NCBI RefSeq assembly: GCF_026571515.1
Contig: NW_026861391.1
Span: 372,001-436,000, forward strand
Source: Ruditapes philippinarum
Taxonomy: Eukaryota
Reading direction: 5' to 3'
Length of the DNA: 64,000 bases
Made by a program: the position numbers and the translations under genes. This document shows, piece by piece, positions 1 to 64,000 of the stretch; within the stretch, counting starts at the first letter, position 1, and each line of letters begins with the position of its first letter. The notes beneath the pieces are model-generated. The model was given only the letters and a program-made list of their open reading frames with translations. It was not told where the DNA came from and did no database searches.

Positions 1-590
1 CAAATTGTCTTTAAATTCATGAAGTTGTAAAGTTGTGACAAAAAAATATTATGTTCGTTGGTATTTACTTGTTTGTATTTATTCCCATATTTTATCACCA
101 TCCGACACCTTTTAACGATATATTTAACGTTTCTTAATAATCACACATTTCCAAAAAGATAACAAGTTTTCACAATTTTTTTTTTCCAGAAGGTCATATA
201 CCCATGTGGTACAATATGCAAAATATATAATATGGCAAACATGCATCAATACTAAGTTGGCATGACCTCATACATGCATCACAGTAGCACATTTTACATA
301 GGAAATGAAAACATATATTCACCTTTTACATGATGTACAAGTTTATAATAATTCACATTTTCGTCGTATGTGTCAAACGTATATATGCAACATAAGATTT
401 AAAAAAATAATTAAGTGTAACAAAAATCCAATTGTACTGACTTTACATAATTATTAAATTAAATCTATCACTAGTGAAGTAGATAAATTTGATAGATTAA
501 AATCTGTCTCAATTGAATATTTCCAAAAAGATATATTAGATTCAAAATGTACACCAATTATTCAAACAAAGAGTGCTTGATGTACAAGTA

Positions 591-703
591 TCCAGTGATA
601 TGGCGGCGGGTACGGTGACTTGCACTTTCCAGTGCCGTCCATAAACAGGCTCAATCAAACCAAGCCTGCAACATTTTTAATTTTGTCGTTTTGGGCGTTC
701 TTT
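591..703 (+). repeat. Multi-hairpin dispersed element, copy A
   Basis: TTGCACTTTCCAGT.CCGTCCA..AACAGGCTCAATCAAACC.AGCCTGCAA..TTTT.AATTTTG.CGT.TTGGGC shared with four other loci. Confidence 0.8.
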
Positions 704-789
704 GTGAAATGCTTTTTCTATATTTTACAGACGGGAAGAAACAACCTACCATATGTTTGGTGCAGACATAATTCAAAGCCTTCTGAAAT

Positions 790-968
790 TGCAAGTGATC
801 AGCGTTTGCCACCAGTATAAAGCCAGACTAGTCTGTACATTCTTGTAGCCTTGCCAGGGTATATACTATTGTCTGATCAACTTTTGATATCCCTCTAATT
901 GATAATGGACACTTCCAAAAATGGAAGCTGGATATATTCATTTTAGAAATTCACCAAGCAAAGGTTAA
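790..968. repeat. Short TTAA-ended non-autonomous element; related copy at ~42726-42892
   Basis: TTTGCCACCAGTA.AAAGC.AG...TATACT.TTG...ATCCCT.TAA...CATTTTAGAAAT shared; ends GGTTAA. Confidence 0.55.
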
Positions 969-2842
969 CACTACCTTTAATGTCACACAAACACACAATA
1001 TGTCAAATGGCGACTTTCCTGCTTACTGGTGGTGAATGACCTCATTTTCCCTTTCCGTTCATTTTTGTAAGGCAAGAACGGGCACATGATTAGAACCAAC
1101 GACTTTCAGTAAGCTAGCTAGATATTCATTCAAAGTCTTCCTTATATACAACAATGTATGATCATTCTACAGAAGACCTTAAATGTTAGTTTTATATCAT
1201 GTGATTAGATATTTTGTTTTATTCAAAATGCATAATGAAAATGCTGTATTGTTTAAGTAACGCATTGAAATTTTATATTCTATTATAATTCATTTGTACA
1301 GTCAAGAGAAAAAAAATATACATTTTGTATTTATATGATTATCAAAATCACTAAGCATATAAATAGTGCTTTTATTTCTTTGGTTTGGTATTCTAGTACT
1401 AGCATTTAATATCTAATATTTGTGATAAATTAAAATAATTTCAAAATAATTTATTACGTCAAGCTTGTTTTAAGGTGAACTTAAAGCAAACCAAAATACT
1501 ATTAATTACACCTGTTAAAACTACATTGTAGTAAACTTTTTATCTGACGCTTAGTAAGTAATTAAGCAGACGACATTGCTAATTCCGGTTTGGAAAAAAA
1601 TGCATAAAACCGTGATATTGATATCGTGGAAGATTTAATTTGCTGTACAGATAACAATTCAGTTAATTAAATAACTGCAACAATAGATTTTTCAAATCTT
1701 GGCCAATTTACAGTTATTGTAATAAAGGGTAATTTTGAAACAGTTTTGCGTATTTCAAAGTTGAAGGAAACGCCATAGTAAACATTAGCATTAAATGAGT
1801 ATCGAAAGTTTGTACATGTGGAAAAAAAACATTACATCTAACCTAAAGCACATATGTGTTGAAATAGATATTCAAAATATACAATTTTATGAAATTTTAT
1901 TTTACAGAAATGAAGATAATTCAATATAAGAAAACACAAATTCTACCAGTTTTAGATAAAATAAATTTTAAATTAAATTAGTGTTACAGTATTTGATATA
2001 ACTATTCTTAACCTGACAAAGATCTATGTATTTCACACACAAAATATATGAAATTTTATCATGTTTCGTGAAAATATATTCCATATTTTACTAAAACGAA
2101 AAAATATCCTCCTTGTATATATCTAGATCTCTTTTTTTTAATTTTCACCCAACAAACACAAGACATCATGCACAATACAGAACTTTTTGAGGCTTTCGGG
2201 ATATTGGCAGCAGAGAATTATTCGATAGTCTACCAAATTACTTATAATAAAGTACGTATAATATCTATAAAGATAATCTACACGATATTGCGATGAATTG
2301 TATCGTTTAAGAATACCAACCACCTGAACAACCTTGAATAACTTGATAAACAAAAAAACTTTAACTTAATAGTTTTAGAATAAATGTTGCATGAAGTCAC
2401 GTAATATTGATATCACGAAAGTTGCCATGACGTTAGATCAATATATATAAACTATGATTCTCTTCCTACTATCTTTCAATGTATTCAATAGTAATTTAAT
2501 GTATAGATTCCTATTTTCAAAGGAAGGACTATCCAAAAAGTCCCCCTATATTAAACCCTAATTTAATATTGCTTGATTATAAATTAAGGATTAATCGAAA
2601 TCGTATAAAATAATTGGAAGATGCTAACGGAAATATAATTTGATAATAGTTTATTGTTTTAATGTACCAATACATTTCCAATGTCGTCATCTAATATTTC
2701 TATATAAGTGGTCTATATTGTTCAAATCCTCAATCATAGCCACTGCGTTACTTTAGATCATCAAAACGTTTTGCATAAATATCGTTAAATAGCTACTTAT
2801 TTAGAATTTTATTACTGTCTCTTCTCACATCCAATTATCATA

Positions 2843-3652
2843 ATGGAAGGTTTATTTTATTCAGTAATTGTCTTCATTTTTCTGGTAAGTATTATCAAAT
2901 TATTTCATGTTATAATTCCGTCAAACTTACAATGACAATCATTTGTTATACTGTTATGCATGCAGAACTTTTAATAAAGGAATGTAACAAATGTGTTTGC
3001 GCTCTCTTTCCCCTTTCTTTCTCTCTCGTTGCCTTAAAAATAAGCAATATAGCATTAGATTTATATAAATCTGCATAAAGTGTGGTTTTTATCTTTTCAG
3101 ACACCAGGGTTAATACACAGCAAAGTCTTACAAGGCTGCTCAGAACCGGAAACTATGCCCACTATGAGTTTTGAGGAAAACTTAAATATAACAATAGAAC
3201 AGTCTTTTAGTATTATCCCTGGCTGGTACGAAACAATCGCAGCTAAAAACGAAGTTCCTTTGGAATATATAGATGTTCACCACAAACATTTCTTCGGACA
3301 TGGCAAATGTAAAAATAATAATAAGAGAAATCGCAAACATAAAAGAGACAACACTCTGAATAATCTTAGTGAATGTATGTGGAGATATATTGAAAACCTA
3401 GACATAAATAGAAAACCTAGCAAACTTCTAGAAGTTGAGTGTATATGCAGCTCTCCACTTAATGCTAGGAGAAATGTTGATTTGATTTGTGAAAGGGTAT
3501 TTGAATATGTATCCGTGTATAGAAGAATTGGGTGCGTCAATGGAGTGTTTGAGTACAAACGCGTATGGGAGCCAAGAGCAGTCGCTTGTGTCGCAACAAC
3601 AATGCCCGAACCTACCCGGCTTCGTACAATGGCTTACAGAATATCAGAATAA
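2843..3652 (+). CDS. IL17: IL-17-like cytokine #1 (exons 2843-2884 and 3101-3652)
   Basis: Exon 1 MEGLFYSVIVFIFL ends at donor CTG|GTAAGT; acceptor TTTTCAG at 3100; the phase-0 join gives a signal peptide. C-terminal SECMW...DINRKP..L.EVECIC...C..V.EYVSVYRR..C.....Y...W...AVAC fits the IL-17 fold. TATATAA at 2701; AATAAA at 3851. Confidence 0.88.
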
Positions 3653-5157
3653 CTTAGGGAATTGACAAAAATGGTTATATATAATAGACTTAGTCATACC
3701 AAAATATCATTATGAACATAGCAGATTTTAAATGCTTCTCCAACTTGATGTAGCTTAGTTATTGAACAATAATAGTACAATTTTAAATCAAAATTAGTGC
3801 AATATAATACATTGTGTTGAAATACTTAATCATATTCATATATGTATGTCAATAAAAATGAAATTTATAACATCTTTGATTTTCTGTGTTACTTGCTTTA
3901 CTTTGCAACTATATCTAGCGATTGAAAGCAAACCATTGCAGATGATTTCTGCCGGCGAGAATTAAACTGTCTAGAAACAATACTATTTTGAACCTTCCAA
4001 CGTTTACATTATAATCTTACTTGTAGAGTAAAACATATCATTATTTGTTTCGGTGTACATTTAATTTTCTAATGCATTGTGCGCTATACATTCTTTCACC
4101 ACATAAAACAAATACGGATATAAACGTCAGTGCAAAGAAATTTCTTTATTGTTTAACTGAAAGTCGTGCTCAACTGATAAAATAAATAGAATCAAAGAAA
4201 AATCAACAAACAAACATAATAACACAAAATAAACAAGAAAAGTAACAACCAAAAGACAAATAATATCAACAACTACAATAAAAACAAAACAGCCAATATT
4301 GAATTGCATTAAAGCTGCTCGTCCAATATAGTTGTTAAGTTTGGTACAGATACATCTATGTAGTTAAACATATGTAACACGATGAACCAAGCTTATACCA
4401 CTTTATAGCCATTGCATGATATTAACTTGAAACATTATTTAATACAACTCTGATACTACAAGTTTTAATGTTTGTTTTCTATGGTTTTAACGGTACATTA
4501 ACACATAAATGGCCATATCGTGCCGAACACTTTAATTATAAACATAAGATTATTAAACCTGAAAAGGGGGTTATTACAACATTTTCACACTAGAAGATCT
4601 TTTATTAAACATGCATACATTTGCATTGTTCGTATTTGTCAATATAAAAAGAACAATATCATTGCTAAATTCCTATTTACATGCTATAATAGTGATAATT
4701 ATCCCTGCTGAATTATAACAGGTTGTTCATTTCACCAATACAGTAAAGATCAAAAGACAATATATTTGTCATTAACGGTAATTAGCAGTGGTAGAGTAGA
4801 CAAGACAATTCTTTTGAAATTTAAACTTCCTTATTGTACATAAATTTGTGCATATTAAAACAGTTATAACCAGTGTTGTAGGTAAATGCTATTTGACGTT
4901 AGTGTAAGTTAACTTAAATGAAAGATTTCATATGCGATGTTCAATGAAAACATCTACTTTTTTACATGTATTGATTTGCTTCTAAAGCACTAGTCTTCAT
5001 CATTACTTTTTTACCATTGAATCACCGAATTTGAAATCTGGAATAGGGATTTAAATGTTGAATTAATTGGTTATTCGTAAAGCTTCTTGATTTGTTGTTA
5101 GAAATTTTGTTTTCTCAAAGTGACATAAAATCTGCGTTGACTATACTTCAGAAAAAG

Positions 5158-5724
5158 ATGCGATTCGGTTTTGCTGTGCTTTTCACCTGTGTGTTTATAC
5201 ATGTATCTTATGCTGACCGAACATTGAGAGTTAAGTGTGATGCAAAGGAAAACATCACTCTGACGGAGCGAATTAATGAACTTCATGAATCGTTTTACAT
5301 GCTGCCATTCTTTAGAAACAGTAATAACTTCATTACTAACGGCTCTGACTTTCACCAAAATGTACACGCTAAAACTGTCCAGCTCGCTAAAAGGAAGAGT
5401 GATCTTTTGTGTAAAACTCAGAAAGGCAAGAAGAGAGGCAATAAACTACGGAGAGCATCAACGTGTCCATGGCATTACGTGTTGAATGTTGACAATCAGA
5501 GAATCCCAACTATATTGTTTGAAGCTCGGTGCAATTGCGCTCATAGATGCCTGGGAGGTATGGCTAACTCTAGATGTGAACCGATTAACTACTACTATCA
5601 CGTGTATAGGAAAGTGGAAGAAGATAAATATGGGTTTTGTACTTATCGTGAAACGTTAGAGGCCATCAGTGTTGGATGTACATGTATTCACCATCCGAAA
5701 GATAGACCCGTCACCTCACTCTAA
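5158..5724 (+). CDS. IL17: IL-17-like cytokine #2 (uninterrupted CDS, 188 aa)
   Basis: ATG 5158 opens signal peptide MRFGFAVLFTCVFIHVSYA; canonical RASTCPWHYVLNVDNQRIPTILFEARCNC...CEPI...ISVGCTC motif. Confidence 0.95.
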   Translation: MRFGFAVLFTCVFIHVSYADRTLRVKCDAKENITLTERINELHESFYMLPFFRNSNNFITNGSDFHQNVHAKTVQLAKRKSDLLCKTQKGKKRGNKLRRASTCPWHYVLNVDNQRIPTILFEARCNCAHRCLGGMANSRCEPINYYYHVYRKVEEDKYGFCTYRETLEAISVGCTCIHHPKDRPVTSL

Positions 5725-5938
5725 TGGAACAGTAATCGCATGTGCATTACTTTTATAAAGTCGATTAAAAAATAAATAATAAAATGCTTAAAGGTTTATT
5801 TATTTCAATAGCAAAAGTGCTAAGTGAAACTCAGTGAAACATTAATGAAAAAATAAACATATTCCAATATAATAGTTTAACTTGAAATGCTATATACCTT
5901 ACTGCTTGAAATATTTTTGAAGTTTTCTATGTCGATTA

Positions 5939-6790
5939 ATTAAAGCAGCACCTCCTCTGATTTGTTACAACTTGCGTGCAAACTAATGAGTAAAACTGTT
6001 GTCTAAAGGATATAGTCCTGGGAATAAGTAATTATATCAGCAAAAACTATCTATATTGTTTGGTTTTATTAACCTGTCAATTACATACTGATTACACGGT
6101 CGATGCACACAGTATATTAATCTTCGGTAGATGTTCGGTAAGTTCCGCGAGATGTACGCTGTACGATGAAATTTAATTTAATTTGTATCTCTAAACTAAA
6201 AGTACTCAGCGTTATAGCGCAATAGGGTAAATCACCAGTTTATAATCTAAGTGCCAAACGTGTTTTAAGTTCGAGGCCGCGTTGGTCCATGTTTTTTTCT
6301 TTTTTATACTTTCAACATTATTGAATCTATATATGATTACTTTATGTTGTTCGTTTTGTTTGATTATGTTTTACTTAATTTTGTTATGTTTATATACTCT
6401 TTCTTTTTTAAATAACATGTTTTTTTTAAGAATTCATGTTTAAAATTAAAACGGATTAAAATCAATAAATGTCTTTTCAATGCCGTAAAACACACTACAA
6501 ATCTGTTCCATTAAAATATACTGCAAAAATAAAGAAAGAGTACTAAAACAATGGCAACAGTCAGGATCGAACCACAGACCTCTCAATTATCAGGCATTCT
6601 CTTTACCGACTGTCCTATTGTGAATTAACGAATACTTTAACATTAAGCTGGCGTGACTTTCAATCCATGACTAATATACTCCACATTAATTCTCGTAAAC
6701 TACACGTACCAAACCGAAGTGGGATCGAATATTTAAATGAGTCCTACAATGTATTCATAATTGACAGGTCAATAAAATCAGACTATACAA
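5939..6790. mobile_element. Non-autonomous inverted-repeat element containing two tRNA-like units
   Basis: TTAAAGCAGCA start; IR TTTTATTAACCTGTCAATTA (6064-6083) / TAATTGACAGGTCAATAAAA (6758-6777); A/B-box units at 6208-6300 (+) and 6545-6622 (-). Confidence 0.5.
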
Positions 6791-9700
6791 AAGTGTTTGT
6801 TTACATTGTATGTTTATAACATTTGTCTTTTTTATTGGAGTAAATATAAATTTTCAACTTGATTAATATTGCACCCGAGAGACTTAGCAAAACAGCCATA
6901 CAATTTATTGACTTAAACCAAGCTAAATCGACACACTAGCCATTTGCTGGTAACATGCCACCGGAAGATTGTTATGTTATAATGTATTTATATATGTGGT
7001 ATTGTCGTGAAACTTGTAATCTGTTTGTCAGTAAATAGGATGGATGACTCTTTGCGTTAGAAATTAATGACATTGTAATTTGTTATATTAGTTAACTGAT
7101 TAAGTGACCTGTGTTTTATTCATTGTTTTCAAGACATGTTAGTACTTTAAGTATTGGAGTTTTTAAAGTATATATTAGTTGTATAATATATAATTGATGA
7201 TTAATATAAATGTTCTCTATAACTATGATTTGTGATGTACTGCTTTATATTATTTGTGCCTGCTATGTTTGTGTCATTTATGATGCTCTAAGAGAGTGAA
7301 TGCATATGATTTGACTTGGAACAGAATAGATTAATTCATTATAGTTATGATTAAGGACAAACAAATGTATCACTGATACGCTTCGTACTTTACTTTTAAC
7401 ATTATTAAAAGCAGTTTATAACAAATAGCAACTTTTTTTATCATACGAAAACTACATGTAATAAAAGGTGCATGAATGAAAAAAAGGATGAAAGCTACAT
7501 AGCATGTAAAGTCATCCCCCATACATGTATCAAAGTAATGACAGTAAAAAAATGCAGTTTAAACATTTATTTAAGGGTTGTAATGATTTTGATAGAATCA
7601 AACTGAACTGATTTAGAATGAAATTTAGCGAGTGTTTAAAAGACAGAAGATTAAATAATGGAAACAAGTGAGAAGATTCCTGTTCAAATAGAAATACTTC
7701 TGTTACAAGATGAATCTCAAGGAAATATACACATATACGAGGTATATACATTTGAATATATTGAATATGTATTATATATAAAGAAGAAAAAGAAATTGCA
7801 ATAATTATAGTGATGCATGCAGAACATACAAATATAGAACACATAACAATAATCGGCTGGCCCCATGGACCCTATATTCATTGTTTATAGAAAACGACGT
7901 GTGTATAAATCTAGTAAATCAATTTGCTTTAAGTTCAAAGACTAGTATATGAATAGTTTTAACAGAAAAATATTTCACCTGCCTAAACTTGTTATCATAG
8001 TATGCAATCATGATAAATAGCTTGAACATATTGTAAATAAAAGTAAGAAATATCTTAAAATACACTTATATATTTCTATAAATGACATAACGTCTAATTG
8101 GGCTTTCACTAGATATTTTGCATTTTTGCTAACGTGATTTGTGAACAAGAAAAATAATTTTCCGCATCAACACGGTATCACTTAATATATCACCAAAATA
8201 TTGTTTTCCTATTTAATCTTATTTTGGGCACCTTTGCAAGAAGTGTATCTCGTTTTCGACTTAATTGATATGACATAGCTAACAGAATCTCTCATAGAAT
8301 GGCTCTTCTTGTTTAATCACTGAGTGGTAAGTTCTAAGTTTTGGAAAATTTTGCACTTTTTTTCTCCACTGACTACTATAGACAACTATGAACGTAATTC
8401 GATAAAGAATAACATGTTTTTTCTATGAAAATTAACACGCCAAATTTATAAGAAATACGGCGTTTTCATTGCATGACAAATAAGGCCGGACACTAAAGAG
8501 AGTTTTCAATTTCAGTTCAACTGTCTGGAGACAATAATGGATCTGCTGTTACTAACATTTGAAAGACATCATTACAGATTTTTTCGCGCTACACCAGTTA
8601 CCGTTACATAGCATACTAGTCTTGATAAAACACCAATTTTGTAATCATTTCATTGTTAAAATTAACCAGTCTATTTCAGAAATGAATATTTAGCTGAAAT
8701 ACATTTGTCAATACATAAACATCTGTCAAATATATTCTATTGTTTTACAAAAACTTCCGCCAGTAACTTACACATTTAGATAAATTAACGAAGATTCGTT
8801 ACCAGTTGAAATTCAAAAGCGTGTTTGACAATAAGTGTCAGTTGATTGGCTAAGAGTTAAACTATGACACTATTCAGTCAATTAGAAACGGTATGTTAGG
8901 AGATTTTGGTAATAGGAAAGGGTTTTTTAGAATTCTTTTTTTTTATTTTTTTTATTTTTAAAGGAAAAAAAACAATAACAAACAAAATAAAACCCAAAAA
9001 CAACAAAATGACCAGGTTATTTAAACGATGCCTTTTTGTCCGTGTAGTTTTTCCTAAATGAAGTACTTACGTATTCGGTTCCATTATTTTTCTATTTTAT
9101 TCTATAAATGTTTCAGTTTCAAAAGAAAACATGACATTAGACCAATGTAAAAATAAAAACCATAGATCTGTCTTGGTATATTTAATAAATTTTACGTTTA
9201 TTTCCTGCCGGGAATTATATAGCAATTGATTTCAAAACCCAACAAGATGCAGTTCTAATTATAAATAAAACCAAGCAAATATTACCAAGTAAAATAATAT
9301 TCATTCATTTTGCAATTAATATTGTTTTCAAGATATGTTTTGCCCATAGTATATAAAATATAATATGTACTTTTACACATTACCTTTGCGTAAAAAATGT
9401 GTATCAATTGTGTCGTAGTATAATTTTAAAATTTATAATGGTCTGACATTTTCTTCAATGACTCATATTGAAGGAGAACAGCATGTCAACTAGGTAAAAG
9501 GGTTATTGTATTGCTGTAAGGCCTCATACATGCCAACGTCTCAAACAAACGCAATACCACTAGCAATACCACTGCTTGGAAACAGTAAACGTTTTTTTTT
9601 ATAAAATTTACAAAACTTCTCTATGTTCAAAATTACTTGCAAATAGAACATAAAACAAAACATATTCATCATTCGAGACAATAATGTCAATTTCTCTATC

Positions 9701-12700
9701 TGCTTCTTTCTATCCTCTCTCTTCTTTATAACGTTACGGTGGTTTTATTCACTTTTTTATTTATGACTATTACATTGTCTTTAAAAAGATACTGAACATG
9801 ACAATGCGTATTCCCCGGCCTCTTTGTAGGTTTTGCTTATTTGTGTGCTTACTTGCTTGTGTTGTCCTTTGCTTTACCTTGTTCCCTTTTTCAGTTTTGG
9901 TAGAAAATAGACCGATTCTTAGAAAATTGTGACTATTTAACATTTCTTGTAATTTAGGACAATGATGAATAACAACGATTACAGAAGAGCAGAAAAATAT
10001 GAAATACAAAAAGTACATGAATAAGTAAAATGATTAGAGCCGAAAGCTATAGAGCATATAAAATTTGAATTTTAAATCAAATTTGCTAATAAATTAAACA
10101 TTCATTCTTTCATATCAATTGCAAATACTGTCCAAAACTATCTTTTTAGTATATGGAAAAATAGAATGAAAGAATAAAAGTTTAATTTATTGGTGTAAAA
10201 TTAATTTATAGATTCAAATTTTGGGATAATTAAGAATGAAATAAGCGACTGTTAAAAAGAATTGTGATTTAAGAGAAAGATAAAATAAGAAAATAAACTT
10301 TAAGGAGCTTATTTCGGATATCTTCTAAAAGCAACATTTTGTGCGGAATGAAACTAATGAAAGCGATTACTTCCACTAATTAATACAGCTATATATACTC
10401 ATTAAATGATTTTGAAAAAAATGAATTACTTATGATGCGCCGTTCTACATTTTCTTACGTTTTGAAACCTGGTATCGTAAATAAATGTAACAACTTCATC
10501 CGTGTAAATTTTATCAATTTGAATTATTGATTAACTCATTTAATGCTTTAAAATATAATTAACATAAATTTTATAAAATTGGTGATGATGATTATTATTT
10601 ATTGTACTGTTTATACCTTTGATGCAAGGCATGTTTTCATAGAAAGTAAAGACATCTATGTTTTACACCATGTGTTTTAGAAATGGGTATAGATTGGTTA
10701 ATCTATGCAAGTAGGGCGTGTCGTTTAGTAATTGCTGGCGTTGCGTCAGTATTAGGTATCTGTTATTGTTTTACTGATTACTTCCGCAGGTAGTTTTACC
10801 TTTTCATGTTAAGTAACGACAATTCGTTATTACTTTAAAATGGGAAGCGTGATTGCCAATACAAATTAGCTCATTGGTTAAAATTTAACATTACGAGCTT
10901 GAATTATGGTTTATGTTAAAATAAAGCAAATCTACCCTATCAGTTATTGTTAATTAGAAGTATATTATGAAAGTTCGGTAATAGCAAAGGGGATATTTCA
11001 ACCAGGGTTGTCCTTAAATTTTTTATCCTTTTATGTCCATCGGGTGTCTGTTGTTCTTTTCGGCACCGAAAGTCCAGCTGAGGAAAACGGTTTTAATTTC
11101 CGCTAAAAATTTAATTGAAACTTAATATTAGTTGGATTTTTAATTGGTCTTTTGAAAATCGCAAACTGAAATCAGGGAATCTTAATGGCCATTGTAAAAT
11201 AAGAGTAATAATATTAGGATCTTTCTACATTTGTAAAACGTTTACACGTCCAAATTATAAAATAATCTAAAGGAGTATCAGCAACAAATTTTCTAGTTGA
11301 ATTTCTCGGATATTTGAGATCTGTGAACTTCCTCCCAATAAATATTTTACACTACTTATAGAAATTTCATTAATGCTTTAGTGAAAAGCTTATTCAACAT
11401 AAGAATTACCGAGTTACAAATTATATTCTATAAGTTTTGTTCAAAATGTCGAAACTACCAATAACATTCACGTGTGCATACCGACAGACACCAACTAAAA
11501 AAGTCCCGAATTCTTCTGGTACGCTCATTGTGTGATATATAATTTTGGATGTGTTCAACTGATAATTATTTCAAATTTTCGATATATTTTTATTAATAAA
11601 GCATATATTAATGTGTACATGCGTTCAAGTTCCATTTATAAACATTTCTTGCAGTGTAGCATATATCTAATAATTAAATTCTATTACAAGATAACAAAAT
11701 AACCTTTACACGTAAAAGCAGAGTATCTTTTTAACGACACTTCTAGTTTGTGATTTTTCTTTATCACCACAATATACAATATTGTCTGAAAACCGTGATG
11801 AATTCGACAATGTTTAAGAACGGTTCTTTTTAACATTTTGGACGTCCAATATAATATCTCTTTATAATGTAACGGCTAACGTTAACCTAACCTAAATGCT
11901 AATCTCGTGCATGTCTCAAACATTATATCAAGTTAGAACTTATTTTCCTATCACATGTATTTTCATAAACGCAGCAGTTAAAATTGGCGTTACTAATGTG
12001 AGAACATGACTGTGAATATTTGATTATTGAATTGACAATTTCCACGTCCTTATCAGGCGATGTATAAGTACTAATCACGGATATGTTTTAGGAAATATTG
12101 GGGTTTTGTGTCCTGATACTATCATACAAGAGCAATTTATACAATACAATACTCCTTAGTATAAAATGGCAACAACATATCATATAAATAATAATAATTT
12201 TAAACAAAAATATAATATAATAATACAGTATGAATATATTATGAAACAGTTGTATTCGATCTTATTCTGTTAATAAGAACTTGGTTATATTACTGAATAA
12301 TTCTAGTTTTAAAAAGATTCTTCTTAAAATAAACTAAGAACTGTTTTATTTATTTCGTATATCTTGACAATTATATATTTTGAGATGGATGGTTGATGTA
12401 CCCCCATTACTATGTCATTACTATATCCGTTACTAGTGTTATATGTACCTATATCGTAGGCATTCCGACCTTATACATTCTATAAGAGGTTTTATATTTA
12501 TGGTCTACAAATACATGTAAGTTAAAAATATCGATCAGTATTTGTATTATTATTATTATTTATCATATGAATAACATAAACAATATTTTTGATGTTTACA
12601 ATTAGTGTCTGAAGTCTACCATTGTTTGTTCTCTTGTGAAAGTATTACTCAGGTTACCATAAAGAGATAAATTCAGGTATATTTGTAACAATAAAACTTA

Positions 12701-12985
12701 TTTTCTATCATCTACGATTTTTTTTCAAAAATGATTATTGTAAACAGAACAGAACATAACAGAAATTTTATAACGACTTACACAAAGTACATCAACAATA
12801 CATTATATTCACATATAAAAGCTATGATATATATGAAGAATTAAATTATGAATATAAGCTATATCCTTAAGTATTAAATAAATATATGTAACTTACTTTC
12901 TTTAACGAAAATAGAATATCAAATTCAGTCGAATAACAATACAAGGTATAATTATTTCGTATTTTATTGAATGGTAATAACATAT

Positions 12986-13109
12986 ATATGAGCCGCGTCA
13001 CGACAAATCCAACATAGTGGGTTTGCGACCAGCACGGATGCGCAGGCTGGTCTGGATCCATGCTGGTCGCAAACCCATTATGTTGGTTTTGTCATGACAC
13101 AGCTCATAT
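12986..13109. mobile_element. Palindromic MITE
   Basis: Arms ATATGAGCCGCGTCACGACAAATCCAACATAGTGGGTTTGCGACCAGCACGGAT and ATCCATGCTGGTCGCAAACCCATTATGTTGGTTTTGTCATGACACAGCTCATAT. Confidence 0.85.
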
Positions 13110-13797
13110 GTTGTTCTAGAATCAACGTCAAAACATGTTGCTATCACTATATCTTTAATGCTGCATTGTTAAACGTGTGATTGTGGGATGACAGATTCCT
13201 TTTGTGATAATCTGAATGAATTGTAAGTTCTTGTGTTACATTCACATTCGATAACGACAAACCATGTAGACAGAACAGTACTAAATAGTAACAGACATCC
13301 AAAAAATAAAGCAACGACGACGCGCGATGTTCATCATTAAACACATCAAAATATACATATTCTGTGATGTATCATTTAAATCACTGTCAGTGACGTTTCC
13401 GTAACTTTGGGAACCTTGTGAGGACAAACAACATTTTTTTATAAAAAAAAATTCTACGACGTAAAAAAAGCAATTCTGCGTGAAAATGGATATGCTTTCA
13501 GAAATAAATCTAGCCTAGGATTGAAAAAGATTTTGATTCAGTTCTTGACGCATAGCTATATTCTTGAATGTCTATTATGCCTCAAAAGGATATTATGTTT
13601 CTTTCTCTCTCTTTTATTTTTTGTATCTTTTTACAGTTTCAAAAAGATTCTCATTTGCGATATAAATGAACTACCTTTGAATCTTTTATGCCCTGTTGGC
13701 ATTTGGTAGAATTACATTGAATTAATATTTTGTATGAAAGTCAAAATACTATATTGTTTACGTTTTGCTTCCTTTCTGGCACATAACTGCATATTCA

Positions 13798-14040
13798 GGT
13801 ACCATTGGCCTAGTGGTTAAGGCGTCCGCCTTCGGATCGAGAGGTCGAAGGTTCGAGCTTCCACGGGGAGCATTAATTCAAGGATGAATGTTTCTCGTGG
13901 GATTCCTTCCGAAATGGCCGCTTCGTGAGCAGCGAGGTAGTGGCATAGTGGTAGGAGTTGGGAGGTACATGGTATGCAAGCAAAACGTGTCTCATAAGTC
14001 AGTAGGGGAGACACTATACTAAAAAAGACCTTTACCTTTT
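13798..14040 (+). mobile_element. tRNA-derived SINE
   Basis: A box TGGCCTAGTGG, B box GGTTCGAGC, non-tRNA body, ACCTTT-repeat tail. Confidence 0.7.
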
Positions 14041-14459
14041 TATTCAGCGTTACTTTCTTTAGTTGTTAAACATCTAACAAACTCTAAATCCATTTAAAAA
14101 CATTGATAAACACATAATTGACATTTCATTAGGAAAAAAAATATGGATTTGAGGTACAATAAAAATATGGATTTGAGGTACAACGTGCCTTCAGAAAGTC
14201 AAAGGGACGTTAGTATTCTGAAAACTTTAAACTTTGAAAGAGGAAGTGACCGATTCGTTTATGTTTGTAATACACTTGTACACTAAATATAGTCAAAGGG
14301 AAGTAAGTCAACATATTAACATGCACATATTAAGTCCCATTGTAAGACTTGGAAGTAAAGCAGCTCGAATTCGCTACTTTTATATTCTTTTCATTATACC
14401 AAAATTACAAAAAAATACAAATATTCTTGTCGTTCATGTCTTTATTTGTGACATTTAAA

Positions 14460-15720
14460 GAATACAGTCATGAATTTCATCCCCAAGACAACGTGTATCA
14501 AAATTAACATACCAATATTGACAATAACGATCTTCTTCAGGAAGACCAACATGACGTCCTGCTTCAATTAAAAGCCTATGACTTCAACAACGGAATTTTG
14601 CAAATGCTTTCTTTATATAAAATGGTAGATTAATACATAAAAATCTTTCAGGATTTAACATAGTTTTGAATTGTTTATATGTATCACAACGCGACGAATC
14701 ATTTATTTGTTGATACCAGTTTTGCAATTTACAATCAACAAGTCTTTGTTTAAAGCAATACAGAAACACATTATTATCACCAAATGTTTGGTTTAACCAG
14801 ACAAATCCAAAGCCATGTCTATATAACAAATTTCTAATAGAAGCTGTCCTATTAATTCCTGTTATTTCAACATCAAATAACATTTTTTGGGTATCTATTA
14901 TCTGACAAACATAAAAGTGTGACCCAGTATTTTATACACTTAATATGATAGTAAATACACATTAGAAGTCTACCACATTTTGCCAAAGCTGCACAATCAT
15001 TTACAGAAGTATTAATACCCAGTATATCTTTAAAGCATGAATATTAAACCTGAACTTGCTCTAACATATCCAAATATTCAGTACCATATATTTCCGCACC
15101 ATAAATGGGAATAGGTTTGACCATTGAATCAAATAATTTAAAATATTCATTGTGTGAAAAATATTCAAAAGTTCTCTGGTAAGATTTAATAGCAAAAATA
15201 GATTTTTTGACTGACTTGTGCAGCAAGGTTCGTTTTTGCTTTAAACCAAGAAAGTTTCGGTGTGAATAATAATTTTATATATTTGTAACAAGATGTAATA
15301 ATTACAGGTACACCATTATGTCAGCAACGTCTGTATGACCGTAATCTACCGTCATTTCTAAACACAATTATTTAGGTTTTCGACTGATTTATAGTCATTC
15401 CAGTATTATTACAAAATTCTGCAATGGTATTTAATTGTAATTAAATTTCAATTGCTGTTTCGGCGCAAGTTGCAACGTAATCTGCAAAAAGGATACATAT
15501 TATATTTGATTCGTAGCAAAAATGCTTCTCGTAGGAAGCGAGATAACTCATTAATATATAAAGATTAAAAATCATTATACTAGTTACGTCCCATTGTCTT
15601 GTACAAACGCTAGCTTCTACTCTGACATTAAATACATAGATATAAGTACGCGCAAGATATATTTCCCCTTACCACGACCTGTTTTACCAATCAAACAAAT
15701 TTTAATATAATATACAATCA
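14460..15720 (-). mobile_element. Degraded non-LTR retrotransposon (LINE) ORF2, RT to C-terminus
   Basis: Minus-strand remnants TRQWDVTS (GxRQG-like), ILFADY (FADD-like), INQSKT, LFDSMVKPI.IYGAEIYG, AFAKFRC*SHRLLIEAGRH...DRYC. Confidence 0.85.
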
Positions 15721-15774
15721 AATGTCCTTTGAAAATCAACATAAAGAACAAAATATACCACCCGGTTTCCTAAA

Positions 15775-16010
15775 ATCCCTGTCACACTAGGGCGGGGTTC
15801 TCACGACGTCGTAAGAAAATTCAGATCGCCGAGGTGAGCGCAGTAAGATCGCAAACATCACCGCAGCATCGCTAAAGCATCGCAGTGGCATCGCACAGAA
15901 CGTCGACCGACGGCGCCAGGTTTGAGCATGTTCAAAACAAGATAAGAGCGCAGTGGGATCGCAGTAAGGACGCCGTAGCAACTCAGTAGCATCTCCTACA
16001 ACGTAATAGG
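15775..16010. repeat. GC-rich MITE-like fragment (possibly PIF/Harbinger-type)
   Basis: CTGTCACACT start, reiterated CGCAGT/ATCGC motifs and TTGAGCATGTTCAA palindrome, abutting the LINE remnant. Confidence 0.4.
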
Positions 16011-17059
16011 AGTAATAGGAGCGCTATGAAACATCAAAAGGAACGCCAGATGATGAATACGGCGCTTGATTTCCCGATTTTTAAATAATTTATACTTTCA
16101 CCTGTACCTCCGACTTCAAAATAGCTTTTTGTTCGTCAGTTAACTCAATCAAATCAATAATATTTAATCCTGGAAGATTATCCTTCCATAGAAATTCCTA
16201 TATGTATCGGGTTTTATATTTGATAAAAATGGTTCTACCGAATAATGAAAACCTTATTGTGTTCGACTTATATGAACAGAATATACAATATAGAACATTA
16301 TTAACTTTGAACCCTTCATAAAATGATATAAACGTTGATTAGTGCTATCCTAGATTTCAAGTTATGAATGAAGTGTTATCTTATTTTGATTTCATTTTTT
16401 ATGTTTTCGCATTCATGTTCCTTATATGAATATAATGAATGTATTTATCAACAGCCATAATTCTGATAAATGACGATTGATTTATGAGCAACTGTAAACT
16501 GCATGGTTTAGTGACCGTTATGTTGTAATAAAAAACATGAATACATACAATGTGCTGCACTCAAATGAATTTTATGGAATAAAATTACAACTGTAGTGTT
16601 TTACTACATTTTTTTGACAGATTAACGTGGAGATCTGATACGCTCAAATAAAAAAGCACCAAAAAGATGGAAAATAGTAAACAAAACAAATTTCGCTTGT
16701 AAGAACAAAAATGTACACATGGCTTGAACTTAGTTAACAATGGACAACAGTAAGAGAGGAGAGGACATAAAGGCGCGTTACTAGCCTTATTTGAACGTCC
16801 AGTGTGCAGCAAGGAGGCTTTTATCTCAGATTGTTTTGACGCTGAGATTCATATCTTGAACCTACTGTCTATAGAGTGAGTTCTGTTACCAATAAGACAT
16901 TTGTGTGGATGGCAATTGATATAAATCAGTGAACAAATTTTGTTTCAATTTCTTTAAATAAAGACACGTTTACAATTACTTGGGTGACCATACGCCGCTT
17001 TTCACGGAATGGCAATTAGTGCCACATTTAATGTTTCATGATACCGATGTATGAACACA

Positions 17060-17234
17060 TCAGCGGATGTTTCGAAATTTAAAATTTCACTATTCTTGTT
17101 TAAAAGGTGGATTCTGCTTAAGCCGGTGCAATGGGGCGTGGACGATATCTTGCACTTTACATTACCGTCCAGGAACAGGCTCAATCAAGCCGAGCCTGCA
17201 AGATTGTCTGTTTTGCCGTTTTGGGCTTTCTTTA
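17060..17234 (+). repeat. Multi-hairpin dispersed element, copy B
   Basis: Same motif; aligns with 58792-58960 over ~170 bp. Confidence 0.85.
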
Positions 17235-18057
17235 CTAGTTCTTATGTTCTTTATTTCATGACTGAAGATGGCATTATGGTATGTGTACAAAGTTCAACAC
17301 CTTTACTTTAAAGAAAAGGCGCGTGGGCTTAGCTATTTATACGTGTTGACTGTTAAATTGAAATAAGGTAATAGGAATATTATATTACACCATAATATTC
17401 AGAATAGAAATTATCTCTGAAGTATAGGTTGCTTATAAAAAAAATATTGCGATTGTAAATTTAGAAAATAAATCAAAACATTAATTTTGCAAGTGTTTGT
17501 TGAACCCATTGCTAACGCCAAAATGTATGAACTGAGTTGTCATTGGCAACTACCACTGAGGTTAACAGTAAAAGAATTCATGAAGTTTCTCTCCCTAATT
17601 TGATTGTTTACATAAACGCGTTTTGTAATTTGTAATTTCATTACAAGATGTATCCTGTCATTTGTTAAACCATAGTGAATATTACTTTAACTAAGTAAAA
17701 TGTTTGGTTTAAAAGGCAATTGTATTTAAGGGTATGCATCTGAAAGTGATAATTCTACTTATATCGTAATAATACTTTCTATTTTATGAAATCCTTTTAA
17801 TATGTCCTTGTGTGGAACTGTTTATATTGTGTTTATATTTTCATGACAATTTTATTCTTAGGGAAGTTTAGAAAAAAAATACAAAATTAATGTTATCCTT
17901 TTTATCAATGTTTAACATCCTTATTATTGTAACTTTCAATTCCATTGGTTAAAAACGTTACTCCGAAAACTTCCTGGCCGCTCTAGTCCACACTGCTCTG
18001 ACGCAAGGCTCCTGAGACTGTATTGTCATTTATCAATTCGGTATGCACGCGTACATA

Positions 18058-19364
18058 CAAGGGACGGTCAGAAAATATCCGGACTTTTCATGCTCCTCTC
18101 TTTCCACGTGCAGCAATATACACACAATATATATTGGCAAAAGCCAATAACGTGGTCAGTTTATTTTCAATGATAGTTGTGTATACACAGTATTTTGCCC
18201 TCTGATATATGATAGGTGTTTCGTCTATCATGGACTCTTTGTTAGAGGAACAACGCTCTGTAATAAAGTTTCTGGTTGCAGAAGGTGAAAAGCCCTGCCA
18301 CATCTTTCAGAGGCTTAAAAAAGATTTTCTGATAAATGTGTATCACGTTCAGCCTTCTACAACTGGGTTTCTCAGTTTCGTGAAGGCAGAATAAGTGTTT
18401 GTGACAAGCCTAGGACTGGGCGGCCAGCTGAGGCGGTGACCCCAAAAATGGTAGCAAATGTTAAAGCTTTTGTCAACAAAAATCGTCGGGTAACTTTGGA
18501 GGAGGAAGCCAACAAGTTTAGCATCGGTTAGGCATCGGCACACAAGATTTTACACGAACACCTAGGCATGAGCAAGGTAAGTGCCAGGTGGGTGCCTAGA
18601 CAGCTGTCCGCAGATCAAAAGACAACCAGAGTAACCAATGCAAAAGAACATTAAAGTCGTTTTAACGTGAAGGAGAAGTTTTTGAACCGCATTATCACTG
18701 GAGATGAGATGTGGGTTCATTATTCCGAACCTGATACAAAAGCTCAGTCAAAGCAGTGGAAACGAGCTGGTTCCCCACCTCCTAAAAAGTTTAAGCTGTC
18801 TCCTTCGGCTGGCAAAGTAATGCTTGTTGCCTTTTGGGATTCACGAGGAATGATACTTACTCATTTCATGCCAAAAGGTCAAACTGTCACCGCCAAGTAC
18901 TATTCTGAAGTAATTCTGAAAAAATCTCAGAGAAAAGCTGAAGCAAATGCGTCCCAGGTTAGCACAGAAAAATGTCATCCTTCTTCACGACAACGCCCCC
19001 TCCCATACCGCCGCAGCTACAGTGGAGGTTATCAACTCTTACAAATGGCAATTGTTGTCTCACCCTCCTTAAAGCACAGACCTCACCCCCTGTGACTTTT
19101 ATTTGTTTCCAGAACTGAAAAAAATTGCTTGCTGGAAAGAAATATAAGAACAGGGCGGCTTTGATATCTGCTGTTACACAGTACCTAAAACATAGGTCTA
19201 CGTCATGGTTCACAGCGGGAATACAAAAGCTCCCACGAAGATGGCAAAAGTGCGTAGACGTAGGTGGAGAATATTTTGAAAAAGAGTAGAAAGATTATTT
19301 TTTTTAATGTTGAATGGTTTACGAGAATGAGTCAAAAGTCCGGATATTTTCTGACTGCCCCTCG
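18058..19364 (+). mobile_element. Full-length (~1.3 kb) mariner DNA transposon, defective
   Basis: 31-bp TIRs CAAGGGACGGTCAGAAAATATCCGGACTTTT and CGAGGGGCAGTCAGAAAATATCCGGACTTTT (3 mismatches), flanked by TA at 18056-57 and 19365-66. The TACGAGGG terminus suggests the irritans-type group. Confidence 0.95.
18230..19289 (+). pseudogene. Mariner DD34D-type transposase pseudogene
   Basis: MDSLLEEQRSVIKFL...WVPRQL...ITGDEMWVH...LLHDNAPSH...HPP*STDLTPCDFYLF...GGEYFEKE*, broken by several stops and frameshifts. Confidence 0.93.
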
Positions 19365-21519
19365 TACGTAACGATTGCAACAGACAACAAATCCAAATTA
19401 GCTACTAGTATATGGTTTTATCAAAGAGAGCACGTAGCTTTAATCTAAATTGGTTTAGGTATGCGGACATTTTATCAAGTATAATGGAAACATAAATAAG
19501 ATAAACAATGTAAATTTTTCAATGAAATACCAGTAAGATTCGATATTAAGACGGAAATTTAAAAAGAGCTTACAGAGTTTTGATTGTAAATAAAACAGTA
19601 CATAATCTTATCATTTGTCGATTCATTGAACATGAAATAAAAGGGCAAACTTTCGAAGATTTGTAAGGTTTGCGACATCACAAATAATTCAGAATTCGAA
19701 AGTAACTGACCAAGACTCATGCTAATAAACCGAGACGGAAGTTTTTATCGCTGAATTAGGGAACGCCTAATCAAGGTGCATGATATTATTCTGTTTATCT
19801 CTCTTAAAGTATAAGGTAAACTTGTTGGAGAAGTATTGTATAAAAGCAACAGCTGATCGCTTTTTTCTCAATTTTATAGAATGTTTTTCCACCGACTACT
19901 ATTTAACTCGTTTGTCGAACCGCAAGGACAATAGCTAATTTTTAATTGTTATCAGCCTTATTCGCCAACGACACGCATATACAAAAATCTGTAGCTTAAA
20001 CCATATTTATATTAAAAAAGATACTGTTACTTTAACCAGAATCTAATTTATACAAAAATGTATTTCAATAAATAATCATCGTATAATATCATGCTGTAAA
20101 AGAAAGTTAACTTTGACATGCAGTTTTCGAAAATGTTTTCGAGTTCAGTTATTTTTTTTATAATTTTAAAGGACGTATTTAATGGAGAACTGTATTACAC
20201 AAGTGCACATTTTATTTCAATGCTGTTCGTAACAAAAAGTGCAGTCAATTTAAAATAGTTTCTATTCTATAGTTGTCTCTATTAAAACATTTAATTTGTC
20301 ATCAGTGATACGCAATGAATTCTTTCGTTTAAACTAATATTTTTATGGTTGTTCCCGGTAAACATGCATTGCATCCTTATGATGATAATTTTGCTTCTTG
20401 TTGTTTCTCTGCTCTTTGATTGGATATTAAGCCCATATTAGATTTCGTTACACAAAATATATGTTTATAGCATTTTTTAAAAAGATAATTGATCAAGATT
20501 TTCTTTACTGCTACTTATTAACAAGTATACTGATACTGATTAGTAGTACTAATTGTAGCATCAATATTCCTCTGTTGTATTTATTGTGTCCTGATTTAAA
20601 TTCAGATTATTGTATTCAAGCATTGTTGATTAGGAACATTGATGAAAGTAATTATACCTCGACTTAATCTTGTCTCGAGAGACTTACGTTCTTTAATATT
20701 GTTTAAAGAAATGTCAACCTTTCTTTAAATGGTATCAACCTATATCAAAAGAATATTATTTACATTATGTTGTTTTTATATCCTTTTGGTCGATTCTCCA
20801 AACAAACTATAATACTGCTTCTAAACCGTTCAGCAATGATTTCGTATATACCATATTTGCTTCATTCGTTAAGGTTTTATGGAAGCGCTTTTTTTCAAAA
20901 TTGTTTGATAAAGGCAGCATATATATATATAGCTTTATACACTTTAAGAATGATAAAAGCAACGTTTACAATAGTTCACAATTGTATAGAGGGTAAATTT
21001 GTAAAGGGATCAAATAATATATTATTTTTTAAGATATGTGAGTGTATAACGGACATATATTTCTATCAAAGAGTATGAAAAATGAAATAAAAACAAGTTG
21101 ATAGATATAATAAGAATTTATTACATTGTTGCTTAATAAATAATACTATAAAAGAATTACTATAAATTACCTGAATAGATTATGCCCATTTGGTACAATA
21201 AATTATATGTGAAATGTAAAGATTATAGGACGGACATATAATGAGATTTTTAAACAAATAAATCAAAGTCTGAACATAATACATATTAAAAGAAGTGGAT
21301 AATGTTTTCGTAGTAGATAATTCAAGATGTAGATAATGTTGTCGAAATGCAACTCTTTGTTCTTCTTAACTTTTCCATAGCTGTCATTTCATATGTCAAT
21401 TTTCTCATTTCATTTTTCTTTTTTATTTCTATATTCCTAAACTCGACTCAAATTTTCTTCCAGATGTTCTTAAATCTTAACTAATTGAGATTCATATTTG
21501 TTTTGTTTCTAGTTATTAT

Positions 21520-22520
21520 CTAGTTCTCTGAAACTACTCTTGTGTTTGGAGACTCGGTGTCCTTTTTAGGTAAAACAGGTGTACATCCAATGGCAACAGT
21601 TTCATAAGTTCTTTCATAAAGAAAGCCGTTTCTTTCGTCACAAATTGTATTTCCATTTTCGTCATATTTCTGTTTTAAAACTTTGTATCTGTACGGTATT
21701 TCTGTACACTGAGGTGTCAGTAAGTTTTCTGCTCGTTTACTTTTACACATTTTTCTGCATTTCCTGCTACGGCTCTCCTCTTTACAGTTACATTTCCTTC
21801 GTTTCGATTGTAAATACCGAACTTTACTGCATGTACATTTAGCTGTGTTAATGATTGGAGGGTATCTGTTTGGATCGTGACTTAAAAGAAAGTAATACGG
21901 ACATAATGACCTGTCGTTTAGATTATCGCTATTATGTTTCAAAGTCCGTGAACACCTTCGATTTCCAAACGAGTGTGTTAAATTACCCCTCATTTCTCTA
22001 GCGTGTTTGTCCTGCAAACCAATCTTTTTGAAGATGCTGGGTAGTAACTGGAAAGAAGGGTGGATTGAATTTTCACCTAACCACTCTATGTATTGTTCGC
22101 GTAGATTTCTCGGAAGGGTCGAGTCATTGTTACATGAATGTGCAAATGTCAACTCCACGAATACTAGACCCTGAAAACAAAAGGGAAAAAACATTGAAAA
22201 TAATAAAAATCAAATTATTTCTAAAGCAGTTATAAAGTGAAAAAGAGAAATACAATTAATAATCATTGTGATCATATTTAGTTTTACAAATGTAAACAAG
22301 TTTGATAATGAATTTCAGAATAACCAGTTCTTTTATTAAAAAAGCACCTCAAACCAATTATATATTTGCATTTTAATTATGATAATGGAAAAAATCGTGC
22401 AGGTTTATGGGCTTACATTTAGTGACCATATTTATTGAAAATTATTATTTTGTTATTAAAAAGTTTGCAATAAATATCATGGAAAAAGTAGCATACCATA
22501 AACACTAGTGACCACAACAT
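21520..22520 (-). CDS. IL17: IL-17-like cytokine #3 with basic Cys-rich insertion (exons 22520-22497 and 22170-21520)
   Basis: Exon 1 MLWSLVFM|GTATGC, acceptor GTTTTCAG, phase 0, giving MLWSLVFMGLVFVELTFA-HSC. Motif DRSLCPY....HDPNRYP..I.TAKCTC...C..I.Y...VL...ETVAIGCT. The same exon structure is conserved in paralog #4. Confidence 0.9.
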
Positions 22521-24309
22521 ATTTTTGTTTTAATTTTAACAAACGCATTAATAGATAACCTTGGTTGCTTATCGTTTGAGCACAGTGATTTAATATAGGG
22601 TACTTATATGCGTATTTATGAAAGGATTCGACGAGTTTCCAAATTTCGGGCGAAATTACACATACATATTCATAAAAATACCATAGTAATGTCGAAATAT
22701 TCATATGTGTTCGTATAGTAAACATGTTCCGTTGAAATATTAAGAATGTCAAGGGGCATTCACCTGGTTTCTGACTTGTTTGATATCGCGATAATTTGAT
22801 AAATGTTGGCACTATATACATGTTTTATTGGTGTTTAGGAAACTATGTCGTTCATCACTCATAACAATATTCACTTTAACGAAACATTCTAATAGTATAA
22901 TGTAGGCGTTCCCAATCATGAAATCATTGACTAATGTGCGATCGTGTGGGCAAATAAATGAGCAAATGGTGTGAATAAGGAAAACAAATCTGAAATTGTG
23001 TTCAAAATACGTTTGTTTGTTTTTTTAATGTTCGTACAAAATGTCAATCTCATTGAACTAATAAATTTTGGTTTAACAACAACTAAGTAAATAATCATAA
23101 ACGGTTACCGTTTCATACTTTATAAACAGAAAATTTTTTCTTTGGTTATTTTTGAGTTTTCTTTTGTCTTGGAACTTGTAGTGTTTGTATTTCATGTGTA
23201 ACTCCTACTACTACTACTACTACTATAAACTTTATTAAGCTCAAGCCATTATAACAACCATGTGAGCATACAAACAAAAATACCTTGTGAGGTCACGTGA
23301 CAGATTGTTTGCTTAACGGGGTTGACAATAGTGATAGTGTGTTACTCCATTTAGTGTTTTAAAATTCTTGTCCGGGAATGATCCATGTTAGGCTATTGGG
23401 TGACTGAAACTTATTTAATAATCTACACTTTCTTAATAGTTATTTGAATTTTGAACAACATTAACACTATTTATTATTGTTTTTAAAAAGAATCAGAGTT
23501 AATTTATATTGTATTTGTGCAGCCTGAAGTTGATCACTGCATCGAAACCGCGCTATACCCAAAATATAGTGTAAGTAAAACCAGTGAAATTTTGAGGGAA
23601 CTTCGCGAGAAAGATAAATTAATAAATAATTGATTGCCAACGAATGGTTAGTTTAAATTTTCAGAAAATGGATATAGAATGTTTTGAAGTATCTGGAAGT
23701 TATCACCATTTTATCATAAAAGTATCAGTTTAGCTTATTTAGCAGAAGTGTCATAACCTGATAACGTCACGTGTCTTCACAGAAGTAAGACATGTAAACA
23801 TCAATTAAGTAAGAATTTGCACAATTATTGTATACAATCATCATGTGGAAAAGAAGTTCTTTTTCATAACATGATAATTATAGAGAAAAAGGATTAATTT
23901 TACTTGTATACAACTGATGAACTACATCTATGTAGGCATATTGACAAACAAGTGTAGAATGTTAATGAAAAAAGCATGACCTATATTAAATATGGGAACA
24001 AAGTGTAGTCCAAAAACAAAAGCAACTAAAACTAGAGGAGACAAGGAAAGAGGCTTGACCTACTTATAATTAACATGGAAAAAGTAGAGTAGAAAATGAC
24101 CATATGAGTAAAAATACAGTCAGTATCAATGAAGTGACAAATTGCAATAATTACATAAAAGAAGAAAACAAAGATTATAATATTTGTATAAAACTGATGA
24201 ACTACACTGACAGCAGGGACGAGGAAAGGGTAATGGAATAAGTTGAACATTACAGTATTGGTGTACAGATCCTATGACAGTATTACCATTTTTACAGAGA
24301 AAATATTCA

Positions 24310-25050
24310 TGTGATTCCTTATAGTTTAACCGTTTCTAAAATAAATATAATAAATGTACATAGCGTTTTTGACTGCATATTAAGTAGTTCTGTAAATTTA
24401 ATAGTATAACATCTATTTCAATTACATGTATAAGGTTTAATGTATAATATTCTAGTCTGATTAAAACAGGGACAGGTCATGAAATAGTGAAAATCGTCTC
24501 CTAATTCTGGGGTTCTATTCTCATTCAAACACAGTTGACATATTCTTTCATTATAGTCTATATTGTGCCACCTTCCTGTTCTACATGGGAAGTAATGATT
24601 GCCGCATGTAAATTTCATAAATGACAGCCAGTCAGACCTTTTTTTAGATTAAGTAAATAGCCCTCAAGGTCATTAACTTTTTGAAAATTGTATAATTTAG
24701 TACTTTAGTTGATATTTGCATAGAGGCATGCCAGTTTTGATAATGCTGGTCTAATAATATTTGTTTTACAATATTGACTAAATTTTTACTTTCGATGTTA
24801 TTTTGATTATTCCAAATATCATTTCGCCCTATTTCATTAAAAATGTTTTTTATAACCTTTATCCATTGTGATTCAAAATTAGGCATTTCAAGCATATATT
24901 TATATATCTGATATGATTTTTATGAGTTTATTTTGTTTTCCAGTAAGTAATTAATCATTCTAGTCTTTATGTTAATATTCAAGGGGTACAGATGTAAATA
25001 TGTAGGGTAGAAGTGATGTTAGGTATTGCTTTATGCTGAATAAATGTTGT
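24310..25050 (-). mobile_element. Degraded LINE ORF2 3' end
   Basis: KFTCGNHYFPCRTGRWHNIDYNERICQLC...LGDDFHYFMTC C-terminal zinc-knuckle-like region; upstream SQWIKVIKNIFNEIG segment. Confidence 0.8.
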
Positions 25051-27134
25051 TATTGATAAAAAGTAACACATTATTTAGGATTACATAACATGTAGAATCT
25101 AACATGTAGGGTTATTAATCTCGAAATATGGAACATTTTAAGATGCATGTGTTTCTAAACGAATCTGTCGTGTTTCGGTAAGTGAACTCAAAATCTAACA
25201 ACTACATCTACGCAATCAGTAGGCAATTATAATTTTATAAATATAGATAAACATGCAAACATATATAAACATTATAAACATTATATCAACAGAGCACATC
25301 AATAATCATATAATATATTAGACACTTATTGAACATCATAAACTTGGGGTACTGCTAAGTTCTGATATTATTCTCATTTTATTGGACAAAATTTAAAATT
25401 CAGATATTGTGAAAAATAAACTCATTAAGTTCTTACGCAAAATAAAAATAAACTGTTCACTAGAAAATGTAATGATATCTAAATGCAATGTAAATTGTAT
25501 TGTAGGAAGATGTTTTGTTAAACAGAACAAAAATATCTGAGCAATTTGATTTGAAAGTTAAGGAGTTATCATGTACATTTTATTTTAGAACTATCCTTTA
25601 CATTTCATTTTATAATGGTGAGAACTATCCTTTACATTTTAGTTTTGAATGGCCAATGAGATTACCATAATAATGATAATAATAATAATTTTATTCGGTA
25701 AAAGTGTACATGACATGGCAATGACATAATGATGCATAATGATACAATACATATAACAATAATCAAAATATTAAAGAGACTAGAAATATCACATGACATA
25801 AGTATACGACAAAATATAAATATATGAGCCACCAGATTTCATTTTGTAATTTTAAAACGACAAATGAAAACTCTCCTTATATTCAGGTTTTTCCTGTAAA
25901 TTTTACAGGAAGTCAAGCAGATTTTAGGCCGGCATAAGCAATATTATTTTACACAATGAAATCGCCGAAATATAGATTTGTGTATATAAATCAATGTTGA
26001 GATTGTAGATTTAGGAACAAAATAAACATTTATTCTGAAACTGTTTCTCGAACCCGTTGTCAGCTTCCCAGCTTCCAAATGTATGAGCTTAGTTGTCACT
26101 GGCAACTACACCGCTGCGGCTAACAGTACGAGTTACTTAAAAAAAGTTACACTAAAATTTGATCTCCATAAATTCCTGATTAGTCCATAAACGCGTTTTG
26201 TTTTTTAATCGAATTGTACCTACACAATTTAAACTGTCACTTGTTAACCATGGTGAGAATTGCTTTAACTTAGACTTGCATTGTTATATGACTGTGTTGA
26301 AGGGTATGCGTTCCAAAGTGATTGTTCTACTTATATAGTACTATTTATTTTCATTTTATTTAATCCTTATAATAAATGTTAACGGACGGTATAGTTTGTT
26401 AAATATTTGTTCTACTTTGACTTTTTTGTGTAAATTTGTGTTAATATTTTTTATGACAACGTTTTTCTCAGGGAAGTTTAGACAAAAAATACAAAATTAA
26501 TGTTATCCTTTTTATCAAGGTTTAACATCCTTAATTTTGTCACTTACAATTCCATTGGTTACAAACGCTACTCCGAAAACTTCCTGCCCATAAAAAGCAT
26601 GACGCTCTAGGACGCACTGGCTCCATAGACTGTATTGACATTAATCAAGTTAGACGTAAAGATTGCAATAGATAAATAATAGAGAAAATAGCCCGATTAG
26701 CTAGTAGTATTTGGTTTTAATCTAAGCTTTTCTCAAATAGTGCACGTAGCTTTAATCTGAAGTGGTTCAGTTATGCGGACATTTTATCAATTATAATGGA
26801 AAATTAAATAAGATCAACCATGTAAATTTTTCAATGAAATACAAGTAAAATTAAATAGTAGCAAGGAAATTTAAATAGAGGTCACACATTATTCATTCCG
26901 ATTTCTTATCCTAAATAAAACAGTGCATAATCTTACCATTTGTCGATTATGTAAATAGAAAATAATAAGGCGTTATTTCAAAGGTTTTGACGAGTTGCGA
27001 CATCACATATAATTCAGAAGAAACTGACGAAGACTTTGTGCTTCTAAAACAACAAACCAACAAAACAGGGGCGGAAGCTTTAATCACTATTAGGGAATTC
27101 CTGATCTTTGATCAAGTGGCAATATATCATTATT

Positions 27135-28562
27135 TCTAGCTATCTTACACCTAGGGACAAAACATTCCGTTTATCTATATTACATTCAGGGACAAAGCAT
27201 TCTGTTTATTTATCTTACATGCAGGGTCAAAGAATTCTGTTTATCTATCATACATGCAGGGACAAAGCATTCTGTTTATCTTTTTTACATGCAGGGACAA
27301 ATCATTCTGTTTATATATCTTACATACAGGAACACAACATTCTGTTAATCTATCTTACATGCAGGGACAAAGCATTCTGTTTATCTATATTACATTCAGG
27401 GACAAAGCATTTGGTTTATTTATCATACATGCAGGGTCAAAGAATTCTGTTTATCTATTTTACATGCAGGGACAAATCATTCTGTTTATATATCTTACAT
27501 ACAGGAACACAACATTCTGTTAATCTATCTTACATGCAGGGACAAAGCATTCTGTTTATCTATTTTACATGCAGGGACAAATCATTCTGTTTATATATCT
27601 TACATACAGGAACACAACATTCTGTTAATCTATCTTACATGCAGGGACAAAGCATTCTGTTTATCTATATTACATTCAGGGACAAAGCATTCTGTTTATT
27701 TATCTTACATGCAGGGTCAAAGAATTCTGTTTATCTATTTTACATGCAGGGACAAAGCATTCTGTTTATCTATATTACATTCAGGGACAAATCATTCTGT
27801 TTATCTATCTAACATGCAGGGACAAAGCATTCTGTTTATCTATTTTACATGCAGGGACAAATCATTCTGTTTATATATCTTACACACAGAAACACAGCAT
27901 TCTGTTTATCTATTTTACATGCAGGGACAAAGCATTCAGATTATCTGTTTTACATGCAGGGACAAAGCATTCTGTTTATCTATCTGACATGCAGGGACAA
28001 AGCATTCTATTTGTCTATCTGACATGCATGGATAAAGCATTCTGTTTACCTCTCTTACGTGCAGGGACAAAGCATTCTGTAACATGCAGGGACAAAGCAT
28101 TCTGATTATCTATATAACATGCAGGGAAAAATCATTCTGTTTATTTTTCTTACATGCAGGGACAAAGCATTCAGTTTATCTATCTTACATGCAGGGCCAA
28201 ATCATTTTGTTTATATATCTTACATGCAGGGACAAATAAAATTCAGTTTATCTATCTTTCATGCAGGGACAAAGTACTTTGGTCATCTATATTACATGCA
28301 GGGACAAAGCATTCTGTTTATCTATCTTACATGCAGGGACAAAGCATTCAGTTTATCTATCTTACATGCAGGGACAAACCATTCTGTTTATATATCTTAC
28401 ATGCAGGGACAAAGCCTTCAGTTTATCTATCTTACATGCAGGGACAAAGCTTTCTGTCTATATATCTTACATGAAGGGACAAATCATTCTGTTCATATAT
28501 CTGACATGCTGGGACAAATAAAATTCAGTTTATCTATCTTTTATGCAGGGACAAAGTACTTT
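27135..28562. repeat. 35-bp minisatellite, ~41 units (ACATGCAGGGACAAAGCATTCTGTTTATCTATYTT)
   Basis: Directly visible tandem units without spacers; variant units recur at multiples of 35 bp. Confidence 0.97.
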
Positions 28563-28620
28563 GGTAATGGTCATTAGGCTGTACTTCTTTCTACATATTT
28601 ACACAATATTTTATGTCGAT

Positions 28621-28726
28621 AGAAATAAAGCCCAACACGGCAAAATTGAAAATGTTGCAGGCTCGGTTTGATTGAGCCTGTTAATGGACGGTACTGTCAA
28701 GTGCAAACTACCGTCCACGCCCCCTA
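28621..28726 (-). repeat. Multi-hairpin dispersed element, copy C (inside the minisatellite interruption)
   Basis: AAAGCCCAACACGGCAAAATTGAAAATGTTGCAGGCTCGGTTTGATTGAGCCTGTTAATGGACGGTAC. Confidence 0.85.
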
Positions 28727-28749
28727 TGTGTTTTATTTATTTCGTCTTA

Positions 28750-29215
28750 TGTAACCATGACCATTGTTAGAATTTCACTTGGCAGGGATTAATTTTATTT
28801 AATTTAGGAACATATTGGGGCTAAGAGTGAGGTTTTGCGCGCCTAAAACCGGTTTAAACTCCCAAGTGGTTTAACTACCACTGGCCGTTCCAAGGCGGTA
28901 CCCCTCTGTGTTCCTTCACGTGTTTTTCATGTCTGTATTGTTACTTGTTTTTGAATGTTTACATGTTTTGTGATGTCTGCCTTGTTGGATTGTCGTTTAC
29001 GGTAGGTATTTTCTCACCCCTCCAATCCCTTACAGCACTTACCTCTTTAATTCCCGTTTTAGTTTATATTGTTTCTTGCATTGCATGTCCCTCTCCTTTC
29101 GCCACCCGTATGTCCACACCCGGTTTTGGTTAGGTCCCTTCTGGGCGCCCTGCTTGAGTGTGTCACGGGCTTCGTCCTGTGAACGTTGCCTTTGTCTTGT
29201 TGATTTTTAATCTTG
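28750..29215 (+). repeat. Interspersed repeat (unclassified), homologous to 46840-47350
   Basis: GTAACCAT...GTTAGAATTTC.CTTGGC.GG...GGGGCTAAGAGTGAGGTTT...GTTTAAACTCC...CCGTTC.AAGG.GGT shared. The 3' part is also seen at ~33785-33840 and, inverted, at ~38005-38120. Confidence 0.75.
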
Positions 29216-29217
29216 TT

Positions 29218-29376
29218 TTTTACATGCAGGGACAAAGCATTTTGATTATCTATTTTACATGCAGGACAAAGCATTCAGTTTGTCTGTCTTACATCAAGGG
29301 ACAAAGCATTCTGATTATCTATTTTATATGCAGGGACAAAGCATTCAGTTTATCTATCTGACATGCAGGGACAAAG
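29218..29376. repeat. Continuation of the 35-bp minisatellite (~4.5 units) after a ~650-bp interruption
   Basis: Same unit sequence as 27135-28562. Confidence 0.93.
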
Positions 29377-31212
29377 TATATGGTAAACTTGTTTGATGAA
29401 GTATTGTATATAACTAATCAGCAGCTGACCTTTTGAATTGTTTTTCCACCCTCTAATATAAAACCCGTTTGTCGATTCGCAAGGACAAGCCTAATTCGCC
29501 AATGACACATATATAAATAAATTTGTAGCTTAAACAATATTTATTTAAAGAAGACACTGTTACTTTAATCAGAATCTAAAATATACAGATTTTTTTTCAA
29601 TAAACATACATAATTATCGTATAAAACATGCTGTTAAAGAACATTTATGTTTACACGCAATTTTCCCAAATGTTTTCAAGTTCAGTCACAGTTTAAAACA
29701 GGTGTGTTTAATTTAATTTTAATTTTTTTATAAGTTCAGAGAAGAAGTATTACGCAAGTACACATTAATTTCAGCCGCATACTATACGCACACTGAGTAA
29801 ATAACAAATAGTGGAGACTATTTACAATAGTTTGTATTCGATAGGTGTCTTTATAAAAACAGTGATACGGAGCGGATTACTTCGTTCAAACTCACTCCTT
29901 TTTGAAACTGGTATTTTTATGTTTATTTCCGGTAAACATTCATTGCATCCTCATGTGGTTATTTTGTTTCTTGTTGTATGATTTGTTTCTTTGCTCATTG
30001 ATTGGATATTGAGTCCATATTAGATTTCGTATACGGTTTGTTATAGCGTTTCACAAAAAGATGATCACTCATATTTTTCTTTATTTTGCTACTTATTAAC
30101 CGGTCTATGTATATACACAATTGTACCAACAGTATTCCTCTGTTGTTTTTATAATAAAAGTATGATTGTGTCCTATATAGTTCAAATTCAGATTATTGTA
30201 TTCAACTATTGTCGTTCCCCGTTTATGTGTTTAGTACTTGTTTATTTATTATCATAATTTTACAATAAAATTTTAAAGGAGATGCTGGTCTTGACAGCAC
30301 TTAATGTTTACGAGTGAAGAATGCCACTTCGAATTTGTATAGGAATATGGATTGCTGTTGTCTTCTTCCATTAAAGAAACGTCAAACCTTTTTTTAAATA
30401 GTGTCACATTATATCAAATGAATATTTCTATAACATGTATAGGCAGTCAAATTATGTTGTTGACAAAGCATGTCTTTGTTATTTATCACACATGAATAGT
30501 ATACGTGAACAGAATTAAATGTTTCAAGCAAACTAGTATGCTGCTATTTTAGTAGTGTTGTAACCGTTCAGCGTGAGCATGCGCATTTTGCTTGTTGTTT
30601 AGGACAAGGTTTTTTTTCAGAATTTGATACAGGATATATAGTATTATACACTTAAAGAATGATAATAGAAACGTTTACATATAAAGGTTAAATTTATAAA
30701 GGGATCAAATAAAATATTTTCTTTTTCTTAATTGTAAGTGTATAACGTACATATACTTCCATCACATAGTATGAAAAATAAAATAAAAACAAGTTGATAT
30801 ATATAATAAGAATTTATTACATTGTGGCTAAAAAAAAACACTGTAAAAGAATTATAATAAATTACCTGAATAGCTGATGCCCATTTGGAATAATAATTTA
30901 TACGTGAAATGTAAAGATTATAGGACGGAGTTATAACGAGATTTTTAGACAAATAAAACAAAGCTTAAACATAATGCATATTTAAAGATGTAGATACTGT
31001 TATCGAAATAGAATATTCAAGATGTAGATAGTGCAGTCAAAATGTTACTCTTTGTTTCTGAACTTTTTCATAGCTGTCATTTCATATGTCAATTTTCTCA
31101 TTTCATTTTTCTTTTTTATTTCTATATTCCTATACTCGACTCAAATTTTTTTCCAGATGTTCTTAAATCTTTACTAATTGAGATTCATATTTGTTTTGTT
31201 TCTAGTTATTAT

Positions 31213-32217
31213 CTAGTTCTCTGAAACTACTCTCGTGTTTGGAGACTCGGTGTCCTTTTTAGGTAAAACAGGTGTACATCCAATGGCAACAGTTTCATAG
31301 GTTCTTTCATAAAGAAAGCTGTTTCTTTCGTCACAAATTGTATTTCCATTTTCGTCATATTTCTGTTTTAACACCTTGTATCTGTACGGTATTTCTGTAC
31401 ACTGAGGTGTCAATAACTTTTCTGCTCGTTTACTATTACACGTTCTTCTGCATTTCCTACTATGGCTCTTCCCTTTACAATTACATTTCCTTCGATTCGA
31501 TTGTAAATACCGAACTTTACTGCATGTACATTTAGCTGTGTTAATGATTGGAGGGTATCTGTTTAGATCGTGACTTAAAAGAAAGTGATACGGACATAAT
31601 GACCTGTCGTTTAGATTATCGCTATTATGTTTCAAAGTCCGTGAACACCTTCGATTTCCAAACGAGTGTGTTAAATTACCCCTCATTTCTCTAGCGTGTT
31701 TGTCCTGCAAACCAATCTGTTTGAAGATGCCGGGTAGTAACTGGAAAGAAGGATGGATTGCAGTTTCAGCTAACCACTCTATGTATTGTTCGCGTAGATT
31801 TCTCGGAAGGGTCGAGTCATTGTTACATGAATGTGCAAATATCAACTTCACGAATACTAGACCCTGAAAACAAAAGGAAAAAAATCATTGAAAATAAGAA
31901 GAATATAAAATCAAGCTATTTTTATAGTAGTTTTGTAGTGAAAAGATGATCATTGATTTATATTCAATGTTAAGTAAAACTAAACAAATGTGATAATGAG
32001 CTTCAAAATAGCCCGTTCTTTTATTAGAAAAAAAACATTTAAAAATGATTTACATGAAAGCACTACCAATCCGTTATATATTTGCATGTTAAATTATGGT
32101 CTTTGTGTGCTTACAATTTGTGAACATATTAATTGACAAATATTATTTTGTTATTATAAAGATGTAATAAATATCTGAATAAAAATATCATACCATAAAC
32201 ACTAGTGGCCACAGCAT
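31213..32217 (-). CDS. IL17: IL-17-like cytokine #4, recent paralog of #3 (exons 32217-32194 and 31863-31213)
   Basis: Exon 1 MLWPLVFM|GTATGA; exon 2 is 651 nt, the same length as in #3; 16 aa differences from #3 in the mature protein. Confidence 0.9.
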
Positions 32218-35200
32218 ATTTTTGTTTTAATTTTCGCATTAATTGATAACCTTGGTTGCTTTTCGTTTGAACACAGTGATGTTATATCGGTTACTTTTAT
32301 GCGTATTTATGACGGGATTCGACGATTTTCCAAATTTCGGACGAAATTACACATGCTTATTCATAAAAAAATACCATAGTAATGTCGCAATATTCATATA
32401 CATTCGTATAGTAAACATGTTCCGTTGAAATATTAAGAATGTCAAGGGGCATTCACCTGGTTTCTGACTTGTTTGATATCGCGATAATTTGATAAATACA
32501 TGTTTTATTGGTGTTAAGGAAACTATGTCGTTCATCACTCACTTAAATATAACGACACATTTTAATAGTATAATGTAGGCGTTCCCAATCATGAATTCAT
32601 TAACTAATGTGCGATCGTGTGGGCAAATAAATGAGCAAATGATGTGAATAAGGAAAACAAATCTGAAATTGTGTGCAGAATACGTTTTATGTTTGTTTTT
32701 AAACCGATTGACTAACTAGTTCGTACGAAATATCAATCTAATTGAGTTAAATAATGTTTAATGTAACAATGTAGTAAATAATCATAAACCTTGACCGTTT
32801 CATAATTCAAAAAACGAAAGTGTTTTCTTTGGTAATTTTGGATAATACAGATAAGATATCATTAAGGATTACATAACATGTAGAATCTAGTTAATTATAC
32901 ATAGATAAATCTACTCTTGGCGGATGTTAGCTTTAGTGTTACAGAGTTTAAAAAGACCTGCCAGAAAAAAGCCCAAATACATGTATATGATTTTAGAATA
33001 GCGCGTATATAGAAGCGATGAAATATACCCAAAAGAAAGAGAAAACATACAAGCAAAGAAGTGAAGGAAACACGTGAAGTCACCATGAAAATAGTACAGT
33101 AAGGTAATTTCTTTAGGACATTACAAAATATAATTTTAATCAGCCTCCTTAATTAAGCACTGTGATAAGTCGATTGTAAGTGTACACCGTTACCAGCATA
33201 TATAATTATAATTAGTTGTTCATTTATTTGTGACTCAGCACTTGAACTAATATTATTCTGTTTTCCTCTGTGTGTGTGTGTTTTTTTTTTAAATAAGTTT
33301 TGATAATGTTTAAATATCTTCTCTGACAACATGTCGAATAATCTATGTTCATCATTGCATATTTCTTAAGGCATAGTATGTATGTGTGCCATATGAGATT
33401 AACTTTTTAACTGAAATGTATTTCTTTCATTCAGATATTGTATTCAGACTGTGGTATTCGTCATAATACGTCATTGATGGTGAACTTTTAGTTTTTGATA
33501 ATTGTTATTGGTGTTCAAAAAGTGTGTGTTTAACCGTGTCAGGCACACTTTGCAGTTTAAAGGTTTGAATTTATGTGACTCATCGGTTGATCTACAAAGT
33601 AGTTGTATGTGGAAACAATGAAAGACGTGCAGCAAGGCTAACTGTAGCATATTTTTGATTGACTGGCTAAAGTAAAATTATAAAGATAATATCATGATCT
33701 GCGGACATTGTTAATGGTGCTGGTTGAATGACAAGCGTTGTTTGGACTTTTTTGTTTTGGGTCCTCCACTGGCTCTTGTTACTGGGTCGGGTGGGGGCTG
33801 CGTTCATTGAACGCCGCCTTTCCTTGATGATCTTGTTTATCATATATTATATTTCAAATAAATGTTTGATATAAATTCAAAAAAATGTTTAATCTAAGAT
33901 ATAAATAAAACACTGGGTATATACTTTGGAAAAGAGATATCCATGCAATATATTTTAACTTTCTACTTGTTGACCTTAATACTATTTTACTGTTTAGGTC
34001 AAAACCAAAGGAACAAAACATTTTAGTAAAATTACATCTGTTATAGATAAAGTAAATGGGACATTAGAAAATTGATTAAGATATAAAATATATTGTTTAA
34101 ATTACACATTAACTGTTTTCCTTTGTTGTTTGCTTTTTTACAATACATGAAATAAATAGATCAAAGAAAATATACTTGATGATAGTATATTCATAAATAA
34201 AGTTTCTACATGTTTATTTTAAACATAATTTAAGAATGACAATTTAATAGAGATAACCGCCATAGGGAGAAATAGAGAGTGAGCCCAGTAGTAAATAAAT
34301 TCATTCACATAATTGCCGTGTTTTTATCTTTCATTTAATTCAATAACATATTTGAACAAGATCTCATACGATTCGTTAATCGGAAGGAAGTTAATTTCGG
34401 GTTATACTGCATCGATTACATTAAAATACCGTGTTTGAATTCCCCGTTTTTTTATGGATTCATTAAGTTCCGACATGGGTTATCTTAAATATGAGCAAAG
34501 GATTAGAAACATTAAATGATATGAATTGCACCACTTTGATTCAACATGAAACGGAGTCTATTTAAAAGTTTGGTATGTATGCATTTGTCTTAGAAACATT
34601 ATCTTACAGACGAAAGTTTTGGAAACGAAACAATTAAAATCATAATTGACTCTTTCAATGTTTTCAATTTTCAGAATGTCAGTTCAATTTCTTTTTTAGG
34701 GAGTTTTAGTTTTGTTTTACAGATTAACGTAAAAAAATGCAAATGTCACAGATATATAACATCAGGGTATAAATGTGATGTACGCGTTCCTGATCAGATG
34801 CCATACAGAAAGCTTTTGTCAGAAATTAGTTTACTTTTTATCGCTTGATGTTTTAACTCATTTATCTCTCTTTATAAATGAACACAATGAATATAAAGAG
34901 TTAATTACAAAAGGTTAAGGAAACTATTGTCATATTTTAAATATATCTAAAAAAGAACAATTGCTAGTTTACGTAAACGTTTTTATTACTTTAAATTTTC
35001 TAAAAAAAAAAATTAAATAAATCTTAACAGGAAACAATCAGTTCTGGATGGAATAAGAGATTTTTAAATTTGGAGTAGAATGAACGATGGATGAATTAAT
35101 TCGTTAAGGTTTATTCTCAACATCATTTTAAAACTTATTTTTAAATTATATGTCACAGCCTAGGATGGATTACAGACTAAGGGGATAAATATGTGTCGTA

Positions 35201-35750
35201 ATTCTAAATTTTGGCCAAATTGTTATAATTTTGTTTGATAAATACACCATGTAACCATCTTGTTTTTTTTTTGTATTTTTCGACATAAGAATTTCTACCT
35301 CGAATATGTATGTTGAATTCAAAAATCCTAAGTACATAGAATACTGTGGGCAACATAAAGCTTTTATTTTCGCTAGCTTAAAGATATTTACTGTTTTAAC
35401 TTGATTCACACATTACTTAGAGTAGATTATGTTGTCATTCGTAATATTGTTATAAAATATTATATTATTTAAAAGGATAACTTAAGCTTAATGGTATATT
35501 ATATCAAATCTATATATTTTTAAGAGCAATTATTCGCGTGAAAGTTAAATCACAGTTTTCAAAAAAAAAAATCCGATATTTTTTTTGACAATTTGAAAAC
35601 AATGGTCGAGATTTCATTCTGGTAATCCAGTATGCTTTATATGCAGGCATCGATGTAAATATATTTAAAACAACTGTTTTATAGCAGGTGGCAAGGTGTT
35701 GGTTTCAAAGTAAAGATAAAATTCTATATATCTTTTTTATTTTCTTGAAG

Positions 35751-36356
35751 GTCTTAGCTTTAGCAGGAACCGGAATAGTGTTTGCAGAATGCATCGAGCC
35801 AGAAAACGCTGAAGAAATCAAACTCAACCTACAAAAGATAATTAAAGACACGTATCTGAACTATATGTCATTTTTCAATATCAAGAGCAACTTAGACAGG
35901 GTAAAAAGCCAGCTAAACGACACGGATAACTCTACTATTACAACAGATTTCAACCACCGAAGATCACAAACATACATTAGTAGGTTATATGGAGAGCCTA
36001 AATGTAAATCAAGACTACGATTTAGAGCACATGAAAACCACTCATCTAATGAAATATCATCATGTCCATGGTATCATATAATAGAATTTGACAGTGATAG
36101 GATTCCGTTAACTTTACTTAAAGCACGTTGCACGTGTGTAAACTGCCTCGTGCCAATGAGAAACGGGTACAGACGAGATCGAAACGCTACTAGTGGTTCC
36201 TGTAAGGAAGTTAGTTACCATATGCCTGTTATACGAAGACATTGTGTTGGTGGTGAGTTTCAGTATCGTATTGCTATAGAAAACATTCCTGTTGGGTGCA
36301 CATGTCAAAGGTGTAACCGAAATAAGAAACAAGGAAAGACGACAGCACAAATATGA
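35751..36356 (+). CDS. IL17: IL-17-like cytokine #5, main exon (first exon unresolved)
   Basis: Acceptor TTTCTTGAAG at 35750, then VLALAGTGIVFA-EC (end of a signal peptide); ISSCPWY....DSDRIP..L.KARCTCVNC...CKEV.Y..PVIRR.C...IPVGCTC. Confidence 0.9.
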   Translation, partial: VLALAGTGIVFAECIEPENAEEIKLNLQKIIKDTYLNYMSFFNIKSNLDRVKSQLNDTDNSTITTDFNHRRSQTYISRLYGEPKCKSRLRFRAHENHSSNEISSCPWYHIIEFDSDRIPLTLLKARCTCVNCLVPMRNGYRRDRNATSGSCKEVSYHMPVIRRHCVGGEFQYRIAIENIPVGCTCQRCNRNKKQGKTTAQI

Positions 36357-37594
36357 TTGGAAGATTTATCGGGCATTTCATGACAAAGCTTCCTTTAGTC
36401 ATATAAGCTTTAAGTTAAAAGACAGGGAAGGGCCCACGATAATGTTGTAAAAACTTTTGGCCCAACCCTTTTGTATATTGTGTAATTTTGTTAATGTAAA
36501 TGAATTGATGTATATTTATATATGCAATAAAATATTATTTAACTAAAGTTAAAAGACAAATATATGCATTATCGTGAAAAAATAATTTTATCTTTAATAT
36601 GATGAAACTTAAGTTATTATAAAACTGGTGATTTAAAATAACTGATTGCTGAATGACCTACTTGACAGAAAACTGTTGTCGGAGTTAGACTCTCTAGATT
36701 ATGTCAGTTGATTTATTAATTGATGAAGAAGATTATTTATTTAAGTTTATTTATTTATTTATTTATTTAAGTTATAGATTGCATGACTTGTATTCTTTGT
36801 TTGTACTCAATAAAAATGAATCAACAATTCAATCTTTTCACTTTATGGTCAAGACAAAATATGTGTCAAGAGATGTTTAAGAATAAAACAGAGCTACATG
36901 ATGCAATGTTTTTCTGCCTTTCATCTTGAAAATGCAAATAAATAAGAAACGGGTCTATTACTGTAACACAAGAATTATACGAAAATGTGAGAAAATCTTA
37001 TGATTTCATTTTACAAGTCTAATAGTGACACAAGAAACAAACTTTAGCGAAAAAAAAGTATGTATATCTAGAATGATATGCTATTGCATAAGCAACAAAC
37101 TCATAAAGTCATGAGACTAGTGTGATAACAGATAGAATGGGCGAGACTACTGCATTAACTAGTAATTGCTAAAAATTTTATATCAAACTTGATCATATTT
37201 TTAGAATTGTAGACGTAGCATAGCCAAAAAGCATTACTTAAAGTAAGTAAAAAATATTTTTATTTTGTTTTAAGTTTCCAACAAATTACAATGCATTTAA
37301 AGTTTGAAATACGCGGATGAATATCAGTTTAATCAATGAAAATGCTATTTCTAGCAATGTCGATTACCGAATACTTCAGAGCGTAGTACAAAAATAAATC
37401 TGACTATTGGGTAGTTGCATATATACATGTTGGACTGTTTTGGCGAGAAGATTTTCGCTAAATTATTTTAATCAGCATTAAAAGACATGTTTATCGTGAA
37501 CAAAATACCTCGAAATTAATACGGATTACAAACCTGAAATTGAAATTCCAAATTTAGAATTATTAGATTCTATTCAGGCTTTCTTCGAACAATT

Positions 37595-37674
37595 TCCCCG
37601 TGGTGCAGGGGTTACGCGCTCGTATAGGTTGTGAGAGGTCTGGGGTTCAAAACCCAGTGGATGCAACTTTTTTT
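37595..37674 (+). other. tRNA-like Pol III A/B-box unit, probably repeat-borne
   Basis: TGGTGCAGGGG...GGTTCAAAACCC followed by a T-run; I could not fold a clean cloverleaf. Confidence 0.4.
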
Positions 37675-40494
37675 CAAGCATCTTTTGTAAGGAAGTAGCC
37701 ACGATATGCAAGGATAAAGTGTTGCTGTCATAAATAATGAACATAAATGATTTTTGATGCAACTCTTGTCATGCATAATTTCGTATACATGTATCAAACT
37801 CAAACTGTTATAGTAAAAAATCTAAACGCAGTCGCTGCGTCGAGGTGCCCTGTAAGATGAATTATAGTATATAGAATTAACGTATACAGGAAAATGCATA
37901 CATATATACAGTACGATTAAGATTTCAAAGATCAGAAAATATCACAGAGCTTGTAGACCTTTGATTACACCAACTATTGACACGACGTCCTTAAATCAAT
38001 ACAATAACAAGAACAAAGATCAGCAAGGTATAGGCAACGTTCACAGGACGCCGCCCCCGGACACTACCAAGCAGGACACCCAGAAGGCACCAAACAAGCA
38101 CCCGGAGTGGACACAAGGGCGAGACAAACATGCATTTGTGTTATATCTCTTTGACTCATAATTTATAACTCGTCAATCTCCGTAAAATTTACGAACATGT
38201 CAATAATCCCTTTAGATGGACCACAAAATCAAAGCGTTACTTACATTTTCTATGAGATATATTTGTTATTTGAATAAAAATACATCGATAGATATTTATG
38301 TTCTAAAGGTTTGATCCGACAATAAAATAGACCCAAACCCCAATCACCACTCCCACTTTAAAGAATGAAGAAGGGCTTGAAGAAGAACGACAAAAAAGGC
38401 TCTATTGAGAAGTAAATAATTTAACACTTTAATATATTTCTATGCGGTGTTGAAAACAAGTGTACCTTGTTTCTTATTGTGAATAAAAATATTTATAAAA
38501 CTTAAATAATTTTCTTGTAATTTTGTTTATGTTTAGCTCGCCTGAACACATATTTTTGTGAAATGATATTGGAGGGCTATATACAAATCTTAGAAGGAAA
38601 CAAAATAATAAGTTTACATTAATGTAAACAAATTGTGATTATTTATAGGTGGAAATTGAATGTTGTAACATGACCATATTGGTAAGATATTCAACCTTGT
38701 CCACATTGAAAAGGTGTTTATATTATTTTATCATCAATTTATAAATCCATGGGATCGCAAATAGTAAATATTAGGGAGACGAAGATTATGCAAAATCATC
38801 AGTTACAAAGAAATTTCTGAAAATACACCTAAAGCTCCAATTTCTAACAATTTCACAGAATATATTTCTTCAAAACAACTTAAGCTAAACCTAAACACTT
38901 TTCTTGGGAACCGTACTTCTCAAGACAATGATATAAAACAACCAGTGATCACTGATTAGTTAGAATATTTTCTCATCTCGTTGTCATTGAATGTCTCCAT
39001 CATCAGTTATAAATCAGACTGTAATACATGCATTATAGCAGAATCTTAGATATTCTGTGTGGAAGGCATTACAAGGCATTCATGGATACAAGGATACCAC
39101 ATTCCGTCATATTTTTAAACAGATACTAACAATAATTTGTATAAGTCATGCCTAAGTAACTCAAAACTCTTTCATAATTTTATTATGCATCGACTTACAA
39201 ATTAGAAACCAATTATTGACATGTTAGTAATCATGCTCCTGTCAAAGAAATATGTGAATATCTGCCATAGTAGCATTGTCCTGTGACGAATCTAAAGCAA
39301 TATAGAATTAATCGAACCCTTTAGAGGTGCTATTTGCACTAAACAATAATATCATTGTTCATCAACAAAACAAGGTTGACTGAACTGAAACACGGTACAA
39401 TATAAGATTTGGATCTGGAAAAGTGTACACTCTTCTTATCTCCCGGTACGACAATCAGAACACCACTAATATTCCAGTAAGACCATCAAACCTCTAGCCA
39501 AAACATACATTCAAAATGACATTAAAGTCTGTAGTTATAGAGTACAGAAATTATCATTTAAATAATAAATATTAAAATAAACAGGTGTTATAGTAAACGT
39601 ATTTACATAACTGTCTCCTACAAGTTTGTTTATAAATTTAATTCAGATATTATTCTTGATTGGTAGCTTGAAATTAGACAACAAGGTTTCATGATAAAAT
39701 ATCTGCAAATATTTTGGTTGATAGCATTTTTATAAAGTTTACAGGTTAATAATTTGAATGGGTTTCGATGATTTCAAGATCATTCCAGTATACAAAACAT
39801 TTAGTCTGTAAGAGTACTGCTTGATTATCAGCTTCGTTTGCAATTCAAACATCAATCGCATCTTTTTGGTCCGATTTTTCCGGTTTTCAAACATAACCAA
39901 ATCCGTAAAATTATGTCTCCCATTTTAAAGGTCTAACACTACTGTGGGTATCTTTCTGTCGACCAGGAAGCTAAGCTGGTTCAATACTTTATACATATTG
40001 CCATTTAAGTGACATATAGTGGGTGTCCTCTACATCAATGTGAGAAACATTTTGCTTCATATATACATGCTACATGAAAGCAAAAATGTACCAGTTCGAT
40101 AAGTGGACAATTTATCGCCATCTTTCTGCTGCGTGAAACGAGAATTATATATGTATAAATGTAACGTCTTCAATTTTTTCATCGATCAAAACCTTCATAT
40201 CTGATGCAGAGTAATTCTTTGACTGGTTTCAAAAACGCCCCATTGCAACATACATGTATAAAACATTTTAAAGGAGGATGTAAAACCCTGATGTTTACTT
40301 TTAGGCATACAATCGGGTTTTTGGCATTAAGCAGTTGCCAGTAAGCATTTTGCAGTTGACATTGCCAGATAACAGTAGGCTGTCGTTTATGGAATAATAT
40401 TCCGTAGTTTGAGGAATAATCGAGAACCTAGATCAATCGAGAATCTTAGTGTATATATTACTGCATCTCTGACATTCGATGAATAAAACGTTTC

Positions 40495-40636
40495 NNNNNN
40501 NNNNNNNNNNNNNNNNNNNNNNNNNNNNNNNNNNNNNNNNNNNNNNNNNNNNNNNNNNNNNNNNNNNNNNNNNNNNNNNNNNNNNNNNNNNNNNNNNNNN
40601 NNNNNNNNNNNNNNNNNNNNNNNNNNNNNNNNNNNN
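40495..40636. other. Assembly gap (142 N)
   Basis: Run of N. Confidence 1.
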
Positions 40637-43507
40637 ATCATATAAATTGTCAGTTTGTTTTGTTGTGTCTGCGTTCTCGTATAAAGGCATTGTACCCGCC
40701 AAGCGTTATTTACTTTCACACTGCGATTGTTTCCCTTTATACAATAATGTAGATAAAGGGCACAATTCGATTTAGCTAACTCCTTATGATACTGAAAGAA
40801 TATAGTTAAATGTAGGTAGGTAGGATTACTTGAAAGTACAAAAATTCTCTAACGTACAATTTATTATATAAAATAAACATCATTAGCGATGTAACCGGGA
40901 ACATTCTTCACTTTCAGACTTACAGAACATGTGGTTTATTACTTTTGATTTCTTTTATTTCCCTGTATTTTTAAATCGTTCTGCCATATTTGGAATAATA
41001 TTTTACATACTTAAATGTTCTTCTGAACTTGTATAAACAATCTTGTTGAATGAAACTAATCTATTACATAGACGTTTGGATATACATGTATAAGGTATAA
41101 AATATGCCTCATTAAATAAAAAAAAATAATTGACTAAACTCTATTTAGCCTTTTTAACATTATATTGAAAATGCACAGGCATAATACGGCACTGCGTTAA
41201 AAAAAGCATTTTTAGTAGAAAGGTTTACAATGCGATATTTTCCATTAATATTTCAATTATTGATAAAAACAATAGAAATGAATAATTTGGATATTCTTAT
41301 AAATTGTTGTTTGAAAAAAAATTGATAAGTTGTAAGTGATTTAGAATGAAAATGTAACTGGAGAATTATAAAATTTTGTTCTATTACACTTTTATTTCTG
41401 CCCTATAATTATATATAATATTAGATCAGGTATCTCACACTTGCCATGAATAATTCTGTCGTGGTGTGTTATAATTGTTATGTCAGATACTAAATACTTA
41501 CTTATTCATTGCATTACAGACCTTCCATTTCACTTTGAACATTTTAAGGGAAACCCAGTTTGCTTATAATGTTTCTGTTATCATTTTCTAAGGTCATGCA
41601 AAGTTTAAACAAATTCTATGATGTTGTTTTCATTCTGCTATAATTATGCATATATGTAACCCTACCACTTTTTGAAAATTTTGTCAAAAACAGATTTCAC
41701 AATTTAAAAGCTAGGCACATGAACATTTGACACCGGATAGCTAAGGTCTTCTCCAAAACTAGAAATATGGTTTATTTCCGATTATGTCGACACTTGTGTG
41801 AAAGGGGTTACCAAACTTTCCTAAATTGTCCTCAGTACAATATCATCACGTATGGTAAACACGGAGCTAACTCTGGTAAATTGCTCTGCCAAATTTAGTG
41901 TCAACAAATGTACAATGCTTATTATACATTTTTGTAAATTCTGCATCGTATATACAAAGGGAGTAATTCTATACTATGTATTTTTACAAAACGTGAAGTG
42001 AATGGTTTTTGTAAGAACGGTTATTGTGGTGGAGTTTCCCATGTAGCGGATTTAGCGTTGGAATGAACTGTTTCATCATGAAAGAAAAGCTATTGCCTCA
42101 TATTTCATAACCTTTAGGAAAGTTTAAAATTAACTTGATTAATTAATTAATGAGGAACAACAAAATCAATCGTTTATATTACGGGGCCGTCCAGGTTTGA
42201 TGATCATCCAGTTTTGTTGTCACTTACCATTATCATTATATATTAGCATGAATGAATAAAACAACAGCCAACTTGCTTTGAGAACGTTTATTTCAGCTGC
42301 CATGTTTATTAAATAAAAAATTACAAAAACAAAACATGTAAATAATAATCTTATCTATAAATTAATATGTATATAATGAAAGACATATGGTATCTTAAGA
42401 TAAATGTATACATATTACATAATGAACCCATTGTACATAGTCATATAAATTAACAATTAAATAAATATCAAATACTAGTCATTGAGCTGAAAGTTAACAC
42501 TAAATGCTTGAATGGAAGTGAACACTGTATGAACTGTGTCATCACAAAATATACGTACAGTAATTGAAATGACAATTTATTTCAATAAAACCTTCATCTT
42601 CAAGTATATGGTAAACAAGGGCATTTTGTTCACAGACGTAAAGTAGTATCACAGCAAAAAACGATTTAAATGTTTTCAATATGTTATAACATGACTTTTT
42701 CTTCGGCTGCGCAAACTTTTAAGCCTTAACCTAATGGAACCAAAAGTGTTGAGCCTTTGCCACCAGTACAAAGCTAGGCCAGGCTCTATACTGTTGACAG
42801 CTCATTCTTTTTGTATTTTGATATTGAAATCCCTTTAAATCTATAGTAACTTTTCAACTTTAACGCTCGACAAATCCATTTTAGAAATATAGAGCTCAAT
42901 CGTAAACGCATCCACTTCCTCAATTTAATAAGAACTTAATGTAAACACCTGTGCGAAATAAAATGTGGGCGGTAACTTGTGATATAAACTTTGATATATT
43001 AACACTAATCTATAATCTACGTAATCAATCTATAGGTCATGACCTTTTAAAAATGCGGAAGTTGAAATTGAACGATATACGATAAAGAGCAAAACCTGTT
43101 CTCTCGAAATAGATGTAATTCAAACATAATTCGTATATTTATCATTGTAAATGTTTTAGTCAATATTGATAATACAAACAAATGCTTCATAATTAGTATA
43201 ATTCTTATGTAATTAAAAAGTTAATTTTGGAGAAAATGATGATGAATTATGACCTTGTTTACCTCTGTAAAACCGTATCATTTGGCAGTGCAATTACAAA
43301 CGATGACAATAATTCATCGTATAAAATAGATGTAACAAACTTTCAATGCTGATTAGCAATAAAAATAGCAAAATATACATCAAGTATCTTATGTTTAACA
43401 CACATGCAATCAAGTACACAAACAAACACGACAAACAAAAACAAAATATAGGAAATGAATATCACAACACATCAACAACGTCATACACAGCATAGAACCA
43501 GATGTTC

Positions 43508-43557
43508 ATGTAAATGTAAATAAATAAATGAACAAATAAATAAATAAATAAATAAAA
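43508..43557 (-). promoter_or_regulatory. Candidate AU-rich element in the IL-17 #6 3' UTR
   Basis: Overlapping ATTTA pentamers on the minus strand, ~180 nt after the stop codon. Confidence 0.45.
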
Positions 43558-43732
43558 ATGATATGATTAATGTAATTGTGCTACCATTTGCCTAGACATC
43601 TAACAGAGGTCCTCAGTCATAACAGAGACATTGACTTTATATGATTGACTAGTCATCACTTAAATGCTTAGTTATTTTTTGTTCAAGTACATTGCATTGT
43701 TACTATATCTATCCTTCATATGAATTTTCACC

Positions 43733-44516
43733 CTAAACTTCCAAAGCTCTTTTGCAAGTACATCCAACTGGCACTTCTTCAATGCCTTTGAAATATCTGT
43801 AGTATTTAGCATTGCTTGGACATTCCCATTTTATGACTGGTACATATGTGTTAACAGTGGCACACCGTCCTTTACCACGTGCACTACCTCCAACAGAATG
43901 ACATCTATTACAAGAACACTTTGCTTTTGCCATTGTTCTAGGTTCCCTGTTTAAATCAACATCCATAACAACGTACCACGGACAAGTTGATGCTGACCCT
44001 AAATTCTTTTGTGTAACACGTCTGTGCCTTCTACATTTAGCTTGTCCATATAATCGACTTTGAAATTTGGTATATTTGTCCACCATAAAATAATCTCTAT
44101 GTTGGTATCCTTTTGTGTTTTCACGATACTCTTTAATAACATTGTAGGTCCATCGACCTAAATAAAAGTCATGGAATATTTGTCTACGAAGAGCTGTCCT
44201 ATTTTCCACAGAATGAACACAGTGTGCGTTAATGGAATAACTAAAATATATGTTAACGAGGAGCACTGTCAAAACCTGCAAAAAAGAGAAAAAGATAAGT
44301 AAAGAACAATATTGGGGTACTGTAGTTGAAATGTAATAAAATAGAGTTATTACGTCACATGGTTCATGATAAGAAGAAGACATTTGTAAATAATAAAAAA
44401 ACAACAATACATTCACTAAAGATAAACGATTATACTAGTTACTAGAATAGATATATTTAATATTATATGATGCTATTAATAAATGCACCTACTTGGTGTA
44501 ATGATAATCTATTCAT
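43733..44516 (-). CDS. IL17: IL-17-like cytokine #6 (exons 44516-44493 and 44275-43733)
   Basis: Exon 1 MNRLSLHQ|GTAGGT, acceptor TTTTTGCAG, phase 0 into VLTVLLVNIYFSYSINA-HC; ASTCPWY...D.DLNREP..MAKAKCSCNRC...VPVGCTC; minus-strand TATA at ~44612-44620. Confidence 0.92.
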
Positions 44517-45420
44517 CTTTTTCATTACTTTACAAAATATTGTTTAAGTTCTTTTATAGTGTTTTACTTGTTATGAGTACTTGAGCAATAAGTTCAACTT
44601 TAAAAGATAAATTTATATATATACCTTCAAGATAGTACGTTTAAATCCCAGATGCTAGGGGATTTTTTGTTCTTGTTATATTGAACACGTGAATGTCCGA
44701 AAAAAGCTCCTTACTCTTCTTCCGTTTAGTTCCGCTGTTCCGGTACTCGATTTCTTCCAATCACAATGCACACAACAGTTCGTTATCAACGTTTATGGAT
44801 AGATTCGCTTATAACACATTTAATAGGGTAGAGAAATTTTGAACTAACCCTATCAATACACACATCAGATTTTTCTGTACCTCTTAATCGGTTCACGTGA
44901 TTTCCTTTTCAGACTTAGTGTGTGTACATGATTGGCGCAGTGGATAAGAAGGGAATATTTCCATATCAAATCAATTTTAAAATCGACGATAAACATTAAA
45001 TATGTCAGTTTACAGTTTAATGTTTACAAGGTCATTGCTTTGTAAATATACGCACGCAGTAGGAAGAAAGTAAATTGTTCAATAGCGAATACTCTTTTAT
45101 CTTGTGCATATGTTGTTGATACGCCGTATTCTATGAATATCTAATAACATTTAAAACATTTCAGACTTAGCCAAACGTAATGCATATTTAACAACATTAG
45201 AGTTAAAAGGATTTATCTCTTTATCAAACCAGGTAACATGTACAGGTAGACTTCACGCCAGTGAAGTAGACTTTATATGGTTAAGCTATAAAAGAGATTC
45301 TAGTTGAACCAATTGATTGAAATAAAATCCTAAAAACTCGTGACTTTAAAAATGCCCAACCCGTACTTATAACTGTTTGTACAGAAATGCAAGAAAGTTA
45401 TTATGAAATTTTAACAATTT

Positions 45421-46183
45421 AAACAAGAGCTGTCGGTAGGACAGCAACGCTCGACTATTCTTAGTGCTTGATAGTAAAAAAAATGCTTGATAGAGTTACC
45501 TCCTCCTGTTTACAGGTTGGGGTCATGATGGTGAACAAGTGTGCAAAGTTTCAAAGCCATATGTCAATGGACTTTGAAAATATTTGAACTATTACAAAAA
45601 CTTTAACGTAAATTCTAAGTCGAAAAAGGGGCATAATTCTGTCAAAATGCTTGATAGAGTTACCTCCTCCTGTTTACAGGTTGGGGTCATGATGGTGAAC
45701 AAGTGTGCAAAGTTTCAAAGCCATATGTCAATGGACTTTGAAAATATTTGAACTATTACAAAAACTTTAACGTAAATTCTAAGTCGAAAAAGGGGCATAA
45801 TTCTGTCAAAATGCTTGATAGAGTTACCTCCTCCTGTTTACAGGTTGGGGTCATGATTTTGAACAAGTGTGCAAAGTTTCAAAGCCATATGTCAATGGAC
45901 TTTGAAAATATTTGAACTATTACAAAAACTTTAACGTAAATTCTAAGTCGAAAAAGGGGCATAATTCTGTCAAAATGCTTGATAGAGTTACCTCCTCCTG
46001 TCTACAAGTCGGGGTCATGATGGTGAACAAGTGTGCAAAGTTTCAAAGCCATATGTCTATGGACTTTGAAAATATTTGAACTATTACAAAAACTTTAACA
46101 TAAGTGGTTACGCCGACGCCGACGCCGACGCTCGGGTGACTGCAATAGCTCTACTTATTCTTATCGAATAGTCGAGCTAAAAA
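45421..46183 (-). mobile_element. Helentron-associated non-autonomous element (HINE/pearl-like) with internal 164-bp tandem repeats
   Basis: Sub-terminal IR GCTCGACTATTC (45449) / GAATAGTCGAGC (46166), terminal hairpin GCTGTC-ggtag-GACAGC, (GACGCC)n microsatellite, T-run ends, ~3.7 copies of a 164-bp unit (starts 45483, 45647, 45811, 45975). Confidence 0.8.
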
Positions 46184-46274
46184 GTATGCGAACGTTGCAT
46201 TCCTCAGATGATATTATCCCTTAAAGTGTTTTGCTAGACTATCCGTTAAGACTAAGGAGAGCTATCCTAGCCAC

Positions 46275-46515
46275 CAGAGCGACGGCGTAACAACTTATGA
46301 TTGCGTACCACTTCAAATATTTTCAAAGTCCATTGATATATGGCTTTGAAACTTTGCACACATTTTTACCATCATACCCCAACCTGTAGACAGGAGGAGG
46401 TAACTTTATCAAGAATTTTGACAGAATTATGTCCCTTTTTGACTTGACATTTACGTTAAAGTTTGCGTAACACCTCAGATATTTTCACATTCCATTGACA
46501 TCTGGCTTTGAAACA
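46275..46515 (+). repeat. Inverted, diverged partial copy of the 164-bp unit family
   Basis: TTCAAATATTTTCAAAGTCCAT...GGCTTTGAAACTTTGCAC...CAGGAGGAGGTAACT is the reverse complement of the unit. Confidence 0.88.
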
Positions 46516-46839
46516 AGTTATAAACAATTGAGCATAATAGGCCTCTCTCCAAGGCCTATAACTGTAACAGGGATTTGGAAAAAAAATTGGCCCTTTTGTG
46601 AATTTCCTTTTTTATTACATCTGACGGACCAAGTGGGAGACTCTATGATGGACAGTTCTTAAAGCCCTTTTGGACTGTATTGTCTTTATTTTGGTCTTTT
46701 GTGTTGCTTCATCGGGCCCTTGAAGATGATTTTCTTGCACTCTCTTACTTTAAGCCAATGAATACCTTTGTTATGGTCATTCGGTTTACTTTTATATATT
46801 TCTACATGATCATTTCTGTGTTTTACTTATTTCACCTTT

Positions 46840-47350
46840 TGTAACCATAACAACTGTTAGAATTTCCCTTGGCGGGAATTCATTTTATTTACAATGTCTC
46901 GTTTCAAAGGAACATGATGGGGCTAAGAGTGAGGTTTGGTGCACCATGAACCTGTTTAAACTCCACAGCAATGCTTATGCTGCTAACCGTTCAAAGGTGG
47001 TGTCCCCTGTGTTCCTCAGAAGTATGTCTTCGTTGTGTTATACTGTTTTGGTGACATTTTTGTTTGTGTCCCTTGTTGTTTTCTCGTCTACAAGTACCTT
47101 TTGCCCCTAGTTTTATTTCTCCCCCTTCCCTTCCTGAAATCTCGATGTACCCTTCCCCTGTGCCTTTTTACTTTGTGGGCCTATTATTAATCAATCAATT
47201 ATTCGTTTTCTCTAACTTCCTTGTCGGTTACTTTTATTTCAATTTAAGTATCATTGAAGCGATTATCATGTCCGTGCTCTGCCTCGCACCCTGTCCTATT
47301 TTTGTTTGAGGTCCTCCTAGGATCATTGCCACTGGTCCCTGTTGCTGGGT
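46840..47350 (+). repeat. Interspersed repeat, homologous to 28750-29215
   Basis: Shared blocks as listed for 28750-29215. Confidence 0.7.
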
Positions 47351-48109
47351 CATGTGGAGGTTGTTTATCATATATTAGAAAATTTTACATTATCAAGGAT
47401 CTTTTACTGTCAAACACTATGAATAGTCGAAAGTGCCATCCTTCCGACAACTCTTGTTATAATTAGTATTAACAAATGTTGTTCATTTCTAATTTACTGG
47501 CCAGAGATAAATTTAATGTTATGGGAAAGACGATTTGCTAAAAGTAAATAATCGAGAAGTACAACTCAAAATAAAACATAAGTGTTCAAATCCACGTCAG
47601 CGGAGCTACTTTTCAATCAATGGAAAGTAAAGCAGAACTAACTAGGAAGTTGGTAAGATATAATCAACAATTCATATGACTTTGAACTATTTTTGAATAT
47701 TCTTAGCGTGTGGTATATAACATTAATAATATTACAGTTAATCAGGCGGAAGACATATCCCATGGGAAAGCAGGTCAGAGAAATATTGAAAAGGTAGTAG
47801 ATAAAGCAGATAACATCACAAGAAAAACACAATGTGTGAGATTATATATAAGAGATATATGCCGAAAGCAAAAAAAGATCATTTGGAAGCAAACGGCTTG
47901 TTTGCTTACACACATGTTTATATATCAGCGTGTACTTCATCTTTAATTTTCTTCCTTAGTTTTGTTGGGTTGTAAATCATACCAATTATGTGATGGTCAA
48001 ATAGCGACTTTCAAGCTTTTAAATGCTGTAAGAAGATCGCAATTGGAAACCATTACTGATAGAGCATGAAAATCCCGCTTGTTTGGTACTAAAACGTTTA
48101 ACAGGTGAT

Positions 48110-48515
48110 CAGATATAGACAATATGGATTTTCTCACGTGTTATATCTGAACCATTCACATTTAGATCCTATTTACCTTTTTGCAGAAGATGGGGCTATG
48201 GAGAAAATATGGATCAATCTTTTTATCATAAAGGCACACATGAAAATATTGATATTAATGAAAACACCTCTCTATTTTATTTGCTTGGTTCACCCTTACT
48301 TAAAACGCAAAATCAACTGAAATGGCTGTGATAATGATAATATTCTGATGAAAGGGAGTCATGATATAAATAATAAACGTAGCGGAAAACAAAGTAAGGG
48401 TTTCTTTCTTCCCCAGGACCGTGCCCCTGTTCACATGCCTTCAATTGCTCTATTGCCATGGTTGCCATCGATCGTGGAATTAAACTGATAGAGCATGTGC
48501 CTTATCTTTATCTAT
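48110..48515 (+). mobile_element. Highly decayed mariner transposase fragments
   Basis: 48376-48510 reads KRSGKQSKGFFLPQDRAPVH...AMVAIDRGIKLIEHVPY, matching the mariner KRxGKLxKGVLxxQDNAPxH...GFELxxHPPY pattern. Confidence 0.6.
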
Positions 48516-49263
48516 TACCTTGATTGTAAAACCGATACTTTCGATACTCTCTCGCAATTAGGTGAGGACGTCACAAATACAGTGATAACTCTCTGAAGGC
48601 CAATAATATGGCTTCTTTAAAAGTTGTCTTCAGGCCCCTTAACATCACCGGCAAAGATGCAAAGATCGTTGAAAAATAAAAGTCAAATCCCTGCATATGA
48701 GAATGAAAATTTCTAATCAGCCATCGAACACCAATCATTGTAAAAAGAGAACAAAGAAAAAAAATGATAGTCATATTCTATGTCGGAACTGTTAAGAATC
48801 TTATCATTTCAAATGATTCTGTATATGCTAGTTAAAGGAAGATACGTACTACAGACGTTTGGAACATTTACAAGTCAGTCTACATAAGAAAATATCTCCT
48901 CCATGAAACTTCGCTATGTGTACTTTGAATAAATAAATGAACTAAACACATTTTAATAAAATCAATTTACAACATTACTATGAACTCAACTTTATTGTAC
49001 TAGTACTGATTTAAACAAGATGCCTTATCATTAAAACGTTTTAAACTATACATTTTTGTTTCTTTCAAAGATATATTTAATCATTCAATGTTCTCAAAGT
49101 ACATCTTAAATACTAGTACTTGCTTCACTGTCCTTTTTTAAATGCGATTATTATTCAGAAATGAATACCGCTTAAACTGGTGCCATTGAACGTTAGAAAA
49201 GTTTCATTTTCATTTATTTCTAGTGAGACAACGTGTCCTATTTTCTAATATCTTTTTGTTTTC

Positions 49264-49284
49264 ATTGCGCAAGGGGGATCTTCC
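49264..49284. promoter_or_regulatory. Candidate C/EBP + NF-kB composite element
   Basis: ATTGCGCAAG (49264-73) directly followed by GGGATCTTCC (49275-84; full GGGRNNYYCC match). Confidence 0.4.
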
Positions 49285-51334
49285 TGTTTTTAAAATTTAT
49301 CATATTTTAGTAATAGTGCAAAACTTGCAATAAGGATCTGGCTTGGTAAAAGGTTCAGTTCTTTAAATAGCTTATCTATGGAGCACATTTATTTTTCAGG
49401 ATGTTCATGAAAAAATATAATACACGCAACACGTCAGATTGCACATGTCAAAATATTTAGTCTGTCAGACCTTACGTCAAACAGTGTTAATCAATAGAAA
49501 CGCACGCTTACTATTTGCTTTACAATGTTACTATTTATAGCCCGTATAGAGTATTATCATTTAATTTATTTTTATAGTAACATATAAGCATGTTGCGTAA
49601 TGGAATAATTTAAACATGCTAGAATTTGATAAAGGTCATGTAGATACACATTTGCTCAGTAAATATACCACTCAAGAATATGCAAATAATGCACTTTTAG
49701 TGTGCCGATGTAAATTATCTGATTTATACTTGAAAAAGGAAGTACTTGTTTTAAACATTATTTAGTAAGCAAACATTTCAAGACGGGTTTCGACAAATCA
49801 GTTTATTTTTATAAACAGATCAAATATATATAGCAATATATAGAAATCATACGGTAGGCTCTTGTGATTTTTATTCGTTTTTGTATATTGGTGCATGAGC
49901 TTTAACAATTATCCAATTTATTAATTCTTCTTAACTGACTACTTGATTTAAACCTGTCATTTCGTCTTAATCGTGGATTTTCTTTTGTTACATAAAAAAT
50001 GAATACACTTGCTTAATTTATTAACATTTTTACCACAAATTGCTTATTGCACACTTGTTAAATATGCTTATATACAGCTCAGATTATTTTGTATTAATTT
50101 GTATCGTATGTTAATTTTCGCCGGTAATATTGTTTCCGGCATTCTATGTTTTCTTCAAAATAAAAAATGTGATAAACGGGGAAGACTTTCTAATGGGAGT
50201 ATCATGTTGACTATCCTTAGAAATAACAAACATATTTGTATAAATTTCTAAAATAGGATAACATTTAGTCATAGAAATACCATTTTTGAAAAGCGATTGG
50301 ACATCCGTTTAAGGTAAACTTTCATACAACTATTAAACAAACGCTTCACAAGGAAAAAGAAAATATCTTAGCTGTTTAACATCACATTCGTCTCCTTGTT
50401 GAGTTCTTAAAATTATTTCATTCTATTCCTCATTAAGTTTCCTTGATACGTCTTTGGTATGCATCATTCACTTATTTTAGTAACTTCTGTAACCAAGTCT
50501 ATAGTAAGGAAACAGGTAGAGGGTCTAGCTCCACATGTGTGAATATATTTATAAAGCAGTGACTGTTAGGATATTGAAATTTTATATCTAGTTGCAGAAA
50601 ATTCGACCGACTTTACCGATGTATCAATGAACACCCAAATCAGACGATATTTCAGAGGTAACATGTAAGAAATGTTCATATATATTTAATGAATGGTACC
50701 CAGAATTTATTTGCGTAAAATAAAGCCATTTACATGAGTATTATGGCGTAACAATGCTCTAACGTGTTTATTGTATTTTCATTTGAACACCTTTGAAGTA
50801 AAATTGATTGCACTACTTTCAATACAAATTGGAAAAAAGTAAGCCAGGTAATTACGTACGGGTGAAAGGTTGTAACTTTTCAAACAAATTAAGCGATAGT
50901 ATTCACCAACGTAGTTTAAAGTGCTATTAGGCGGGGTTGTACAGGGTTGCACTGATTAAAAATCAAGGCAGTTATAGAATAATTTACTTCCGTATACATA
51001 AAGTTTAATTCGTGTGGTCATGTTAGAATCTAATGCAAACAAATGATTTAAATTTGCTTTATACAAACACATTCTATTTATTCAGTCAGTGATAAAAAAA
51101 CAAATAACTGTTGGTATTTCAAATAGTACTTGAGATATTTTTGTTACACCTGCTTTTTTTAGCAATTCATTTCTGTTCTGATGAAAACTGCGAAATAAAA
51201 GATATATATGGTATATGGTAGATGGTATATATTTAACGATATTTATATTAGCCGCCCTTAGACACTTCAAACGGGCCAATATCTGAAAAAAACATTATCC
51301 CTCGGAAGGAAGCATAAAATCAGCAAAGTTACAT

Positions 51335-51445
51335 GAAAATTGCAGACTCGGTTTGATTGAGTCTGTTCACGAACGATAATGAAAACGTGCAACATCCCTC
51401 ACACGTCCCTATCACCGGCTTCATCGGTACTCAACATTTTTAACA
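51335..51445 (-). repeat. Multi-hairpin dispersed element, copy D (diverged)
   Basis: TTGCAGACTCGGTTTGATTGAGTCTGTTCACGAACG...GTGCAA...TATCACCGGCTT. Confidence 0.7.
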
Positions 51446-54444
51446 TTTAAATCAATAATCTCGAAGGATTAGCAAAATAAAACAATACCGACGCCATATA
51501 TATTTTATATTTAATAAAGAAACCACTCTGGTAACAATTAATAAATACCTATTAATGTCAACAGATTATCAACCTCTAACGTTTCAATGGGTTTAACCCC
51601 TCTTCATCAAGGAGTTTGTTGTTTATTTTTCTAAACCACATAGTATTTTTTTCTTACACTATGCTATCTACAAATCAATATAGGAAAATGATTCATTGGG
51701 CATTCTTCATTTCATCGATCAGTGTAAGAAAAAAGAAGATTAATATGTAATTTACCCCTCGAAACTTTGTGAAGTAGTAGATAGTTACACATTCAAAATA
51801 AATTACAAGACAGAAAGTAGTGACAGCACGGAGATACATATAGTGTTGTTATTTTAAAAACAAGCATCATCCGCTACAATTTTCGATTTATTTGATTCAA
51901 ATATATAACAAGAATAATAAAAAAGAAATTTAAAATCAGTACTTTCTTCTTTTGTGCCGTCATGTTACTGTATACCCATGTTAATCTTGTTATGAATGTA
52001 AATGAAATGCAGAGCTGTATTGCCATGTTGGTCTCGTTATAAATGTAAACAAGAAAAGCATTGATGCAAAGCATCAAAGGGCGTCCAAGCAAGAAATGCA
52101 GCAAGTGAAGATGAACTAGTACACATATGATGACAAGATATTCTTATAAACTACCAGAAATGTATACCACTTATGAATGAGCGGACGAAAGACATTGTTC
52201 ATTATGAACTTTGATTGGCATGCTAGAGATTAGAATATTACTTGTTATTTCTTTATGATCGTGGTTATTAATAGCAACGGATATACATGTATGCAATCAT
52301 TTATAATCCATATGTGTAACGCATGATCAACACGTACCACACATTTGTCCCTTATTATGTACATGTTATCGCTATTAGCGAAGACCCCCTTAAGGTATCT
52401 TCTGTTCACACTTTCAGTTAGTAAAAATATAACATAACAACATAACATAACATATTCTTTATTTGGCATAAAACGACAATATACATTTATAGCCAATACA
52501 GTAAAGAATCATGTAATGTAAGAACATGATATACAATATAAATACCATAATGTTTTACAGAGAAAGTTCTTGTTGCTACAAAATTTGAATAAATTTAAGT
52601 TCCTGTTATCTTACAATAGAAGAACATCATTGATAATATAAAGACCTTGACAAAGTTGAAATGTTGTATTTGGTGCTACAAAACTTGAATAATTTTAAGA
52701 TGCTAACTGTTGTCATTTCTTTCTTAAAATGGAAAATACAAAAATTTGACAAGATACTAACTGTTGTCAGTTTTTTTCTTAAGATGAAAAATACAAAAAA
52801 ATTGACAACTGAATAAATTTAACCTACTAATTGTTGTCAACTCTTTCTTTAAATATGACACTGGTTATATTACCATGTTGATCATGTTGAGCATAATTGT
52901 TTATTATAGAACAGAACAGAACATATATTTTATTTTATTATACAATAATTGTAATATCTATTAATTTTAATTTAAAAAAATTCAAATTTTATGAATATTG
53001 TTTTCTTTTATTCTTTTTTGTGTTTTATGTGCTATTTTAATACTGAGTTTTTACTACTCTTTTTTATTAAAATTGTAAAATAAATTTTAAGAATTCAATT
53101 GTCATATTGACCGACGATTATAAGTCAAAGCTTAACTGGAAAAAGTCAGTAAATTATGGTTTATCTTTCAATATATAATATTGTTTATTCTTAAACCATG
53201 TACATGTACATTGTATTTTTCTTTATCATTTTTTAAATTATCGATCAATTGAATAATTCATAAAATCTAATTTGTAACTTTGAATAATTCCTCGGCATCT
53301 TTACTAAACATGGATAACAAAATTGAATAATTAAATAAAATGTTTCAAAGTTGATAATGTCATTTTAATACCATAAAAAATGTACCTTTTTCTCAATTAT
53401 TGTACATATCACGGATTTATATTACATATAAATCCGTGTACATATTTATTGTTTTAATCTCATATAGATAAAATGAAACATGCTATTGTTGTTTTTTTCT
53501 AATTGTAACGATATCAAACATCTACTCCAAAATCGGGAGAGATCGGACAATAAACGTGTGGTACTATTCGCCGGTCACTAGTAAATCCTGGTCAAAATAG
53601 ACCGGGAGAGACCGGCATTTACCGATAGGAGTGATAAAAAGATATATCTATAAATAGGTTTTTGGAATATTTAGGTCATCAACTGATCATTCTAGGATAC
53701 ATGTACAACAATAACATACCATGACATGATAACCGACTGTGTACTACAAAATGATAAATAAAAAACCCCGAAGAGCGCGATTTATTGACGGAAAAGGTTA
53801 TTTCATTTGTAAATGTTTGCATTGCGAAAATTCATTGTAACATATCGCGACATTTCATTCTTATTTAATAATCAAGCACCCTCATACCGATCGGAATTTT
53901 CGGCTTTTATTATGACCGACTAAAAGGCTCGAGAAGTTGCTGTCGCCCTTTCACAAAATCTGATCTCATTCCATAAGAGCGCCGCGCTTCGGCGCGGACG
54001 CCAATAAAATGTGAATGAATGTAGGACAGGGTTAATGATCTACATTCAATTGGTTGTGAAATATCGAGCGTTCGCGTGAATTTCTTCCGGGTACGGTATT
54101 CAATTTTATTATCTTTAATCTCGGGTAATTTTGCTCTTAACCTACTTAAGCATTCACAAAGAAATCGAGGTAACAAGTTGTACAACATGTGATTTACGTG
54201 TACGTATAGATTTTACCTGAAATAACCAAATAAGAAAATACTTTTATACTCTTTTTTTAAAACTTTCTTTAACTGTTTGATTTATCAGTCATACAAATTC
54301 AGTGATAATTATTCAAAAATATTGTTAAATCATCTTATAGCAATTGACTTTTCATAAGTTTAAAATCTCGAGTTTGTAGTATACGATATTTTTCTAATCT
54401 AATTAGTGTCTAACCATCTTCACGTTTTGACGATTAGTAAATTT

Positions 54445-55330
54445 TATGCTACACAATACGTAAATTACATACAATACATAATGTAGAATACATACAACGC
54501 AAAACGTAAATTACATATGTACAATATAATTCGTAAATTACATACTATACAATATGTAAAATACATACAAGGCCAAATGTAAATTACATATGTACATTGT
54601 AATAATTAAATTACATACATTATAATATGTAGAATACATACAACGCAAAACGTAAATTACATATGTACAATGTAATACGTAAATTACATACAATACAATA
54701 CGTACACTTCATGTTCCATAGTATATAAACTACATATAACACAATACGCAAAGTATATACGATGCAATACGTAAATTGCATACAATACAAGACCTTAACT
54801 TTATGCTACGTAGTATGTAAACAACACAATACGCAAATTTCATGCAAAAAATACGTAAACTTCATTCTATGCAATATATGAGTATACATACTACAAAATA
54901 TGCTAACTAGAAACTTCATTATACGTTCACTACATTGTACACAATACGTAAGCCACATGTTACACAAAATGTAAACTTTATAATAAATACATGTACAATA
55001 CTAAATCCAGAAACTAGGCAATACATATACAGCATCCTTCACAATACGTTTACAAACTTCATGTTGTCCAATACGTAACTTCATAAAACACAATATGTTA
55101 ATAACAAACTACACAAATACGATTGTTAGGAAACTACCCGCCTATATGACTGAAATGCTGTTGGGAAAAGGCATAAAATGAAACAAACAAACAAACATAC
55201 TACATAAATACGAAAACCACAAACAAGACAATACATGAAGTCAATATTTTACAATATGTGAACAAACTTCATGCCACACATGACGTAAACTACTTTCTAC
55301 TTAAGCCATTAACTACATACTACACAAAAT
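54445..55330. repeat. Degenerate ~22-24-bp tandem repeat (TACAATACGTAAATTACATA-like)
   Basis: Repeated CGTAAATTACATA / CAATACGTAAA motifs decaying rightward. Confidence 0.75.
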
Positions 55331-55471
55331 GTTGAATTCATGCTACGACAGTCCTTTTGTTTGAAACTGTATCGAATAAGAAAAAAAAAATGTAAATATT
55401 TTTAATTTTGGTATCCATGTATCATTTTCCCCAAAAGCTGAAAAGCATATGTCGTAATAAACAACTTTAAT

Positions 55472-55692
55472 TGTTTGTTTGTTTGTTTGTTTCATTTTAC
55501 GCCTTTTTCCCAATAGTATTTCAGTCATATAGGCGGATAGTTTCCTAACCATCGTTCCTGGAGAGTTACACCAGTACTAGACTACCTTCCTTCGCGCTAA
55601 ACTACCAAAGCATCTCCCGGGGATCGAACCCACGCAAGAGATGTAACTGGATTAGAAGTCATCGACTATAACCCATCGACCACGGAGGCGGT
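55472..55692 (-). mobile_element. tRNA-derived SINE (Arg-TCT-like head) with (AAAC)n tail
   Basis: Minus strand GCCTCCGTGGTCGATGG...GACTTCTAATC...GGTTCGATCCC, then body and AAAC tail. A 3' fragment of the same family lies inverted at 55125-55197. Confidence 0.75.
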
Positions 55693-55775
55693 ACAAACAT
55701 CTTTGATACTTGAATACTAAGCCAACATCGCAACAATTCGAGTAGTGAACAGAATTACATTACACTTACATATAT

Positions 55776-56193
55776 TGATTGGCTGATTTGGTACGCTTTT
55801 GTGCGTCTAGTTGGCGCTAGCGACAACACGACAAAGCGATAAACGGAGCGTTGTAGGCCTTTCGTCTTGTCGTCCTGTCGCTAGCGACAACATGACAAAG
55901 CGCCAAACGGCGCGTTGTCGCTCTGTCGTCTTGTCGTCCTGTCTCTAGCGCGGCACGCCAAACGGCACGATGTCATGCGGCGCGTTATCGCGATGTCGCC
56001 CTGTCGCTTGACTTATAAGCCAATCCTTTAATTTGAACCGAGCGACAATGTGACATCGCGACAACATGCCGCATGACAACGCGCCGTTGGCGTGCTGCGC
56101 TAGAGACAGGACGACAACGCACCGTTTGGCGCTTTGTCGTGTTGTCGCTAGCGCCAACGCGACGCACAAAAGCGTACCAAATCAGCCACCATA
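55776..56193. mobile_element. GC-rich fold-back MITE with internal TGTCG/CGACA repeats
   Basis: Long inverted arms TGGCTGATTTGGTACGCTTTTGTGCGTC..GTTGGCGCTAGCGACAACACGACAAAGCG and its reverse complement at 56130-56188. Confidence 0.85.
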
Positions 56194-56608
56194 CTAACAT
56201 GTGATCCACGGCGTTTAAGTACTCCTTTGCTAATAATGATGTTGTATGCTTGTTTTTTTGTTTGTTATTGTTGTTGTTTGTTTGTTCTGCTTTTGTTGTT
56301 GTTGTTCTTCTTCTTCTTTTGAATTTATAGTAACATCACTGTTTTGAGAATGCCGGCGTATTTTTAATTAGAAGTATTTTGTGATTTACTACGTAGATCA
56401 GGAAAACGTATGAAATTATATTAAGCACATTTATCAAATGGGTGTAACTGATTTGAGACAAGTTATACCTCATTTTGATTTGTTGGTAACAAATTTGTGC
56501 AGATCTTGTGATATTTTAGTGTTTTAAAGAGCAATGGTTGAACGCACCATAGCGTTTGAAAATTTAGACACACCATGTGACAAAATGTTAAAACACTAGT
56601 GTTACAAA

Positions 56609-56667
56609 GGGAATTTCGGACTTAGTTCAGTCAGAGAGGACGTCCGGCTTAAGAGGTTAGTATAAAA
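56609..56667 (+). promoter_or_regulatory. Proximal promoter of IL-17 #7: kB-like site, GGACGTCC palindrome, TATA
   Basis: GGGAATTTCGGAC (56609), GAGGACGTCCGG (56636), TATAAAA (56661); conserved at #8. Confidence 0.7.
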
Positions 56668-56716
56668 TATTTCAAGAATTATAAGCTTAAAGCAATTTGT
56701 TAACTAAACTGACAAG

Positions 56717-57610
56717 ATGTACATAATAAAGGTATTTTAGTTTGATGAAATGGAGAACAGTTTCAAAGTTCTTAAACAGTTACAACTCTTTTTTGAAAAA
56801 TTGTTAATCATACGTATTTGTAGTTTACATTTTTTTCAAAGACATATGTATCTAAATTTTACTGCACTGCCTAAGCCGGTACTAGGGGTGCAGACGGTTA
56901 CTAGCTCTTAAAAGAACCGTTTAGAAACTGACTTAATCAAACCGCATCCGGTCTCTTTTTCCTTCTTGTCTTTTGGATGTTTTAAAGCATTTTGTTTCTA
57001 TTTTTACAATCAATGTTTAACTGAATGTTATTATTACTTCTTTCAGTTTATCGTTGTTTTGTTGGCGGTAAAACAGTTCAAACAAACTTCAGCGTGTAGA
57101 GAGCCAAAGAACATAAATATAGAACTAGCTCGTGCATTTTATGACCTTTACACAGATGACAGATTTAGTAACTTCTCGTTAAATATAGTACCTTGTTTGT
57201 CGTCTAGCAAAATCATCAAGAATACTCATAAACAAACTGGAAGCAATGAACACACGCGAAAGTCATCCGGCAAATGCGTTATTCCTGAAAATGGAGGAAA
57301 TGTCATAACTGACAGTGAGCGTAATCATGGAGAGATGTGTCCCTGGAATTATGTTATAGATTTTGACGAGAATAGATTCCCTAAAAGATTGGCAAAAGCC
57401 GTTTGCCAGTGCGAGCATTGTCATAGGGGATCGTGTCGCCCTATACATTCATATATTCCAATTTTAAGGAAAGAGTGTGATTTATATTCTGGTCAATATG
57501 TGTTTAACAAGTATATAGAGGAAGTGCCTGTTGGTTGTCGATGTACTCGCGCTAGAACAACATCGCAAGAAAATATTTTTAGACATCGTTTGTACAGGAT
57601 ACAAGAGTAA
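56717..57610 (+). CDS. IL17: IL-17-like cytokine #7 (exons 56717-56731 and 57047-57610)
   Basis: Exon 1 MYIIK|GTATTT, acceptor TTTCAG at 57046; MCPWNYVIDFDENRFPKRLAKAVCQCEHC...CRPI...VPVGCRC; TATAAAA at 56661. Confidence 0.92.
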
Positions 57611-58791
57611 GCTACCACCCGAGGAGAAGCAATATTAACAGTTTGTTTGTTTATTTGTTACGTTAAATAATGTGTATAGTGTTTATCCTGCTCTAGTCTT
57701 AAAATTGTGCTACAATTCCATCTTTTTACTCGATTTATTTGTAATGTCAACACTTTTGTTATCTTTATTTTGTAATTATATCTCTTTACGTTCCATTTTA
57801 CAAATATACAAAGGAATAAAGAATGTTAAGCAAATATCAAAATTAGTGTTTATTTGATTATATGTAATCATTGCATTGCATGATGTTCAAACTCGGTTCA
57901 AGGGTCTATTCATTAGAAAAAACTGAAAGGTACAATATCTCTTAAGCCCCTTTGCACCTGCTTAAGCAATATTCAATCTTCCAAAGAATTGTAATCAATT
58001 ATCTCAAAAGACCGGATAAAGATATATGATAAGCATCGAAATGACTTAAGTGAAAAGTTTTTAAAGCTTTCAAACTTGTTCATATTATTTCAACGTGGTC
58101 TCAATTAAACAATATCTAATTTTGAAACAAAGGTTATTTTGGTAATTTTAAAAGTAAAAATCTATAAAAACAAACAATAAGCTATCCTTAATCTGCTGAA
58201 TGCATTAAACAACTTGTGAAACTCCCATGTTTTGACGTGTCAAAGATGGAAATATGTTGGTCATTTAGCCAATAGCCTGGTCAGATACTACGATTTTGCA
58301 AGCTTGTATGACTCTTTACAGGAGACAAATTATTATAAAGGACGCTTTATAAGATTAAGGATTAACATTTGTTCTTTATATCTTATTTATGGCATCAGTT
58401 TAAACACATTCACTTGGAAAGCTAGGAAATTCTATTTCGATCAAAAACAATCAGTACAAAAACATTTCTAAGGTCGGATGACTCCGATTTTTATACCTAG
58501 TAAGAAATACAATTTCATTACAACAATTAAAACACTTTCCTTTTTTAGATGTTTCAAAGCAAGGAGTAGCATTTTTATGTTGAAACTAAAAGGACCAATA
58601 ATACATGTAAATACATGTAAATCAAAGCTGGAATCAATGGCTATGAAAATCAATGACTGTGAAACAATGATATTTAAATTCAAACTTAAATGTTTTAGGA
58701 TCGGTAAAATTTCCGCATCACAAACATGTTTATATATGTCTGATTATGTGTATATATTTATACACTGTTAAAATAGAGAAAAACAGAGTCC

Positions 58792-58982
58792 TTAAAGAAA
58801 GCCCAACACGGCAAAATTGAAAAAGTTTGGTTTGATTGAGCCTGTTCATGGACGGTACTGGAAAGTGCAAGTTACCTTCCACGACCCATATCACCGACTT
58901 AAGCAGAATTCACCATTTAAACACGAAAATGGTGAAATTTTGAATTCAGAAACATCCGCCAAATAAAAGAATGCGTGTGACC
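58792..58982 (-). repeat. Multi-hairpin dispersed element, copy E
   Basis: TTAAAGAAAGCCCAACACGGCAAAATTG...TTTGATTGAGCCTGTTCATGGACGGTACTGGAAAGTGCAAG...AAACATCCGC. Confidence 0.85.
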
Positions 58983-61900
58983 TAAACGAGAAAACAATGG
59001 GCGGAACTATTTGAAAGGGGATATGAGGTTATGAAGTCTGTATATCACATACTTTACGTCGAAAGACAATTTAAAAAGCAGGCAACATATCCTAAGGGTG
59101 ATTATACAGTATTCAAGTAGAAATACTGGAACCACCCAAGTTGAAAGAGACCAAAAGGAAGAAACTAAAAATACCACATATCATGTATACACAACAATTA
59201 TGTCGTGCCAAACGATCTTCTAGGATCGAAAATATAAAATCTTTTATTAAATGTACGGGGAGACTTTTTACAGCCGTGTATTGTACTGACCGACGTTAAA
59301 ATTTTACATTTGTTTTAATATTTTAAGTAGTTACTGTAACAGAAAGTCAAACAGACATATACACTGTATTTTACAAATTACATTTACATATATTGAATTC
59401 ATATATGATATATATCCACCCTAAATGTTATTTTCAAGTATTATTAAAAGAAAAACATTTTCATCAAGACATTGGGTGATACATGACATAACACATTCTA
59501 TACATTCGGCTCATGTATCATCGTACAATCCCTGAGGTTTTCATCTTAAGTGTACGTTTAGATTTCAAAGATCTTTTAAAAGATATATGTATTAAGTCGG
59601 ATGTTATAACATATATTAAATGAATACTTTCATGTTTTTGTAAATATTAGCAACATGTCAATTAAATCATTGACAACACTAAAATTAATAAGTACTAAAT
59701 TGTAAATTGTAAATAAGTCTCAGAAATTCATAAATAAATGAATGATAATTTTTTACACAATGCTTAAAATATGACAGATTGAGAAGATTCGCTTTCTTTA
59801 TCTGGAAAATTTTATAAATAAGATTGCAGTGTCAGCTATGGTGTGTGGTCAGAACTCGGCAGCGAAAGATGCCTTACATGCCTTAACAGGCGGATTGGCC
59901 CTAAATAACGCCTAGAATAGCTGAAAAGCTCTTTAACTCGACAGTAAGACCGTCACTTCAGTCACTAATTGTTTATATGTGTTTGCTTTCTTCGTACTTG
60001 CCAATTACGAATTACTAGTATTTTATTATAATAAACTTTCATTTCAACTTACATTTGTTTTTGCTGTACTGGTTATATGGCACGACAAAGTAGAAACTAG
60101 TGTTAAAGTCGGAAGATTATGTATTTTGTTGGAAGTCCTTCTGTATGCCTTCTTTGAAACATGGTCTTATTATTGTTCATACCAAACAACACAATCCGTA
60201 TGTGAGCTATCCGTGTTTTATCTATTGTAAGTTATATATACTTATATAACAAGCACATCATTGATAGATGATATTCAGCTTCGTATGTATGTATGTAGTT
60301 TATGCTTAATGAGGGTCCATCCGCCCGTAAGGGCACAAAATGCAGCTTTTGCTGTCGAGTACAGACCCCGGACATAACACAAATCATGCCCTTTAAGAGT
60401 TAATTTTGAAGGATAAAGAGGTGAAAATTAACCTCATGCAATTTCCACGGAGTATTAGCAAAAGATATGAATTTTGAGCCAAAAAAGGTCATTGTACGGC
60501 GGTCAATGAGAACCTAAATGTACAGCAACCTATGACAATATGAAAGGGTAGCCCTGAATGGGCTGTTTGTGCCAGCAAAAGGCCTGCAGTTCAAGCCGTC
60601 TAACTGTGCTAGGGGCTTTAGTCAGGACATCGGCAGCTGGTCCGCAGTACAAGTTTCGATATTTAGTGCCGTCCCAAGTCTTCAAATCTTCTGCCGATGC
60701 CCTGTGTCCTCTCTACGACGTACACGTACCGATGGGAAGAAATAAGCGCGCTCTATGTATCGCCTCTTCTTAAAGTTTATACTCACAACAGTGCGTGCCT
60801 TTGCCTATTGCATTATTGTAGCTACACAAAAGAAGCATCGTACTCTATCTAAATACTGCAGGTAATGGCCATTCAGAATCATTGTTTCTTGTTACTTGTC
60901 GAGTGTTTACTTCTAAATTCCTTTTATTTATCATTTTCAGTCATGAATTAACTCTATAAAACCAAGTAATCTATTGTCTCCATTTGTTAATTGATTCAAC
61001 GAAAATCTTCGTAACTCGTTATCTGAAGTATGCCCTGTCTTATATCTATAAATATTTCATCTTTACTTTGTTGAAATAGTGATTGCACACTATTAGATAA
61101 GATATGATGGTTTTATGACTTCTTAACGGCCAATGAAGCAGTGTATAGAATAGCAAGACGGCAATAAATGAATACATGAATAAACAATCTAAACCAAACG
61201 ATTAGACTCGAAAAAAGGAAAAATACACAGCGAAAAAATAAATTAATGTAAAATATGAATGAATGTATTCTGACAATCATAATATTTAAGTGTGTGCTGT
61301 TAAAATAGAGGATAGAACCCTCTACATTAGTAAGTTAACTGTGTCTTTACTTAAAATTCTCAACGTTTATTGTCGTTGTTTATTTTTTCTGGCGAGCGAA
61401 AATACCTTAGCAGAAAAAAACTAAGAACGCACATAGAGCAGACATATCACCATCAACGTGTTATTTGCATTTAATCATTTTTTCCCATTTTTTATTATGT
61501 ATTTTATCTAAAATAATAGATATACTTACATTCATCTATGTACACATAAAGTCGCAAGCATATTATAGATTTTAATATACTACATGTTGTATGATTAAAA
61601 CATAAAATCATGCTTCATTATCGTAACAAATTATTTGTAATAACGAAAATCATCAAGGTGACGATGAAGTAAATTATCTGCAAGTGTTATTGTGGTGTAT
61701 TATGAGCCCTAACACACTTGTAGAAATTGTTGGTAAAAATTGAAATACGTTAATATAAATTTAGGTTACATTTTAAACCAGTTTCATGTACTGGTGAGTT
61801 TTAGTTTCTCTTAAGCTATTTGCATTTGAGTTAATCATCAATGACTAATTGCATTTGATAAAATGTGCACATTATACAATTAATTACAAATGTACCACTT

Positions 61901-62385
61901 CTGCCAATATGAGTGCATGTTTTATACTCCAACGAAAACTGAACTGTTCTTTTTTAATCTAACATTGTGCAGCTTTGCAATTAACTTAAAAAACATAAGT
62001 ATATTTGGCCAAGTTACGTCAACAATACTCACAGTATACTGTCACAAATACTGTCACAGTTTACAGGACAGCAGTGGGGCACCACCTAGAAAATTCAAAT
62101 AAGCGAAAGTGTCAAATCTTTAAGTGCAATGTTCGTCTCCTATTAGGTTATCTGTCTTAAATCAAAATGTGAAACTAATATCAAACTAATAATTCACACA
62201 CCATTGACTAGGGTGGGGCTGAAATGAAAACGATGTAACATTTTGATTCGTTTTTACTTTTGGGACAAGATCAACGTAATGATAATGTTTAGCACTCATC
62301 GTAAGTGGTGGAATGCGCTGAAGCATTTAGAGAAATGATTATTATTTTTGAGTATAGCTTACAATAAAGCACTGACGTCTGTGTC

Positions 62386-62444
62386 GGGAATTCTGGACAT
62401 TTGTACAGAAGTGAGGACGTCCGGTTCCTAGGTGAGTATATATA
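62386..62444 (+). promoter_or_regulatory. Proximal promoter of IL-17 #8
   Basis: GGGAATTCTGGAC (62386), GAGGACGTCCGG (62413), TATATATA (62437). Confidence 0.7.
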
Positions 62445-62523
62445 CACACATCATGGTGTCATTGTATGTCCAGATTAATTAAGATAATTTCTAGATAGAA
62501 ACTGTCACTGAGTACCAAAGAAA

Positions 62524-63227
62524 ATGTTTTTGATAAAGGTAAATATCTTTTCTTAATATCTAACTTTATTATGCATTAATGTAATTAAGATATTTCTCGG
62601 TTTATGATTGTATTTGTTAATATTTTTAAATAGTTTATGTTTCTTTTTTTATTTCAGTGGTCTTTGATTATCATTGCGTTTGGAATGTCTCAAGAAACAG
62701 CTATATTTGCATGTAGAGAGCCTGATAATCTACACCTTGAGGTTGCCAATGCCCTTCTCGGCCTTTATACAGACGATGGATTTAGAAACTTTTCACTTAA
62801 TACAATACCATGCTTGAAATCAAATGACATTATTAGGAATATCCCCGAACACTATGACAACAGGGAACAAAGCCATATACCTACCGGCACATGTGTTATT
62901 CCTGAAAATGGAGGAAATGTCATAACTGACAGTGAGCGTAATCATGGGGAAATGTGTCCCTGGAATTATGTTATAGATTTTGACGAGAATAGATACCCTA
63001 AAAGACTGGCAAAAGCCGTGTGTCAGTGCGAGCATTGTCATAGGGGATCGTGTCGCCCTATACATTCATATATTCCAATTTTAAGGAAAGAGTGTGATTT
63101 GTATTCTGGTCAATATGTGTTTAACAAGTATATAGAAGAAGTGCCTGTTGGTTGTCGATGTATTCGTGCAAGGAGGGCAGTTCAAGGAAACGTGTTCAGA
63201 CATCGTTTATTCAGAATGATGGAGTAA
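62524..63227 (+). CDS. IL17: IL-17-like cytokine #8, paralog of #7 (exons 62524-62538 and 62658-63227)
   Basis: Exon 1 MFLIK|GTAAAT, acceptor ATTTCAG at 62657; knot domain almost identical to #7; TATATATA at 62437; AATAAA at ~63408. Confidence 0.92.
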
Positions 63228-64000
63228 ATAAAAGAACTTAAAATTAGGAATACAATTTACGAATTCGAGATTACACATTTATAGATTCTAGTCAATCATG
63301 CCATGATGTATGTATGTTTTGATTTTACTGATAAGTTTCTCGCATTAATTATAATACATGTATACACTTATACTGTCTAGAATTATTTAATTTTAATTTA
63401 TTTATTGAATAAAATTATACATATACGATATGGTTATATCTATATTACAGTTGTTAGATTCATGAACTAAAACAGTCAAAAACATAAATGCTCGTAATTT
63501 TTATACTACGTTGTTCTAAAGTATTCGAACAATGTTAATCTACAAACACGTATTTATTTTCTCATAACTTGTTTATAAGACGGTTAAAAGACACTAGAAT
63601 AAATTAAGTTGTCAAACGCGTCAATATTAAAAATGATTGGATGTATTTAATCTGGTCATAGTCAGAAATGGTCAATCCTGGCCACCACAAATCAATATGT
63701 ATCTTAACACCACCAATTTAGAAAGCCCACATATCCTTTAAATCTGACTTTACTGCTCACTGTTATTATTTCTAGTTGAAAATAACAATGTACAGTTCAC
63801 ACTTCTAGGCGCCATTATAATAACAAGGAATTATATATTATGTATCACTTAATTTGGCTTTTGTTTTCTTCAAATTAACATCTAATATATAGCACGCTTT
63901 AATTTGTTACTGTTAACAAGATTCTCTAAAATAAGACCAAATTGAATGAAAATTTATTTTTAAATAAGCTTATACCACTGGCTCAGAAGGCTTGAACTAC

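What the first reader, a model, noticed from the sequence alone, without database searches (positions are those of the whole stretch)
3430..3600. Paired loss of two knot cysteines in #1, #3 and #4
Seen: #2 and #5-#8 have CxCxx(x)C and terminal GCxC. #1 has CICSSP and ACVA; #3/#4 have CTCSKV and GCTP. Both the third Cys of the first motif and the last Cys are therefore absent together (#1 has 8 Cys; #3/#4 have 8 plus 4 in the insert). Established: in vertebrate IL-17A/F these two positions form one ring disulfide. Inference: an open-ring subclass with altered receptor use; ring loss may have permitted the insertion in #3/#4. CPW has also become CMW or CPY.
Basis: partly seen in the sequence, partly recalled or inferred. 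Interest (0 to 1): 0.7.

Follow-up and report, generated by a model that had tools for sequence, protein, structure and literature searches.

The report
Clam IL-17s missing one knot disulfide
Three clam interleukin-17 genes lack a pair of cysteines that likely form one bond of the protein's knot; this is an already published variant, and it likely arose twice separately here, so it is an ordinary family variation and not a new subclass.

Summary
IL-17 genes #1, #3 and #4 of a venerid clam tandem cluster lack knot Cys3 and Cys6 together and keep Cys1, 2, 4 and 5. These positions align with the human ring disulfide Cys76-Cys123. The pattern is published as IL-17 type T1C (PNAS 2024, PMC11087794). 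It occurs in 20 of 150 representatives (profile biased towards it) and in mussel IL17-18 and -21.

The 'one subclass' idea fails. #1 lies in a 17-row clade that lacks the pair throughout (100/98) and includes Mya, Mactra and Mercenaria proteins. #3/#4 nest among intact-knot proteins (99/91). Joint monophyly is rejected (AU p 0.0004 and 0.0005).

Ring loss is not needed for the insertion: relative P0084 has a 44-residue basic loop with an intact ring, and loops are usually shorter after ring loss. Models keep the IL-17 fold, and #3 is predicted to dimerise. Altered receptor use is untested. Leads left: a CxC/CxxxC basic helix in the #3/#4 insert, and IL-17s elsewhere in the genome lacking both ring disulfides.

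The parts
2843..2884 (+). #1 exon 1 (Met plus hydrophobic start of a likely signal peptide, 14 codons)
   Evidence: Sequence; spliced contig in run X2 joins it to exon 2 across a 216-base GT..AG intron
3101..3652 (+). #1 exon 2; the 197-aa product is a T1C-type IL-17 with 8 Cys
   Evidence: Pfam IL17 26.2 bits against cut-off 24; AlphaFold pLDDT 90, best matches IL-17A/F and IL-25
3440..3457 (+). #1 CICSSP: knot Cys2, the extra invertebrate Cys, and Pro in place of Cys3
   Evidence: Pro in 16 of 17 clade rows
3584..3595 (+). #1 ACVA: knot Cys5, and Ala in place of Cys6
   Evidence: Ala in 16 of 17 clade rows
5158..5724 (+). #2, IL-17 with intact knot (T1A)
21520..22170 (-). #3 exon 2; T1C pattern by a separate loss, 224-aa product with 12 Cys
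   Evidence: Pfam 33.4 bits; tree; model pLDDT 85
22497..22520 (-). #3 predicted exon 1 (8 codons; 326-base intron follows)
   Evidence: Sequence and likeness to the start of P0007; no splice joint seen in reads
21709..21828 (-). #3 40-residue basic loop between the CxC and knot Cys4 (15 K+R, 3 D+E), with CxC-x8-CxxxC
   Evidence: predicted helix over the CxxxC at pLDDT about 60
31213..31863 (-). #4 exon 2, recent duplicate of #3 (26 differences in 651 bases)
   Evidence: product reads the same as P0007, which NCBI names Ruditapes philippinarum (compared by eye)
32194..32217 (-). #4 predicted exon 1
   Evidence: matches the start of P0007
31402..31521 (-). #4 40-residue basic loop with four Cys
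35685..36356 (+). #5 open frame, IL-17 with intact knot and a 21-residue loop
43733..44434 (-). #6 open frame, IL-17 with intact knot
56912..57610 (+). #7 open frame, IL-17 with intact knot
62634..63227 (+). #8 open frame, IL-17 with intact knot

Best explanation
#1, #3 and #4 are clam IL-17 genes that lack knot cysteines 3 and 6, the published T1C pattern, likely through two separate losses; they are predicted to keep the IL-17 fold and likely act as secreted dimeric cytokines on IL-17-type receptors. Shown: the paired absence, the retained Cys1/2/4/5, IL-17 membership, and the splicing of #1 in one run. Inferred from trees: #1 belongs to an old lineage shared by Myida and Venerida clams, with a fixed Pro/Ala replacement; #3/#4 lost the pair later, from an intact-knot ancestor like P0039. 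Inferred mechanism: bonds 1-4 and 2-5 still tie the four strands (as PMC11087794 states for T1C), so 3-6 is dispensable, and once one cysteine goes its unpaired partner is likely removed by selection. In the #3 dimer model both replaced residues lie at the dimer interface, so any effect is more likely on dimer packing or partner choice than on the fold. The basic insert likely grew in a lineage that already had long basic loops.
For: Paired pattern and exact columns. T1C defined in print as loss of cysteines 3/6, with two such genes in amphioxus. 20 of 150 representatives lack both, none lacks Cys3 alone. Mussel IL17-18 and -21 show the same pattern by eye. Trees without the loop and Cys6 columns: #1 in a 17-row all-T1C clade at 100/98; #3/#4/P0008 with intact P0039 at 99/91 inside a 16-row clade at 99/94. 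The mixture model gives 96/90 and 99/97 for the #3 groupings and 93/89 for the #1 clade. AU test p 0.0004 and 0.0005. Named clade members: Mercenaria, Mya arenaria, Mactra antiquata. AlphaFold pLDDT 90 and 85, with IL-17A/F and IL-25 as top matches. #3 homodimer: score 0.53 against best control 0.06, runs agree in at least 58% of contacts, pLDDT at least 59, interface includes residues 108 (Cys3 column) and 189 (Cys6 column). That mark was reached by 21 of 30 solved pairs and 0 of 23 single chains in microbes, and by 17 of 29 pairs (animals 7 of 16) and 0 of 30 single chains in eukaryotes. IL-17 dimers are solved, so the pass may come from memory.
Against: The alignment has only 172-175 usable columns, and the deep branches are weak. 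The clade lists for the AU test were taken from trees already seen. Receptor binding and secretion were not tested. Raw RNA reads gave no cover of #1 exon 2 (X21, about 4% of the run read; X23 laid nothing), and no splice joint was seen for #3/#4. The #3/#4 dN/dS of 0.036/0.062 rests on 26 differences and does not show strong constraint. VIA-align Z of 7.5 lies in the range the tool calls common. In one small group intact P0046 nests among pair-lacking P0066 and P0128, so a regain there cannot be excluded.
Confidence: 0.85

Rival explanations
1. #1, #3 and #4 form one open-ring subclass from a single loss, with a shared new receptor.
For: The same two positions are lost, and the genes sit in one cluster.
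Against: AU test rejects one clade under two models. #1 and #3 are 19% identical, against 46% for #3 and intact P0039. The replacements differ (Pro/Ala against Val/Pro).
Confidence: 0.03
2. Loss of the 3-6 bond freed the loop and permitted the 40-residue insertion in #3/#4.
For: #3, #4 and P0008 have both traits (loops of 37-40 residues), while their closest intact relative P0039 has 20. An enabling role in this one lineage is not excluded.
Against: P0084, next to this group in the tree, has a 44-residue basic loop with an intact ring. Loops are shorter without the ring (median 10 against 14). Loops of 18 or more occur in 32 of 127 intact against 1 of 20 ring-lacking proteins.
Confidence: 0.15
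3. Convergent loss of the 3-6 bond is adaptive: it re-shapes the dimer base and switches receptor or dimer partner, for example making antagonists or heterodimer subunits.
For: Repeated losses (8 changes on the 195-row tree; 3 on the 52-row tree). Fixed Pro/Ala in 16 of 17 rows of the #1 clade. Replaced residues lie at the modelled dimer interface. An intact-knot gene of the L003 group precedes a #1-clade gene here, in a Mya gene model and in P0033.
Against: No binding data. A fixed replacement is also expected after a neutral loss in an ancestor. Neighbour order in an old cluster needs no functional link.
Confidence: 0.2
4. The genes are decaying copies or assembly artefacts.
For: #3/#4 are recent duplicates with little sign of constraint between them. 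Loose read ends at 21873-21877 in one run hint at an insertion allele.
Against: Open frames, intact splice sites, a spliced #1 contig, and relatives in other species that keep the same pattern.
Confidence: 0.04

Closest known systems
IL-17 structural type T1C (Chen et al. 2024, PMC11087794)
   Same: Defined by loss of disulfide 3/6 with 1/4 and 2/5 kept, exactly the pattern of #1, #3 and #4.
   Different: The passages and dataset part read list oyster, limpet and pearl-oyster IL-17s but no clam, and give no count of independent losses. Fig. 1 and Fig. S1 are images and could not be seen.
Mytilus galloprovincialis IL17-18 and IL17-21 (Saco et al. 2021, PMC8353272)
   Same: By eye they keep Cys1, 2, 4 and 5 and lack 3 and 6.
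   Different: They also lack the extra CxC cysteine. The paper calls their two bonds those 'characteristic of chordate species', whereas the sequences suggest 1-4 and 2-5. Not placed in my trees.
Human IL-17A/F and IL-25 (type T2)
   Same: Same fold; the GCTC end and strand-2 cysteines align.
   Different: They keep both ring bonds and have serines for Cys1/Cys4; the clam proteins keep 1/4 and lose 3/6.
Intact-knot invertebrate IL-17 (type T1A), e.g. #2, #5-#8, L004, L005, P0039
   Same: Same family and cluster; the same four additional cysteines in most members.
   Different: All six knot cysteines are present.
Cysteine-stabilised helix (CSH) motif (passage in PMC7912591)
   Same: The #3/#4 insert has CxC and CxxxC, the latter in a predicted helix.
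   Different: Here CxC comes first, eight residues before the helix, inside a cytokine loop. P0008 has only CxxxC. No PDB sequence matched the insert.

Membership tests
IL-17 family | Pfam PF06083 above the curated cut-off | tested here: met
   26.2, 33.4 and 35.1 bits for #1, #3, #4 against 24
IL-17 family | Four-strand cystine-knot-type fold closest to IL-17 | tested here: met
   All listed Foldseek rows are IL-17A/F or IL-25; VIA-align Z 7.5, rmsd 5.0 and 6.2, 95 aligned to IL-17A; predicted models only
IL-17 family | Dimer | tested here: inconclusive
   #3 model supports a homodimer (0.53 against control 0.06), possibly from memory of solved IL-17 dimers; #1 not tested
IL-17 family | Secretion and signalling through a SEFIR receptor | not testable with these tools
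   Hydrophobic N-termini seen by eye; no signal-peptide predictor or receptor test was run
IL-17 type T1C | Cys3 and Cys6 absent | tested here: met
IL-17 type T1C | Cys1/4 and Cys2/5 present | tested here: met
   Invariant in alignment A1
IL-17 type T1C | Bonds 1-4 and 2-5 actually formed | not testable with these tools
   Model coordinates not available; needs disulfide mapping
IL-17 type T1A (true cystine knot) | All six knot cysteines | tested here: not met
IL-17 type T2 (vertebrate) | Cys1/4 replaced by Ser, both ring bonds kept | tested here: not met
One open-ring subclass (#1 + #3/#4) | Monophyly | tested here: not met
   AU p 0.0004 and 0.0005
CSH motif (insert of #3/#4) | CxxxC in a helix cross-linked to CxC | tested here: inconclusive
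   Spacing present and helix predicted at pLDDT about 60; bonds not seen

The most novel reading that the evidence does not exclude
The 3-6 bond of clam IL-17 has been shed repeatedly as a switch of dimer partner or receptor, and in #3/#4 the loop has become a grafted, disulfide-stapled cationic helix that gives the cytokine a second activity (binding to glycans or microbial surfaces). Together with the genome's IL-17s that lack both ring bonds, a pattern outside the five published types, this would make the clam family a natural series for dismantling the cystine knot.
Probability: 0.15. Interest if true: 0.5.

Novelty: new member of a known kind. Interest (0 to 1): 0.2.

Why it matters
As given, the finding is a correct reading of a known variant. 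Its modest value is that one cluster holds two independent losses of the same disulfide beside close intact relatives (#3 against P0039, L004 and L005). That makes a clean comparison for asking what the 3-6 bond does in invertebrate IL-17, which the papers read here do not test. It also warns that cysteine counts alone misclassify these proteins (mussel IL17-18 and -21), and that a Pfam genome search misses some of them (#3, #4 and the gene at C9878:366123).

Tried and rejected
Compensation by other cysteines: rejected, since Cys6 has no substitute and the insert Cys that aligners slide into the Cys3 column lies 13 residues on. One clade: rejected. Ring loss as precondition of long loops: rejected as a general rule. 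CPW to CMW/CPY as a marker: rejected. PDB sequence search with the 37-residue insert: 0 hits at E up to 10. A likeness of the insert to small cysteine-stapled helical venom peptides is recalled only and found no support there; chains under 20 residues are not in that library. The ESM Atlas gave no result for #3 or for a ringless protein. The IL-17F structure paper (PMC125646) was not held, so human connectivity rests on one preprint passage and PMC11087794. Paper searches for a clam or bivalve report of this loss gave only PMC11087794 as a direct match; subscription journals are mostly not searched. Two look-ups of earlier scan findings returned nothing. Run X23 laid no reads, and X21 reads over #3 lay in both directions and in the intron, so they were not taken as expression.

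Full report
Setting. The window is AT-rich animal DNA with eight IL-17 open frames, all above the Pfam PF06083 cut-off. It is G000:C9878:372001-436000. A profile scan of C9878:302001-506000 (14 stretches of 10 kb plus the window) found 16 IL-17 frames between 338.6 and 476.5 kb; 5 of the 16 lack Cys3 and Cys6: L017, a gene at 366123, #1, #3 and #4. The product of #4 reads the same as P0007, which NCBI names Ruditapes philippinarum, and #1 has a 54% relative in Mercenaria, so this is a venerid clam.

Observation. Confirmed in every detail. #1 is a two-exon gene (2843-2884, 3101-3652); one contig of run X2 is spliced across that intron and one contig of X1 covers exon 2 (RNA is the tool's guess for both runs). 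#3 and #4 are a recent 2.2-kb duplication, 86% identical overall, with 26 differences in 651 bases of exon 2. A profile of alignment A1 aligned to human IL-17F puts the third Cys of CxCxxC on the second strand-2 cysteine and the final Cys on the last of GCTC, and puts invertebrate Cys1 and Cys4 on the two serines. A preprint passage gives the human bonds as Cys71-Cys121 and Cys76-Cys123 (10.64898/2026.09.04.749315, passage only). The lost pair is therefore 3/6.

How common. Of 1,820 representatives at E up to 0.001, the best 150 were returned. 128 have both cysteines, 20 lack both, none lacks Cys3 alone, and 2 lack Cys6 alone: P0033, a two-domain model, and P0145. The profile had 10 of 19 rows lacking the pair, so 20 of 150 overstates the frequency. 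One row (P0151) lacks Cys2 and Cys5 together, and all 150 keep Cys1 and Cys4. On a FastTree of 195 rows each cysteine changes 8 times; only 3 independent pairs lie on starred branches and all 3 agree (p 0.25, L030 left out of the count). Left out of the 199 aligned rows: P0033, P0145, P0001 (near-copy of #1) and P0007 (copy of #4). Own loci L018 and L026-L029 were never aligned, being partial or broken.

Already in print. PMC11087794 (passages, section 6, supplement part 1, dataset part 1; figures not visible) sorts IL-17 knots into T1A, T1B, T1C, T2 and T3, defines T1C by loss of cysteines 3/6, says the two remaining bonds still link the four strands, and counts two T1C genes in amphioxus. 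PMC8353272 (passages, supplement parts 1, 17, 18) notes two mussel isoforms with four cysteines; by eye these lack 3 and 6. PMC4517768 (passages) documents the invertebrate 1/4 pair. PMC13105070 (passages) added nothing on this point. Supplementary figures that I could not see (Fig. S1 of PMC11087794) may list molluscan T1C members.

Clade test. Trees were built with the loop between the CxC and Cys4 and the Cys6 column removed. In a 52-row subset chosen after the FastTree (175 columns, LG+G4), #1, L017 and the 366123 gene fall in a 17-row clade (100/98) in which every row lacks the pair. #3, #4 and P0008 (99/94) join intact P0039 (99/91), then P0084 (98/96), inside a 16-row clade (99/94) that also holds cluster genes L004 and L005. 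Holding the two groups together costs 59 log units, p-AU 0.0004; a 30-row subset under the mixture model gives 50 units, p 0.0005. Of 10 representatives looked up, 4 carried names, three with species: Mya arenaria (P0044, P0051) and Mactra antiquata (P0030), all in the #1 clade. The clade has Pro for Cys3 and Ala for Cys6 in 16 of 17 rows.

The insertion. Loops between the CxC and Cys4 are shorter without the ring (median 10, n 20, against 14, n 128). Loops of 18 or more residues occur in 32 of 127 intact and 1 of 20 ring-lacking representatives. P0084 has a 44-residue Lys/Arg-rich loop and an intact ring. The closest intact relative P0039 has only 20 residues, so a local enabling role is not excluded, but none is needed. 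The #3/#4 loop has 15 K+R and the spacing CxC-x8-CxxxC, with a helix predicted over the CxxxC at pLDDT about 60. That fits the cysteine-stabilised helix spacing described in PMC7912591 (passages), but P0008 has only the CxxxC half and no bond was seen.

Structure. AlphaFold models from 100-row alignments have pLDDT 90.2 (#1) and 85.3 (#3) and four long strands. IL-17A/F and IL-25 fill all listed Foldseek rows and the top three VIA-align rows. An ESMFold2 homodimer of #3, folded without my alignment, scored 0.53 against a best control of 0.06, with at least 58% agreement of contacts and pLDDT at least 59. The mark was reached by 21 of 30 solved pairs and 0 of 23 single chains in microbes, by 17 of 29 pairs in eukaryotes (animals 7 of 16; 1 of 7 without an older solved relative) and 0 of 30 single chains. 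As IL-17 dimers are solved, it shows likeness, not binding. The confident interface includes residues 78-81 and 185-195, and the residues in the Cys3 and Cys6 columns (108, 189); no insert cysteine is named in it.

Mechanism. Shown: paired loss, family, two positions in the tree. Inferred: secreted dimers held by bonds 1-4 and 2-5, probably aided by an upstream Cys paired with the extra CxC Cys (both present in 143 of 150) and an N-terminal Cys paired with the finger-tip Cys (by recalled analogy to IL-17A/F). Because the bond is dispensable, loss of one cysteine likely leads to loss of its partner. Receptor use is untested; I give about 20% to a real switch of partner or receptor.

Verdict. 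A correct observation of a known variant, with two independent origins in one cluster. New member of a known kind; interest 0.2.

Noticed in passing
L019-L025 (G000 contigs C9544, C9033, C9892, C9574, C3775); L027 similar but with a stop: Seven IL-17 frames lack Cys2, 3, 5 and 6, that is both ring disulfides, and keep Cys1, Cys4 and the upstream and extra cysteines. L021 scores 40.2 bits on Pfam IL17. They group with P0151, which lacks only 2/5 (95 on FastTree). This pattern is not among the five types in the passages of PMC11087794; it may be more novel than the finding itself.
   Followed up: partly
L045:4123-4629 (-), G000:C9878:366123: A further cluster gene lacking Cys3/Cys6, in the #1 clade, just under the Pfam cut-off (23.5 bits) and missed by the genome search.
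   Followed up: yes
L003 (G000:C9878:370369) and window 2843-3652; P0172, P0033: An intact-knot gene of the L003 group lies directly upstream of a #1-clade gene here; two-domain gene models from Mya arenaria (P0172) and an unnamed source (P0033) show the same order. Support for the L003 grouping is moderate (90/85 and 88/87).
   Followed up: partly
window 21873-21877: In run X21, 4 and 8 reads have loose ends on either side of a 5-base stretch in exon 2 of #3 (or #4), as an insertion with target duplication in another individual would give.
   Followed up: no
window 21368-21786: The X2 contig laid on #3 carries the #4 letter at 8 of the 10 coding differences listed, so it likely comes from a #4-type allele.
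   Followed up: partly
window 18655-19095 (+): Open frame that looks by eye like a mariner-type transposase fragment (recalled motifs).
   Followed up: no
window about 27100-28580: Tandem repeat array that gives several spurious repetitive open frames.
   Followed up: no
L030 (G000:C9051:61160-61441): IL-17 lacking both the upstream Cys and the extra CxC Cys, which fits these two being a pair.
   Followed up: no
PMC8353272 supplement: Mussel IL17-3, -5, -16 and -17 appear by eye to lack Cys2 and Cys5 (type T1B).
   Followed up: no

What the first reader, a model, noticed from the sequence alone, without database searches (positions are those of the whole stretch)
2843..63227. Eight-gene IL-17 cytokine cluster holding highly divergent subtypes
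Seen: eight secreted cystine-knot ORFs in 61 kb with no other host gene between them, in mixed orientation. They fall into very different types (#1; #2; #3/#4; #5/#6; #7/#8). All share a Cys just after the signal peptide and a second Cys (mostly G-x(0-3)-C) before the CPW-type motif; the basic set is 10 Cys. Established: IL-17 is expanded in molluscs, and invertebrate IL-17s keep knot cysteines that are Ser in vertebrates. Inference: a birth-and-death immune locus, possibly extending beyond the window and able to form heterodimers.
Basis: partly seen in the sequence, partly recalled or inferred. Interest (0 to 1): 0.8.

Follow-up and report, generated by a model that had tools for sequence, protein, structure and literature searches.

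The report
Manila clam IL-17 cytokine gene cluster
The window holds eight real, intact interleukin-17-type cytokine genes that form the middle of a 16-gene tandem cluster in the Manila clam genome, a good example of the IL-17 expansions already described in bivalves rather than a new kind of thing.

Summary
All eight ORFs pass Pfam's IL17 gathering score. A profile of the cluster hits solved IL-17F, IL-17A and IL-25 at about E 1e-13, against 6e-3 for PTTH. AlphaFold models of the two oddest members match only IL-17 structures.

The genome is Ruditapes philippinarum: #5 is 100% identical to an NCBI "interleukin 17-like protein", and #4 is an NCBI "uncharacterized protein". The same contig carries 16 intact IL-17 ORFs in 138 kb, about 44% of the genome's IL-17 hits. 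They fall into seven lineages that are 15-35% identical to each other, with closer orthologues in other clams.

Seven of the eight genes share a phase-0 intron inside the signal peptide. The intron of #1 is confirmed by a spliced transcript contig. The N gap lies in intergenic DNA and touches no gene.

Duplicates range from recent (#3/#4, dS 0.06) to ancient. Two pairs carry sharp gene-conversion tracts. No pseudogene was found.

Tandem mixed-isoform IL-17 arrays of two-exon genes are already published for bivalves, octopus and sea urchin (PMC8353272). This is therefore a new member of a known kind. Immune induction and heterodimers remain untested. Earlier scan notes on this window cover only sub-features of these genes.

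The parts
2843..2884 (+). IL-17 #1, exon 1 (14 codons, start of the signal peptide)
   Evidence: ATG followed by a GTAAGT donor. A spliced contig in run X2 joins 2883/4 to 3100/1 with GT..AG ends.
3101..3652 (+). IL-17 #1, exon 2. Lineage A: 8 Cys, CMW motif, lacks two knot Cys.
   Evidence: Pfam IL17 26.3 bits. The AlphaFold model matches only IL-17 chains. A contig in run X1 covers 3094-3792.
5158..5724 (+). IL-17 #2. Single coding exon from an in-frame ATG with its own hydrophobic leader. Lineage C, 10 Cys.
   Evidence: Pfam IL17 53.1 bits. No acceptor site lies in the ORF. Contigs from run X2 cover 4840-5952 colinearly.
21520..22170 (-). IL-17 #3, exon 2. Lineage B, with a Cys-rich basic insertion in the knot; 12 Cys.
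   Evidence: Pfam IL17 33.6 bits in two stretches. Phase-0 acceptor at 22170. The model matches IL-17 chains.
22497..22520 (-). IL-17 #3, exon 1 (8 codons), inferred
   Evidence: Homologous to the annotated exon 1 of #4, with one residue different.
31213..31863 (-). IL-17 #4, exon 2. A recent duplicate of #3: 92% aa identity, dS 0.06.
   Evidence: Pfam IL17 35.3 bits. Equals NCBI protein P0006, 'uncharacterized protein LOC132715485'. Lies in a 2.2-kb duplication at 85.7% identity.
32194..32217 (-). IL-17 #4, exon 1 (8 codons)
   Evidence: Matches the N-terminus of P0006.
34546..34572 (+). IL-17 #5, exon 1 (9 codons)
   Evidence: Matches the N-terminus of NCBI protein P0001.
35751..36356 (+). 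IL-17 #5, exon 2. Lineage D, 11 Cys.
   Evidence: Pfam IL17 55 bits. 100% identical to 'interleukin 17-like protein [Ruditapes philippinarum]', with a 70-72% orthologue in Mercenaria.
40495..40636 (.). Assembly gap (142 N) in the convergent intergenic space between #5 and #6
   Evidence: No IL-17 ORF touches it, its flanks are unique, and it is the only gap in 224 kb. It was not filled.
43733..44275 (-). IL-17 #6, exon 2. Lineage E, 10 Cys. Exon 1 is uncertain; the candidate is 44493-44525.
   Evidence: Pfam IL17 55.5 bits. Phase-0 acceptor at 44275. Candidate exon 1.
56717..56731 (+). IL-17 #7, candidate exon 1 (5 codons), inferred
   Evidence: ATG, four more codons, then a GT donor; parallels the candidate exon 1 of #8.
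57047..57610 (+). IL-17 #7, exon 2. Lineage F, 11 Cys.
   Evidence: Pfam IL17 55.4 bits. Phase-0 acceptor at 57047.
57275..57544 (+). Gene-conversion tract shared by #7 and #8 (partner at 62892-63161)
   Evidence: 261 of 270 nt are identical, including third codon positions. The 5' flank is about 57% identical, and on the 3' side identity falls within two windows to chance level.
62524..62538 (+). IL-17 #8, candidate exon 1 (5 codons), inferred
   Evidence: ATG, four more codons, then a GTAAAT donor, 119 nt upstream of the acceptor.
62658..63227 (+). IL-17 #8, exon 2. Lineage F, 11 Cys.
   Evidence: Pfam IL17 56.4 bits. Phase-0 acceptor at 62658.
18655..19092 (+). Mariner-type transposase remnant, the only non-IL-17 coding signal found between the genes
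   Evidence: Pfam Transposase_1, E 3e-19.
27140..28556 (.). 35-bp minisatellite (about 41 copies) between #3 and #4
   Evidence: Tandem Repeats Finder. It is the source of the spurious IclR_C and NDNF_N Pfam hits.

Best explanation
The window is the central part of a tandem cluster of interleukin-17 family genes in the Manila clam, Ruditapes philippinarum. The cluster has 16 intact genes in about 138 kb, eight of them in the window, and they belong to seven old lineages.

Shown: each gene encodes a pre-protein of about 190-225 aa. It has a hydrophobic leader, a poorly conserved N-terminal part and a C-terminal IL-17 cystine-knot domain. That domain keeps the extra knot cysteine pair (CPW and its partner) that vertebrates replaced by serines. 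Most genes have two exons with a phase-0 intron inside the signal peptide.

Shown or strongly inferred: the locus grew by repeated local duplication and inversion over a long time. The youngest event is the 2.2-kb #3/#4 duplication. The lineages are older than the split between clam genera. Short gene-conversion tracts have re-homogenised the knot core in at least two pairs.

Inferred from the family, not tested here: the proteins are secreted as dimers and bind IL-17 receptors that carry a SEFIR domain; such loci exist in this genome. They would then signal through a CIKS/Act1-TRAF6-NF-kB type route as early inflammatory and mucosal cytokines, with the lineages differing in receptor preference, tissue or stimulus.
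For: - Family identity: Pfam IL17 is above its cut-off for all eight genes, and no competing family appears.
- Rival families: the cluster profile hits IL-17F, IL-17A and IL-25 chains at E 1e-13 to 2e-12, against PTTH at 5.7e-3.
- Cysteine framework: the alignment places the clam CPW Cys on the vertebrate SPW Ser and the clam 'grC' Cys on the second vertebrate Ser.
- Fold: the AlphaFold models of #1 and #3 match IL-17 structures only.
- Public annotation: #5 equals an NCBI 'interleukin 17-like protein' of R. philippinarum, and #4 equals a RefSeq model.
- Cluster size: 16 intact ORFs on one contig and no further fragments.
- Lineages: seven well-supported clades, with cross-species orthologues nested inside four of them; identity matrix.
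- Gene structure: shared intron position and a spliced transcript contig for #1.
- Selection: dN/dS is about 0.2 in the knot domains of the older pairs.
- Duplication and conversion.
- Receptor side: SEFIR-domain loci are present in the genome.
- Literature: the published pattern in bivalves is the same, namely tandem arrays mixing isoforms, two-exon genes, 6-8 Cys in the domain and the CPW motif (PMC8353272).
Against: - No functional or induction data exist for these particular genes.
- Two raw-read RNA-seq runs, sampled at 4-6%, showed no reads on the exons of #1 or #2.
- The Vibrio-induced clam 'IL-17D' from the literature maps to other contigs, not to this cluster.
- #1 barely passes the Pfam cut-off, and #1, #3 and #4 lack two of the canonical knot cysteines.
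- The structure models are only moderately confident (pLDDT 63-68).
- Exon 1 of #6, #7 and #8 is inferred, and no signal-peptide predictor was available.
- The order of genes across the N gap rests on the assembly alone.
Confidence: 0.9

Rival explanations
1. The proteins belong to, or work like, another cystine-knot ligand family (PTTH/trunk, Spaetzle, noggin, NGF-like) rather than IL-17.
For: PTTH appears as a very weak hit, E 5.7e-3 and 20 bits, to the cluster profile. #1 passes the IL17 cut-off by only 2 bits.
Against: No such family appears in Pfam even at E<=1 for any of the eight genes. IL-17 chains score about 35 bits higher than PTTH. The top 50 structural matches of both models are all IL-17A, IL-17F or IL-25 entries. 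The CPW/SPW motif and the C-terminal GCTC align to IL-17F.
Confidence: 0.02
2. Part of the copy number is an assembly artefact: alleles or haplotigs laid in tandem, or a wrong join at the N gap. The true cluster would then be smaller or split.
For: The assembly is fragmented (15,874 contigs). Other IL-17 copies on different contigs are nearly identical to each other, which suggests haplotigs elsewhere. There is one gap inside the cluster. #3 and #4 differ by only dS 0.06.
Against: Fourteen of the 16 genes are under 80% identical to any other copy. Around #3/#4 the non-coding DNA is only 85.7% identical with indels, the copies lie 9.7 kb apart in gap-free sequence, and a minisatellite lies between them. 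IL-17 genes lie on both sides of the gap. What appears to be a single 13.8-kb contig from another clam (same longest-contig length for both proteins; the contig could not be fetched) carries orthologues of both #5 and #3/#4.
Confidence: 0.05
3. The genes are true IL-17 family members, but some lineages are not inflammatory cytokines. They could act as antagonists or decoys, or in development or neuromodulation. This applies most to the lineages that lost a canonical knot disulfide (#1) or gained an insertion (#3/#4).
For: The lineages are very divergent, and cysteines were lost in pairs. No reads fell on #1 or #2 in two RNA-seq samples. The one challenge-induced clam IL-17 in the literature lies outside this cluster. 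IL-17 signalling outside immunity is known in other invertebrates (own knowledge, not checked here).
Against: Purifying selection on the knot domain fits any ligand function and does not discriminate between these options. Published bivalve and sea-urchin data tie expanded IL-17 sets to mucosal immune responses (PMC8353272). There is no positive evidence for another role.
Confidence: 0.15

Closest known systems
Tandem IL-17 arrays of marine invertebrates (Mytilus galloprovincialis, Mizuhopecten yessoensis, Octopus bimaculoides, Strongylocentrotus purpuratus; Saco et al. 2021, PMC8353272)
   Same: Many IL-17 genes lie side by side on one scaffold, mixing the same and different isoforms. Two exons is the commonest structure. 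The domain holds 6-8 Cys with a CPW motif. The repertoire is about 30-plus genes per genome, and some isoforms have fewer cysteines.
   Different: The species (a venerid clam) was not in that survey. Here 16 genes of seven lineages sit in 138 kb with no recognisable gene between the eight genes in the window (the outside intervals were only spot-checked). Conversion tracts and a conserved signal-peptide intron position are documented here. I did not find these points in the papers I read.
Vertebrate IL-17A/IL-17F (solved structures such as 1jpy, 3jvf, 4hsa)
   Same: Same Pfam domain and same predicted fold. The conserved D-x-x-R-x-P segment, the C-terminal GCTC and the position of the SPW/CPW motif all align. 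In vertebrates the neighbouring paralogues IL17A and IL17F form heterodimers.
   Different: Sequence identity is only about 15-24%. The clam proteins keep the third knot disulfide that vertebrates lost and add further cysteines (10 in the basic set). They have a longer, unconserved N-terminal part. Receptor pairing is unknown.
PTTH/trunk cystine-knot ligands (for example 5aoq)
   Same: A distantly similar cystine-knot core; the match is weak (20 bits).
   Different: They score about 35 bits below IL-17 chains, give no Pfam hit, and do not appear among the structural matches.

Membership tests
IL-17 family (Pfam PF06083) | The sequence matches the IL17 profile above the curated gathering score. 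| tested here: met
   All eight genes score 26.3-56.4 bits against a cut-off of 24. The genome scan finds 13 of the 16 cluster genes above the cut-off.
IL-17 family (Pfam PF06083) | IL-17 is the best-matching cystine-knot family, ahead of PTTH/trunk, Spaetzle and noggin. | tested here: met
   Pfam shows no other knot family at E<=1. Against PDB sequences, IL-17F, IL-17A and IL-25 score 51-55 bits and PTTH 20 bits.
IL-17 family (Pfam PF06083) | Knot cysteine framework: Cys (invertebrates) or Ser at the (C/S)PW motif, C-x-C after strand 2, and the C-terminal G-C-x-C. | tested here: met
   The framework is fully present in #2, #5, #6, #7 and #8. #1, #3 and #4 each lack the same two positions, the Cys after C-x-C and the last Cys. 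Those three meet it only in modified form.
IL-17 family (Pfam PF06083) | IL-17 fold: two long beta-hairpins on a cystine knot. | tested here: met
   The models of #1 (pLDDT 63) and #3 (pLDDT 68) have four long strands. Every Foldseek match listed (ranks 1-50) is an IL-17A, IL-17F or IL-25 entry, with probability 1.00 and TM 0.46-0.70 on the target. Model confidence is moderate.
IL-17 family (Pfam PF06083) | Secreted protein with an N-terminal signal peptide. | tested here: inconclusive
   Hydrophobic leaders are present in all the gene models. Three models are supported, by RNA (#1) or by NCBI models (#4, #5); the others are inferred. No signal-peptide predictor was available.
IL-17 family (Pfam PF06083) | Acts as a homo- or heterodimer. 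| not testable with these tools
   No multimer prediction and no experiment were possible. The cysteines outside the knot are conserved but their pairing is unknown.
IL-17 family (Pfam PF06083) | A cognate receptor with a SEFIR domain is present in the same genome. | tested here: met
   Two SEFIR (PF08357) loci lie above the cut-off, at E 3e-24 and 7e-12; this is a lower bound. Binding was not tested.
IL-17 family (Pfam PF06083) | Induced by immune challenge. | not tested
   Only presence in transcript contigs was shown, for #1 (spliced) and #2. The published Vibrio-induced clam IL-17D maps to other contigs.
Invertebrate tandem IL-17 array (as in PMC8353272) | Several IL-17 genes adjacent on one scaffold, mixing the same and different isoforms. 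| tested here: met
   There are 16 genes of 7 lineages, interleaved along the contig in the order A B B A C A C B B D E F F E E G.
Invertebrate tandem IL-17 array (as in PMC8353272) | Predominantly two-exon genes. | tested here: met
   Seven of the eight genes have a phase-0 acceptor 12-20 codons before the first Cys. #2 has a single coding exon.
Birth-and-death evolution of a gene family | Duplicates of very different ages, with orthologues closer than paralogues. | tested here: met
   dS runs from 0.06 (#3/#4) to saturation. #5 is 70-72% identical to its Mercenaria orthologue but at most 30% identical to any paralogue.
Birth-and-death evolution of a gene family | Pseudogenes or gene remnants in the array. 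| tested here: not met
   tblastn with all 16 proteins finds nothing outside the 16 intact ORFs in 224 kb at E<=0.01. Two hits with an internal TGA exist on other contigs.
Birth-and-death evolution of a gene family | Little or no concerted evolution (gene conversion). | tested here: not met
   #7/#8 share a 270-nt tract at 96.7% identity inside a gene that is otherwise about 57% identical. For x353/x360, dS is 0.14 in the knot against 2.6 in the N-terminal part.

The most novel reading that the evidence does not exclude
The most novel reading still open is that this is one of the largest contiguous mixed-lineage IL-17 loci in a lophotrochozoan. Seven ancient lineages would be kept together across venerid clams because neighbours are co-regulated and pair as heterodimers, while gene conversion repeatedly resets the receptor-binding knot core and the N-terminal parts diverge freely. 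Two lineages have also independently swapped which two of the three knot disulfides they keep, which would define a structural IL-17 variant not seen in vertebrates.
Probability: 0.15. Interest if true: 0.5.

Novelty: new member of a known kind. Interest (0 to 1): 0.25.

Why it matters
The locus gives a clean, fully intact map of an IL-17 supercluster in a commercially important clam: 16 genes, seven lineages, exon structures and conversion tracts. That map can be used to design lineage-specific expression assays in disease work (Vibrio, Perkinsus). It can also be used to test whether neighbouring invertebrate IL-17 genes are co-expressed and form heterodimers. It does not change the current picture of IL-17 evolution, because expansion by tandem duplication in marine bivalves is already established.

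Tried and rejected
- Other knot families (PTTH, Spaetzle, noggin) were rejected on Pfam and PDB scores.
- Apparent IclR_C and NDNF_N domains between #3 and #4 were rejected as translations of a 35-bp minisatellite.
- ORFs that span the N gap (40387-40719 and 40479-40775) are artefacts of translating N.
- I looked for extra IL-17 fragments or pseudogenes in 224 kb and found none.
- I tried to link the cluster to the published Vibrio-induced clam IL-17D through its qPCR primer. The primer maps to contigs C3775, C9033 and C9892, a different clade.
- A word-based homologue search with the 16-gene profile returned only nine proteins, so no broad mollusc phylogeny could be built.
- The exhaustive representative search was deliberately not run, because the operators reserve it for open proteins and these are not open.
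The NCBI gene table around the locus and the 13.8-kb foreign contig could therefore not be read.
- Joined (spliced) protein models were not typed or searched; exon 2 segments were used on their own.
- The N gap was not filled.
- The ten longest flank ORFs gave only a reverse-transcriptase fragment in Pfam.

Full report
**What is there**

The window is AT-rich (about 31% G+C). All eight match Pfam IL17 (PF06083) above its gathering score: #1 scores 26.3 bits, #3 33.6, #4 35.3 and the other five 53-56, against a cut-off of 24. No other cystine-knot family appears even at E<=1.

A profile of the cluster proteins was searched against all PDB sequences. It hits IL-17F, IL-17A and IL-25 at E 1e-13 to 2e-12, and PTTH only at 5.7e-3.

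I modelled the two least typical members, #1 (the weakest Pfam score) and #3 (which carries an insertion). The models have moderate confidence (pLDDT 63 and 68). All 50 top Foldseek matches in the PDB are IL-17A, IL-17F or IL-25 entries.

**Organism and public status**

#5 is 100% identical over its main exon to the NCBI protein 'interleukin 17-like protein [Ruditapes philippinarum]'. It has a 70-72% orthologue in Mercenaria mercenaria. #4 equals the NCBI model 'uncharacterized protein LOC132715485'. The window is contig C9878:372001-436000 of a 1.41-Gb assembly. At least two of the eight genes are therefore already in RefSeq, one of them under the right name.

**Extent of the cluster**

The whole-genome Pfam scan and my own six-frame HMM scan of contig positions 282-506 kb find 16 IL-17 ORFs between 338.6 and 476.5 kb. 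Five lie to the left of the window, eight inside it and three to the right. tblastn with all 16 proteins finds no additional fragment or pseudogene in those 224 kb.

Genome-wide there are about 36 hits: the 33 plus three cluster genes that its first look missed. About 44% of the repertoire therefore sits in 0.01% of the genome. Some copies on other contigs are near-identical to each other and may be haplotigs.

**Lineages**

A maximum-likelihood tree and the identity matrix resolve seven well-supported lineages:
- A: x338, #1, x366
- B: x353, x360, #3, #4
- C: x370, #2
- D: #5
- E: #6, x438, x447
- F: #7, #8
- G: x475

Identity between lineages is 15-35%. Cross-species orthologues nest inside lineages A, B, D and E, so the lineages predate the divergence of these clams.

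Along the contig the lineages are interleaved, in the order A B B A C A C B B D E F F E E G, with mixed orientation. This fits block duplications and inversions, but that is inference.

**Gene structure and expression**

Seven of the eight genes have a strong phase-0 splice acceptor 12-20 codons before the first conserved Cys. Short upstream exons were found for most of them:
- #1: 2843-2884
- #3: 22497-22520
- #4: 32194-32217, which equals the NCBI model
- #5: 34546-34572, which equals the NCBI model
- #7: 56717-56731 (candidate)
- #8: 62524-62538 (candidate)
- #6: uncertain

#2 has its own ATG and leader in one exon.

A contig from public run X2 carries the GT..AG joint 2883/4->3100/1, which is exactly the predicted intron of #1. 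Contigs also cover exon 2 plus the 3' UTR of #1, and all of #2. Two raw-read RNA-seq runs, sampled at 4-6%, had no reads on these exons. Expression is therefore real but low or conditional in those samples.

**Cysteines**

The first Cys after the leader is invariant in all 16 genes. The second precedes the knot and usually follows a Gly.

The HMM alignment to IL-17F places the clam CPW Cys on the vertebrate SPW Ser. It places a second clam Cys on the other vertebrate Ser, as the literature states for invertebrate IL-17 (PMC8353272).

**Between the genes, and the gap**

I scanned 142 intergenic stop-to-stop ORFs of at least 58 aa against Pfam. The only real hit is a mariner transposase remnant at 18655-19092. 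The IclR_C and NDNF_N hits are translations of a 35-bp minisatellite at 27140-28556.

The assembly gap at 40495-40636 lies in the convergent spacer between #5 and #6. It has unique flanks and is the only gap in the 224 kb. It breaks no reading frame of interest. The adjacency of the two sides rests on the assembly alone.

**How the locus evolves**

#3 and #4 sit in a 2.2-kb direct duplication at 85.7% identity, 9.7 kb apart. Their coding dS is 0.06 and dN 0.037, and the amino-acid changes are concentrated in the inserted segment.

Older pairs have saturated synonymous divergence, with dN/dS near 0.2 in the knot domain.

Two pairs are mosaics. In #7/#8 a 270-nt tract (57275-57544 against 62892-63161) is 96.7% identical, third codon positions included. 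Its 5' flank is about 57% identical, and on the 3' side identity falls over 60 nt (about 63%) to chance level past the stop codon. That is gene conversion rather than mere purifying selection. In x353/x360, dS is 0.14 in the knot half against 2.6 in the N-terminal half.

The locus therefore shows births of many ages and some concerted evolution, with no detectable deaths in this stretch.

**Mechanism**

By homology, the products should be secreted dimeric cytokines that bind SEFIR-domain IL-17 receptors. At least two SEFIR loci are present in the genome. This step, the immune role and the proposed heterodimers are all inferred, not shown. The only challenge-induced clam IL-17 in the literature I could read (PMC4234419) maps, through its primer, to a different clade on other contigs.

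**Comparison with what is known**

Saco et al. 2021 (PMC8353272) describe the following:
- IL-17 repertoires of more than 30 genes in marine bivalves and octopus
- tandem arrays that mix the same and different isoforms on one scaffold
- two exons as the commonest gene structure
- 6-8 Cys in the domain, with some isoforms reduced to four
- the CPW motif

The present locus fits that description point by point, in a species not covered there. I found no paper on an IL-17 cluster in this clam, or on gene conversion in mollusc IL-17.

**Verdict**

It is a new member of a known kind and of modest interest. Earlier scan notes on this window (s1-803806, s1-804185, s1-804323, s1-804631) concern sub-features of the same genes. 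My tests agree with them where I checked.

Noticed in passing
window 57275-57544 and 62892-63161: A sharp 270-nt tract is 96.7% identical between #7 and #8, third codon positions included, inside genes that are otherwise about 57% identical. This is a gene-conversion tract covering the knot core.
   Followed up: yes
L038:1474-2103 and L038:8162-8827 (contig 353.5 and 360.2 kb): A second mosaic pair lies outside the window. Synonymous divergence is 0.14 in the knot half and about 2.6 in the N-terminal half.
   Followed up: partly
window 3430-3600 (#1); 21520-21800 (#3); 31213-31500 (#4): The same two cysteines are missing together in lineage A (#1, x338, x366 and a foreign orthologue) and in #3/#4 with their foreign orthologue: the Cys three residues after C-x-C, and the last Cys of G-C-x-C. 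The sister genes x353 and x360 keep both. This looks like two independent paired losses. By alignment to IL-17F the lost pair corresponds to one of the two knot disulfides that vertebrates keep, while the vertebrate-lost pair is retained.
   Followed up: partly
window 21718-21822 and 31411-31515: #3 and #4 carry a basic insertion of about 35 residues with four extra Cys between strands 2 and 3. It is modelled as a low-confidence helix. The foreign orthologue P0009 has an insertion at the same place with only two Cys. Most #3/#4 amino-acid differences fall in this segment.
   Followed up: partly
window 27140-28556 and 29218-29376: A 35-bp minisatellite of about 41 copies stays open in several reading frames. 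It produces spurious above-threshold Pfam hits (IclR_C, NDNF_N).
   Followed up: yes
window 17900-19100: A mariner-type transposase remnant (Transposase_1 plus HTH pieces) lies in a locally G+C-richer stretch (39%).
   Followed up: partly
window 45480-46103: A 164-bp tandem repeat (3.8 copies, 98% identical) lies 1-1.7 kb upstream of #6. Each copy holds a short ATG...GT donor-like unit.
   Followed up: no
window 6018-6400: A segment with very high depth in all four runs (over 100x in raw RNA reads). Many reads run off unlike at 6052-6054 and at 6394. It is probably a transcribed dispersed repeat.
   Followed up: no
G000 contigs C3775:16623, C9033:175119 and 184747, C9892:76968: The forward qPCR primer of the published Vibrio-induced Manila clam 'IL-17D' (PMC4234419) matches these IL-17 copies with 2 mismatches. 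They form a separate clade from the cluster studied here.
   Followed up: yes
L013/L016, L015/L018, L020/L021/L022/L025: IL-17 copies on different contigs (C8199 against C14002; C9033 against C3775 and C9892) are nearly identical. They may be haplotigs, so the genome-wide count of about 36 is probably inflated.
   Followed up: no
L032:2670-3653(+) and L033:4660-5553(-) (contig 294.7 and 306.7 kb): Two long open frames (328 and 298 codons) encode Ser/Pro/Gln-rich, probably disordered sequence with no Pfam match. The second ends in a C-x2-C...H-x3-C zinc-finger-like motif. They are probably exons of ordinary genes that mark the left edge of the IL-17 cluster.
   Followed up: no
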